From: Raja brachyura
Lineage: Eukaryota
NCBI GenBank assembly: GCA_963514005.1
Contig: OY740800.1
Coordinates: 30,442,001 to 30,506,000 of the forward strand
Direction: 5' to 3'
Length of the DNA: 64,000 nucleotides
The translations under genes were made by a program, and so were the position numbers. Shown here piece by piece: positions 1-64,000 of the stretch (its first letter is position 1; each line of letters begins with the position of its first letter). Below the pieces are notes generated by a model that searched no databases, was not told the DNA's origin, and saw nothing but the letters and a program-made list of their open reading frames with translations.

Positions 1-189
1 AGCAGCATCACAGGCACATACACTCAAAGAGCACACACAACATAAATAATACATCAATTATACAAGAGAGTGAAAAGAAAAAGACTACAGAAAACAAGAC
101 AAAAGTGAAAAAGACAATTAAAAAACACGTTCATAACAGTGCAAGAGATGGTCTGTAGATTTCCATGGTCAAGGTACGGTTAGGGTGTG

Positions 190-592
190 CAGGTCAGTTC
201 AAGATCTTGACGGCTGAAGGACAGTAGTTGTTCCTGAACTGGTGTGTGAGTTAAAGCTTCTGTACCTCCTGCACAATGGCAGCAGGCAGAAGATGGCATG
301 GCCTGAAGGCTGGGAATCAATGGTACATGCTGCCTTCTTACCGCAGCTCCTTATGTAAACGTTTTTGCTGGTGGGGAGGGCTGTGCCCATGATAGACTGG
401 GTTGAGTCCACCACTCTCTTGTGATCTTGGGCGTTGGAATTGCCGTACCAAACCATGATCCAACCAGTCAGGATACCTTCTACACTGTCTGCAGAATTTG
501 TTATTTGGTGACAATACAAATCTCTTTAAACTCCCAGGTAAGTAGAGGCTGTGGCATGCCTTCTTTGTGATTACATCTGTGTGTCCAGCCAA
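190..592 (-). mobile_element. Degraded Rex1/Babar-like non-LTR retrotransposon fragment (3' part of ORF)
   Basis: Minus-strand translation gives EGILTGWIMVWYGN...RRYRSFNSHTS and VITKKA..LY.., typical of the C-terminal region of Rex/L2-type RTs. Frameshifted; boundaries approximate. Confidence 0.65.
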
Positions 593-619
593 AATGGGTC
601 AAAGTTAGTCTCTCTATAT

Positions 620-1045
620 CAGAGTTTCTCAACTGAGGTTCCCCGGAACACCAGGGTTCCGCGAGAGGTCGCTAGGGGTTCCGAGAGAAATAGTGATATA
701 TAGGCTAATCACATGTAAATGTAAATCATACGTAAATACATTTTAAAGTCATTTTTGTGTTTAATTTCATATTCTTAATTTTATTAGACACGTACGGCAT
801 ATTCTTGGAAAAAGTTAATGAAGTCTTCAACCTGTTATATCGTTTAAAAGTATATTAATCATAGGGATTATATTTAGCGATGTCTATATCTGAAAAATAT
901 ATAATGTTTTCCTTATGAACTTTAAGTTTATGAAAGAGAAAGAAAGAGATGGATAAAGATATATAATCATTTTTATGTAAGGGTTCCCTGAGACATGAAA
1001 ATGATTTCAAGGGTTCCGCAGGGGTAAAAAGGTTGAGAAACACTG
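620..1045. mobile_element. Non-autonomous hAT-type DNA transposon (MITE)
   Basis: Termini CAGAGTTTCTCAACT (620) and GGTTGAGAAACACTG (1031-1045) are imperfect inverted repeats. The 8-bp flanks CTCTATAT / CTCTGTAT match 7/8, as expected for a hAT TSD. AT-rich non-coding interior. Confidence 0.8.
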
Positions 1046-1075
1046 CTCTGTATTAAGATGCTTCGCTTCCTACAG

Positions 1076-1235
1076 GCAGTTCATAGAGGTGGTGCACGAG
1101 ATGTATCTCCCGGCAGAGGAGAAAATCAAACGTCACTCAGTCCTGGCAGATTTCTTCAAGGGCACATGGAGCCAAGGGAAAAGAAAGAGCATCACACTCC
1201 CACAGCTCAATGAGACACTGCTTGCAGACAGAAAG
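1076..1235 (+). CDS. NWD1: NWD1 (NACHT and WD repeat domain-containing 1), internal coding exon; first in window
   Basis: AG at 1074-75, GT at 1236. Encodes QFIEVVHEMYL...RHSVLADFFKGTWSQG...DRK, resembling vertebrate NWD1 (recalled). Phase fits the next exon. Confidence 0.9.
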
Positions 1236-1691
1236 GTAACATTTATTCATTATCGGAGAGGGTGCCACAGGGCAAGGTTGACCTTTACTGTCCATATCGT
1301 CTTCCTCCCGAGTTGCCCACCATCGCTGAAGTTGGTCTCTAGCTAATTTGATTCACTGTATCAAAGAGCAGCTGAGAGCACTTGGTGCAGCAAAGACTAT
1401 AGGACCTGTCAACATCCCAGCTGTAGGATGAAGACAATAGGGGCTGTAGAATATAATTGCTGGATCTTCCGGTGTTCTGTTTTCTACCCCAGCGGTAGTA
1501 TTGATGACCTGCGCTCCAGGCACATAGATGCCTCCTGTTACCTTACCCATTGTGCAGGATCGGTTTAAGAGTGTTCACAATTTGGGCCAGTGTTTCAAGC
1601 GTGTGCTCTTTGCAGGAATGGTCATCAAGCAAGACTGGATACCACTTGTAGAATGAGGTAACAAAATGCATTGGATGTGCTCTTGCCCTAG

Positions 1692-1809
1692 GTCACTGCG
1701 CAACCTCTGAAATTTGGGGATGATGTCATGAACCTACGAAAACTGAGTGAACTGCCGTACCACTTGGTTAATGCTGGTTGCATTGATGAGCTGAAACAGG
1801 AGGTTCTGG
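1692..1809 (+). CDS. NWD1: NWD1 coding exon
   Basis: ctag|GTC...CTG G|gtaag; VTAQPL...NLRKLSELPYHLVNAG..DELKQEVLG. Confidence 0.92.
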
Positions 1810-1880
1810 GTAAGGATGGGTTTACACGGGTGGTGTGTGCAAGCACCTTGCTTCTTACTACCTTATTGGTTTATTATATG

Positions 1881-2160
1881 ATACGATACGATAGAACTTT
1901 ATTTATCCCAGGAGGGAAATTGATCTGCCAACAGTCATAAAAACCCAGAATATACAAAACACAAAATACGTGAAACATGAAATTAAAGTGACGAGTGGAA
2001 AGGCTTGGGGATATGCAAAAATTGGAGATGGGGGAGGGGGGGGGGGGGGGGGGAGTCAGTCTCAGTCTATCCCACCACAGAAGGGGGAGGAGTTGTATAG
2101 TTTGATGGCCACAGGGAAGAAGGATCTCCTGTGGCTTTCGGTCCTGCATCTTATTGTTGC
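1881..2160 (-). mobile_element. Rex1-like LINE 3' end fragment
   Basis: Minus strand encodes RCRTESHRRSFFPVAIKLYNSS, followed by a 3' UTR with AATAAA and a short (TCGTA)n tail. Confidence 0.65.
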
Positions 2161-2789
2161 CGAGATACTGTGTACCGAGATACTGTGAAAAAGTTTGTTT
2201 TGCGTGCTATCCAGGCATTCATTCATCCATGAATACCCCAGGCGGTACAGAAGAGAAAACAAACAGTGTGTGGGATATAGTGTTGCAGCTATAGGTGAAG
2301 TGTAAATTACAAAATGTGCAAGGGCTGCAACAAGATAGATTGTAAGACCAGGAATTCATCCCCAATCACTGTTACAGAACTGTGCATGAACATGAAGTAC
2401 CGGTTTGAGGTTTGAATGGTTTTGAGCAGAGTTATCAACAGGCTTCATGCAATCCATCAGTGACTATACTTAAAAGGTTATCCACTGCTCTGATGCGTAT
2501 TTGACCTTATGAGATCTTTGAGCGCAATTAGAATATAATCTAAGAGGCATAAGTACATAAACAGCTTAGTGGAACACACTAATTCAGAAATAATAGCTTG
2601 TTTGAGATGGGATATTGTTTCAATGAAATAGCAGCCATTTAGACATGATGCAGAGAATCCCTGGAGTGTAGATGATCATCCTTTGCAAGTGACGAAAGGT
2701 TTATGTTCAAAGAGCATCAAAACAGGTTCTGTGGTTTACCAAGCCTTTATTCTTCTCAGACTCCCATTAACTCCCCCCAATTCTACACT

Positions 2790-3000
2790 AGAGGCCATAT
2801 ATAGCAGCCAATTAACCTACCAACTTGCATGTCGTTGGGACATGGGAGGAAAATACAGCATCCGGAGGAAACCCACTGAGGCAGAGGGAGAACGTGCGAA
2901 CTCCACACTGACAGTACCCGAGGTCAGGATTGAACAGGTCGCTGGGGATGTGAGGCAGAAGCTCGACAAGCTGTGCATTGTGCCGTCCAGTATGCCACCC
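2790..3000 (-). mobile_element. tRNA-derived V-SINE/HE1-like SINE, degraded
   Basis: Similar to the better copies at 11697 and 47050 (ccaattaacctac...gaaaccca...aactccacac...aggattgaac). Confidence 0.6.
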
Positions 3001-3304
3001 CTTGTTTATTTACGCCCCATGCCTTCATTTCCATGGTTTGCATGTTTATTGAGAAGAATGGTAATAACTCCAGTAAAACTTTAAGCTTCTTTCTTTGATC
3101 TGGCATTACCATGTGAATGTCTGTTAAATTTCCTTGGTGCCCTGTACCAATATGCAGTCTCTGCATAACTCAGCGTGTTCATTGGTCTCTCCAGAACTCC
3201 AAAGGTGATATTTTCCACGTTACTCTTTTAACTGCTACACCTATGTCTGATATTATTATGCAACATTATGTTGTACTTACATCTCTGGTTATTTGATTTC
3301 TCAG

Positions 3305-3469
3305 GGAATATAGAATGGATTGTTTGCAAAGTGCAAGCCACAGGAATGAAGAGTTTGCTGGAGGATTTTTATGCTTGCACCAGGAAAGTTGATTGTCCTG
3401 ACGTGCAACTTGTTCAAGATGCACTGTTACTCATCTGGCCAACAGTAAACTTCATGGAGAATGATATAG
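3305..3469 (+). CDS. NWD1: NWD1 coding exon
   Basis: tttctcag|GG AAT...ATA G|gtaag; NIEWIVCK...LLEDF...VQLVQDALLL. Confidence 0.9.
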
Positions 3470-3900
3470 GTAAGAACAATTGTGGATAATAGATTGGATA
3501 ACCGCAGCGATTGAGAACGCAGGATTGTGTTGTCTTTGAGATTGCAGCTAGCATTTTCAAAACATTCAGACACATGGTAGGCGTAGTCTGAGAGAATAGG
3601 TCACCTCTTCTAAGATGAATGGAATGGCTTAACTCTTCTATTGGGAAATGGGGCACATGATAATGCTGGAATGGAATGAGTTAACACGCGCATTGGGAAG
3701 GAGGTGACATTAAATGCTGAGGGTCAGGATTTCCCAGCTTGCTGCATGGAGTTCAACTTGTGGTGCTAAAGTAGAGACGAGGTGCTGCCTGGGTTGGAGC
3801 TGGTGTCATGGACCCTGAATATAGTGTATATACAGGCCAGAATGTAAAATGACTATGGCAATCTTAAACACAGCCTGTCATCGTGTATTTTTCTTTGCAG

Positions 3901-4095
3901 ATCATCGTGTTCTATACCTGGAGGTCTTGGCTCGCCTTGATTTCTTCAAGGGCTCTTACCCAATGATTGATGAGCTGTGCCAACAGTGCAGGGAATGGTG
4001 TGCACTGTGCCCTGACCCCACCTTTACTCCACTGTGCGGCTTCTTCCAGCCTCCAGGTGGCCCACTCTGTACAACACTCACTGGTTTCAGGAAAG
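3901..4095 (+). CDS. NWD1: NWD1 coding exon
   Basis: ttctttgcag|AT...AAA G|gtatc; LYLEVLARLDFF...LCQQC...GFFQPPGGPL.TTLTG. Confidence 0.92.
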
Positions 4096-4492
4096 GTATC
4101 GTCACCTTCTGTTTTATGACATTATTAGAGAGTGTCTGGAGTTCAATGGCCTCTCAAACTCTTCCCTTCATCCAGTTCCCTTCATCCTGTCCTCTTCCTC
4201 CCACCTCAATCTCCTCTCCTCAACCCCCTCCTCACAGCCCTGTTCCCTCCCAACTCCCTCTCAACCAGTCCCCTCCCCCAACCCCCTCTCTCCCAAAATG
4301 TCACAGACTTTGCATGAACTGATGTAATATTTCTAGTTTGTTATTCCCTTGTTAAAAACACTCTTGTAGCTTTTGGAAAGCGCTACAAACGATTGCCTGG
4401 AAATTGGATTGCTCTGATAATGTGCTGGGAGGTTAACTTCCCACCGACATGTGCAGCATTTGGAAAGATATTAATTCAACTTCTGTTCACAG

Positions 4493-4615
4493 GTATCAGT
4501 GTAATGGAGCTAAGCACTGACTGCACGGTGCTGATGGCAGGTTCACTGGATGGACTGATGATTGTATGGAATCTGCAGGATATTGAAATGATCCACACTA
4601 TGACAGGTCATTTTG
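4493..4615 (+). CDS. NWD1: NWD1 coding exon (WD40 repeat)
   Basis: ttcacag|GT ATC...TTT G|gtgag; LMAGSLDGLMIVWNL...MTGH. Confidence 0.92.
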
Positions 4616-5102
4616 GTGAGGCAGAGCTTCTCTTAAAGGTTTTATTGTGACCTTAAATCAAATAAGAACAAACCGTTTATACGTTAATACAGTCAGCAAA
4701 TAATTTATAACATTGACAGCTTTACCATTGGAGTACAGGTATATATACTGTAGGTCTGCTATAACACGATAATTGTGTTTCTCAGAAACCTCACATTATA
4801 GAAAACTGTATTACATAAATAATTCTGTCAATGGTAAAATACGGGGTGGGGGCGGGGGGGTTGAGGTTCTGGGATTTTCAGACTCACAGTAATCAAATTA
4901 TTTTACCTGCAGGTTTTTCAAAAATAAAGGGCTTTTCAATAGTCATAAATCTATTTTTGTTACTACAAACTAAAACATGAGACACGGTGTGTTACATTGT
5001 TTAATCGAGTACCATTGCACGTGGGCCTATATAAATGTTGACTGGTCAATTTCAAAAGCCACCTGCAGTAAAACTGACAGATCATGTTCTTAAGTCCTGA
5101 CA

Positions 5103-5362
5103 TCCTGGGATGTCAGGACTTTCATATGAGGAAAGACTGGTTAGACTCGGCTTGTACTCGCTAGAATTTAGAAGATTGAGAGGAGATCTTATAGAAACGT
5201 ACAAAATTCTTAAGGGGTTGGACAGGCTAGATGCAGGAAGATTGTTCCCGATGTTGGGGAGGTCCAGAACAAGGGGTCACAGTTTAAGGATAAGGGGGGA
5301 TTCCTTTAGGACCGAGATAAGGAAAACATTTTTCATACAGAGAGTGGTGAGTCTCTGGAATT
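5103..5362 (+). mobile_element. CR1 LINE 3' fragment, left half (interrupted by DIRS)
   Basis: GLSYEERL.RLGLYSLEFRRLRGDLIETYKIL...TRGHSL...FFIQRVV.LWN; near-identical to the copy at 61853-62385. Confidence 0.9.
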
Positions 5363-5386
5363 TCATTTCGGAGTCACGTGAGTGAC

Positions 5387-5422
5387 TTCGTGAAGAGCCC
5401 GCCGGCGCGCATGCTCGACATA
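5387..5422 (+). repeat. DIRS left inverted terminal repeat core (36 bp)
   Basis: TTCGTGAAGAGCCCGCCGGCGCGCATGCTCGACATA is the exact reverse complement of 10562-10597. Confidence 0.95.
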
Positions 5423-5538
5423 TCGTCGTAACGCGTTGTTGCGACGGCTGGCGGTGGAGCGCGCTCCTCGCCAGCCCTTCATAAGGGGCCACGGAGGTAA
5501 GTATTCTACCTTTAGTTGGTGGTCCTTGTTGTCTGGTT

Positions 5539-7296
5539 ATGTCTTGCAGCAAGGACATGGATGGGAGTTCGAAGGGCCGGAGGATGTCAGGACGAGTTCG
5601 CCGGTCAACAGTTCCGGGGCCGTTACCATCGGCAGTACCTGCAGCGCAGGCCGGGACTCAGGCGGAGATGTGGGTAAGCCCTGTGTTCACAGGTCCAGAT
5701 CCGCCAGCACACCACAGCTCGGAGGAGTTCGACGAGGAGGAGTGTGGTGTGCCGCCAGAGCAGGGGGACCCTGCCATGGCAGTCAGGTCGTCAGCGGGCT
5801 CGCTGGCGGCCTCGAGCAGGGCACGTGCCGTTGCACGGCCTGTTCCACTCAGCCCACCGAGAAGGGGGAGGGCAGGAGCCCAGAAGCCTAACCCTGTTAG
5901 GGCTAAGGCATTGCCTGTCGCGGAGGAGCGGTCAGGTTCCAGGGCGAGACCCGGGGCGGCTGTGAGGTCCAGCCGGCACACCCCGACTCTCGACGCCGGG
6001 ACGGGTCGGTCGAGTCGGGTCTCGTCACGGTCGCCGAGCCCCCCATGGATGGGTGGGCGAGACCATGCGTCGGCAACGTCCACGATGTGGGCAGCCGGCA
6101 AGACTGCGCGGGCCCCAGGCAGCCATGCTTCGGCTGGTGCCGACACCTCGCCGCAAGTGCCCTTAGTGGCAGCGGCTTCAGCTCCCGCTAAACGGAGGCG
6201 GTTGAACACGCCCGCGCAGGAATCGCGCAGTTTCGCCTCGGCGGCTGTTAGCGACAACTACCGGCACCGGCAGGGCCTCGACGAGGTGCGGGCCGATGAC
6301 AGGAGCCCGGTTTTCTTTTCAGAGCCGGAGGACTCCGACCACCTGAGTGTTCAGGGTGAAGGGCGTATTGACCGTATGGAGCGGCTGCTGGAGCTCCTGC
6401 TTCAACGTCAACAACAGCAGGGCAGCAACAGGCACAGGGCGTCTTCACCAACATCTACTATCAGCCTGGAGCAGCAGGAGGAGGAGGTTCTGGTGCATCC
6501 TGCACCACCTCCGTTGGAGGTGCCAGCGGAGGAACTCTTGGACGTGGCGACCAAATTCGCGGCCCCACATACGGCTGGTCTTCCTCTAAATACAAAGCTG
6601 GCAGCCACAGTGGACTTTCTCAATAATCAGGTGCTGCAGGAAGAAGTCCTCATCCAGGCTATGAGCCGTCACAAGGCTCCATCAAACTGCAACTCCCTCA
6701 ACGTGCCTGTGGTCAATACGCCAATATGGGGCAACATCAGTGCGGCTATCCGTCAACAGGAGCTAAAATTGCAGCGGATCCTGAAACTCCTCACGGCCGG
6801 TATTACCGCCTTTGCGCGGTCGGTGGACGGGGACGAACTGAATTTGGACCAGGAAGATGCTCTGGCCTTATTGTGCGCGACCCAGCACGAAATCAACGGG
6901 TTTCGCAAAAACAGCATCCGCCCAGCACTCAACCCGAAGTTTGCAGGATTGTGCAAACCACCGCCGCCGCCGCCGCCCCGTCAGCTCTTTGGTGAGGACC
7001 TCTCGAAGAGAGTCAAAGAGCTTGACGAACAAGCCAAAACGGTGGGGATCATGCGCTCTCAGAGTGCCCCCACACCGTCAGGCTCAAAAGCTCCATACAT
7101 TCGCTCACGAGGGTCGGCCAGTGCCTCGACGAGGACTCGCCCTCTAGCTCCACAACGACAACAGCACCAGAACCAGCACCAAGGGTCTTTTTTAGGACAG
7201 GGTCGGCAGAGACCTTTGTGGAAATCGAAGACGCCGCGCCCTCAAGCCAACCCAGCACCTCCACGGCCACCCACACGTGTCAAGGACCGCCGGTAA
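5539..7296 (+). CDS. DIRS ORF1, gag-like protein (585 aa)
   Basis: Open ORF in the gag position. Low-complexity S/R/P/A-rich N-terminus; DIRS-gag-like core (VPVVN..IW...LKLQ...DALALL...LFGEDLSKRVKEL). The ATG at 5557 has the better Kozak context. Confidence 0.85.
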   Translation: MSCSKDMDGSSKGRRMSGRVRRSTVPGPLPSAVPAAQAGTQAEMWVSPVFTGPDPPAHHSSEEFDEEECGVPPEQGDPAMAVRSSAGSLAASSRARAVARPVPLSPPRRGRAGAQKPNPVRAKALPVAEERSGSRARPGAAVRSSRHTPTLDAGTGRSSRVSSRSPSPPWMGGRDHASATSTMWAAGKTARAPGSHASAGADTSPQVPLVAAASAPAKRRRLNTPAQESRSFASAAVSDNYRHRQGLDEVRADDRSPVFFSEPEDSDHLSVQGEGRIDRMERLLELLLQRQQQQGSNRHRASSPTSTISLEQQEEEVLVHPAPPPLEVPAEELLDVATKFAAPHTAGLPLNTKLAATVDFLNNQVLQEEVLIQAMSRHKAPSNCNSLNVPVVNTPIWGNISAAIRQQELKLQRILKLLTAGITAFARSVDGDELNLDQEDALALLCATQHEINGFRKNSIRPALNPKFAGLCKPPPPPPPRQLFGEDLSKRVKELDEQAKTVGIMRSQSAPTPSGSKAPYIRSRGSASASTRTRPLAPQRQQHQNQHQGSFLGQGRQRPLWKSKTPRPQANPAPPRPPTRVKDRR

Positions 7297-9217
7297 CCAC
7301 GGAGGTGAGGGGGTCTGGTTCTCTCTTTTCTCTCTGTTTAACTTCCCATGTTGGTGGTCGTTTACGGTTGTTTTTGGATGCATGGGGTAATTTTACTGGT
7401 GATGAGTATGTGTTGCGGAATATTCAGGGGCATAAAATTGAGTTTATTAATGGCGACATTCCTCCATCCCAGCACATGCCTGGTCGTACGTTCAAATTGT
7501 CTGCTGCAGAACAGGCAGCAGGTTGTAAGGAAATTTTAAGTCTGGAACAGAAGGGTGTGATTGAGAAAACGGTGCATGAGCCAATCGAATTTGTTTCGAA
7601 CATATTTACTAGACCTAAGAAGGATGGAGGCTGTTGTGTCATTATTGATCTAACCCGTTTGAATACGTTTGTAACATATACTCATTTTAAAATGGATACG
7701 TTTGAAACAGCCAAATCATTGATTTCTCATGGCTGCTTTATGGCATGCATTGATTTGAGGGATGCATATTATTCAGTATCCATCCAGAAATATGATAGAA
7801 GTTTTTTGAAATTTATCTGGATGGGGCAACTTTGGCAGTATTAGGCTTTGCCTAATGGGCCCCTAGATTGTTCACTAAATTGGTGAAGCCAATCATGGCT
7901 TATTTGAGACAACGACATCATATAGTTATGGCCTATTTAGATGATGTCTTTATTGTGGGCCACACCCTGCAATTGGCTGAACAGGGTGTTGCAGCTGCTG
8001 TCAATATATTTCAACAATTAGGATTCATTGTCCATCCAGAGAAATCGAAGTTCTGCCCTGCCCAGGTAATTAATTACCTAGGGTTCACGGTGAACTCAAT
8101 GAGCATGAGGATAACTATACCAATTAACAAAATTGAGGAAGTCACTAAGGTGTGCAGAGATTTAATTGGCACCAATATACCATCGATTCGGCATACAGCC
8201 ACAGTAATTGGCAAGCTAGTGGCTTTGTTTCCGGCAGCACGATATGGACCTTTGCATTATCAGAATTTGCAAAGAGCTAAAATTACTGCGTTAAAACGGA
8301 ACGCTGGTCATTACGATCGATCACTGCAGCTGCCGGCCGAAGCGATAACTGAGTTGCAATGGTGGGTGTGTCACATTAGCAACTCATTTAAGCCTGTCAG
8401 GGAGGCTAATCCGGTGGTATATTTACAGACTGATGCAAGCTCCAATGGCTGGGGAGCTACTGATAATTGCTCTAGTTGTGGGGGCAGATGGGACACCCTT
8501 GAGGCATCGATGTTGTTGACTCAAGGGATTAACTATTTGGAGTTGCTGGCAGCATTCCACGGACTTCGTGCATATTGTGCCAAGCTTGTTGGAGCACACG
8601 TCCGTCTCCAAATAGACAACACCACAGCTGTGGCATATTTAAACCATATGGGTGGTACCAGGTCAGTTTCGTGTGACAAATTGGCTAACTCAATTTGGCT
8701 CTGGTGTGTTCAAAGAGACATTTGGATTTCAGCTACCTATTTGCCAGGTGAGCTTAATACTGTGGCGGACACCAGGTCATGCAAATTTAACGACAACATT
8801 GAATGGATGTTGCATCCTGAGATTTTTTCTAAAGTCACAGCCAAATTTGGTAAACCGGACATTGACCTTTTTGCGTCACGGTTGAACCATCAGGTACCAG
8901 CCTACGTTTCATGGGAACCAGATCCTGGGGCAATAGCGCTAGATGCATTCTCGCTGGACTGGGGGAATTGGTTTTTCTATGCCTTCCCTCCGTTTTGCCT
9001 CATCAGTCGGGTATTGCAAAAGATTCAGGCAGATGCTGCCAAGGGCATCCTTATTATACCCGACTGGCCCACGCAGCCTTGGTATCCGGTGGTCTTTGAC
9101 ATGCTCAACGAACCTTGGGTCCTTTTGAAGGGTTGCCCACAATTGGTTACTCACCCTGTCTCAGGGGAGCCACATCCCTGCCATGGCTATTTAAATTTGT
9201 TGGCTTGCAGGTTCTGA
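7218..9217 (+). pseudogene. DIRS pol (reverse transcriptase, RNase H, adenine-methyltransferase-like domain), disrupted
   Basis: RT motifs PKKDGG, IDLRDAYY, YLDD; RNase H TDAS..GWGA, INYLELLA, DNTTAVAY; MT-like DLFAS and YAFPPF. In-frame TAG at 7842-44 and a frameshift at about 7860. Confidence 0.92.
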
Positions 9218-10194
9218 ACAGGCCGTTAGTCCAATACGGCCTCTCGGCTCGGACCATGGATACCATCGGGGCGTCGTGTCGAGAGTCCACAAGGCGAAGA
9301 TACCGCTCGCATATTAAGAAGTGGGAAGCCTACTGCAGCCGCTCTCACATCACGTACGATGACGTGACAATAACCGATGTCCTGGAATTCCTCGCGGGGT
9401 TGCACCATGATGAACACTTAAGTTACAGTGCCATCAACAGCGCCAGAAGTGCACTATCATTCTACCTCAAGATTGGGGTAGGATCCAACAGGCTAGTGTC
9501 CAGACTCATGCGGGGTATATTCAATATGAATCCGCCTACACCACGCTATAATATCACCTGGGATGTCAGGGACGTATTAACCCTGCTCAGGACGTGGTCT
9601 CCCATGGAAGGGCTCCAACTGGACCAACTCACCATGAAGCTGGTGATGTTACTAGCGCTGACTTCAGCTCAGAGGGTACAGACACTACACAAACTTCGTG
9701 TCGACAGAATGACATCTACCCCTACAGAAGTAGTCTTTTTCATTGACGAGCTACTAAAGCAGCATAGACCTGGGTGCACAGGGCTGCAGCTGAAGTTCCC
9801 GGCATACCCCGCAGATGCTAGGCTATGTTTAGCCTCACATATCCGCCACTATGTCAAGGTGACGGCACGCATCAGAGGAATGGAGAGATACCTGCTTGTC
9901 ACTCATAAGAGACCTCATCATCGAGTGACAGTCCAGATGATATCCAGGTGGCTTCGAGTCGTCTTGGGTAAGTCAGGTATCGACATTAATGTGTTCAAGT
10001 CTCATTCCACCAGGGCTGCATCGACGTCAGCGGCGAGGGTCATGGAGGTGCCCATGGACCAAATTCTCGCCACAGCAGGATGGGCGAATGAAGCTGTGTT
10101 CCAGCGTTTTTATAACAAGCCTGTTGCTGCTCCTCTACAGTTCGCAGAAGCCGTGCTGAATGCAGGTCAAGAACGTGGAGATGTCACCGCATGA
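9115..10194 (+). CDS. DIRS tyrosine recombinase; likely start ATG 9256
   Basis: Open frame with YR catalytic set: AQR, LLKQ, HSTR, AGW, FQRFY. The first ATG in frame (9256) is in ACCATGG context. Confidence 0.93.
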   Translation: MGPFEGLPTIGYSPCLRGATSLPWLFKFVGLQVLNRPLVQYGLSARTMDTIGASCRESTRRRYRSHIKKWEAYCSRSHITYDDVTITDVLEFLAGLHHDEHLSYSAINSARSALSFYLKIGVGSNRLVSRLMRGIFNMNPPTPRYNITWDVRDVLTLLRTWSPMEGLQLDQLTMKLVMLLALTSAQRVQTLHKLRVDRMTSTPTEVVFFIDELLKQHRPGCTGLQLKFPAYPADARLCLASHIRHYVKVTARIRGMERYLLVTHKRPHHRVTVQMISRWLRVVLGKSGIDINVFKSHSTRAASTSAARVMEVPMDQILATAGWANEAVFQRFYNKPVAAPLQFAEAVLNAGQERGDVTA

Positions 10195-10335
10195 GGGGTT
10201 TTCATTTGTTATTAATAAATATGCTCTTGTTTTGCAGTATGAACTATTGAGCAAGTTTGTTCCTCCCATCCATCCCTGGTAGTGGTGTGTCAGCATGGAC
10301 GTGGTCCAGGGCGTGTAATCACAGAAGCTTTGAAG

Positions 10336-10448
10336 TCTTCACGAAGTCACTCACGTGACTCCGAAATGAAATAGTAAGATTGAACGAGAACTTACCAGTT
10401 CGAAGGTTGATCTTTATTTTATGAGGAGTCGAAGTGAGGGATTTCGTG
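10336..10448 (+). repeat. DIRS internal complementary region (ICR)
   Basis: 10336-10372 is the reverse complement of 5360-5396; 10370-10448 is the reverse complement of 10592-10670. No mismatches seen. Confidence 0.95.
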
Positions 10449-10561
10449 CCCTCCTCGCCCAACCCTCAATCACCTTCATCTGGTAATCTTAGTCAATTCA
10501 ATCATACTATGCGAAGTCATTTCTATTGTTGGTTCTGTGATTCCACGCCGCTACTTTGAAG

Positions 10562-10670
10562 TATGTCGAGCATGCGCGCCGGCGGGCTCTTCACGAAATC
10601 CCTCACTTCGACTCCTCATAAAATAAAGATCAACCTTCGAACTGGTAAGTTCTCGTTCAATCTTACTATT
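10562..10670 (+). repeat. DIRS right inverted terminal repeat plus 3' extension
   Basis: 10562-10597 is inverted to the left end; 10592-10670 is inverted to the ICR. Confidence 0.95.
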
Positions 10671-10887
10671 CTCTGCCACACAAGGTAGTTAAGGCCAGTT
10701 CATTGGCTATATTTAAGAGGGAGTTAGATGTGGCCCTTGTGGCTAAAGATATCAGGGGGTATGGAGAGAAGGCAGGTACAGGATACTGAGTTGAATGATC
10801 AGCCATGATCATATTGAATGGCGGTGCAGGCTCGAAGGGCCGAATGGCCTACTCCTGCACCTATTTTCAATGCTTCTATGTTTCTAT
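10668..10887 (+). mobile_element. CR1 LINE 3' end, right half, with (TTCTATGT)-type tail
   Basis: Resumes ctctgccaca...ggatatcagggggtatggagagaaggcagg...gaatggcctactcctgcacct...ttctatgtttctat. Confidence 0.9.
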
Positions 10888-11696
10888 ATTAAGAGGCAAT
10901 GATGTCTAACTACTGAGGGAAGGTTACATGGAAACAATTTTCTTTCCCTTAGACAGTTTTTTTTGCAAGACAGCTTTTTTTCTGCTTATTATTTTCTAAA
11001 GTAACTTTTAAATGGTTCTCTTTTTCCCAATCGAAAATGAATTAAAACCAATATGACCCATGTAATACTAATAATGTCCTTAATTCATCAATCACATTTT
11101 ATTGAATTCTTTGTATAGAAACACACAAATTATGGCAGAAATATTTACATCAGAACATTACTCAATGCTGGTCCACTCCCATATAACTATGCATTTTTCA
11201 AGCTCTGATATTTAGGTTTGAAGAGTGAGTATGGTGTTTTACTGCTGGGTAATGATAACATCATAAACATCTTATTTTCAGTGGCTGCAGGGATCAAACA
11301 TGGGTTTCAAGCCGAGCCCTTGATGGGATCAATTATGAAAAGATCAAGACAAGCTTGGTTGTACTTAGAATTGTGAAAGGTTGGCAAAAGTGATTTGATG
11401 GAGTTGGGTTTGTGTTTGAAAATGCTCAGGGAAGGAAAGATGTTTTGCAGCTGATGAGAACAATTCTGAAACCATGGTGGAGCAGTAAACTAATAAGATT
11501 GCAGGTGTGGAAACCTGGTGAAAAAAATGGTGGAAGAACTAAGCCAGTTAAACAGCAGCAGAGATACCAGTTAATGAGAACTGGGGTTAAAGTAGCAGGT
11601 TTATATTTTTCAGTGAACTGGGGGAGGAGTGAGCTATAAAATGAAAGATTATGTGATGATTGGTTTAGACAGATCAGACGATAAGGAACAACAATG

Positions 11697-11996
11697 TTTA
11701 GTTCAGTTTCTAGAGATGCAGTACGGAAACAGGTCCTTCAGCCCACCGACCAGCGATCCCCACACATTAACACTACCCTACACACACTTTGGACAATTTT
11801 ATATTTACACCAAGCCAATTAACCTACAAATCTGTACGTCTTTGGACTGTGGGAGGAAACCAAAGATCTCGGGGAAAACCCACGCAGGTCACAGGAAAAC
11901 ATACAAACTCCGTACAGACAAACACCCGTGCTCAGGATCGAACCCGGTACTGGCGCTGTAAGGCAGTAGCTCTACTGTTGTGCCACCGTGCCACCC
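11697..11996 (-). mobile_element. tRNA-derived V-SINE/HE1-like SINE
   Basis: Minus strand begins GGTGGCACGGTGGCACAACAGTAG (A box) and carries GGTTCGATCC (B box); it ends in a CR1-like tail. Confidence 0.8.
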
Positions 11997-13138
11997 ACTA
12001 AGTGGGAAATGTCTCCCACGTTCCCCCCAGTTCTAAAGAAGGATCGTTAAAAGATATACGAGGGCAGGGTATTAGAACAAGAGGCACCAATTGAAGGTGA
12101 GACCAGAGAAGTAAGTGTTTCACATAGAGGGTGATGGTTACCTATAACAAGCTGTCAGAGGAGGTAGTTACAACATTTGAAAGGCATTTAGATAAATTAT
12201 TGATAGGAAGGCGCAGAACGATAAGGGCTTAAGGCAGGAAAATGGGATTAGATATGCATTACATTCAACAGGGATGAGATGAGATGGGATGAAATGACCT
12301 TTTTCTCTCCTCTACGTTTCTGCGATCCTATGACCCAAAATGTTGACGTTTCCTTTTCCACAGAAGCTGCCTAATTGGCTGTCTTCTTCCAGCATTTCTG
12401 TTGTTGTTTCATGGTAAAACAGGATGTTCTGAGAAGGAGGAAAATTGATATGAACAAGAAACCTGTTGCTGAGACTGATTGGTGTGCAAGTCATGTGGTT
12501 CAGTAACTCTTCCTTTGAGACAAGGAAAAGGACACAGTACTAAAGAACATCACTCTAAATCTAACTACTGTGTCCACAACCTTGAGCATTTGTCTAGCCA
12601 CAAAGCCCAGTGCCTAGAGGAAGTCACAAAAGATATAGATGAGGTTGCAGGTGGTTAAGGAAGCAGGCAAGGAAATACTGTCAGTCTTTAAGGAAGACCG
12701 GCTTCCACTTACCCGGTACATATTTGGCCAAAAGACCGTTTTACATCTGGATTGTCAATCCTCTGGGACCAGCCTGAAATCTTCAGGATTTAAGGATTAA
12801 CTTCCTGGTTGCAAAGAAACCACGCATCTAAAAAATAGTCCTTTTTTATTATCTTCAGAGCTTTACAGGAAAAATAGAAAAAATGTTAAAACAAAATGGG
12901 CTGTTAAATAGAGCCAGTAGTAAACAGGTGTCGAAGGCAAGACTGGATATGTGGGCAACTAATAGCGAGGGTGTGGGGACAGAGCAATAGGGAGCAGGAG
13001 GAATCTGAGGAAGTTCTTCAGTCAGAGGCTGAATACGGTGGCATATTGGATAAAGCACTCAGGAACTCAGTATGGTTTTAACATGACCTCTCCTCACCCA
13101 CCCTCTCACTGTTCAATGTGATCTTTTATCTGTGCTAG

Positions 13139-13338
13139 CTGAGGTACGGTGCATTAAAGTGATTCGCAACAGCACCCGAGCAGTGTCAGGTTCGTTTGAC
13201 CATACACTGCGTCTGTGGAATCTAGTCACCGGAAAAGAGATCTACTTGATCCAAGAAGACCACTTTGGCTATGAACACTTTGCACTGCTCCAGGTGGATG
13301 AAGCAACTGATGTGATCTACTCTGTCTCGGGACACCAG
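13139..13338 (+). CDS. NWD1: NWD1 coding exon (WD40)
   Basis: gctag|CT GAG...CAG|gtaga; EVRCIKV...AVSGSFDHTLRLWNLVTGKE...VDEA..VIYSVSG. Confidence 0.92.
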
Positions 13339-13792
13339 GTAGAAGATTCCTCAAATGCTTTCTGAAAACACGGTTGTCATGCATTGCTTTACAATTCCCC
13401 ACTGGGTTACCCGCTGTTCTAGCTGAAGGCATGGGTGCCATTATACATCACTAACATCAAAGATGATGTTGAGATCAGAGTTGGAGGAATGCAAATATCT
13501 CAAAAGGTCTGGGGCTGGAGGAGATGTCAAAGAAAAGTACAAAGCCACTCAAAGCCACAAAGGGAAATGAAAGCCAGAATTATATATTTAAAATTAAATT
13601 GCTGTGTATCCCGGACCGAATGTAGGTTGCTGGATGCAGGGATGAGTGGTTAAAGTCAAAAGAAACTAGAGAACGTGTTTTCCAGAGATTCTGCCTAACC
13701 GCTGAGTTACTCCATCGGTTTTTAATCTTTCTTTGGTATAAACAGCATCTGCAGTTCCTTGTTATTACTCTTACAATGCTGATTGTTTTCAG

Positions 13793-14065
13793 ATTAAGGG
13801 TCGATGCCTAGAAAACGGTGAACTTCTGTTTCAATTAACGGGCGGTAACCTGGACAACACAACATGCACAGCAGTGATGGGCTCCGACAACCCACTCCTG
13901 ACCATGTCTAGTGGGGCCACACTGTGTGTGTGGGATCAAGTCAGCGGCACCTTGCAGAACACTCACCATCTCGCTGGGCTAAGTACCTCAAAACTGATGT
14001 GCACCCTTCCATTGAGACGTCAGAACAAAATAGTAGTAGGATTCAATGATGGAATCGTGGCCATG
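13793..14065 (+). CDS. NWD1: NWD1 coding exon
   Basis: gttttcag|ATT...ATG|gtatg; 273 nt, open; LLTMS...LCVWDQVSGTLQ...KIVVGFNDG. Confidence 0.88.
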
Positions 14066-14649
14066 GTATGGGTGTTAACATTTGGGAAATACTGTAGCCC
14101 ACTGGTCAGGACAGTATATAGAATGTCCAACTGACCAAACCCAGCCAGCCAGTTGCAAAGCACAGCTTCTTATAATGTCATAGAGTCATAGACATAGTAA
14201 TTGAGACTGGATATGGGCCCTTTGGCCCACGCTGACCAATATGCCCCATCTGTACCAGTCCCACCTGCCTGAGTTTCGTCCATAATCCTCCAAACCCAAC
14301 TTATCCATGTACCTGTCTCAATGTTTCTTAACCTGCCTCAACTACTTTCTCCAGCAGCATATTACATATACCTACCACCCTTTGTGTAAAAAAGTTGCCC
14401 GTCAGGTTCTTGTTAAATCGTTCCCTCCTTACCTTAAACCTATGTCCTCTAGTTCTTGATTCCCCTATTCTGGGTCAGACTCTTAATACCCTTGCTATTT
14501 TATACACCTCTATAAGATCACCCCTCATCCTCCTGTGCACCAATCATCCCATCCTCCTGCACCTGTCTTTGGATACATCTTCAGCCAAACCAAAGATCGC
14601 TGGCTAAACTATTGGTCAGCAATGAAGTGAATAGATTGCAGCATTGTGC

Positions 14650-15290
14650 TGAATAAGCAGTTAGAAAGACACACATTATGTCGACCTTTATTGTAAGAGT
14701 GTTAAATGCAATAATATAATACCTATTGGATTTATATTTCTAGTGACGTCCTCGTGAGCTGAAACTTGGAATATCGTACACAGGTCTCCCATACAAGGAA
14801 GGGCATACTTGCTTCAGAAGAAATGCAACAAAGATTCACCAGATTTTGTTCTGGGATGATTGGGGATTGTCATCTCAGGAGAGATAATCACACTAGATTT
14901 ATTCAGATTTTAGACAAATGAGAGGTGTTCCCATTGAATATACAAAATTCTTGGCAGTGCTGATGAAAGGATCATGTTTCCCCTGACTTGGAAGTAAGAT
15001 CACAGACACAGATATAAATGGTGGGCTATTCAGGACTAAGATGAGGAGAAATCGCTTCCTCCAGAGTGGTGAATCCTCAGAATTCTTGGCATGAGGGATG
15101 TTGAAGTTCAGTCATGTAGTATATTTGAGACTGAGGTCAATAGATTTTTGATTTTAAGGAAATCAAGGGGTATGGAGATAGGGCTGAAGGTTCACACTGA
15201 GGTAAAATATTAGCACTAGTAACATGTTAATATTAGCATTAGATAAAGAGACTGGATCAAAATCGCCCACTCCTGAATTTATTACGTTCC
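14650..15290 (+). mobile_element. Old, highly degraded CR1 3' fragment
   Basis: Recognisable pieces aagattcaccaga, atgagaggtg, gatgaggagaaat, gagtggtgaat, aatcaaggggtatggaga; boundaries approximate. Confidence 0.55.
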
Positions 15291-15518
15291 TCCATTGTTA
15301 ACTTTGTTAAGTACAATCCGGTTTGTATCTTGCTGCCAACTACCTGACAATTTGGTTGGAATAGAAATGTGGTCTTTTCTACACCACAACGGAGTCAATT
15401 AAAAGATCCTATTGGGGCCAAGCATTGAACCTAAGCACGGGTTTAGAAACATAGCCCCAGTTTAAAGTGTCTTTGCATGTTGTGAAGCTGTAGGTTTCTA
15501 GCTTATGTGAAGCTCCTT

Positions 15519-15612
15519 CTGAAGAAGGGTCTCGACCTGAAAAGTCACCTGTTCCTTTTCTCTGGAGATGCTGTCTGACTTGCTGAGTTACTCCAGCTTT
15601 TTGTCTTTATCT
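15519..15612 (+). repeat. Penelope-derived terminal-repeat fragment with mutated hammerhead core
   Basis: CTGAAGAAGGGTCTCGACCTGAAAAGTCACC...gagatgctg...gctgagttactccagc. Confidence 0.75.
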
Positions 15613-15817
15613 CCTCTGGACATTCTGATTCTCTCAACTCCTGGGAAATTTCCTTACCCATAGTTTATCCTGGAAAATGTTGTGGACAGATGTGGCTGTT
15701 AGGACAGGGAAACTGCTGGCAAGGAGATTTTCTTGTTCATTTTTGCTATTCAATAAATTGGTCCTTTTCAGTCTGTCTAAGTCCCAGTCCTGAGAAATGC
15801 CCTTTTCCTCCTCACAG

Positions 15818-15908
15818 GTGTCTCTGGATGGAACTTGTGTTACAGAGGAAGTCAATGTATCGGTCACCTTCCTGATCACGTCAGAAAGTGAGAAGTGGAT
15901 GGTGGCAG
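15818..15908 (+). CDS. NWD1: NWD1 coding exon
   Basis: ctcctcacag|GTG...GCA G|gtaag; VSLDGTCVTEEVNVSVTFLITSESEKWMVA; phase fits both neighbours. Confidence 0.85.
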
Positions 15909-16127
15909 GTAAGGACGTACAGATGAAGCTTTCTCTGTATCTTTGATCGGACTTTGCTGGCATTACCTTGCCTTAATAGTTATTCCCTTATCATGTAGTA
16001 TCTATACATAATAAATGGCTCAATTGTAATCATGTATTGTCCTTCTGCTGACTGGTCAGCACGCAACAAAAACTTTTCACTGTACACGTGACAATAAACG
16101 AAACTGAACTGAACTAATTGAACTGTA

Positions 16128-16320
16128 TAGGAAGGAACTCCAGATGCTGTTTACACCGAAGATAGGCACAAAATACTGGATAGGAATGGGTGACATTTCG
16201 GGCCAAGACCCTTCTTCAGACTGGACTGAAGTAAGGTCTCAGCCCAAAATGTAATCCATTGCGTCTATGCGGAGATGCTGCCTGTCCCGCTGAGTTACCC
16301 CAGCACTTTGTGTCTATCGG
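16128..16320. repeat. Palindromic Penelope-derived repeat
   Basis: Head-to-head copies of the same terminal repeat (gggtgacatttcggg...cttcagact / ctgaag...gatgctgcctgtcccgctgagtta). Confidence 0.7.
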
Positions 16321-16895
16321 AAATAAATTGTTGATTTACTCCTTCATGTCAGGCACTTTCCTCCAAGCAGTTTTTAATTCCAAAGCAGCGGGTAGTGAGA
16401 CAAGCCTATATAGCATTCTCCATTGCAAATGTCCAGTCCGCTTTATTATTGTAGTGCTCCTCCAAACCTCTCTTTTGTTTTGCCCAGCTCCACATATTGT
16501 ATATTCAGTCACCCATCAGCCACATGACTTCCTGCTGATGGTAATCCTTCTCCGGCCATGCTACAAATGCAGAGACACCAGCGCCACTAACTTATTTCAA
16601 GCTGAAGCCCTTCAGCAACTTCAGTGGGCAAGCGACAGCTTTTAATTCAAGATGAGAAAGACTGATATATTAGATTAATCTTTAGATAATGGTGACATGC
16701 TTCAAAAGGGGTTAAAAATGTTATGCTCAACAGGAAGTCATGCGTGTTTTGTTTCAACATAGGTTACAGATTCGTTGATATGCTAAGAGAGGCTTCAAAA
16801 TCTTACATTTAAACAAATATCTTATTGTGAGTTGATAGCTACTTGTTTTATTTGAGTTATCAAGTCAATATTTCCTAATAGCGTTCGAAATGTCT

Positions 16896-17099
16896 AGGAA
16901 GGAACTGCAGATGCTGGTTTAAACCCGCAGATAGACACAAAATGCTGGAGTAACTCAGCCGGACAGGCAGCATCTTTGGAACGAAGGAATGGGCGACTGT
17001 TCAGTCTGAAGAAGGGCCTCGACCCGAAACATCACCCATTCCTTCTCTCCAAAGATGCTGCCTGTCCCGCTGAGTTACTCCAGCATTTTGTGTCTATCC
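16896..17099. repeat. Palindromic Penelope-derived repeat with hammerhead-like core at 17006-17033
   Basis: gatagacacaaaatgctggagtaactcagc.ggacaggcagcatct is inverted to agatgctgcctgtcccgctgagttactccagcattttgtgtctatc. Confidence 0.8.
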
Positions 17100-20000
17100 C
17101 AATAGCATTCGTTCATCTTAAGTCTTTGGCACAAATCCACATTGGTTTTCTGTTTAGTAAGAAGTCTATGATAAAATTTTCATCCTTATGTTAAATGCCT
17201 CATGGTTGAACCTCACCCTTTCACTGTGACCTGCTTCAGCCCTTTGCTATGTGATTGTTGCATTTTCTGGTAGCATAAGGTACTGCACACACAAATGTAG
17301 CCAAGACCTGGTCGACTGATAAAATCATCTTGCATTAACAAGGATTGTAGCTGCTTAAAGTCCCAGGCACTTTGGACTTTCTTGGCATTGATCTATGTTA
17401 CTGGAAAACAGAGTCATGAGGTGAGTGGTTAATAGTTTATAAGCTGAGAAGCCATATCCCAGGAAGGGCCACCTAGTTAGACTTCTGAAACCCTTGTCGT
17501 CAATGACCAGACCCAATGTAAGAAATAAATGGGAAACAAACAGGGAAATGAAAGTTTTGAAGATAAATCAATGATTTCAAATAGGTATGAAAGGGGAGCA
17601 TTTTGTTCTACAAGGCTGATCCACCATCCGCTCAGAACTTGTTGATCTTCAATGTTAGCAACATTTTGCCTGCCTGTTCCTGATACTTCTTGATTCCTTT
17701 AATATCCATAATTCTATTGCTTTGAAGGCAATCAATGATTTAATCTCCCAATCTTTGAGGTAGAGAATTCAAAATTGCACTACCTTCTGTGTGACGTCTT
17801 CTCTTTTCAATGGTAATTGTGTGATTTGTTTTGACTGACGCCTGCCAGCCATATGCAAAGTACAACTTCACATCTCTATACAATACAATACAGTTTATTG
17901 TCATTTGTTCTAACAAAATTTAGTTTCTGCAGTCATACAAACAAGAAAAGGACCAAGACACAACACAATTTACACAAACATCCATCACAGTGAATCTCCT
18001 ACTCACTGTGATGTCAAGACTTAGAGAAGTCTTCAGAAATGGTTCAAATCAAAGATCTCAGAAGAAATATCTTCCGAGCATTTAGCCTGTCAAACCCACT
18101 GAGTAGAAGATAGGTTCCGACCCAAAATGTTGTCTATCCATTCCCTCATCAAACTATGAAATGTTCCATTTGGTCCTCTTAGTTGAACGTCAATGTACAT
18201 TGTAGATAATTGGGATACTAGCTTGAGGTACCACCAGTCATAACCTGCCAACTGGAGAAGAATCCATTCATTCCCACTCTGTATTCCATCTGTGACCCAA
18301 CTCTCAGTCCATGGTTGTATATTTGACCCACTTCCAACCTTGTTCAGCAACCTCTTGGATGGATCTTATCAGAATCATCACGACCATCACTGCGGCCCCT
18401 CAGATGATGTACAAGAGCACACTAAACAATACAACTCCTTTCAAATTGCCTGAGAGCAATAAAGTCATAGAGTCATAGAGAGTGTAGAAACAGGCCGTTC
18501 GGCCCAACTTGCCCACACCAGCTGCACTAGTCCCACCTGCCCGCGTTTGGTCCATATCCCTCCAAACCTGTCCTGTCCATGTATTTGTCTACATAACGTA
18601 TTAACAATGGAGATTCCATCTCAAAAGGATTATCCAAAATGCAACATTAATTTCTGAAAACATAGTTGCATCACATCTACCGACTCTTCATTTACTCTAT
18701 TAAGTATGTCTGTAAATAGCTCAACAGGTTAGTGAAACATAATTTTCTTTAAATTCATGTTGCTTCTACTCCTGTTATCATTCTCAAAGTATATTGATAA
18801 TGTACTCTTTATTACAGGTTCTCAAATAGTGGGGCGCATTTGCTATGCTCCATTCCAGAATCCATGAACTATAATAACTAAACCATCCACTATCCCCTCG
18901 GCCACCTTCTAAACCTGCGGGTGTACATCAGAAAGTCCTGGGGATTTTTTAATTATTAGGCATATAAACTCTTTGAATATTTTGTTGCACAAAAACTAAT
19001 ATACATTAAATCATAATTTGCACTGGATCTGCACATCTTCTCATGGGATGTATTTGTTTGATGTTGTTTCCTTATCCGCTGTTATAATTCACCCACCTCT
19101 ACTGATGCTGCCTGACGTGCTGTACTCTTCCAACCCATTATGATTTTATTTCTGCAGGTTATTATTTTTGCTTTTCGAGGGGAAATGAAAATAAGATGGC
19201 ATAAAATTATACCTAGTACCAATTGATAATTCTGAGTATTTATCAACCAGCTCTTCTGAGTGTACATTGTCTCACTCATGTGAGTTAGACAACGTACTAG
19301 TTCATGCCCACTTACTACCTTGCCAGGAATTATTCCATGTTGGATCCTCTGTACAGGAGCTCTCAGGACAAGAGGACACTCAGTCAAGTCTGCAGCACAG
19401 CAGTTCCCTCAGGCTACGGATGAGCTTTGGATCAGTCATTACATCACACTTTTGCACACCCTTCATATCCCAAACTCTCAAAACTATACACTTTAGGCTT
19501 GTACGCATCTACAGGCTATTGGGGACATGTATTTAATTATTTGTGTTGATATTTCTAATGAATAACCCAGCTCTGGCAATAAGCTCATGGCCTCTTGCTC
19601 TCACAGAGATTCTAAGATTTTACAGAAATTGTGGGGCATGTAGAGTAAATGAGACGGAGAGAGATACATTGATACAATATCTTGTACATGATACATCACA
19701 GTAATTCTTTAAACCATTTTCATCGTTTCCTCTCTCTCCTTACCTGCCAAACAATCCCTCCTTTCCTGGATCCACCTATCACTTGCCAGCTCCAGCCCCT
19801 TCTTCTAGTTATCTCCCCTCGATCTCCCCTCGTCTGAAGAAGGGTCCCGACCCAAAACTCGCTGACTTCCTCCTCAAGTTTTTGTTTGCTCAAGATTCCA
19901 GCATCTGCAGTACTCTTGTGTCTCCACAAAACCATCTACTTACTATGACGAAATACTAACATGGATGAGTGATTGGAGTGGCCCAAAGATGATCTTTGGA

Positions 20001-20210
20001 GGATGCCAGAACTAAAAGGGAAAAAGAGCCAGTGAGCTAGTTTTGTGATATGACTGGATAAAATTGAATAGAATCAGATGAGTGGCCTCTTCCAGTGGGA
20101 TAGGAATTACCTTGAACTATCCTGGATGAGAACCCATTTACCTTAATGCTCCCTAAAATACAGTAGTGAACATAGTACAGGTGTGTGCACAACACAAACT
20201 AGAAACAGAT

Positions 20211-20482
20211 GCGGCATGGTAGCGCAATGGTAGAGTTGCTGCCTGACTGCGCCAAAGACCCGGTTTCGATCCTGATTATGGGTGCTGTCTGCATGGAGTT
20301 TGTACGTTCTCCCCGTGACCTATGTGGGTTTCCTCCAGGTGCTCCTGTTTCCTCTTACACTCCAAAGACGTACGGGTTTGTAAGTTAATTGGCTTGGTAA
20401 AATTGTAAATTGTTCCTAGTGTGTGTAGGTGCGGACTCAGTGGGCTGAAGGGCCTGTTTCCGTGCTGTATCTCTAAACTCTA
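20211..20482 (+). mobile_element. tRNA-derived V-SINE/HE1-like SINE
   Basis: GCGGCATGGTAGCGCAATGGTAG (A box), GTTTCGATCC (B box), tail gaagggcctgtttccgtgctgtatctctaaact. Confidence 0.8.
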
Positions 20483-20538
20483 CTGGGGAGTGAAACATGC
20501 AACTGTAACATTCTAATAGGATAATATTTTAATTACAG

Positions 20539-20693
20539 GGTTTGGGAAGTATGCTCGGGTTTTCACGCTGGATGCCAGTATGATTCAGAAAGCCTCGGCA
20601 GAGGACTTGGAGCACGGTGACAAGGTTCACACGGCTATAATCAGCAGAGATGAGAGCTTGCTGGTCACAGGGTCCGCCGACGAGACTATTCGG
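20539..20693 (+). CDS. NWD1: NWD1 coding exon (WD40)
   Basis: aattacag|GG TTT...CGG|gtaaa; FGKYARVF...DLEHGDKVHTAI...LLVTGSADETIR. Confidence 0.9.
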
Positions 20694-22975
20694 GTAAATC
20701 GGAATCACAGGCAATTCCCGCATTATAGGATGGGGGAGGGGAAGGAGGGTTGTATTCTTAAAAAAAAGGTCTCTATCATGATTTTCCATAATTTAGACAG
20801 GTACATGGATAGGATTGGTTAGAGGGATACGGAACAAAGCAGGTGGGACTGGTGTAGATGGGACATGTTGGTTGGCATGGGCAAGTTGGGCGAGAAGTTA
20901 ATGGAGAAGTTAATTCTGACCCTGCCAGCAAAGTGAACATTCTACCAATGATAATGAATAAAAGGTAACCGGGTGGCATGTAGATTGACTTGTTATATCC
21001 GAGTGTGTGCACGATTCAATTAATTTGCACAAGGGTGTAGAGTGACTTGCATTGTCTGCAGACTGGCGGTGGACAGTGTCAAGGCAGGGGTCTCAAATGG
21101 GATTGTTCATTTGATACTTCTAGCTGACGACAGTGGCAGATGGTTTCCCCTGACTTTTTGCACTCATATACAGGTTTATGCAAGGAAGGGGAGACCAGCA
21201 TGTGAACAGCCTATTCCTCGAGGTTGCCACTTAGGGCTCCATCATCAATCAGAACTGATTGTGCCAGGATTTAATTGCGTTAACCAATGTTATTCATGTT
21301 CATGTTATAGGAGCGTAATTAGGCCATTTGGTTCATCAAGTCTACTCAGCCATTCAATCATGGCTGATCTATCTTTCCCTCTCAACCCCATTCTTCCCAT
21401 GACCCCTGACACCCATACTAATCAAGAATCTAGCAATCTCTGCCTGAAGAATATCCATTGACGGCCTCCACAGCCTTCTGTGGCAATGAATTTCACTAGT
21501 GGAAACATCCTCTCCACATCCATTTTATCCAGGCCTTTTATTATTTAGTAAGCTTCATCCTTCTAAACCCCAGTAAGTACAGCTCATGTTGTTAACCCAA
21601 TCATTCCTGGGATCATTTGCGTTATTGATCAGGGAGCCACTTAACTCTTTCCCATGCTCTCATCATCATCAGATGGTACCTCAATTTTAGGTATGCCCGC
21701 TTACAGCATGCCCTTTTGCCCACCTCATTGAACTAAGACTGTTCCCATGTCTTGGCTTCAACAGTAAACGTTAGGATATGCCAGAGATGGAGGTGGTGCA
21801 AATTTCTATGGTAGCTCATTTTCGAGTTGTCAGATTTGTTCAGGTGTCTGTCCCTTAATGCATGATGGTATGATCTGTCCCTTAATGCATGATAGAACAT
21901 ATCTGTGGTTTGGACTGTGTAATGGCCATTTCTGTAACTGCTGTTATCAACAGATTCATGTCCAGTTGGCAGAGTAATGAAGATAGGTTTAAGCAGCCAA
22001 ATCTACTCACCACCTACCGCAGTTCTCAGTGGTAGCACTACCTTTAAGACTGAGTCATCTTGTACCATGGTCATGCTACCAATCGCTTCTTGCAGATGGA
22101 GATGCAAAATACCCACCCAGAGGACATCCTGTCCCCTTGATCATTTCAAAGCTCCTTCCATGTGTTGATAAACACAGAGGAAAGTTGATTCATCAACTGG
22201 GGGATGATAGTGGGTGGGAATCAGCAAGTTGTTTTCCTGCTGAGCTTAACCTTGTTCCATGGTGCTTCAAAGAATCTGGATTAAGACTTGAATTGTTTGC
22301 AGACTGGCTTATGTAATGGCAGATACCTCAGGTGGGATCATCCATTTGCCGCTAACGCTTAGATAACACTGCACTTCCACCGATGGTGGTTCTATCCTAC
22401 TGGGACAAAGGCCACACCCAGGTCTGATGCCGGAGGAGCCTGGCAAATTGGGTCAATGTTGATTTTGTGAGCATGATTAAGCCAGGATGTCTCTTGTATA
22501 GTTTGTGGAACAGCCGACCTGGGCATGTTTCCAGATGTTTGAAGAAGCTTCAAAGTAAGACATTTGTATCAGACAGATGTAGATATAAACTAGGTTCCAT
22601 TATAATATTCTGATGCCATGATCTCATGTTATTGATTGGGTTGCTCTATCAGTTCAGATAGCAATTCTGACTCAACCACTTTGTTATTGGACGAGCCACA
22701 TATGGTTTGTACCTCACGGATGTTACTGAATCAAATGAGTTTTTAACAACTGTTCGGTAGCTCCAGCACTAGGAGAATCTTTTGATTCCAAATTAAAGAA
22801 TTTGTCTTGAGATCTAATCTCACGTCTCTGGATCATTAATCTGTGTCTCGAGATTCTTGATCTCGTGAAATAACCATGTTTAGTGCCATGTACATTAAGC
22901 ATAATCAAGAGGTTTCCTGGAACACTGGCAGCTTATAAACTGTGCAATTCATCCTTGTTTATACTTTCTTCATAG

Positions 22976-23252
22976 GTGTGGAGCTTGTCACCCAATGTAA
23001 AGCTGGTGGACTCAATGGAAGGAATGGGAGTTCCCCTTAACTCTCTGACAATATCTGGGAACACCTTGATATCAGCATCACGCAGTGCTTACTACCTTAA
23101 AATCTGGAACCTGAGTTACGATCGGCAGCACACCACAGTTACGCCGTTCCATAACCGCAGTACGATCACTGGCTTGACACGGGAAGACAACTCGGTGTGC
23201 TTTCCAAAAACAGGGGAGTCGAACAAAGTAGTCATTTGGAATGCTGAAGAAG
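22976..23252 (+). CDS. NWD1: NWD1 coding exon (WD40)
   Basis: ttcttcatag|GTG...GAA G|gtgat; VWSLS...MEGMGVP...LKIWNL...FPKTGESNKVVIWNAEE. Confidence 0.92.
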
Positions 23253-25071
23253 GTGATCACTTAGGCAGCTTGGGTTACTCGTCATCAATAAACATAAACA
23301 GGATGAAAGGCAAAGATGTAACGTTTACATGGGGCTCCCTGAGGTGGATGTGAATCAGGAAAGAATCTAATTAGATAATTCATCCAACAAACCTCTTGAA
23401 CGTGGCAACAGGAGCTATAAACGCAGGAGTACGCCATTCACCCTTTGTGTCTTCTACACTATAAAATTATAGTTAATCATTTACCGAAGTGTTAATTCAA
23501 TGCACATTAACCCCTCAATTACCTGACGGTCCAAAAATAAATTGATCTCTTTCTTAAACGTATTAATTGACTAAGCCTCCACAACTTCCCTCGGGACAGA
23601 ATTCCAGAGATTGACTATCCTGGGTGAAGAAATTCCTTTTGACCTCAATTCTGAATGTCCTTTAATTTGAAACTGTGGTCCCCAGTTCTGGACTCTCAGC
23701 CAGAGATGTCATCCTCTTGTGTCAAGCTTTGTAACATTTTTCTGTGTTCCAATGCAAACATCTCTCATCCTTCTAAATGTTGGAGAGAACATGCCCAGTC
23801 TGCTTCATCTCTGGTCAGTTGAAAAATCTGCTCATCCCAGGGTTCCATCTGTACCTCTCTCTGTTACAAGTAGAACCATCGAGCACCCATTTAAACTCAT
23901 CCCATTTAATGTTCCTCAACAACTCCCCCATAGATTCTATAATTCACCGAAAACTAGGTGTATTATACAGCAGCAAATTAGATGACCAACCTGCATGACT
24001 TTGGGATGTGGGAGAATTCCCATGTGGTCACATATGACAATTTCTGTATTTCACATTAAGCACTGGAGGTTAGGATTGAATCCTGGCCTCTGGAGCTGTA
24101 TCACTGATTCACCCTTCCTTAGATTGGGAAAGACAGAACTGTACACCACATTCTGGTATGGTCTCACCAGGCCCTATATAATTTTAGTAAAATCTCTTTG
24201 CACATGGACTTCTCATGCAACCTTTCCTCATTGCTTGCTCATTAGCATGTTAGCTTTCGGTGATGGGTGCACAAAATCCCCATATCCCTCCAAGGTTACA
24301 ATAGAGTGCAAGAGGAAGAAAGTCCTGATTGTTGTAACATCACAATAGGAATATTGTGCCAAGCCTGGACACCACAGTGTAGAAAGCGTGGAGGCTGTAG
24401 AGGGGGTGTGACACAGATTTACTAAAATTATTCCAGGGATGAGTGAATTTATGTGGAGAGACTGGACAAGCTGGAGTTGTTCTCCATGGACCAGAGAAGA
24501 ATAGTAAATTGAATTTCACTGTACCTGAATTGGTACATGTGACAATAAACTGACCTTGAAACCTTGAATGAGAGGGAGAATGCTGGATGCATTTTGAGGG
24601 GGTACAGACAGAAACTGTAGGCAATGGTGGAAGGGGGAAGGTTCCTCTTTCTGTAGATGGTGATAGGAGAGGAAATAACATTCCAAGGAGGTATTTTTCC
24701 TACCCTGGCGTTCCCATCCCGCTGTGACTCCATCAACAATAAATGCAGTGTTTACTGCTGGTGGTGTTGGGTGGGTTTTTTTTCTACCCCTCGTGTTATT
24801 CTGGGCTGAAGTGAAATTCATTGCTACAGAAGGCTGCGGAGGCCAAGTCAATGGCGATTTTTAAGGCAGAGATAGGTAGATTCGTGATTAGTAGGTATAT
24901 CAGGGGTTATGAGGAGAATGGGGGTTGTGAGGGAAAAATAGATCAGCCATGGTTGAATGGTGGAGTAGACTTGATGGGCTGAATGGCCTAATTCTGCTCC
25001 TATAACTAATGCACATGTAACATGGGATGGGCTGTGGATCCGGTGACTAACTCTGGGCCCTCTCGCCGCAG

Positions 25072-25625
25072 GTGTGGCGCTCGGCAGCCTGGGCCTGGAC
25101 ACCGAGCTGTGCTGCCTGGCGGTGGCACAGCGGAGGAAGGCGCTGATCTGCGGGTTGGCCTCGGGCTGTCTGGCCGTTTTCTGCACCAGGACATTGCGGG
25201 AGCTGGAGCGCCGACCCCCGCCCGGGCCCTGCGGCGCCGTCCGCTGCGCCGCCCTCAGCAGCGGCGAGGAGAGGCTGGCGACGGCCGGCGGCAGCGGCCT
25301 GGTGTCGGTGTATGCGCTGGGCCTGGCCGAGGCTGGGCCGCTGCTGGGCGAGCTGCTGCTAACCGTTGCTAGCCCGCCCGGCTCGGTCGCCTCCAGCGTC
25401 GCTGTCCTGTCGGACTGCAGCCTGTTGCTCGGCACGGACACCGGGAAGCTACTCTTCCATGGCGCCCGGTGCTCGACGCCCACCGTCCTGGAGCCTCACG
25501 ACAGCCGGATCACCTGCCTGGAGACCAGCCATAATGAGCTGTATGTGTTCAGCGGATGCCATGGGCCCGTCCAGAGGCTGTGGAACCTGTCCAGGCGGCA
25601 CTGGCAACACGAGATGTCCTACAAG
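25072..25625 (+). CDS. NWD1: NWD1 coding exon (WD40), unusually GC/CpG-rich
   Basis: ctcgccgcag|GT...AAG|gtgag; 554 nt, open; LEPHDSRITCLETSH...LWNL..RHWQHEMSYK. Confidence 0.9.
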
Positions 25626-25849
25626 GTGAGGAGCAGCAGTCCCCTCACCAACCACACATTGGGGAGAGGCCATTCAGCCTATCATACATGCCCTTACTCT
25701 TCTAACGACCTGTCCAATTCAATCCATCCCATCTTTGCTCCTCATTTTCTGGTTACCATTGATTCTATGTCCCACCCCCTCATGCAGTGCATCCAGGCAT
25801 CCTCTCTGTGAAAAGAATAAAAGCACCAGCATTTCAGTAACATATAACA

Positions 25850-27252
25850 ACAAGTGAGGATAGTTGAAAAATTGTCCTCTACGATAATCCTTAATACTGG
25901 TGCCCCGCAAGGTTTCTTTACTCCGTACACCACCCCCCCCCCCCCCCCCCCCCCCCGGCTGTGCAGCCATATCCAAACCCAACTCAATTTACAAATTTGG
26001 AGAGAATACCGCTGTAGGGGGCTGGATATGAAATACCAACGAGACTGAATACAGGAAGAAGATTGAGAACCTTGTAACCTGTGGTCAAGACCTTTCGCTC
26101 GCTGTCAACAAGACAAAATAGATTGTGATCAACTTCAGAAAGCGAAGCAGTGCACATACCTGGAGTACACTGACGGTGCTGAATAAGAGATGGTTTAAAT
26201 CTTCAAGTTCCTAGGAGAAAATATCACCAGCAGCTTGTCCTGGACCAGCCATATCGAAGCAATGGCCAAGAAAGCACACCAACACCTCAACTTCCTTAGA
26301 AGGCTTCGGAAGTCCCCAACAACTCTCTCCAACTTCCAAAGATAGAAACATAGAAAATAGGTGCTGGAGGAGGCCATTCGGCCCTTCGATCCAGCAACGC
26401 GATTCATTCTGATCATGGCTGATCGGCCCCTATTAATAACCCGTGCCTGCCTTTTCCCCATATCCCTTGACTCCACTAGCCCATAGAGCTCTATCTAACT
26501 CTCTCTTAAATCCATCCAGTGACTTGGCCTCCACTGCCCTCTGTGGCAGGGATTTCCATAAATTCACAACTCTCTCGGTGAAAATGTTTTTTCTCACCTC
26601 AGTCTTAAATGACCTCCCCTTTATTCTAAGACTGTGGCCCCTGGTTCTGGACTCGCCCCACATTGGGAACATTTTTCCTGCATCTAGCGCCGGAAGAGAT
26701 GCGCCGGAAAAAGCATTTTATCGGGATGCATCAAAGCATAGCTTGGGAACAGCTCCATCCAAGACCATAAGAAATTGCAGAGAATTGTGGATGCAGCTCA
26801 GACCATCTCAAACCTACCTTTCTTCCATTAATTCCATCTACACTTCACACTGCCTTGGCAGGGCCACCAGCATAATCAAGAACAAGTCTCACCCTGGATT
26901 TTCTCTCATCATCCCTCCCCCATCAGGCAAGAGGTACAGAAGTGTGAAAAAGCATACCTCCAGATTCAGGCAAACTTTCTTTCCAGTCATCATCAGGCAT
27001 CTGAACAATTCCATCACCCTCTAGAGAGTGGTCATGACCTACCATCTACCTCATTGGAGACCCTCAGACCATCTTTAGGTGGACTTTACTAGACTTTATC
27101 TTGTACTAAACATTATGCCCTTTATCCTGTATCGGTATACTGTGGACGGCTGGACTGTAAACATGTGTAGTCTTTCTGCTGACTGGATAGCACTCGACAA
27201 AAAACTTCTCACTGTACCTCGATACACATGACAATAAACTAAACTAAACTAC
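25850..27252 (+). mobile_element. Rex1/Babar-like LINE fragment with nested CR1
   Basis: ILNTGAPQG, FKFLG, KKAHQ.L.FLRRL, PSGKRYRSV..HTSRF..TFFP; ends AATAAA(CTAAA)n. Confidence 0.75.
26342..26687 (-). mobile_element. CR1 3' fragment nested in the Rex-like LINE
   Basis: MFPMWGESRTRGHSLRIKGR.FKTEVRKN.FTERVVNLW on the minus strand, with the TTCTATGT tail. Confidence 0.88.
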
Positions 27253-27484
27253 AGTGAGTCGGACATCGACCAAGATAATGTTACGGTACACACCACTTTG
27301 GAATAATCTGAAGTGCATTCTTAAAAGACTAATGTTGTTGGGATTAATAATCAGATTCAAAAACTAATTGGACAACCACCAACTGGGAAAACAATCACAG
27401 AGGATGCAAGGAAAGAGCAGAGCAATGCAATTGTTCCTTTAAACAGCTGACGTAGACTGGTTGAACCTGTGTTGTATCACTTTG

Positions 27485-27848
27485 GGACATGTTTGTGTGT
27501 GCGTAAGTGTGTGTGTTTCTAAGTGTGTGTATTTGCTTGTGTGTTTGAATGCATGTGTCTATATGTACACACCTGCATGTCTATATGTGCATGGCTATGC
27601 ATGTGTGGGTGCAGTGTGTTCCTGTGTGCATATGCACATCTATTTATCCGTGGGGGTGTGTTAATGTACGCACTGACTGTGTGTTCACGTAGGTGTCTCT
27701 GTGTGCGCATGCACAGGTACATGTGTGCATTCATCGATATGCATGTATGGCTATATCTATGTCTACATGCAAAGGAGTATGTATGCACGTGTGTATGTGC
27801 CTGGTGTGCATGTGTATGCACATGTGCATAAGTGCATACATGTGTATA
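27485..27848. repeat. Degenerate (TG/TA/CA)n alternating purine-pyrimidine tract
   Basis: Directly visible low-complexity tgtgtgcatgtatg sequence. Confidence 0.85.
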
Positions 27849-28614
27849 AGACCTCACATGACCTCGCAATGCGAAAACAGACTGATCTTTTGCCCACTCA
27901 GAGGACCTAGCACTGGGGAGGAACACTGAAAGGAAAATTTCCAGTGACTAGATGTGTGAGAGTCATGGACTGTTGGAACGTGATTTTAATTTTTTTTTAA
28001 AGATTATGAGTTGCAATGAACCTTAGAGCAATATGTGCCTAATGTGGACAAATGAGATCAGAGTAAATAAGTATCATGGTCGGCATGGACAAGGTGGGCT
28101 GGAAATGCCACATACAGTCTGTGCTGTATGTTTCCATGGTACTAGTGTGGGTGTGATGTACGTGACACCGCGGTTTCCTAATCTCTCGTGTGGTAAGGTG
28201 CAGAATGTGTTCAGTGGGAGACATAGAGTTTTCCGTGTCAAGGTTCTTGTCAGACAGATAAGGAGTCACATAAAGCTCGAGAGATGATATTAGTGAGTTC
28301 AGGTAAAGCCTGATATCCCAACAGGGCTCAATGCATTGAGGACCTCAGCTAAGCTAACAGCAAAAGCTCATCAGAGATCACTCTGTAGAAACAGGTGATT
28401 TGATCAAATTGATAAATCTGTTAAATAAGTTCTTCAAAAAAAGAGGAAGCAATGTAGCGTATATAATAATGAGGTTGTGATCACTAATCGGCACTATAAA
28501 GCTGCAACCCCTTATAGTATTGCTCAAGAATATTGTAATGAAATAGTTGTAGATTAAAGAAGAAGCATTAGATTATGAACATTTCTTGAAAAGAAAGACA
28601 AGCAAAAAAACTAG

Positions 28615-29475
28615 TCAAAAAATAAAGTGCTGGAGGAACTCAGCGGGTTAGACAGCATCCATGGAGGGAATGGACAAATGACGTTTCTGGTTGGGGCCCT
28701 TGTTCAGATGCTTGTAGTGGTGTGGGCGGAGGGGGGGGGGGCAAAGCCTAGGAAATGATAGTTGGTTAGAGGTGAGAGGTGTTTGATTGGCAGATGGGTG
28801 GAGTAAGTGACAAAGGGTCAGAGATGACAAGGAGGCAACAGAGTGATGGATAGAGGAGGATTGAAATGTAAAACCAGAGGCAGGGGCTTGGTGGAAGGGG
28901 ATGAAAGGAAAGGGGAAGAGGGGTAGGTGAAAGGGGAATGAGGAACTCGGGGATGGGAACTGAGTGTGCGAAGGAAGGGAAAGGAACATGGTGATTGGGG
29001 AGGGGAAAGTGCAAGAAATGGGTGTACTCCGGGGTGGGGGTGGGAGGCACAGGATACGTAGAGGAGGTAGTGGGGTTATTATTTAAAATGGAAGAATTTG
29101 GTGTTCGACCGGATTATCTCCCTCTTTCCTCTATCCCCTGTGCCATGTACCCACCTATATCCCTCTCTCTGGCTTTACACTTCACTTCTCTTTACCCCTT
29201 ATCTGACACCCTTTTGTCCCCTCTTTCATCTCTAACCTTTGTCACTTCACCCATCTGCCAATCAAACCCTGTCACAATCCACTTTCCAGGCATTGTCTCA
29301 TTCTAACCTCTATTTCCTGACTTTCTCTCCCTCTACTACAATTAATGTGAAGAAGAGTTCTGACCCAACACGTTGCCTGTCTATTCCATCCACAGATGCC
29401 TCCTGACCCGTTGAGCTCCTCCAGCACTTCGTATTTTGCTCAAGATTCTAATATCTGCAGTTCCTTGTGTCTCCA
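28615..29475. mobile_element. Inverted pair of Penelope-derived 3'/terminal fragments
   Basis: 28625-28710 is inverted to 29346-29430; ttgattggcagatgggtg...gtgacaaagg is inverted to cctttgtcac...cacccatctgccaatcaa. Confidence 0.72.
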
Positions 29476-29644
29476 TTAGAAATTTGATGTTTGCTTTTAA
29501 AACACAGGGATGTGAAGTTCAAAGTAAGAGATGTTTTAAAAATCATCTTAGTTTCAAAAGGAAGGGACTCTGTTCACAAGAAATAATGTCCTCTCCAGCC
29601 ATGTACTAATTATAGATGCATGCTATGGAAAAAGGAGCATCCAC

Positions 29645-30547
29645 CAACACCAAAACACCAAACACCAACAGCGTGTTTGTTTTTCTACTTTTTTTGTTTT
29701 TGTTAGTGTCTTAATGTATGTTTTTATGTGTGTCTTAATGTGTTTCACTCGGTGTGTCTTATGTGGGAGGGGGGGGGGTGTGGTGTGGGGGGGTAAGGGG
29801 GGAACTGTTTCGGTCGCCTCCTCCACAGAGAGGCGACTTTTTCCATGTAGCCTCCCCCATGGCCTAACATAGAGGATCGGTGAGGCCTTTCCCAGAGACA
29901 CGCCCGGGCTTCAGCAGCGGGCACAGCGAGGACACTTTAGTCGCGGAGCGGGCGAGCCTTCGCCGGGGCTCGCCGGAGGGGAGCACTCTGTTCGCTGGCC
30001 CTGGGCAGCCTGAAGCCGCGGTCTGCGGAGCTCCAGCTGGCGGGGTAATGAGCCTGGGACCCGGGAAGAGAAGAGCTCCAACCGCCGACCCGCGGCCTAC
30101 TTCTACCGCGAGCGCGGGGGGGACTTCTACATCCGGAGCGGGCTCCCTCGCCGGGGATCCCTGGAGAGGAGCTCCGACCACCGGCCCTGTGGTCTGCGGT
30201 GCTTCTTGCTGCGGCGTGGCGGGGACTTTAGATCTTCGACCGCCGGCCTGCGGCCTACAGCAACTTGAAGCCGCGGCCTCCGGTGGGGAGGCACCGATTC
30301 AGGACTTACCTGGACTTACCTTGTCTGAACATCTGGACGCCCGCAGCGGCGACTGTTGGGGTCCCGACCATGGGGGAAAATGGAGGAGGACTGGCCAAAT
30401 GTTGTGCCTTCCACCACAGTGATGAATGCTGTGGTGGATGTTTGTATTAATTTTTTATTGTGTATTGTCTGTTCTTTTTTTATTGTACTGGCAAATTAAT
30501 TTCACTTGCACTTTATGTGCAAGTGCCGAATAAAACTCGACTAGACG
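29645..30547 (+). mobile_element. Unclassified GC-rich interspersed repeat, probably a non-LTR retrotransposon 3' UTR
   Basis: CpG-rich block between T-rich tracts, ending AATAAA plus a short (CTCGA/CTAGA) tail like the other LINE ends; no coding motifs. Confidence 0.45.
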
Positions 30548-31225
30548 TGACAAATGGAAGAGAGTTGATATGGGACAGGAAGTGGAACCAAATATGGAAC
30601 AAGTTTCCTGACCTTAAAAAGTTTAGACAGAGGCAACTAGGGGCATCAGAAGTGCTTGCTCAGACATTCTCAAGAAATCCTACTCACGAGAAAGATTTTG
30701 TATAATTTTACGATAAAATGGAAAAATAGCAAAAACCTAGGACAATTGTCAACAGCTTGTCTGTTACGTAAGAGTCTCAAGGATATGCATAATCCTGTGG
30801 GCTCAAACACAACTTATGAAACATAGGAGAGATCAAAAAGAACAGCATGTGCATCAGAACTGTACATTTCAGGGCTACAATGAATACAGCCTCTGACTAT
30901 GTACCTGCCGGGGGGGAAGGGAACCTCGAAAAGCAGCACTGGGATAAATCAGACCACAAGAAAAGATCATGGAAGATAAATAGATAGGTACCAGGCGCAT
31001 GGTCTGATATGGCCTCTAATAAATGTACTTCGCCCATGTGCCTGCATTCTGTTGTGTAATTGTCTTGATAAATGGAAAACAATAATCAAGGTTTTTCTCA
31101 CTGTTGGCCTGCACATAAGAATCTAACACAGACCTTACAATAGTGGTCCTTCCTTATCACTGAGGCAAATTATTATATAACTCTGGAGAGTACACTCTGA
31201 CTTTCTGCTCTTCTCACCCAAACAG

Positions 31226-31331
31226 GGCGCATTCTTTGAAGGAGTGGTCTGTGCTGCATTCTCACAGGACGATCGCCACATCTATACCGGTTCCCAGGAT
31301 CGCAGCATCAAAGTCTGGGATGTTCAGAACG
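31226..31331 (+). CDS. NWD1: NWD1 penultimate coding exon (WD40); its frame is not in the ORF track
   Basis: caaacag|GGC...AAC G|gtcgg; GAFFEGVVCAAFSQDDRHIYTGSQDRSIKVWDVQN. Confidence 0.9.
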
Positions 31332-31500
31332 GTCGGTACCCAATTCCCTGTCATTTGGAAGACTGTAGGTTTCAGAAAGGTTCCCTGGATTGAGTTGTGG
31401 GAGGAAGGGATTGGCATATGAGGAAGGGTGAGATGATCGAGAGGAGATCTGATCGAAACATGCAACTCCATAGGGGATTTAAGAGAGAGTCCATGGCTCC

Positions 31501-31675
31501 ATGGCTATATTTAAGAGGGTTAGATGTGGCCCTTGTGGCTAAGGGGATCAGAGGGTATGGAGAGAAGGCAGGTACGGGATACTGAGTTGGATGATCAGCC
31601 ATGATCATATTGAATGGCGGTGCAGGCTCGAAGGGCCGAATGGCCTACTCCTGCACCTAATTTCTATGTTTCTAT
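31501..31675 (+). mobile_element. CR1 3' end fragment
   Basis: Same 3' UTR and TTCTATGT tail as 10700-10887 and 62210-62385. Confidence 0.88.
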
Positions 31676-32186
31676 TTGCACAGTAGATGCTGTGAGGATT
31701 CTTTCTCTGGGAGTTGGGAGGGAGGGGAGGTGGTGTTTTGGGTGGTGGTGGTGGACCAAAGGTAACATTTCAGAATGTTCCTGAAGCTCCTTGTTTCAGA
31801 ATAAGGCCTTTCCATCTCCTCTGTTGCCCGTTTCAAAGGAGATGTGCAGGAAACTCCTCTCTCAGTGGGGGTTGTGTCCCTTTTGTGTTCTCCACCCCAG
31901 AGAGCTGTCATAGCAATTCAAAGCAGTTACTTTTACTGTTTACTATTCATTGAAGGGATGTGGGTTTCACAGGCTGAGCCACACCTGAGGTCAAGCATTT
32001 CATTGTCTTTCACTAATTGCCCTTGAGAAGGTGGTGGTGAGCAGCCTCCTTGAACTACTACAGTATTTGACATGTATATATACCCGCAATGCTGTTAGGG
32101 AGGGAGTTCCAAGATTTCGACCCAGCTACGGTGATGGAATGGTGATATATTTCCAGTTGGGGCATTGCAGGGCATCTATCAGGAGG

Positions 32187-32280
32187 TTACACAAAAAGCT
32201 GGAGAAACTCAGCGGGTGCAGCAGCATCTAAGGAGCGAAGGAGATAGGCGACGTTTCAGGTCGAGACCCTTCTTCAGACA
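32187..32280 (-). repeat. Penelope-derived repeat with intact minimal hammerhead core
   Basis: Minus strand: CUGAAGA A GGGUCUCGACCU GAAAC GUC. Confidence 0.72.
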
Positions 32281-33191
32281 TCTATCAGGAGGTGGTCTCC
32301 CCTTGCTTTTGGCGCCCTTGTCCCTCTTGCGAGTTGGATATTGACATTGCCCAGCACTTGTGTGGTGAGAATGTAACTTGTCGCATCCATCCAGGCCTTT
32401 ATATTGCTGCATTTAGTTGCAGGCTGCATCATTGTCTGAGGTGTCACTGTTGGTGCTGAACATTGTGGACTCAGCAGTGAACGTCCCTGCTTCTGGCCTT
32501 AATGACTGAAGGAAGACTAATGATGAAGCAGCTGAAAATGTCTGAGGAACTCCTGCAGAGATGTTTTGTCTGACAAACATTGGCACAATACAGGAGTCTG
32601 GGGTGGGGGAAGACAGTGAGATTGTGGTTTTGAGGCGAAGGTTAGACGATTGCATGGTGGAGCAAGCCCAGCGAGCTGACTGGCTTGCCCTTTGCGGTTG
32701 TTTCTTTGTTCTTAACAGCTTTTGGCATCTTGCGCCACAATCTCTGTGAGACCTCTCCTTGCTTCTGCTCCTCCTGCTGCATCAAAGCACTTGGGCTTTC
32801 CTGAGCTCTTCCACCTGTGTAGAGAGACTTGGGGACAGGTCACAGCTACACGGAGTGCTCTGTACCACGCCCCTGTACCTCAAGATACAGAAGCTGACAA
32901 CTGCAGATGGGCCACTGGATTTACTCTGCAGAGGAAGAATACCACCCTTCCCACATGCCTGCTGCAAGGCTTCTGCCCAAACAAGTAAACAAACAGCACT
33001 GTGCATTATAAGGGAGTGAGAAGCCTACTTTTTGCAACAACTGAATGTATGCAATTTCAGAAATCTATTTATGATTGTTTACAGTTTAACCAAAAATGCC
33101 TCTTCCTGTTACTCCACCATGGACTCATTAGCTTGTTAGTCAGTTGGACTTCTAGTACCAAGAACAATGTGTTGAGGTTTTCTCTTTCTAA

Positions 33192-33500
33192 AGGGCCTGC
33201 CTACAAGCATGCAACTCTATGCGATTAGCACAACCTAACATGGTCGCTTAAGCCGTCCGGCGTCGCGGGGCCAGTCCCACTTCGATCGCCGGAGCCGTGC
33301 AGAATTGTGCGGAGTTAGTCCCGAGTTCGTCCCGACACCGCGCGGGGCTCCGAAAAACTGACTATGTCCAAAAATTCTGCGCGGCAACGGCTTGGCGGCT
33401 CGCAGTCGCCTCGACGCATTACACACCGCCCCGACATCGTGCCTCCGTGAACCTATCTGTAGGTGCCTCCGTGACCCTCTATGTGTGTGGCTCCGTGGCC

Positions 33501-33531
<31 letters not shown>

Positions 33532-33796
33532 CCTCGGTGCCCCTCTCTGTGTGCCCCTCTCTGTCCTGGCGAACTTACCTTAGACTTCGCTCCAAGTTCG
33601 CCTCACTATGCGCCGCGTTGCGCCACTCACCCGACCTCCGCGCGGCCCCTACTGCCGGTTTGGTCGCGCTTGCCGCATGCAGGCGCATGCTGGTGGGAAC
33701 GGCCCTGTACAGGGGATCACCCGACCTCCGCGCGGCCCCTGCTTCTAGTTTGATCGCGTTCATCGCATAGAGTTGCATGCTTGTAGGACAGGCCCT
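33192..33796. mobile_element. Non-autonomous PIF/Harbinger-type MITE
   Basis: About 34-bp TIRs AGGGCCTG(T)CCTACAAGCATGCAACTCTATGCGAT, with TAA on both sides (33189-91, 33797-99). Internal (TG)n and a duplicated TCACCCGACCTCCGCGCGGCCCCT. Confidence 0.85.
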
Positions 33797-34535
33797 TAAC
33801 TGCCGAAAAAATGTATTTGTGCTCCTCTCGAATCCTTGTTACTAGACTATGTTGGCTTGTTACTATAGAGTAGACCTTTCTCTCATTACCTTACCCACCT
33901 CAGTTAAACCTCCCCTTCAGCCTACTTTGTTTCAAAGAGAAACCACAGCCCCTCATAAATCTCCTCGGTAACGTTTTCAGTGCGGTCACATCCTTCCTTA
34001 GATTTTTGGATTCTGGGGCTGCAGGGGGAACCAAATGTTGTGACGACCAGGCGGGGAAAGGTGGAGCTGAGGCAATCAGCTCGGGCAAGATGTGATTCAA
34101 TGGTGGAACAGGTTTGTGGGATCGGATTACTGCTCCTTCTCCGTGTTCCTGTCACGCGTTATGTCAAAACTCTGCACGTCACCGTGACTACGGCCGACTT
34201 AATGTCAGAATTTAGTCTTCAATCTTCCTAGTCAAGTATTTTATGCCTATTGAGGAAAGGTGAATGGAAGGGCGTTGGGGGTACAGGTACAGAGATCCTT
34301 GAAATTTTCAACACCGCTTTCAGAGTACTGAAAAAAGCATGCTTGGTTTCTTAGCCGAAGCAGAGTTGGGAGTTCAGGTACTGATGTGCAAATCAATGTC
34401 CAATCAACTGGAATATAGTGTGCAGTTCTAGTTGCCATGTAAAGTAAGCTAGAAAGGCTACATAAAGCAATCGCAGGAAAGTTGCCTGGACTGAAGGCTT
34501 GAGCTATATAGAGAGATTGGAAGGCTGGAAATGGT

Positions 34536-37472
34536 GTGAAGAGGCCTCATCCCTTCTTCTGTCCCAGAGCCCCAGAGCTCTCAAATTTCCAATTTCCAAG
34601 CACTCGGACACAAGAGGAGAAAGAAAAAAAAGGAAATAAACAGAGAACAAGAGATGGGGGGTTTCTTAAATGTTCATATTTTAATGCTAGGAGCATTGTA
34701 AGAAAGGTGGATGAGCTTAGAGTCTGGATAGACACCTGGAAGTATGATGTTGTGGCGATCAGTGAAACATGGTTGCAGGAGGGCTGTGATTGGAAAATAA
34801 ATATTCCAGGATTTCGTTGCTTCAGGTGTGATAGAATTGGAGGGGCAAGAGGTGGAGGTGTTGCATTGCTAGTCAGGGAAGATATTACAGCAGTGCTTTG
34901 GCAGGATAGATTGGAGGGCTCATCTAGGGAGGCTATTTGGGTGGAACTTAGAAGAGGGAAAGGTGTAGCAACACTTATAGGGGTATATTATAGACCGCCA
35001 AATGGGGAACGAGAATTGGAAGAGCAAATATGTAAAGAGATAGCAGATATTAGTAGTAAGCACAAGGTAGTGATTGTGGGAGATTTCATCTTTCCACACA
35101 TAGACTGGGAAACACATTCTGTAAATGGGCTGGATGGTTTGGAGTTTGCAAAATGTGTGCAGGATAGTTTTTTGCAGCAATACATAGAGGTGCCTACTAG
35201 AGGAGGGGCAGTGCTGGACCTCCTGTTAGGAAATGAGACGGGACAGGTGGCGGAGGTATGCGTAGGGGAGCACTTCGGGTCCAGTGATCACAATACCATT
35301 AGTTTCAATATAATTATGGAGAAGGACAGAACTGGGCCTAGGGTTAAGATTTTTGATTGGAGAAAGGCTAACTTTAACGAGATGCGAGATGATTTAAAAG
35401 GAGTGAACTGGGACATTTTGTTTTATGGGAAAGATGTAGAGGAGAAATGGAGGACATTTAAAGGGGAAATTTTAAGAGTACAAAATCTTTATGTTCCTGT
35501 TCGGTTGAAAGGAACCAGTAAAAATTGGAAAGAGCCCTGGTTTTCAAGGGAAATTGGACATCTTGTTCGGAAAAAGAGGGAGATCTACAATAATTATAAG
35601 CAGCATGAAGCAAATGAGGTGCTTGAGGAGTATAAGGAATGTAAAAAGAATCTTAAGAAAGAAATTAGAAAAGCTAAAAGAAGATATGAGGTTGCTTTGG
35701 CAAGTAAGGTGAAAGTAAATCCAAAGGGTTTCTACAGCTATATTAATAGCAAAAGGATAACAAGGGATAAAATTGGTCCATTGGAGAGACCGAGTGGACA
35801 GCTATCTGCAGAGCCAAAAGAGATGGGGGAGATATTGAACAATTTATTTTCTTCGGTATTCACCAAGGAGAAGGATATTGAATTATGTGAGGTAAGGGAA
35901 ACTAGTAGAGTAGCTATGGATACTATGAGTTTCAAAGTAAAAGAAGTACTGGCACTTTTGAAAAATATAAAAGTGGATAAGTCTCCAGGTCCTGACAGGA
36001 TATTCCCTAGGACATTGAGGGAAGTTAGTGTAGAAATAGCCGGGGCTATGACAGAAATATTTCAAATGTCATTAGAAACGGGAATAGTCCCCGAGGATTG
36101 GCGTACTGCGCATGTTGTTCCATTGTTTAAAAAGGGCTCTAAAAGTAAACCTAGCAATTATAGACCGGTTAGTTTGACTTCAGTGGTGGGCAAATTAATG
36201 GAAAAGATACTTAGAGATAATATATATAAGTATCTGGATAAAGAGGGTCTAATTAGGAACAGTCAACATGGATTTATGCCTGGAAGGTCATGTTTGACTA
36301 ATCTTCTTGAATTTTTTGAAGAGGTTACTAGGGAAATTGACGAGGGTAAAGCAGTGGATGTTGTCTATATGGACTTCAGTAAGGCCTTTGACAAGGTTCC
36401 TCATGGAAGGTTGGTTAAGAAGGTTCAACTGTTGGGTATAAATGCAGGAATAGCAAGATGGATTCAACAGTGGCTGAATGGGAGAAGCCAGAGAGTAATG
36501 GTGGATGGCTGTTTGTCGGGTTGGAGGCAGGTGACTAGTGGGGTGCCTCAGGGATCTGTGTTGGGTCCTTTGTTGTTTGTCATGTACATCAATGATCTGG
36601 ATGAAGGGGTGGTAAATTGGATTAGTAAGTATGCAGATGATACCAAGATAGGGGGTGTTGTGGATAATGAAGAGGATTTCCAAAGTCTACAGAGTGATTT
36701 AGGCCAGTTGGAAAAATGGGCTGAAAGATGGCAGATGGAGTTTAATGCTGATAAATGTGAGGTGCTACACCTTGGCAGGACAAATCAAAATAGGACGTAC
36801 ATGGTAAACGGTAGGGAATTGAAGAATACAGTTGAACAGAGGGATCTGGGAATAACCGTGCATAGTTGCTTGAAGGTGGAATCTCATATAGATAGGGTGG
36901 TAAAGAAAGCTTTTGGTATGCTAGCCTTTATAAATCAGAGCATTGAGTATAGAAGCTGGGATGTAATGTTAAAATTGTACAAGGCGTTGGTGAGACCAAA
37001 TCTGGAGTATGGTGTGCAGTTTTGGTCACCCAATTATAGGAAGGATGTCAACAAAATAGAGAGGGTACAGAGGAGATTTACTAGAATGTTGCCTGGGTTT
37101 CAACAGCTAAGTTACAGAGATAGGTTAAATAAGTTAGGTCTTTATTCTCTGGAGCACAGAAGGTTAAGGGGGGACTTGATAGAGGTCTTTAAAATGATGA
37201 GAGGGATAGACAGAGTTAATGTGGACAAGCTTTTCCCTTTGAGAATAGGGAAGATTCAAACACGAGGACATGACTTTAGAATTAAGGGACAGAGGTTTAG
37301 GGGTAACATGAGGGGGAACTTCTTTACTCAGAGAGTGGTAGCGGTGTGGAATGAGCTTCCAGTGGAAGTGGTGGCGGCAGGTTCGTTGGTATCATTTAAA
37401 AATAAATTGGATAGGCATATGGATGAGAAGGGTATGGAGGGTTATGGTATGAGTGCAGGCAGGTGGGACTAA
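34536..37472 (+). CDS. CR1 LINE ORF2 (APE endonuclease + reverse transcriptase), uninterrupted frame
   Basis: APE motifs YFNARS, ISETWL, GGGVALLV, YYRPP, GDF(I), LDL, SDH; RT motifs KSPGPD, NYRPVSLTS, DFSKAFD, GVPQGSVLGP, YADD. The first ~20 codons are probably flank. Confidence 0.95.
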   Translation: MKRPHPFFCPRAPELSNFQFPSTRTQEEKEKKGNKQRTRDGGFLKCSYFNARSIVRKVDELRVWIDTWKYDVVAISETWLQEGCDWKINIPGFRCFRCDRIGGARGGGVALLVREDITAVLWQDRLEGSSREAIWVELRRGKGVATLIGVYYRPPNGERELEEQICKEIADISSKHKVVIVGDFIFPHIDWETHSVNGLDGLEFAKCVQDSFLQQYIEVPTRGGAVLDLLLGNETGQVAEVCVGEHFGSSDHNTISFNIIMEKDRTGPRVKIFDWRKANFNEMRDDLKGVNWDILFYGKDVEEKWRTFKGEILRVQNLYVPVRLKGTSKNWKEPWFSREIGHLVRKKREIYNNYKQHEANEVLEEYKECKKNLKKEIRKAKRRYEVALASKVKVNPKGFYSYINSKRITRDKIGPLERPSGQLSAEPKEMGEILNNLFSSVFTKEKDIELCEVRETSRVAMDTMSFKVKEVLALLKNIKVDKSPGPDRIFPRTLREVSVEIAGAMTEIFQMSLETGIVPEDWRTAHVVPLFKKGSKSKPSNYRPVSLTSVVGKLMEKILRDNIYKYLDKEGLIRNSQHGFMPGRSCLTNLLEFFEEVTREIDEGKAVDVVYMDFSKAFDKVPHGRLVKKVQLLGINAGIARWIQQWLNGRSQRVMVDGCLSGWRQVTSGVPQGSVLGPLLFVMYINDLDEGVVNWISKYADDTKIGGVVDNEEDFQSLQSDLGQLEKWAERWQMEFNADKCEVLHLGRTNQNRTYMVNGRELKNTVEQRDLGITVHSCLKVESHIDRVVKKAFGMLAFINQSIEYRSWDVMLKLYKALVRPNLEYGVQFWSPNYRKDVNKIERVQRRFTRMLPGFQQLSYRDRLNKLGLYSLEHRRLRGDLIEVFKMMRGIDRVNVDKLFPLRIGKIQTRGHDFRIKGQRFRGNMRGNFFTQRVVAVWNELPVEVVAAGSLVSFKNKLDRHMDEKGMEGYGMSAGRWD

Positions 37473-37552
37473 GAGAAAAAAGTTGTTCGGCACGGACTTG
37501 AAGGGCCGAGATGGCCTGTTTCCGTGCTGTAATTGTTATATGGTTATATGGT
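34603..37552 (+). mobile_element. 5'-truncated young CR1 LINE (no ORF1)
   Basis: ORF2 followed by a short 3' UTR and (GTTATATG)n tail; 5' boundary approximate; no clear TSD. Confidence 0.88.
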
Positions 37553-37941
37553 AATTATCTAAAAATATGTCATCCATATGTCACCAATGATCCAGCCTTC
37601 ACAACTCCCTGGGCCAGATTCGCCACCTCATTGGACACGAGATGCAGCTTTGCAGCACGAAAGATTGAACAAAGTGTTAAGATGAGGTCTGTTGTGGACT
37701 GGTTAGATCACAAACTGCGTGCCATCTTGTAGCATATATAAGATGGAGGTGAATTTCGCCTGCCAGGGAAATTTGAGGAGGATGTCCACTGGATGTCCAC
37801 TCCATTCCATTGGAGTCAAAGGTTTTAGTTAGGTTGTGAAAGGCCATGTGCAATACTCCCTGTATTTCTCTTGGAGTTGCCATACAGTGAAGCTCATATT
37901 CACTGTGCCTCAAGAAAGTCCCTCAATACTGCACTGCAGTG

Positions 37942-38618
37942 ATAGAAACATAGGAAAATAGGTGCAGGAGTAGGCCATTCGGCCCTTCAAGCCGGCACCG
38001 CCATTCAATATGATCATGGCTGATCATCTAAAATCAATACTCCATTCCTGCTTTTTCTCATATCCCTTGATTCATTTAGCCCTAAGAGCTAAATCTAACT
38101 CCCACTTGAAAACATGCAGTGAATTGGCCACTGCCTTCTGTGGCAGAGAATTCCACAGATTCACAACTCTCTGGGTGAAAACGTTTTTCCTCATCTCAGT
38201 CTTAAATGGCCTTCCCCTTATTCTTAAACTGTGACCCCTGGTTCTGGACCCCCTACATCGGGAATATTTTACCTGCATCTAACCTGTCCAATCCCTGAAG
38301 AATTTTATTGTGTTTCTTTAAGATCTCTGCTCATCCTTCTAAATTCCAGTGAATACAAGCCCAGTTGACCTATTCTTTCATCATATGTCTGTCTCGCCAT
38401 CCCGGGAATTAAACTAGTGAACCTCCACTGCACCCTCAAAAGCAATAATGTTCTTCGTCAAATTAGGAGACCAAATTTGCGTAAAATACTCCAGGTGTGG
38501 TCTCACCAGGGCCCTGTACAACTGCAATAGGACCTCCTTGCTCCTAAACTCAAATCCTCTTGCAATGAAGGACAACATGCCATTAGCTTTCTTCACTGCC
38601 TGCTGTACCTGCATGCTT
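37942..38618 (-). mobile_element. CR1 3' fragment
   Basis: QVQQAVKKANGML.FIARGFEFRSKEVLLQLYRALVRPHLEY and TRGHSLRIRGRPFKTEMRKN.FTQRVVNLWNSLP. Confidence 0.9.
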
Positions 38619-38619
38619 A

Positions 38620-38882
38620 AGGGGCTGTCGCACTTGGGCGACCTAATTGGCGAGTTTAGAAGAGTTTGAAAAAATGACATGTTGAAGACCTCCTTCGACT
38701 ATTTAGAAGATCTCTTTCGATCTCCTTCCACTATGTTGAAGACGAGCTTCGACTAGCAACGACTAACTTCGGGAAAATTGGACACCGAATAGTGGAGAGT
38801 GAAGACGATCTCCTTTCGACCTCCCTTCGACTATGATGAAGACTATCTACGACTACCCTCGATTACCTACGACTAACATGCC
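38620..38882. mobile_element. One-ended Harbinger-like MITE fragment with internal short repeats
   Basis: TTA|AGGGGCTGTCGCAC start resembles the TIR at 33192; repeated gaagac..ccttcgactat units; no right TIR found. Confidence 0.5.
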
Positions 38883-39316
38883 GCAATCCTGCTGCCTCTC
38901 CAGCAGTATGACAGTTTACTACACCATAACAGCAATGCCACCTCCGTTTTGTCACTTTGGCAGGATGTAGCTTGCATTGGCCCTGACCTGCCCTTGCATA
39001 ATTATCTCAAGTCCCTTGTGTAGAGTTGAAACCAGTAGCCTTCATAGTCAGGGATGAGAGAGTGAGCCACTTGAGCATATAGCTGACACCTGCCTGTAGG
39101 GGAAACCGATTTCCGATATTTGTAGAATGCTTTGGTTATTCTGTTCACACTCAGTTCTCTCATTAATCAACATGCTTTAAATGGCAAATAACTGTGTTAA
39201 AATAGTTTAGTTTGTGAAATACTAAGCGGTGGAAACCACGCACCAATTATACTAAGCCTCAGTGTGAAAGTTGCAGTGTATTGGAGATGACAAACAGGAC
39301 CCTTTGTTTTCTGCAG

Positions 39317-39612
39317 GCTCTCTGCTGGCAGTACAGTATGTGTATGCAGAGGTAACCAGGATCCTGCCAACTCCAGACGGGATGGTGGCCAGCACGAGAC
39401 TGGGCTACCTCATCCGAGAGAGCTTCACATGCCCGCCCGTTGTTGATCCGAGTTACAACGTGCTCAGGGGCATCAAGGCCAGCTGCTCTGTGAGGTCCAG
39501 GGAGGGTAAGGGCTCCACTGCCAGCAGGGACGGTGGCAGGAAGACTCTGAGAAGCTCAGAGACTTGTACCCCACATCAGACCACGCCCTCTCGCATCTGC
39601 TCCTTGCTCTGA
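39317..39612 (+). CDS. NWD1: NWD1 terminal coding exon
   Basis: ttttctgcag|GC TCT...; SLLAVQYVYAEVTRILPT..GMVASTRLGYLIRESFTC...RICSLL-TGA. Confidence 0.92.
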
Positions 39613-40307
39613 ACGCGTGGGCAACACTTCCTGCCGCTCAGCGAATGACTCGTCCCCACTGAAACGCCAGCAATCAACATGCTATCAAAGGACACGCCTC
39701 AACGCACAGAGGCTGCTCAGTTCTATTAATAGCAACCTGATCAGATTAATTAGATAACGCAAGAAGTTCTCTGCTCGCTGAGCGGCCTCCTGGAATGGGA
39801 AATTCTGGGAACTCCCCTCTCCAACTTTCCTGTTGGTGCTGACATTCGCTCCCTCCCCCAAGTCTGCTGACTGTTCTTCCATTTGATCGCTCATGAAGTG
39901 TGGGTGACACTGCAGGTCAACTGTTGCTTCCCTCCCCTCCCCCCCCCCCCCCCCCCACCACGATTTTGAACTCGGTTAGATGCTGTGCATTGTACAGTAT
40001 TTGACACAACAAATGGCCTACTCCTGCACCTAATTTCTATGTTTCTATGTCTGGACTCACATTTCAATCAGTCGAGTAATGGTCGGGCATTATCCGATGA
40101 ACCAAGTGGGTTAATCTAATTCAGCATCATTATTGTCATGTCATTGTATATCGATTGCTCAAATTAAACAAATCAAAGTAATTTTAATTCCTTGAATTTT
40201 GATGCCTATTTCAAACACTTTTACTGATGGACTGGAACGGGTATACAGTGTCAGCCTGGATTCTGTTTGCATCTCTAACTCCAGCTTATACCTACAACAA
40301 CCTTTCT

Positions 40308-40900
40308 TCTGAAGATAGACACAAAAAGCTGGAGTAACTCAGCGGGTTAGGCGAAATAAGTGACGTTTCGGGTCGAGAACCTTCTTCAGACCGAGAGTCA
40401 GGGGAGAGGGAAAGGAGAGATATGAAAAGGTACATAGAACAATCGAATGAAAGACATGGATAAGGACCAATGAAAGCCAACAAAATGATCAAGGAAAGGT
40501 GGAGCTCAGAATGGTCCATTGTTAACTGTGGAGGTGATAACGAGTGATACAAATGGTGAAACTTAGTAGGACGACAGTGAAACCATGACGACAACTAGGG
40601 TGAGGAAGGGACGGATAGAGAGGATGCAGAGGTTACTTAAAGTTAGATAAATCAATATTCATACCGTTGGGTTGCAAGCTCTCCTAGTGAAATATGAGGT
40701 GTGTTCCTCCAAATTGCATCTGACAGTGGAGGAAGCCCAGGACAGATAGATTAGTATCGGTATGGATTTAAAGTGTTTGGCAACCCGGAGATCACCTAGG
40801 CCCATGTGGACTGAGCGAAAGTGTTCAGAGAAATTATCCCTTAGTCTGCGCTTGGTGTTGCAGATATAGGGAGTCCACACCTAGAACAGTGGATACAGTC
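40308..40900 (-). mobile_element. Penelope/Poseidon-like element 3' fragment: GIY-YIG remnant plus terminal repeat with hammerhead core
   Basis: Minus strand YICNTKRRLRDNFSEHFRSV...VAKHF matches the YIG-T-R.L..RF.EH pattern of PLE endonucleases. It runs into the repeat with GGU CUGAAGA A GGUUCUCGACCC GAAAC GUC ACU (40359-40392). Confidence 0.8.
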
Positions 40901-40914
40901 GTCCAGTTGCCAAG

Positions 40915-41930
40915 CTGTAGACGTCTATATGGACTTCAGCAAAGCGTTTGATAATGTTCCACATAGGAGGCTGCTCTGGGAGATTAGAACGCATGGGATC
41001 CAGGGAGAGGTAGCCGACTGGATAAAGAATTGGCTTCATGGAAGGAAGCAAAGGATGTTGGTGGAAGGTTGTTTATCGGACTGAGGCCTACTAGTGGTAT
41101 GCCTCAGGGATTGATGTAGGGCCTGTTGCTGTTTGCGGTTGATATTCATGATTTAGATGAGAATGTACACGGCATGATTAATAAGTTTGCAGATGACACT
41201 AAAGTGGGTGGTATCGCCGTTAGTGAAGATGGCGCAGGGACGGAAATCCTGGGGGGGTGGCAGGGATGACATGCCCCCTCCCCCCCCTCTGTTTTGGGGG
41301 GGGGGGGGGACAATTCCCCCCCCCCCCCCCATGTTTTGTAATCCAGACTTAATCAGATGCTTTTTAAGGGCTGAATCGGCCCGTTCGCAGCATGGAGGTG
41401 ATCGAGCCTCAGCACTCAGAATGTGCTGCATCGAGGTGATCGAGGCTCCTGATGTTGAAGCCCTCGTCGGCCGATTCAAACCCCATGATTTGGGGTGGAC
41501 GAAGCTGCTGTTGCTGGAATTCGGAGTCAGTCACCAACCAGGTCAGCTCCCGATGTTACCGGCCACAGGGCCCACGGCCGAAGCCTTGCGTGTGTGCGCA
41601 TGCATGCGCGTGGCCGCAAAGGAATTGTGTCCTCTGCATGTTTTGTTAGCGATTTCCATGCCTGGCTATCAAAAATTACAGGATATTAATCTGTTGCGCA
41701 AATGGACTGAGGAATGGTTAACGGAGTTTGTTAGATACCCGTGAGTTGCATTTTGGGAATTCAAACAAGGATATAACCTTCACAGTTAATGGTAAAGGCA
41801 CAGAGAGATCCAGGAATACAGGTATATAGTTCCTGAAAGTGGCATCACAGGTAGATAGAGTGTTCAAGAAAGCTTTAGGTATATTGGCCTTCGGTCAGGA
41901 TATTGAGTATAGAAGTTGGGATGTATGTTT
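40915..41930 (+). mobile_element. Degraded CR1 RT fragment interrupted by a TIR element
   Basis: YMDFSKAFD.VPH.RLL and KFADDTKVGG; resumes at about 41665. Confidence 0.75.
41235..41664. mobile_element. Putative non-autonomous DNA transposon (hAT-like CAGG ends)
   Basis: CAGGGACGGAAATC ... GATTTCCATGCCTG are imperfect inverted ends that interrupt the CR1 sequence; no clean 8-bp TSD. Confidence 0.55.
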
Positions 41931-42089
41931 CATTTGGACAGGTATTTCCAGTTTCTGTGAGACCTGCTTTGATGTTCCGATAAAGGGTCAGAGACTGGGA
42001 ACATGATCATATGAACAGATCTTTGGCCCAGCCCTGTGAAGACTATCAAGCACTCCTTGTACTACTCCCATTTTATTCTCATCAAAAGA

Positions 42090-42822
42090 ATGTGGTAGCT
42101 ATAGAGATTGCACAAGAGATTTTCCAGGAATAAGGGGTTTTAGCTATAAGGAGAGATTGTATAGCTGGAGTTTAATGCAGATAAGCTGTGCCACTGCACT
42201 GTCCCAAAGGTGTACAGGTACATAGTTAGCTGAAAGTGGTATCACTGTGTATAGGGTGGTAAAGAAGGGTTTTGATGGACTTCATTAGTGAGTATAAAAG
42301 TTGGGAGGTTATGTTGCAGTTGTACAAGACATTGATGATGCCACATTTCGATTACTGCAATCAGTTTTGGTCACCCTGTTGTAGGAAGAATGTCATTAAG
42401 CTGGAACGAATGGAGAGAAGATTTATGAGGATGTTTCCAACATCCAAGGGCCTTAGCTATCATGAATGGTTGGGCATGCTAGGACTTTATTCCTAGGAGT
42501 GCAGGAATGCTGAAGGGTGATCTTGTAGAATTATATAAAATCATGAGGGAAATTCATCGGGTGAATGCACAAAGTATTTTCCAAGGGAAGGGAAATTAAG
42601 AACCAGAGGACATAGGTTTAAAGTGAGAGGGGCAAGATCTTATATATACATAAATCCGAGGGGCAATTTTTTGACTGAGTGGTGGGTATATGGAAGAAGC
42701 TGCCAGAGGAGGTAGTTAAGCCACGTACTATCACAGCATTGGAAAGGCACTTAAGACAGGTACATGGATAGGAAAGAAAGAGGGATATGGCCAAATACAG
42801 GAAAATTGGACTAGCTTAGATG
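42090..42822 (+). mobile_element. Degraded CR1 3' fragment(s)
   Basis: EYKSWEVMLQLYKTL..PHFDYC.QFWSP..RKNVIKLER..RRF.RM. Confidence 0.8.
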
Positions 42823-43605
42823 CTTATAATTCAACGATGTCATTCATTTTAATGGAATATCTTTCTAAATAGTGAGAAGGGATTGTAGGGAATAAAACAC
42901 AAAGGTTTGACATGCAAGTCAAACAAATAATATATTGGCCTTCACAGCAAAGGGTGGGTTAAGAAAGACAGTGACATTTCAGAACTTCAGTAACCCACAG
43001 CCAGAGTGTCATTTGAATTTAGTTTTGGAATCGATGGTGTGATAGTCATACAACATGGAAACAGGCCATTCTGTCCTACTCATCCATGCTTACCAAGATG
43101 CCCCATCTAACCTAGTCCCATTTGCCTGTGTTTGGTTCATACCCCTCTTTAGAGATTCTCTATGATGTAGATTGTCCAGATTGCTTGCTGGGTGAGTGGG
43201 TTGTCTTATCATGGGGTGATTCAGTAGGGCACCCTCTTGACTTGATTAAAGAATGATCTATTTGAAATATATAAGATGCTGAGAGATACAAAGTGCCAGT
43301 TTCCCCTTGGTGGAAGGTCCAGAACAAGAGACACAATTGTGCAAAACAAAAGGTCAACCATTTACGAAGTAGTTGAAGAAGTAACCTCTTTAATTAAAGT
43401 ACTGCGAATCTTTAGATCTCTCCATATAAAAGGGTGCGTGTATTTAGTATCAAAAATAATCACGATTATTGGACTTTCAAGGAAGATGGGTGTCATGTGG
43501 AAATTGGGTGAATGGCAGGGTAGATAAGTGGAGTGAAATGTCTTACTAGTTTTTTTCTCCTTTGCTCTTATGTCACATCTCATCACATACATTCTTCCAC
43601 ACAAT

Positions 43606-43736
43606 TGAAGGGGGGGTCTCGACCCGGAACGTCACCCATTCCGTCTCTCCAGAGATGCTGCCTCTCCTGTTGAGTTACTCCAGCATTTTGTGTCTTATCT
43701 TTGGCTTAAACCAGCATCTGCAGTTCCTTCCTACAC
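43606..43736 (+). repeat. Penelope-derived terminal-repeat fragment
   Basis: gggtctcgacccggaacgtcacccattcc...gagttactccagcattttgtgtc...ccagcatctgcagttccttcct. Confidence 0.75.
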
Positions 43737-46700
43737 AACTTCTTAAGCCATGGGCATATCTTCCCTGGTTTCAGTAACTCCATGGACTCGTCTTGCACCA
43801 TTGGTAATATCTCTCTCTCAGCTTGCTCCACACTAGCTTGCTCAGGGGATGGGAACAAAGGAAATTCAAAGAGAAAGACAAAGCAGGAAGGGGAAATGAG
43901 CAAGGTTGAAAGTGAAACACTTCATTGTCAATACTTGGTGAACAAAACTAGCAAATAAATATTCCAGGATATTTGTCATTTAGGGAGAAATGGGGGTGGG
44001 GATGGGGGTGGGAGATGACATGGCATTATTATTAGAGAGGTTAAAATGCAGTGGGGAAAAATTATATTGACTGATCATGTCAAAGAATTGGAATCTATCT
44101 CTGAAGACCAAAGGATTAGGAAAGAACAGAAGGAAGTACTTGGAGGCCACCAAATAGTGGTTGTGATATTGGATGCACCTTAAATCAGGAAATTAGAGAT
44201 GTTTGTGGAGATGTGGGGGTTTAACTTGGAAAAAGACTGAGCAAATCAAATCTGTTGTAATAAGGTGGAAGATTATCACATGGAAAATATTCATCACTTT
44301 TCCGGATAAATATGGGTGGCATCGCTGTACAGCTACTAGAACTGCTACCTTGCAGCACTAAAGATCTTGTGTACGGTGCATGTTCATCTGTGACCACATG
44401 GGTTTCCTCTGAATGCTCTGGTTTCCTCCCACATCCCAAAGACGTGTAGATTGTCAGGTTGATTGGTGCTGTAAATTGCCCCAAGTGTGTTGGTAGGTTG
44501 TAGAATCGGTGGGGAATAATGATGCAAATGTGAGGAGATTAAAAAGTAGGGTTAACGTTGGATTGGTGTTAATGGGAGACTGATGGACAGCACTGACTCT
44601 GCATGCTGAAGAGCCTGTTTTTTTGCGTATGGTGATGTGATTCTAAATATGTTGAGGAACTAACTAGAAAAACTATTGTGGATCCCGTTTTGTACAATTA
44701 GAAGGAAATGATTGATAACATGATTGAGTGGACCGAGACATAGACTGAACAAAATATGACGCCATTTTACATTGAACTCCAGTACTTCCAAAGCCAAATG
44801 TGAAACGAATTAAACCTAAACCGAGGAGACCCTGAAGGCAAGAGAGAAGAGTTAGCCGAGGTTGATTGGGAGAATACATTTAAAGACATGACAGTGGATA
44901 GTCAATAGTTAACATAGAACAAAGAACAATACAGCACAGGACCCACACTTTGTGCTGACCATGGTGACAATTTAAAATAATCCCATCTGCCTGCACATGG
45001 TCTATATCCCCCCCCATTACCCGCCAGTGCATGTGACTGTCTAAATACCTCTTAAATATTGTTATCGTATCTGTTTCCACCACCAACCCTGGCAGCCACT
45101 ACTCTGTAAAGTAAAAACTTGCTTTGCAAATAATTTTTAAACTTTTGCCCTCTCATCTTGAACGTACGCCCCCTAGTATTTGATATTTCCATGCTCAGAA
45201 AAAGACTAATTATTCACTCTATCTATGCCTCTCAGAAGTAACATGCAAGATTTTGGAAAAAAAAAATCCTTTAAGCGCAAAAACACAAAGGAAAAGTGAT
45301 TTATCTGTAGCCGACCAAAGAGATTAAAGCTAGTATTCAATCTAAACTCAAGGTACATAAAGTTGCCAGAAATTACAGTAAGCATGAGGACTGGGCGCAT
45401 TTTAAGAACTCAGCAGAGGACCAAGGAATTGATAAGGCCAAGATAGAAGTGTGAAGTGTAGATTGGTGAGAAAAGATAAAAACAAACTTAGTTATATCGG
45501 CTCATAAAAAGGAAAACGAGGATGAATGGGACACCTGATAGACTGAGACAGGAACATTTATAAAGGGGAATAAGGAAATGGCAGAGGAATTAAACAAATC
45601 CTTTGTTTTTGTCTTCAGAGAAGACAATAATGTGCAAAAGCTGCACAATTTATGTGAAGTGAGGGTCGAGAGAGCATGCGGTGCTGAAGGAAATAATTCA
45701 GAATCCAGAAAGTGCTAGACAAGTCAGTGAGCTTGAAAGCTGATAAATCCTAAAGACCAGGTACTCTATATTAAAGAGTTTTGAAAGAGGTGGCTTAATG
45801 TTTGTAGATTCTAGAGTTGCCCCTGTGGTAGCAAATATGAGCCCAGAGTTTAAGAAAGAATATAGAGAGCAGACATGAACTACTGGTCTGTAAGCCTGAT
45901 GTCAGTGGTGGGGAAAACACCGCCATTCATGCACTGCATGTAATAACATTAGATTGGGCAGAGTTAACATCAATTTATGACTGATGTCTTAAGAGTTCTT
46001 TCAGGATGTAGCGAGTAGAATAGATAAGTATTGAGAACTCTTTTATCCAGACTCCTCGTCTCAATGAGAGCTCCATCCACAACCACGTCTCTCGTCCCTC
46101 CTCCCGTGCCAACAATATTTCCACGAGTGAATCGCTCTTCCCATCTCTCAGCTGATGGATATGTCACTCTTCGCCCACCTCCAACCTCATTGCATCTTTC
46201 ATTCCCCTTCCTTTAGAGTCATAGTCTTACAGCTCGGGAACAGGCCCGAATGAAAACCTAGCCTGCCCAACCTCTCTCTATAGTTCAGGCCCTCAGGAGC
46301 TGGCAACATCCTTGTAAATCTTCGCTGCACTCTTTCCAGCTTAATGACATTCTTTCTATAACAGGGTGACCAAAACGGAACTTTCTCGGGAAAGACTCCA
46401 CCACAGGCATTTAGTGAATTATTTTCCACATCAGTCACTGCAAATATAACAATAAGCCTATAGAAAGATGAGGCATAGATGAGTTTTAGGAATATTTTAT
46501 CATTGGTTTGATGTATCAGTGCAACTTGTGCTGATGAGTCTGTCTCTCCCGCTTCCCCCAACCTCCATGTGGCTTCACAAAGGCAGAAGACTGCCCGGAA
46601 ATTGGATGTACCCTAATCCACGGAGGAAGTGGAAACTAGCACTGGGTCTATTGCTGGTACACAGGGTGGTGAGAAGCCTGCCTGGCATTATTCACACTTA

Positions 46701-46755
46701 TCTCACACTCTGCAGTCTATCACAACTAACTGCTGCACTCCAACGATGACATCGA

Positions 46756-46973
46756 TCACTTCAGTGACAAGTTCTTCAAATATTCTTCCACATTTTCATA
46801 GTCATCAGAGTCGGATTCTGACGAGTCCTCTGAGACCTGGGAACCCATGGGTCTGTCGCTCTTTCTTCGTGTCCTTATCTTGTGATGGGGGTCCTTGGGA
46901 CCGTGGTTCATGGGAAGGAAGATTCCATCACCTCTGTGGCTCATGACGTCGCTTTTTTGTTTACTGAGGGAGG
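46756..46973 (-). CDS. DEF6/SWAP70-family gene, probable terminal coding exon
   Basis: gtgttgcag|CC TCC...; phase-1 join to the previous exon gives an open frame ASLSKQKSDVMSHRG...SESDSDDYENVEEYLKNLSLK-TGA. Supported by phase only, not homology. Confidence 0.65.
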
Positions 46974-47049
46974 CTGCAACACAAGGTTCACAAATTACAG
47001 AGCAGCAATAACTTGTACGTACGCAGGACCCGCATCACAATTTTAGATT

Positions 47050-47335
47050 AAAGTTACAGCACGGAAACAGCCCCTTCGGCCCACCGAGTCCGTGCCGATA
47101 CTCTAGCATCATCCTACATGCACTAGGGGCAATTTACAATCTTTACCAAAACCAATTAACCTACCAACCTGCATCTCTTGGGGGTGTGGGAGGAAACCGG
47201 AGCACCCGGGGAAAACCCACGCGGACACGGGGAGAACATACAAACTCCACAAAGACAGCACCTGTAGCTAGGATCGAACCCGGGTCTCTGGCGCTGCAAG
47301 GCAGCAACTCTACCGCAAGGCAGCACCATGCCGCC
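47050..47335 (-). mobile_element. tRNA-derived V-SINE/HE1-like SINE
   Basis: B box GGTTCGATCC, conserved body, CR1-like tail ctgtttccgtgctgta. Confidence 0.8.
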
Positions 47336-48299
47336 TATAATGCCATGCTTGAGGTGCTTCACAGGACTGTAATGTGACTGTAAATTTTATCACCTGATCA
47401 CGTGAAGAGCTATCAGGAAAGGTGAGCACAGGTTTGGTCACAAGTGAGCAGCACATGGTAGTGGTGGGGAGGATAGAGATAGATATGGGGAGGGAGTGCC
47501 TTCGAGCGCGGCACCACTGAGAGTCATGGAAGAAAGAACAATGGGGACTGGTCCAGATGCCAGGACCAGGGAACTGCAGAGACCAGGGAGAGTTGTGGAA
47601 TTGGAGGAGGTTGTAGAACCAGTGAGGAAGGAGGCCAGGCTCGAATGAGAATTTGTGAATAGAAGCGGCGATCAATAAACGGTGAGTAGAATTAAGAAAT
47701 GGAGTGTGAGGGTAGAGGAAGACAGAGCGAGAGAGATATAAAAGAGAAATAAAGGAGTGAATCCAGGAAAATTGCCCCCCTGTGGTGGTAGATGGCTGAC
47801 AAGTGGGTCGGGGGGGGGGGGGGGGGAAGAGTGAAGTGGATCACCTTCTGTGCATGGTAGGCACAGGCAGGCAATGCCTTACCCTGTGATGGGGCCCCAC
47901 ACCATCACAACCATTTTGACCCACAGAAACTGGTCTTACAAAACTTCCTGCTGATCGACACAAGGCATTACACGCAGAGAAACATGCCAGATATTTGAGG
48001 TGTGACTGGAGCAGGGCTTAAGACTCAGAGATGGGTTCCAGCCAAGCCCCATGGAGAAATGAACACCCCCCTCCCCTCATGGTGGCCCAGTGGGATGGCT
48101 TGCAGAGAGGATGTGTTCTGGAGTTCTAACGTTCTCGTCGTGATGATTCTTTTCCACTGAGTCGGCAGCCAACGTTTTAGCTGTTGCTCATTACACCAGC
48201 CGCACTCGTCGGAAACCACAACCTGATCAGAGATTCTTAACAGCGGCAGCAGGAAATTCAATGTTCAGTCAGCAGAGATGGACCGCTAGCTTCCATCAA

Positions 48300-48650
48300 T
48301 ATATCGCCCACTACCCCCGACCCGTCTGACAGACCCACCTCAACAACACACAAACCCCACTCCACAAAATCCCCCCCCCCAACTCCAATTATGATCGCCA
48401 AAATCTCTACCCCCTGCCCAACCACAACGCAACCCCCATCCCCAAACTCCACACCCACCTCTCTCACTGAACCCTTCAACCATACCCCAACCCATCCCCA
48501 TTCCACTCCATCGCCTCCCATTCCCCAACCCCAGACCCACACCCTGCTCCTCCCACTTCTCAAACCTCAATCGCTGCACATCCCTCACTCCTCAAACTCA
48601 CCCCATACCCCTAAAGACACTTAACCCCCCCCCCCCCCCACCTCTCTCCT
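48300..48650. repeat. C/A-rich low-complexity tract
   Basis: Runs of CCCC interspersed with A; G-rich on the minus strand. Confidence 0.7.
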
Positions 48651-48831
48651 TCAGGGTGTGCACCATGACTCATGCCCAACCCCATTCTATGTTCAAAGGG
48701 CAGCAGCAACCTGCAGATTCCTCCTCCAATACATTGCTGATGCCAAGCTCAATGGGGTTTCCAGTATTGCATGGAACCACTAGAACCAACCCGGCCTCAT
48801 CAGCTGCCGTCAGTTGCCGACTTGCCCTTAC

Positions 48832-48922
48832 CCCCAGGCCCGATCGGCTGCATCAGTCGGGTCAGCTGCACGTTCCACTGTTTCACACATCGACTCGCCT
48901 GCCTCCGCTTTGTCTTCGCCGC
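48832..48922 (-). CDS. DEF6/SWAP70-family coding exon
   Basis: tctcttcag|GCG...GGG G|gtaag; AAKTKRRQASRCVKQWNVQLTRLMQPIGPG resembles the DEF6 WNVQMNRLMHPIEPG motif (recalled). Confidence 0.9.
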
Positions 48923-49337
48923 CTGAAGAGAAAAGGACATCTTAACACAGCTAGACAGGTCCTACCATCAAGCCACTTACAAAAAGCACAGAGACAGTGT
49001 GCCATGCTGATCAGACCAACGCCAATCCCAATGCCCCACACTCTGGCAGTGGTGCTGGTTTGAGGAAACACTGACTATTGGCATCAGTCTCAGTGCTCAT
49101 TCACCAACCTGCAGGATAACGCAAAATGCTCAGCAATTAAATTCACAATAAGTAGACTGAATTAAGTAAAAGGAAAAGCTTCTAGGAACAGGGTATCATT
49201 TCCAATAGTGGCTTTTCGACAGTCAGAAACAGGCAGACTCTGGCTTTTCCACATGAAAACAATGTTGCAGCGTCACCAAGAGCAATTGGTCACAGCATAT
49301 GAGGAATACTGCTTTAAAACAGCAACAACCAATGTCC

Positions 49338-49537
49338 GAAGATAAATACAAAATGCTGGAGTAACTCAGCGGGACAGGCAGCATCACTGGATAGAAGTAA
49401 TGGGTGACGTTTCGGGTCGAGACCCTTCTTCAGACTCAACCCGAAAAGTCACCCATTCCTTCTAACCTGTCCCGCTGAGTTACTCCAATATTTTGTGTCT
49501 ATCTTTGGTTTAAACCAGCATCTGCAGTTCCTTCCTA
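49338..49537. repeat. Palindromic Penelope-derived repeat with consensus hammerhead core on the - strand (49403-49436)
   Basis: Minus: AGU CUGAAGA A GGGU-CUCG-ACCC GAAAC GUC ACC; flanking arms are inverted. Confidence 0.8.
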
Positions 49538-49771
49538 AACGACCAATGACCCATACGTTACATGGCCCATCTGTAATTTATAGCTTTCTGCTTGGAAAGT
49601 AGGTGATGTAAGTTTGCCAGGCAGAGTGGCTAGAATTTATCCCCTACAACGTTAAGGTTGAAACAGAAAAGGTGAAAAGAATGATATCCCGAGTTTGCCC
49701 TGTGGATATCTGACAGGTCTATGCAAAGATCCAATCACTCCTGAAGTCCATGCCAATCCAATTCAGGATAT

Positions 49772-49985
49772 AGGAAAGAACTGCAGATGCTGGTTTAAAT
49801 CAAAGATAGACACAAAACGCTGGAGTATCTCAGCGGAACAGGCAGAATCTCTGGAGAGAAGAAATGGGTGATGTTTTGGGTCGACATCCTACTTCAGACT
49901 GAATCATTCCTGAAATGTTATCCATTTCTGCTCTTCAGAGATGCTGCCTGTGCTGCTGAGTTACTCCAGTATTTTGTGCCTATCC
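49772..49985. repeat. Palindromic Penelope-derived repeat, degraded
   Basis: Same arms as 16896-17099. Confidence 0.72.
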
Positions 49986-50320
49986 AATGCAGGCTAATTG
50001 AGTACCTCTTATATTAACCCTGTACTTTCTCATTCCTGCTTCACTGACTGCTGCAGGGTCTTGCTGATAAGATGACCTGGTGTAACTTGGCGACTAATCT
50101 TGCAGTGTGGCAAATAGTGAGGCTGCAAGGAGTGGTACTGACCTGAATGGCACAAGTACCGATCCCTCAGAGCAGTGTGGACAATTTCTAATCACAATTT
50201 AAATACCAATTTGCTTTCTCATTGTTCTTCCCAGAGTCGATGCCCTCACACGTCCCCTGCATAATATTCAAATTGCCAATTTGTTCACTCACTAAACCTA
50301 TCTCCACCCTCCACCCTGTC

Positions 50321-50518
50321 GGAAGGGACTGCAGATGCAGGGTTACACTAAAGATAGACACAAAATACTGGAGTAACTCAGCGGGTCAGGCATCATTTCT
50401 GGAGAAAAGGTGACATTTTGGGTCGAGACCCTTCTTCAGACAGAGTCAGGGGAGAGGGAAACTAGAGGTATGAAAAGATACAGACCAAATCAGACCCGGT
50501 ACCGATGACCAAGGAGCC
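50321..50518 (-). repeat. Penelope-derived terminal-repeat fragment
   Basis: Matches 40308-40500; GAAA core mutated to AAAA. Confidence 0.72.
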
Positions 50519-50519
50519 C

Positions 50520-52130
50520 ACCTTGTGAACCTAAGCTGCACTCCCTCAATAGCAAAAATGTCCTTCCTCAAAATATGATACCAAAATTGCACACAATACT
50601 CCAGGTGCGGTCTCACCAGGACCCTGTACAACTGCAGTAGGACCTCCGTGCTCATAAACTCAAATCCTCTCGCAATGAAGTCCAACATGCCATTAGCTTT
50701 CTACACTGCCTGCTGTTCCTGCATGCTTACTTTCAGTGACTGATGTACAAGCACACCCAGGTCTCGTTGCACCTCCCCTTTTTCTAATCTGATACCGTTC
50801 AGATAACAATCTGCCTTCCTGTTCTCACCACCAAAATGTATAATCTATTGGTTCCCTTTTATAACAGCCATAGTCGTATCGCACAGAAATGCACCCTTCA
50901 GCCCACCATGTCCAAGTTGAGCTACAGTAATGCCATTTGCCCATATTGCGTCTGTATCTATGGCTTGTCTATTCAAATGTCTGTCTAAATGTGTCCTAAA
51001 CATAGTAATTGTATCCGATTCTACCATCGCTCCTGCCAGTGTGTTCCAGACACAACAACTCTTTATAAAAATAACACACCTCTAAGATCCCCTCTGAATC
51101 TCCTATTTCCCTTCTTAAAACTAGTGCACTCTTGTTTTTGATAGCCCTACTATGAAAAAAAAACAATCTGACTTGTTTACCCTAACACCACCTCTTGTAA
51201 TGTTATCTACTTCTGTCAGTCTCCCTCGCTCCCCTAAGCCTATCCAATCTCTCCCCATGACTAAATTTCTCCAGTCGAGGCAACATCTTGCTGAATCTCC
51301 TTTGTACTCTATCCAGCACAACCACATCCTTCCTGTACTGTGGTGACCGGAACTGCACACACTGCTCTAAGTGTGGCCTATCCTGTGTTTTGAAATTTTT
51401 ATTGAAGTGTTTTATATTTTATGCCCTGAACTATGAAGGCAAGCATACCATATACCTTTTTCACCACCCTACCGACGTGTGTTGCCTTTTTCAGGGAACA
51501 TCATTCTATTCATCAACATTCGTTTGCACCCTACCATTTACTTCCTATACCATAGCCCTATTTGGTCCCCAATACTCCACCACACATTTATGTACATAAG
51601 TTATAGGAGCAGAATTACATCACATCTACTCCGCCATTCAATCATGCCCGATCTATCTTTCCCTCTCAACCCCATTCTCATGCCTTCTCCCCATAACCCT
51701 TGACATCCTTGCTAATCAAGAACCTAATAACCTCCACCTTAAAAATACCCATCGTCCTGGCCTCCACAGCCTTCCTTGCTAATGAATTCCACAGATTCAC
51801 CTCCTTCTGACAAAAGAAATTCCTCCTCATCTTTCTAAAGGTAGGTGTTTTCATTCTGAGGCTACAGCTTCTGGTTTTAGATACTCCCACTCGTGGAAGC
51901 CACGTCTCCACATCCACTACACCAGGCCTTTCACAATTCAGTAAGTTTCAATGAGCTTCTCCCTCATCCTTCTAAATTCTAGTGAATACAGGCCCAATGC
52001 CGTCAAACGCTCATCATATGTTAACCTAATCATCCCTGGAATAATTTTCGTAAACCTCCTCTGGACTCTCTCCAACGCCAGCACATCCTTCCTCAGAAAT
52101 GGAGCCCAAAACTGCTCACAATACTCCAAA
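50520..52130 (-). mobile_element. Cluster of CR1 3' fragments of different ages
   Basis: FIARGFEF...LLQLYRVLVRPHLEYCVQFW (50520-50850); LEYCEQFWAPFLRKDVLALERVQRRFT...LYSLEFRR (51600-52130); an older piece lies between. Confidence 0.8.
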
Positions 52131-52367
52131 TTTGTTGGTATTAAATTACATCTGCCAATGCTCTGCCCATCTTTCCAACTGATCCAGATCCTGTTGCAGC
52201 TTTTGACAACCTTCCTCACTATCCACAGCACCACCAACTTTATCCACCCTCCTTGTTGTGTCCTCACAGATGTCAAACTCAAGTTCCCTTTCACACTACT
52301 ATGGTGACTCGGCGAGTGTTACAAGGGCCAAGACCTATGCACGGTGTGGTTGGGAGGGGTTACTCAC

Positions 52368-52545
52368 AGCCAGGTCCTGCTTGTGATGCCGACGGTTCTC
52401 CCTCAGCTCATCCACTGCTTGCTGCAGAGCTTGTGCCTCATGGGTCATCTGTTGCCGCTCCTCCTGCCAGAGCAGAGGGTTGAGATCCTGCTCCGACTTC
52501 AGCCTCATCAGCTCCCTCAGCTTCTCCTCCTCCTCCTGCAACAGC
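52368..52545 (-). CDS. DEF6/SWAP70-family coding exon (coiled coil)
   Basis: gctttcag|G CTG...GCT|gtgagt; LLQEEEEKLRELMRLKSEQ...LQQAVDELRENR. Confidence 0.9.
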
Positions 52546-53127
52546 CTGAAAGCAAGAGTGGCAAAAGGAGAGTTCAAAAGGGCAGCTTTGCTGCGTGGAA
52601 CCATTTGATTGTGGGCAACTTTACAGCAAAGTATGGTGAGGAAGGAGGAGATGAAAGCATCAAGGAAACTTGCACTTCTCACTCCTAAAGCCCTCTTCAG
52701 CCTTTGAAAGCGCTGCAATGCAGGAAATACAGCAGGAGTTGGGTTATTTTCCATGAATATGAAAGAGAAAAGCAACCAAATAACTTGCTTTCCCTCCCAG
52801 TGGGGAGATACATATTGTCTGGGAAACAGTGAAGGAGTAATTGTCATTATTATACATTATTATGTCCACCAACCATCAAACATCTACCAAACTACCAATT
52901 AACCAAACAATCTGCACCTCTTTGGGATGTGGGAGCATCCGGAAGAAACCCACATGGCCACAGGGAGGACTTGCAAACTCCTCACAGACATCACCGCAGC
53001 CAAGTGTTGGGGAAGTGGCAGAAATCTTGTGCCCGAGGGAAAATGGGAGAACCTGGACGCTAAAGTAGGACTTGGAGGAGATTTTAAACAGGCTGTGAGA
53101 AAGTATCAAGCAAAGGCTCATCTTTTG

Positions 53128-53425
53128 GGCCGCACAGTGGCACAGCAGTAGAGCTGCTGCCTCACAGCCCCTGAGACCTGGGTTCAGTCCTGACTATGGG
53201 TTTTTGTAAAGAGCTTGTACGTTCTCCCTGTCACCACGTGGGTTTTCTCCGGGTGCTCAGGTTTCCTCCCACATTCCAAAGATAAATAGATTTGTAGGTT
53301 AATTTGCTTTAGTTTAAAAAAAAATTAAATTGTCCCTAGTGTGTAGGATAGTGTCAGTGTACAGGTTGATCGCTGGTCGGCACAAACGCGATGGGCTGAA
53401 GGGCCTTTTAGCGCGCTGTATCCCT
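53128..53425 (+). mobile_element. tRNA-derived V-SINE/HE1-like SINE
   Basis: GGCCGCACAGTGGCACAGCAGTAG...GGTTCAGTCC, conserved body and tail. Confidence 0.78.
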
Positions 53426-53571
53426 TTCGTCGGTGGAATGGGTTATATTACCACTGAGCTCCCATGTAGATGTGAGAAAGCTCCTGCATGCATTAGGGAG
53501 GTGTAAGCAGTTTAGTGGTTCAATCCTAACCAGCCCATTACAAGCCGTCTGGCGGCAGCCGGTGTCCTCAC

Positions 53572-53738
53572 CTTGCCTGTGCCGAGCGTGCCGCCTGCTC
53601 GCGGGTTCGTGCCTGGATCTCCACCTCCAACGCCTGCTCCAGCCCTCGCTGCATCCGCTCCAGCTCCTGAATCCGGCGGCGCTGAAATCCTGCCTCCACT
53701 TCTTTCTGCTCCATCTCCAGTTGCAGGTGGAGGTTGTC
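53572..53738 (-). CDS. DEF6/SWAP70-family coding exon (coiled coil)
   Basis: ctccccttgaag|GAC...GCA AG|gtgag; LQLEMEQKEVEA..QRRRIQELERMQRGLEQALEVEIQAR. Confidence 0.88.
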
Positions 53739-55687
53739 CTTCAAGGGGAGGAGTAAGAGACAGAGGGGTCACAGACGGAATAACTCGGCAGACACCCAAT
53801 GTTCTGAGCTCGGTCTTGGGAAGAGATTAGCAGGATGGTGAAAAAGTTTCATGGAAGCTCCAAATCACTTTGAAGAAAGGAAAAATTCCCATCGATTCCT
53901 TGGAATTTACGTTTTTTTTTTTTTGCCCATGTTTATGTGCTGCTGCTGAAAGCAAGATTTTGATTGTCCCTGTACCTCACTATACTTGTGCATATGGCAA
54001 TGAACTCGACTTGAATCTCAGGTGCCTAAAAGCTCAAAGTAGACAAGGAGCATAAATGATTTGGATGAAAATGTGAATGGGTTGATTAGGAAGCTTGCAG
54101 ACTGCACAATATTTGGTCGAGTTGCAGACAATACAAAAGGCTGCTAAAGTACACAGCAGGATATAGACCAGTTGCAGGTATGCCAGATGGAGTTAAATCT
54201 GGAGACAAAAGTGATTGCAGATGCTGGAATCCTGAGAAAAACAAAGTGCTGGAGGAACTCAGTAGGTAAAGCTGCATCTGTGGAAGGAAATGGACAGATG
54301 ATGTTTCGGGTCGGGACCCTCCTTCACTGATGGGAGGTGGGGGGGGGGGTTATTTGGAATAGCGAGGTGGGGGTGAGAAGAGCCTGGCAAATGATAGGTG
54401 GATAAAAGAGGGGTGGAGGGTGATTAGCAGATGGGTGGTGCTGGATGTTATGTGAAAAGGCAGTTAAGGAGGTTTCAAATCGGCACTTAAATATACAAGG
54501 AATGGAAGGATATCGATCACATACAAGCAGAAGGGATTAGTTTAATTTGGCATCATGTTTGGCACAGACATCGTGGGCTGAAGGGACGGTTCCTGTGCTG
54601 TACTGTTCTATTTTCTGTGCATTTACATTTTTTCTGACTATAGGCTTTACTGTTGTATTTGTTCTGTAGTTATCTGGTCCAATCTTGCTGGAGATCTTAG
54701 CCTCATAACTCCAAGGCTGCATGTAATTATTTGGACCGAGACAAGCGATGGTAACTCTATCGTGACAATCACCGCCAGGGCAGGGAGAGGACATTTCCCT
54801 TGAGGCTGCTCCGTTTAATACTGCCGCACCGTTGCTGCATGTTAGATGGATGGCAAAATCAGATGCACCCATGGTTCGGTGCGAGTTAACAGGTTCAGCT
54901 CCACACCGGGTCACAATGGTGGTGAACAATAAACAGGGCGGAGGAGACTCCATAAATACGTGAATGCAAAAGGAGAGAGTGAAGTGTTTGCAACCATCTT
55001 CAGGCACGGGTAGCACCCCAGCCTGCCTCCTGCATGATATCAGTAAATGGGGAAGTGCTTGAGACAGACTCGGAGAGAGATGCAGCCCAACGGGTCTGCA
55101 CCAACCATAAACCACCCGTTTGCACTAATCCCACATTAATTCCATTTGTCATTCTCCGCACATTCTCAACTCCCCTCCCCAGCAAAAGAGGTTTCCTTTA
55201 GAAAATGGTGCTGCGGTGCTGATAACCTATGCTTGACATCTGTATTCATGTTCCTCCAGAGTAGTTAGAACACTGATGCTTATCCAACACTTAAGAATTG
55301 TCCATAAGACATTGAGTAGCACATAGGCTAGGTCCAGAGCACACCTCCCTCTTCCCTGTCTACCATACTGACAACCCCAAGGCTGATACAGTGAGGATCA
55401 AAAACTCAGCGTATTCCAATCACCCGGTCTCCATACCTGCCTCTGGATGTCCTTTCTGAGTGAGGTCTGCCTCGGCACAGCCTTTTACTGTGGGCCCTTT
55501 CCCTCTGGACTCTGCATTGAGGCTGCTTGAACACCTGCTTTCTCATCTTGCAGGCAAGGCAAACCCCCAGGTCTAACCCCAGCCCTAGTCCCAACCATCA
55601 CCAAGCCTAGATGTGGTCCAACACCAGGCCCATAGCCAGACCTAAGCTCATGTTCAACCACAGGCCAAGCCTTCCGTTAGTTCTTAC

Positions 55688-55795
55688 CTCCTGAGCCTGG
55701 TGTAGTTGCTTCTGCAGCACCTGCTCCATCTCTTCCTGCTGCTCCGTCCACTGGAACTCCTTGTTGTGCCAAATGGCCTGAGCTTCTTCCTGGGC
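55688..55795 (-). CDS. DEF6/SWAP70-family coding exon
   Basis: ctcctag|GCC...GAG|gtaag; 108 nt; AQEEAQAIWHNKEFQWTEQQEEMEQVLQKQLHQAQE. Confidence 0.82.
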
Positions 55796-57181
55796 CTAGG
55801 AGTCCAACAAGAAGGGGTAGTCATGTGGAGCAGCTAATGATGTGTGAGCTGAGGACCATCAGGACTGTCTCAGAGACAGCTGGCCCGGTAGCCATGGCAA
55901 CAGGATTGGACCATTTCTACAATTGGTCTTCTTATTTTATTGTGTTGCACAGGGAGCCAAATGCAACGTAATTTCGTTTGGAACTGCATATATCAATGTA
56001 TTTCTAAATGACAATAAAGTTTGTTTGACTTTGACTTGACTTGACTTCTTCACACAGAGGGGAGTCCGTATTGGAACGAGCTGCCACAGGAAACTGCAGA
56101 AGCGGATACAATTGTGACTTTTAAAAGACATTTGGACCGATATATGGTTAGGTTGGGTTTAAGAGGCCTTTGTTCCAAATGCAGGCAGATGGAACTAACC
56201 CAGAATACGAACTTGGTCAACACATTAAAGTTCAGCTGAAGGGCCTTTTTCCATGCTGAAGAGTTCCATGACTCTATGACCTGTAGACGTTGCAATATTT
56301 GGTATCCGTCTTTGGTGGAAAGTTTTTGTCAGGCTGATGTAGGATTTGCCTGGTGGTCATTAGTATCATGTTCCCCTTCCAGTCGGTGTCAGTTCACTGG
56401 ACCAGTATTGTTTAAAGTGTAGGAAGATCATAGCATGACTTGGCTTCCCTCCCCAACACTAATTGGATGGTGACTGACTGCTCAAAGGTGAGGTGGAGGG
56501 GAAGGGGCAGTGGGAGAGACTGGAGGGATCTCTCCCACCCTCTTTCACAGTGCCACTCACAGCACAATACCACTCCCTTGGCCCTAATTTCAGCCAATGT
56601 AACATCCAAGGATGGCAGGAACCCTGTCCCAAGGACATTACTGCTTGATGTGGCCAGGATACCCTGTTATCATGGGATGGCACAGAGAGGTCACACATGT
56701 GGAGGCAGAGGGTGGGGGGGGCACGTACTGAAAGTGTGTTGGAGATCGGTGAAGGTGAGAGAAGGTGGATGAAGTGGAGAGATCACAGGATTGGGGGAAC
56801 GGTGGGAGAAAATCAGGGTATGTTTGGTTCCATGTACATGCGTGCACACAGATAAATACATACAGGTACGCACACGCCCCTCAGTTGGGTTGAATACTGT
56901 GCACAGTCGAATACGGGTGTAACCTGTACACAGCCCTGGGATCTCACTGACCAGCTTGTATTACAAACAGGCCACTTGCTGCCTCGAGCCAGTGCACCAG
57001 TTTGCCACTGAGTACGTACACGTGAGTATTCTCACAGCCGTGCCCAGCTTTTTCACAATGTGCGATCCAGCCCTAATGCATCCCAGTTTCCCCCCATCCC
57101 TCCCCTAGTCTTGAGCTTAGACCAGGGTCTCCAGGCAGACGCAGGAGGGGGTGGCGGGGGTACACAGGGAAGCCCACGTAC

Positions 57182-57363
57182 CCGTCTGAGCCTCTCCAGC
57201 TCCTGCAGCTGCTTTTGCTTCTCCTGCTGCAACACCACCAGGCTTTGCTCCTCCTTCTTCTTCCTCTGTGCCGCTTGCTGTCGTAGCTCCCGCCGCCGGG
57301 CCTTCTGCTCCCTGTGCAGAGGCGGCTTGTTCTCTGCCTGAAGCCCAATGGCCATGGTGATAC
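57182..57363 (-). CDS. DEF6/SWAP70-family coding exon (end of PH, start of coiled coil)
   Basis: tgtgcag|GT ATC...CGG|gtacg; ITMAIGLQAENKPPLHREQKARRRELR...LQQEKQKQLQELE. Confidence 0.9.
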
Positions 57364-58424
57364 CTGCACAGAGAACAGCATTCACCACACTGAGTGATGC
57401 ACATGGACCCCGTTCCCTCTTCTGTCATCCACTGCCTATGCCTAAGCAATGGATCACGGCATTTCTTTCCCAAATCCCAAGCTGCCGGTGGGAAGCGAGC
57501 CCCGTGAGGAGGTGTCTTGGATTCGGGGTTCATCACGAGCAGGGTGGACACACCACACAGGATACGTTGCCTCAATGTGCCCCAGATCCTCCCACAACAT
57601 CTCCTCAACCCCCGACTTCCACCATATCGACAAGATCAGGGCAACAGATGTGTGCAACTCCACCACCCACAGATTCCCCTCCAAGTCACACACCATCCTG
57701 GTCTTGGATGTACATCGCCGGTCCTCCCTCATCGACAGCACAGTGGAAGCACCTTCACCAAAAAGCCTGCGAGGGGACAAAGAGGCCACTCACCAGCACC
57801 TTCAGGGGTAATTAAGGTTGAGCAATAAAGGCTGGTCTAACTATTGCAACATCATCTCAGACATGAATGATGTCTTACCAACTCCAGGTGGTCATGCACA
57901 CGTGCCAGCTAACACGCATGCCTGTTAACACACACGCAATCATACACATGCTCAAGTGCAGATAGGCACAAAGATGCATATGTGCACACACATTCACATG
58001 CACTTGCATGTAGAAACACATGCATACACACAATAATGGCTTAGTAGGATATGTGCCAAACACAGGAAAATGGGGTCAGCTTAGGTAGACATTTTGATCT
58101 GCATGGATGAGTTGGGCCGAGAGGCCTGTTTCCGTGTTTTATCACTGTGACAAATATGCATAATTAACAACAAGTTCATACATACACACAAGTACACATT
58201 CTCTGAAACCAGTCTGGTTGGAAATAACGGGGCAAAAGCACCTCCTTCTTTGTCCTTGAGAAATATGGGAATTCCTTCTCTTGGATACATAATGAATGTT
58301 GGAAAAAGAAAAAACAAATATTTGTATTGGTTTCCTATTGTCACATGTCGAGATAGTGAAAACATACTTGGTACAAAAATGTACCGAGATACAGTAGTCA
58401 CACCAGCTTCTCGTTTTCACCCAA

Positions 58425-58645
58425 CAAACGGCTAACAATGGGCTGTTTCCTTTATCATCATTACTTTTTTGCATATCGTTCATTTATTGTTCAATATCTC
58501 CCAACATCATCGTCCATATCTCTTGTTTCCCTTTCCCCTGACTGGTCCGAAGAAGGGACTCAAACCGAAACGTCACCCATTCCCTCTCTCCTGAGATGCT
58601 GCCTGTCCCACTGAGTTACTCCAGGTTTTTGTGGCTACCTTCAGT
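58425..58645 (+). repeat. Penelope-derived terminal-repeat fragment
   Basis: GGT CCGAAGA A GGGACTCAAACC GAAAC GTC ACC; reverse complement of the 40308-40540 type. Confidence 0.72.
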
Positions 58646-58994
58646 GAAAAACATGGTTTTGTGTGCTAACCAGTCAAACCATCCCTTACAATCAAACCAA
58701 ACTCAGATACAACAGCTGGTGGTCAGAAATCCTGACAGATTTAGACTTGGAAGAGAGGTTTAAAAGAGTGGAATGATTGTAGTGCACGACAATAAATCCT
58801 CGTCCGAGACCAGCACACAAGGTATCGCCATGCTCCGGTGCCATCTTGCCAATGTTACCCGTCACAGCCTTCCTCAGCTCTCGTGAACTTCTTCATTTTA
58901 GATATTGCCAGCAATTGCAGAAACAAACCCTCCCACCAGCTCCGCGCAGAAGCTGCCCAAAGGCAAGAGGGACAGGAGGCTGAAGATTACTTAC

Positions 58995-59103
58995 TCTCCA
59001 TCCACTCCTGCCGACGCTTGGTGTCAGATGCACTCAGCTCGTACACTCGATTCAAAGTCTTGATGCAGAACAAACAGCGCTTCCCGTCCTTGTCCTGGAG
59101 CGC
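58995..59103 (-). CDS. DEF6/SWAP70-family coding exon (PH domain, second half)
   Basis: ccacag|GCG...GAG A|gtaagt; [36 protein letters not shown]. Confidence 0.92.
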
Positions 59104-59574
59104 CTGTGGGCCGTTAACAAACTCAGCGTAAGGGCCTGACCCGCGAGCAGGTGGGAGAAAGCAGGGAACACATCAGACAAGGGAGCACAAGCATAAAGTG
59201 AAGATGAGGCAACAGAGAATGGACAGCAAAGGGGAGAAGAGAGAGGGTATGGATCAGAGAAAAGAAATTGAGTGAGAGGCGGGCAGAGGAGACAGTAAAC
59301 AGTAGACAATAGTATACAGAAAGCATGTAGCAGAGGGGAGATGGTGTAAAGCAACGATTAGGAAAGAACAGAGGGCACAGACAGGACAGCAGTGATCTGA
59401 GAGTCCAAAGGCAGCTTACAGAAGCGAGAGAGAGCGAGAGAGCGCGTAGATTTAGTCACAAAAGACTTCCACCCACTCGACTGTACAAAGATGTGAACCA
59501 ATAGTAAGCCCACACCCCAGACCTGTACCCTGGCACAATGCAGTGATAGACATTCATCCCAGCAGTCTATCCTT

Positions 59575-59806
59575 TCTAATACAGTGGCAGCCCTGCCCTG
59601 GGGCAGTGGCAGACTCGCACCACCTTGTAATGGACATCTGTAATACAGTGACAGGTCCATATCACCCTGTAATAAACATCTGTAATACAGACAGACGCAT
59701 ATCACATGATATACGCCTGTAATAGCGACAGGTCCCTACTACATAGTAATGTATATTTGGAATAGTGACATACCACCCTGTAATATACACCTGTAATGGT
59801 GACAGG
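59575..59806. repeat. Degenerate minisatellite (about 40-bp unit)
   Basis: Recurring ctgtaatacag(tg)acag...accctgtaata.aca, about 5 copies. Confidence 0.65.
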
Positions 59807-61029
59807 CTCGTACCATCCTTCCCACCCTGCGCTGATCTTGCTCATGGGTATTGGCTTTTCTACCCCCAGGATGCGGGGGGATTCCAGAATGTTTTCAAGG
59901 TGGGCACAGCAGCCCTTCTTGGCTTCATCCATATGTGGGAGGGCGTGACTGCAGAGAAGTTGGACATGCCACCAGGTTCCTTCACATGAACAAATGTCTG
60001 GACTTTATTGCAGCATATCCACAGCAGTGTAGCCAAGTGTAATATAATGCCAGACCTCTGTCCCGGACCTGTACCTCGTGTTCTAGATTGACAGGACTGT
60101 GGCCATAGAGCTGTACCTCCTAGAGCTGGATCAATTGTAATCATGTATTGTCTTTCTGCTCACTGGTGAGCAGGCAACAAAAGCTTTGCACCTTGGTACA
60201 TGTGACACTGAACTGAACTATAAAAGAGTTACAGACCAGTTCCATCCCTAGTATGCTTATATAACAGACTCACAGAACACTGTCGTAAAATTGTACCCCA
60301 TGCAATAACGTAACATTAGTGGTGCGAAGTCTATACCTTGTGTAATCAGGGGCCTCCCAGTGGTGTAGCCATGTGTAATGGCAGACATGTGCCCTCAATA
60401 CAGCACCTTCCCGTGACATCTGCTGGCTGATGCCTCCCAATATAAAACTGAACAATATTTGTACCCGCTATCTTCTATCCATTAATGAATCCCAAATCAG
60501 TGACAGTATTTCATCTCAATATTGCACTATGGTATTGTTTAATCATTTCAGGTGAGGCCTTTTGAAAGATCAAATACACTGCACCAACTGGCCTTCCCCT
60601 TATCTATTGAGCCAATTACAACATCATAAACCTATGACAATTTGTCCATCAAGACAGCTAAATCGTATATATATATCCATGCCGTCTGCCCATTCCTATC
60701 ATTCTTTTCCATTGCCCTGTTACTAATAATCAATGTCAGGCTGCCTGGTCTGTGGTTCTCTGTGCCCCTTCTCACCCCCCTTTCTTAAATAGTAGGTCAC
60801 ATTTGCTACCCTCCGCTATTTGCCAAACATTCCACAATCTCTGGAATTCTGGAAGATGACCTCCAGAGTATCCACCATCTCCATGGCCACTTCCTCCAAA
60901 ACCTTCGCATACAGATCCTAGGTCTTTTACGCTTTTCAGTCCCACCAAATTCTCCAAGGTTAATTTAATTCAGCTCCTCATTCAATCTACTTTTTTTCAG
61001 ACACTTGGGACTTATTTATGAAAACTATA

Positions 61030-61146
61030 CCCCAGCGCTGTAGAGCGACAGACCCACTGCCCATTAGAAATAACTCCCCAGTACTGAACAGCGACAGACT
61101 CACGGATCATTAGCAGTGCTCCCCCAGTGTTTGACCGAGACAGAGC
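61030..61146. repeat. Short degenerate tandem repeat (about 45 bp x 2.5)
   Basis: ccccag...agcgacagac.cac...cattag repeated. Confidence 0.55.
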
Positions 61147-61212
61147 GTCTCTTCCTGGACTAAGATTACGCTAGATGCAATGGTGTATTTTACACCCCGA
61201 CCCACACTTCAC

Positions 61213-61359
61213 CTCAACCACGCTGTCCTTATCGAGCGGAATTTCCCCCTTCTTCTCCTTGAGGTCCTCGTTGACATAGTACAAGATGGTGCAAGCCTTC
61301 AGCACAAACCAGCGCTCATTCCAGTTCCGTCGAACTATTCCTTTTTTCCACATGTAGCC
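61213..61359 (-). CDS. DEF6/SWAP70-family coding exon (PH domain, first half); the gene continues beyond the window
   Basis: ctttctacag|GGC...GAG|gtgaag; [21 protein letters not shown]...[17 protein letters not shown], the SWAP70/DEF6 PH signature. Confidence 0.93.
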
Positions 61360-61852
61360 CTGTAGAAAGAAAGAGACAGAAATCAAGGTGACGTCCAGCA
61401 ATTGGGGTTGGGGGGGGAAGAGAGGTGGGAGAGCAAATTGTGGGTGAAGATTGAGGCACCTTCCTCCAATAGTGGTGTAGTACCCACCATTATTACAACC
61501 TGATGTGTAAGAAGTAATTCTTACGTATTACACACCAGGAAGCCATTCAGTCTTGAAACAGGGTAAATACAGCCAGCATAGAAACAGACAGGACCTGGTA
61601 CCCGATGACCATGTCAACCAAGACGTCTATTTGAGCTAGCCTCATTTGCCTGCGTTTGGCCCACATCCTTCTAAACCTTTCGATTCACACTGTCTCCCAG
61701 GGACGAAATCCCATCAGTCCTGTTCCTCCTCCTCATTTCTCTGCTTCCTTGCAAGTTATTTACTCTCACTGGCTCATCGATGATCCCCACGGCCTTTGAT
61801 TCTTTTCTTAATCGCCTACAAAAAGGTGCAATAAACCCACCCACACATCTTA

Positions 61853-62385
61853 GAGAAATCTGAGGAAGGACATTATTGCCATAGAGGGAGTGCAGCGAAG
61901 GTTCACCAGACTGATTCCTGGGATGTCAGGACTGTCTTATGAACAAAGACTGCATAGACTTGGTTTATACTCTCTAGAATTTAGGAGATTGAGAGGGGAT
62001 CTTATAGAAACTTACAAGATTCTTAAGGGTTTGGACAGGCTAGATGCAGGAAGATTGTTCCCGATGTTGGGGAGGTCCAGGACAAGGGGTCACAGCTTAA
62101 GGATAAGGGGGAAATCCTTTAGGACCGAGATGAGAAGGAATTTTTTCACACAGAGAGTGGTGGGTCTCTGGAACACTCTGCCACAGAGGGTAGTTGAGGC
62201 CAGTTCATTGGCTATATTTAAGACGGAGTTAGATGTGGTCCTTGTGGCTAAGGGGATCAGAGGGTATGGAGAGAAGGCAGGTATGGGATACCGAGTTGGA
62301 TGATCAGCCATGATCATATTGAATGGCGGTGCAGGCTCGAAGGGCCGAATGGCCTACTCCTGCACCTAATTTCTATGTTTCTATG
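61853..62385 (+). mobile_element. CR1 3' fragment, same young subfamily as the DIRS target
   Basis: QRRFTRLIPGMSGLSYEQRL.RLGLYSLEFRRLRGDL... plus 3' UTR and TTCTATGT tail. Confidence 0.92.
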
Positions 62386-64000
62386 TGGGAGGAAACCAAA
62401 TCACCCAAATAGTCAGAGGGAGAACGTGCAAGCTCCACAGAGGCAGAACCCAAAGTCAGAACTGAACCCGGATTGCAACCATTTCTGCAGATCCCAACCC
62501 GCGGACACTGATCCCAGGGATTCTGACACAATTCCCACACAACAGGGAAGATGCGGTAGTTATGGAAAGAGTGCGGAAGCGATTCACCTGGAATGGAAGG
62601 GCCTAGTTACAAGGACAAATTGGATATGCTAAATTTAATCTCACTGGGAATTAGGAGACTGAGGGATGAATTTACAAAATAAGGTAGAGAGGATAAACAG
62701 TCTGAATCTTTCCCCCAGAGCAGGGAAGCCTAGAAGTAAAGAGCACAGGTTAGGGTAAGAAGTGAGAAATTTAAAAGAGATCTGAGGTGTAAATGTTTTA
62801 CACAAAGGATGATGGTATCTACAATGAGCTGCCAGAGAAGGTGAAGGAGACAGACACAACTACCTAATTTGAAAGGTATATTGACAGGTATTGAATAGAA
62901 AAGGCATAGAGGGATAAAGGTCCAATATAGGCAAATTAGATCAATGGTCAAAAGTGCTGTATGATTCTATGATTTACTGCACAATGCTTGCGATAGTGAA
63001 GAGGCAAAGTCCAATGTTGATGTGTAAACGCCATAAATCCCTTTACCTCTCAAGACCCTGGAGCAATAAGGGCTTTCTACTTGTCAGGATGGTTGGGAGA
63101 AATGGTAGGAAAGACCAGCTGAGAGGCCCTGTGACTTGAGCAAGTTGCTACAAGCTACAAGGTAATGCAAAGATGTCAGCTTTAGGAACCATCGAAGTTT
63201 GCCCTTTGACCCGGAACTGCTTCAATGTGGCTGAACAAGGCCAACATCCTTTCAGTTTTAGATGTCTTGCTTTCATAATTTTTCGTGAATCTCATTTGCA
63301 TTTTATTTTGCTTTCCAACCTCTCCCAACAACCAATGGCCTCATTTAAATCAATCTTTACAGCAGAAGTCAGTGGGCTCATCTGAAGTACCACCATCAGT
63401 CTATTTCTTCTTCCCACTCCATACCTAATCCTAACTCCTGCTGCTCTGGGTCTGAAAACAGTAACAAATGCAGCTGCAGAAAGTACTCATCCCACATGGG
63501 TAATTTGTCAAATGCAAACCCAGACAAGTTACATAACGTGGCATGGTGTCACCATACGTCCATGCAAACCTTCCAAAGGAGTTTAATGGAGGTCCTGCCT
63601 GTATACACTCCCATCTTCCATGAGCCTCTACTTCTTTGTTGGTGCCACTTCTACCAGCTAGAAGGTCAAGGGCAGTAAAAGCATGGGAATACCAGCAAGC
63701 AACAAACCATCCTGACTTGGAAATATATTGCTATTCCTTCACTTTGTCTCTAGATCTAAATATTGAAACTCCCTCCCTAACTGCATTGTGAGTGTAGCAA
63801 CCTCAAGGATTGTTCGAGAAGCAGCTCGCTACCACCTTCAAGGGTAATTAGTGATGTGCAAGTCCATGCTGGTTCAGCCTTCGAAGCCCACGCCACTTGA
63901 ATGAATAAAAAATCTTACCACTGCACTCTCAGTCGATGCAGGACCTTGATCGAAACATCGACCATCCCTTTACCTTCACAGATGTAACTTAACCCATTGA

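What the first reader, a model, noticed from the sequence alone, without database searches (positions are those of the whole stretch)
15519..58580. Dispersed Penelope-derived repeats carry minimal hammerhead ribozyme cores
Seen: more than ten copies of a repeat with consensus GGU-CUGAAGA-A-GGGU(CUCG)ACCC-GAAAC-GUC-ACC. This is a CUGANGA/GAAA hammerhead core with an extra A after A9, a 4-bp stem II, a palindromic ACGU in place of stem III, a GUC cleavage triplet and a short GGU/ACC stem I. Cores are intact on the - strand at 32247-32280, 40359-40392 and 49403-49436, and mutated at 15519, 17006, 19834, 43606, 50409 and 58544. The copy at 40308-40900 joins a GIY-YIG remnant, tying the repeat to Penelope-like elements. 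Established: PLE terminal repeats contain minimal type I hammerheads thought to cleave as dimers. Inference: a very abundant ribozyme-bearing family fills the introns of both genes.
Basis: partly seen in the sequence, partly recalled or inferred. Interest (0 to 1): 0.7.

Follow-up and report, generated by a model that had tools for sequence, protein, structure and literature searches.

The report
Skate Penelope transposon ends with hammerheads
These scattered repeats in a skate genome are decaying end pieces of a Penelope-type jumping gene, each carrying a known kind of minimal self-cutting RNA motif; the one new point is that many copies begin right at the motif's front edge, which hints that the element's RNA starts there.

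Summary
A family profile finds 21 clear copies among 24 hits, and one joins a GIY-YIG remnant related to ray proteins with a Neptune-type zinc linker. The motif fits the published minimal type I hammerhead of Penelope-like elements, so this is a new member of a known kind, in a rajid skate. Corrections: only 3 of 13 complete cores are structurally intact and 1 is perfect; stem I is mostly 2 bp; stem II shows no covariation; copies cover about 6% of the window. Five of 14 insertions are head-to-head pairs, each with one long-tailed and one short-tailed arm, three with clear target-site duplications. Seven of 14 insertions end within 7 nt of the core's 5' edge (P about 1e-5). The best reading is internal priming at two tail sites on uncleaved RNA, running off an RNA 5' end just before the ribozyme. 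That end overlaps Inr/MTE/DPE-like motifs at correct spacing, so the hammerhead may double as the promoter. Cleavage, the start site and the promoter are all untested.

The parts
49403..49436 (-). Best minimal type I hammerhead; C3 at 49433, predicted cut between 49406 and 49405; 2-bp stem I
   Evidence: 12/12 core bases, 4/4 Watson-Crick stem II
32247..32280 (-). Hammerhead, core intact, G-U at 10.1-11.1 and U-G in stem I
40359..40392 (-). Hammerhead, core intact, U-C mismatch in stem II, 3-bp stem I
40636..40900 (-). Frameshifted C-terminal GIY-YIG endonuclease remnant of the PLE ORF, ending at its stop codon
   Evidence: tblastn with P0004/P0006/P0007, E 4e-14, 4e-10, 2e-14; relatives match Pfam GIY-YIG below cut-off
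40308..40635 (-). Pyrimidine-rich 3' UTR, hammerhead and short-tail end of the longest copy
16128..16318 (.). Head-to-head pair 1: minus arm with long tail (reaches -4 from C3), plus arm with short tail (starts at C3); no clear TSD
16895..17098 (.). Head-to-head pair 2: plus arm short tail (reaches -5), minus arm long tail (starts about +20 to +25); TSD about 13 bp at 16875-16887 and 17099-17111
49336..49537 (.). Head-to-head pair 3: minus arm short tail (reaches -3), plus arm long tail (starts about +12); TSD about 11 bp at 49324-49334 and 49538-49548
   Evidence: as RNA folds into one -115 kcal/mol hairpin
49771..49984 (.). Head-to-head pair 4: minus arm long tail (reaches -5), plus arm short tail (starts about +17); TSD about 12 bp at 49759-49770 and 49985-49996
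28622..29472 (.). Head-to-head pair 5, older subfamily B, arms extend over 200 nt into the 3' UTR; plus arm long tail, minus arm short; no clear TSD
32188..32279 (-). Solo short copy starting 1-2 nt before C3, perfect 15-bp TSD at 32173-32187 and 32279-32293
15518..15610 (+). Solo short copy starting 1 nt before C3, short tail, palindrome mutated
43606..43733 (+). Solo copy starting at U4, long tail, core mutated
50320..50517 (-). Solo copy with part of the 3' UTR, long tail, G12 mutated, inside a CR1-like LINE piece; weak 9-bp TSD
58467..58643 (+). Solo copy with part of the 3' UTR, short tail, U4 and stem II mutated
19744..19924 (+). Subfamily B solo, long tail, internal deletion removes the cleavage site
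54203..54438 (-). Subfamily B solo, long tail, core mutated
13681..13762 (+). Solo fragment starting downstream of the hammerhead, long tail
12332..12425 (+). Old diverged copy
   Evidence: 29.6 bits, not in the training set
18104..18147 (+). Old diverged fragment of the hammerhead region
   Evidence: 19.8 bits, not in the training set
63931..64000 (+). Borderline old copy cut by the window end
   Evidence: 14.1 bits against a best control of 13.2
17001..17035 (+). Example of the Inr-like motif (A at 17003, 3 nt before C3) with MTE/Bridge/DPE-like matches lying inside the hammerhead
   Evidence: Inr 6/6, MTE 8/12, Bridge I 4/4, DPE 4/6 (consensuses from PMC4581360 Table 1)

Best explanation
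The repeats are 5'-truncated insertions of a Neptune-type Penelope-like retrotransposon of skates. Each is its terminal repeat (pLTR): a minimal type I hammerhead, about 65 nt more, and an optional tail of about 34 nt. SHOWN: the link to the endonuclease, two 3' end classes, target-site duplications, head-to-head pairs with one tailed arm, and a sharp peak of 5' ends at the core's 5' edge. FROM KNOWN PLE BIOLOGY: the RT-endonuclease nicks target DNA and starts reverse transcription inside its RNA at two sites that bound the tail. The hammerhead cannot form stem III alone and needs a second copy pairing through the ACGU palindrome, probably with protein help. INFERRED: the templates were uncut or re-joined at the cleavage site, because the copies run through it. 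Short copies are cDNAs that ran off an RNA 5' end within about 8 nt before C3; long copies came from read-through or circular RNA. Pairs arose when both nicked target strands primed, one at each tail site, and the two cDNA ends were joined with some trimming. The genomic copies are now neutral debris, and any ribozyme role belonged to the master transcript. Confidence is about 0.9 for the identity, 0.6 for an RNA 5' end at the core edge and 0.45 for double priming.
For: Endonuclease remnant continuous with the repeat; its relatives P0006/P0007 are named from two rays and carry the CX2-5CxxC linker and the CCHH residues (definitions in PMC8557442). 3' ends of 19 aligned copies fall in two classes, 9 short and 10 long, about 34 nt apart. 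This matches the 30-40-bp PLE tail (PMC8557442) and the two RT start sites of the Anolis element (PMC11167929). 5 of 5 pairs have one long and one short arm; solos are 5 long and 4 short, so about 0.03 by chance (hand calculation). TSD score p<0.005 in 4 of 14 insertions. 7 of 14 insertions reach only -5 to +1 from C3: P=1.5e-5 under a fitted exponential, 1.3e-3 under a shorter mean. In pairs 2 and 3 each arm holds sequence the other lacks, which simple fold-back of one complete cDNA does not give. The Anolis protein cuts and extends both strands and uses uncleaved RNA.
Against: No RT-coding remnant, full element or tandem unit in the window (only the endonuclease end matched P0006-P0008), so clade and autonomy rest on relatives. 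No clear TSD in 8 of 14 insertions and a weak one in 2. No covariation in stem II. In the energy model the double-hammerhead fold of the best copy is -6.1 kcal/mol against -21.1 for an inactive duplex, and stem I is not formed in the longer contexts folded. 5' reaches were set by eye, n is 14, and the long-copy values are approximate. Three of the four complete pair arms reach -4 or -5, beyond an Inr start at -3.
Confidence: 0.75

Rival explanations
1. The 5' boundary is a splicing signature. The pyrimidine tract and AG just before the core are the 3' splice site of a pLTR intron, and RT stops at or near the branch point of a lariat intermediate.
For: In D. virilis Penelope the intron ends at 491 and C3 is at 496 (PMC2377424; PMC4209133 Table S1). 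Long subfamily-A copies have a pyrimidine tract and a branch-like motif about 9 nt before C3. About 26 of 56 published PLE-type hammerheads show a YAG in the listed upstream bases (by-eye count).
Against: No short copy carries a shared upstream exon: the 32247 copy abuts its TSD and upstream flanks do not align. The candidate branch point is very close to the AG. The whole 3' UTR is pyrimidine-rich, so the tract is not specific.
Confidence: 0.2
2. Pairs come from self-priming (fold-back) of an antisense RNA or of the first cDNA, as proposed for rotifer PLEs, followed by asymmetric deletion at the palindrome centre. The 5' peak is an RT stop at a protein-bound or dimerised hammerhead, not an RNA end.
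For: Published model for head-to-head pLTRs (PMC3846280 Discussion). Short microhomology at some junctions. Pair 2 arms are 93% identical against a mean 80% for non-partners and share one non-majority base.
Against: In 2 of 4 young pairs the arm complete at the 5' end lacks the tail that the other arm has. Pairs 1 and 4 are no more alike than non-partners (76% and 80%). A stop 5' of the core means RT had already unwound it.
Confidence: 0.3
3. The motif is no longer a ribozyme in this family. It is kept only as a promoter or protein-binding signal, or by descent.
For: 2-bp stem I in most copies, unfavourable fold, no covariation. Ribozyme mutants did not affect insertion by the Anolis element in vitro. 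8 of 9 Xenopus dimers did not cleave (bioRxiv 10.64898/2026.07.22.740005).
Against: The majority sequence keeps every catalytic position, the G10.1-C11.1 pair and the palindrome in both subfamilies, which DNA-level promoter selection alone would not need.
Confidence: 0.2
4. Individual intronic copies were co-opted to cut or regulate host pre-mRNA.
For: The one perfect core (49403-49436) is on the same strand as the PH-domain gene and probably in one of its introns.
Against: It is locked in a -115 kcal/mol hairpin with its partner arm, with stem II probability about 0. Core positions are not significantly conserved over background (p=0.11). The 32247 core is antisense to NWD1.
Confidence: 0.03

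Closest known systems
Minimal type I hammerheads of metazoan PLEs (Cervera and De la Pena 2014, PMC4209133)
   Same: Same core, extra base after A9, G10.1-C11.1, palindromic 15.2-16.2, position in the terminal repeat after the endonuclease, mostly dispersed single copies, some opposite-strand pairs.
   Different: No cartilaginous fish among the 56 listed motifs. Stem I here is mostly 2 bp, against 3 or more in most listed motifs; stem II is 4 bp.
Poseidon element of Anolis carolinensis (Frangieh et al. 2024, PMC11167929)
   Same: Hammerhead followed by two internal RT start sites that define a tail; uncleaved RNA as template; both DNA strands cut and extended.
   Different: Poseidon clade, without the zinc linker seen in this family's relatives. 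Its ORF starts inside stem II; here no ORF start could be placed. A 5'-end peak at the ribozyme is not reported in the parts read.
Inverted pLTR structures of Adineta vaga Penelope elements (PMC3846280) and PLEs in general (PMC8557442)
   Same: Head-to-head pLTRs, tail on one end only, TSDs of about 8-10 bp.
   Different: Here the pairs are bare 190-215-bp units with junctions inside the hammerhead in 4 of 5 cases.
Pr77/L1TcRz of Trypanosoma cruzi L1Tc (PMC4748587)
   Same: A retrotransposon 5' end that is both an internal promoter with a DPE and a self-cleaving ribozyme; a precedent for the dual reading.
   Different: HDV-like ribozyme in a LINE, shown by experiment; here a hammerhead in a PLE, and motif match only.
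Non-LTR retrozymes (bioRxiv 10.64898/2026.07.22.740005)
   Same: PLE-derived, non-coding, type I hammerhead; reported from one chondrichthyan.
   Different: Defined by head-to-tail tandem units; none of the 21 copies here is in a head-to-tail tandem.

Membership tests
Minimal type I hammerhead (PLE type) | CUGANGA and GAAA boxes, U16.1, H17 | tested here: met
   12/12 in 6 of 13 complete copies and in the majority sequence
Minimal type I hammerhead (PLE type) | Extra base after A9; G10.1-C11.1; stem II of 4 or more bp | tested here: met
   G-C in 10 of 14, G-U in 2; stem II cells 84% paired
Minimal type I hammerhead (PLE type) | Palindromic 15.1-16.1 in place of stem III | tested here: met
   A-U in 14 of 14; C-G in 7 and U-G in 3 of 14
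Minimal type I hammerhead (PLE type) | Stem I closing the motif | tested here: inconclusive
   Two inner pairs in 12 and 10 of 14; third pair in 2 of 10; 2-bp stems occur in D. virilis
Minimal type I hammerhead (PLE type) | Covariation supporting the stems | tested here: inconclusive
   0 of 4 stem II pairs with a two-sided change, score not above shuffles; the sample is decayed offspring of one or two masters, so it has little power
Minimal type I hammerhead (PLE type) | Self-cleavage as a dimer or with protein | not testable with these tools
   Energy model only
Rfam hammerhead families | Match to a curated covariance model | tested here: not met
   No hammerhead among 23 hits at E<=10; not filed under an Rfam family
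EN+ Penelope-like element | C-terminal GIY-YIG endonuclease with CCHH motif | tested here: met
   Remnant at 40636-40900 keeps the CxxC and both histidine regions in alignment to P0004/P0006/P0007
EN+ Penelope-like element | Telomerase-like RT in the same ORF | tested here: inconclusive
   Absent from the window; present upstream of the endonuclease in relative P0008
EN+ Penelope-like element | pLTR with 30-40-bp optional tail, inverted 5' copies, variable TSD | tested here: met
   About 34-nt tail, 5 pairs, TSDs of 11-15 bp in 4 of 14 insertions
Neptune clade | CX2-5CxxC linker before a C-terminal endonuclease | tested here: inconclusive
   Present in relatives P0004, P0006, P0007, P0008; the window remnant starts after it; Nematis not excluded; no RT tree built
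Non-LTR retrozyme | Head-to-tail tandem units, each with a hammerhead | tested here: not met
   All adjacent copies are inverted
Inr/MTE/DPE core promoter | Motifs at strict spacing from A+1 | tested here: inconclusive
   Majority sequence Inr 6/6, MTE 9/12, Bridge I 4/4, Bridge II 2/4, DPE 5/6; no single copy has all; chance 1e-3 (mammalian Inr) or 7e-5 (fly Inr) given the ribozyme core, post hoc
Inr/MTE/DPE core promoter | Capped transcripts starting at the Inr | not testable with these tools
   No CAGE or RACE data on hand

The most novel reading that the evidence does not exclude
In this skate PLE the hammerhead is also the element's internal RNA polymerase II core promoter. Transcription starts about 3 nt before C3 at an Inr, with MTE/Bridge and DPE positions written into stem II, the GAAA box and the cleavage site. 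Uncut capped RNA, primed twice by a dimeric RT-endonuclease at the two tail sites, gives the short solo copies and head-to-head pairs. Cleavage removes a 31-nt capped leader and allows circles that template the long copies. This would be a dual promoter/hammerhead module, and a fossil record of PLE double priming.
Probability: 0.2. Interest if true: 0.7.

Novelty: new member of a known kind. Interest (0 to 1): 0.35.

Why it matters
The basic finding extends a known PLE ribozyme class to a skate and matters little by itself. The insertion anatomy matters more. What PLE hammerheads do, and how inverted pLTRs with one tail arise, are open questions in the papers read. A family this dense (21 copies in 64 kb) gives genome-wide counts that can separate double priming from fold-back, and one 5' RACE or CAGE experiment can show whether the ribozyme doubles as the promoter.

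Tried and rejected
Rfam scan of the window: no hammerhead among 23 hits. Pfam on three reading-frame pieces of the remnant: no GIY-YIG match. Word-index protein search with the remnant: 0 of 4 candidates passed. The full HMMER scan gave 5 hits, of which only P0004 was a true relative; the other four are repeat-rich or unrelated proteins and were dropped. Search for RT or further endonuclease remnants in the window: none. Scan of bacterial and archaeal genome contigs for the family motif, in the hope of stray copies for covariation: 0 matches. Covariation count: none in stem II. A MITE-like palindromic master was rejected because the four young pairs have four different junctions. Spliced short copies with a shared first exon were rejected. 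Copies starting exactly at the cleavage site: none clear; pair 2's minus arm is ambiguous. One of seven promoter scores (58546) was off register by one base and is ignored. A target preference for ATT, as in Anolis, is only a lead: 3 of 3 pair TSDs hold it on one strand, the 2 solo TSDs do not. The coiled-coil exons of the second host gene were not matched to a named protein. The primary paper on dimer cleavage (Lunse et al.) was not seen and is known only through a review. No other eukaryotic DNA was available, so genome-wide copy number, orthologous copies and the autonomous element stayed unchecked; viral and metagenome contigs were not searched.
Full report
Setting. An exon at 3900-4097 is 98% identical to NWD1 of the thorny skate Amblyraja radiata, the best of 20 hits, so the window comes from a rajid skate or a close relative. 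That protein maps in 13 pieces from 1071 to 39609 on the plus strand. A minus-strand exon at 61213-61362 matches the PH domain of KIAA0640 at E 4e-16; that this is SWAP70, with DEF6 as its relative, is recalled. The other exons of this second gene were placed only roughly from coiled-coil reading frames.

The observation. A profile from 8 seeds gave 24 hits against a best 5.1 bits on the reversed window. A profile from 19 hand-trimmed copies gave 24 hits: those 19, two clear old copies, one borderline and two at control level, where 6 controls reached at most 13.2 bits. I count 21 copies in two subfamilies, covering about 3.7 kb or 5.8%. Twelve are in NWD1 introns, 7 in the rough span of the second gene and 2 between the genes. 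Of the 19 aligned copies, 13 have a complete core region; 6 of the 13 keep all 12 core bases, 3 also keep stem II and a pairable palindrome, and 1 is all Watson-Crick. The outer stem I base is A in 4 of 7 informative copies, so stem I is mostly 2 bp. Rfam finds no hammerhead, which I attribute to the missing stem III (inference).

Penelope identity. The copy at 40308-40900 runs from a frameshifted reading frame through a stop codon and about 250 nt of pyrimidine-rich UTR into the hammerhead. A full HMMER scan with its longest open piece gave 5 hits, one of them a true relative, P0004. P0004 aligns back over three frames at E 4e-14 and finds 3 of 89 candidates, two named from rays and one with RT plus GIY-YIG. 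These relatives carry the CX2-5CxxC linker that marks Neptune and Nematis, not Poseidon (PMC8557442 passages). The window remnant begins after the linker and no RT remnant is present, so the clade call is indirect. The motif fits the metazoan PLE consensus of Cervera and De la Pena (PMC4209133: main text parts 1-2 of 4; supplement parts 1-2 of 3), whose 56 listed motifs include no cartilaginous fish. A 2026 preprint reports tandem retrozymes and PLEs in one chondrichthyan (parts 1-3 of 5 read); its supplements were not seen and may hold this family.

Are the copies live ribozymes? Probably not. Non-CpG core positions differ from the majority in 7 of 118 cells against 114 of 1042 downstream (p=0.11), and CpG columns in 23 of 105. 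On 14 aligned cores no stem II pair has a two-sided change and the covariation score is no higher than shuffles. For the best copy the swapped double-hammerhead fold scores -6.1 kcal/mol against -21.1 for an inactive duplex. This agrees with reports of low activity and of protein-assisted cleavage in the Anolis element (PMC11167929, parts 1-2 of 4). The one perfect core is on the sense strand of the second gene but is buried in a -115 kcal/mol hairpin with its partner arm.

The 19 aligned copies form 14 insertions: 5 head-to-head pairs and 9 solos. Their 3' ends fall in two classes about 34 nt apart, 9 short and 10 long. In 5 of 5 pairs one arm is long and one short; with solos at 5 long and 4 short, chance is about 0.03 (hand calculation). 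Flanking duplications scored p<0.005 in 4 of 14 insertions, weakly in 2 and not in 8. Inverted pLTRs with one tail and a TSD are known PLE features (PMC8557442 passages; PMC3846280 passages and Discussion), and the tail is explained by two internal RT start sites.

The 5' peak. Seven of the 14 insertions reach only -5 to +1 relative to C3, one starts at +43, and six extend roughly 80-530 nt upstream. The chance that any 7-nt window holds 7 of 14 ends is 1.5e-5 under a fitted exponential and 1.3e-3 under a much shorter mean (reaches set by eye, long ones approximate). The 32247 copy fixes the boundary with a perfect 15-bp duplication. In all four young pairs one arm is complete to -3 to -5 and the other starts between 0 and about +25, with four different junctions. 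I found no report of such a peak in searches (listings and abstracts only) or in the passages read; subscription papers and several supplements were not visible.

How it most likely works. The element's protein nicks the target and primes reverse transcription at one of two tail sites. The copies cross the cleavage site, so the template was uncut or re-joined there. On RNA whose 5' end lies just before the core, the cDNA runs off after about 95-130 nt and gives a short copy; on read-through or circular RNA it continues into the UTR and ORF. When both nicked strands prime, one per site, two cDNA ends meet and are joined with trimming. Pairs 2 and 3 favour this over simple fold-back, because the arm complete at the 5' end lacks the tail that the other arm has. 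Fold-back with later deletion remains possible, and pair 2's arms are more alike (93%) than non-partners (mean 80%). These steps are inference.

What makes the 5' end? With A+1 three bases before C3, the majority sequence scores Inr 6/6, MTE 9/12, Bridge I 4/4, Bridge II 2/4 and DPE 5/6 against published consensuses (PMC4581360 Table 1; PMC8384218 passages); no single copy has all of these. Only 2 of 127,910 positions in the window have a fly-type Inr with MTE of 8 or more, and one is a copy of this repeat. Holding ribozyme-forced bases fixed, chance is 1e-3 with the mammalian Inr or 7e-5 with the fly Inr. The test is post hoc. Five of the nine MTE matches and most DPE matches follow from the ribozyme itself, the loop also fits a YNMG tetraloop (recalled), and three arms reach 1-2 nt past the Inr start. 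A precedent exists in the trypanosome L1Tc 5' end, a dual promoter and HDV-like ribozyme (PMC4748587 passages). The rival is a 3' splice site: in D. virilis the pLTR intron ends 5 nt before C3 and the start site is about 125 nt upstream (PMC2377424 passages). No short copy here carries a shared first exon.

Verdict. The 5'-end peak and the paired tails make two open questions about PLE replication testable, and the dual promoter/hammerhead reading (probability about 0.2) would deserve about 0.7. Other papers seen as passages only: PMC6155905, PMC6765202, PMC13725137. One search listed no skate paper on this family among its top 20 of 80.

Noticed in passing
window 5361-10670 (+): Full-length, young DIRS1-type retrotransposon in an NWD1 intron. 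It splits a LINE 3' end without a duplication, has inverted termini and an internal region 100% complementary to both ends, and gag-like, RT and tyrosine-recombinase frames; the RT frame has one in-frame stop near 7842.
   Followed up: partly
window 1071-39609 (+): NWD1 (NACHT and WD40) gene, 13 aligned pieces to the Amblyraja radiata protein.
   Followed up: yes
window about 46759-61362 (-): SWAP70/DEF6-like gene: PH exon at 61213-61362 and coiled-coil exons near 57200, 55700, 53650 and 52450; last exon possibly 46759-47034.
   Followed up: partly
TSDs at 17099-17111, 49538-49548, 49985-49996: All three pair duplications contain CCAAT, or its last four bases, within 1 nt of the short-tail junction, in either orientation; possible endonuclease preference.
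   Followed up: partly
window 40392 and 58545 versus 16222, 17003, 49436, 49900: The two long subfamily-A copies with a readable base have G at the outer stem I position (3-bp stem, no Inr); the four complete pair arms have A (2-bp stem, Inr). Small numbers; may mark two master variants.
   Followed up: partly
window 13681-13762: A tail fragment ends about 30 nt before the 3' splice site of an NWD1 exon.
   Followed up: no
window 2807-2935, 11814-11942, 20229-20416, 47151-47314, 52894-53313, 62403-62467 and 26338-26688, 37942-38407, 61916-62390: Other abundant repeats: a SINE-like family and CR1-like LINE 3' ends (families D2, D7, D10, D11, D14). The names V-SINE/HE1 and HER1 are recalled, not tested.
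   Followed up: no
window 16128-16223, 40308-40420, 49435-49537, 50320-50442, 19835-19924: Five copies have internal deletions of 7-37 nt within about 50 nt after the GAAA box, each with different ends.
   Followed up: no
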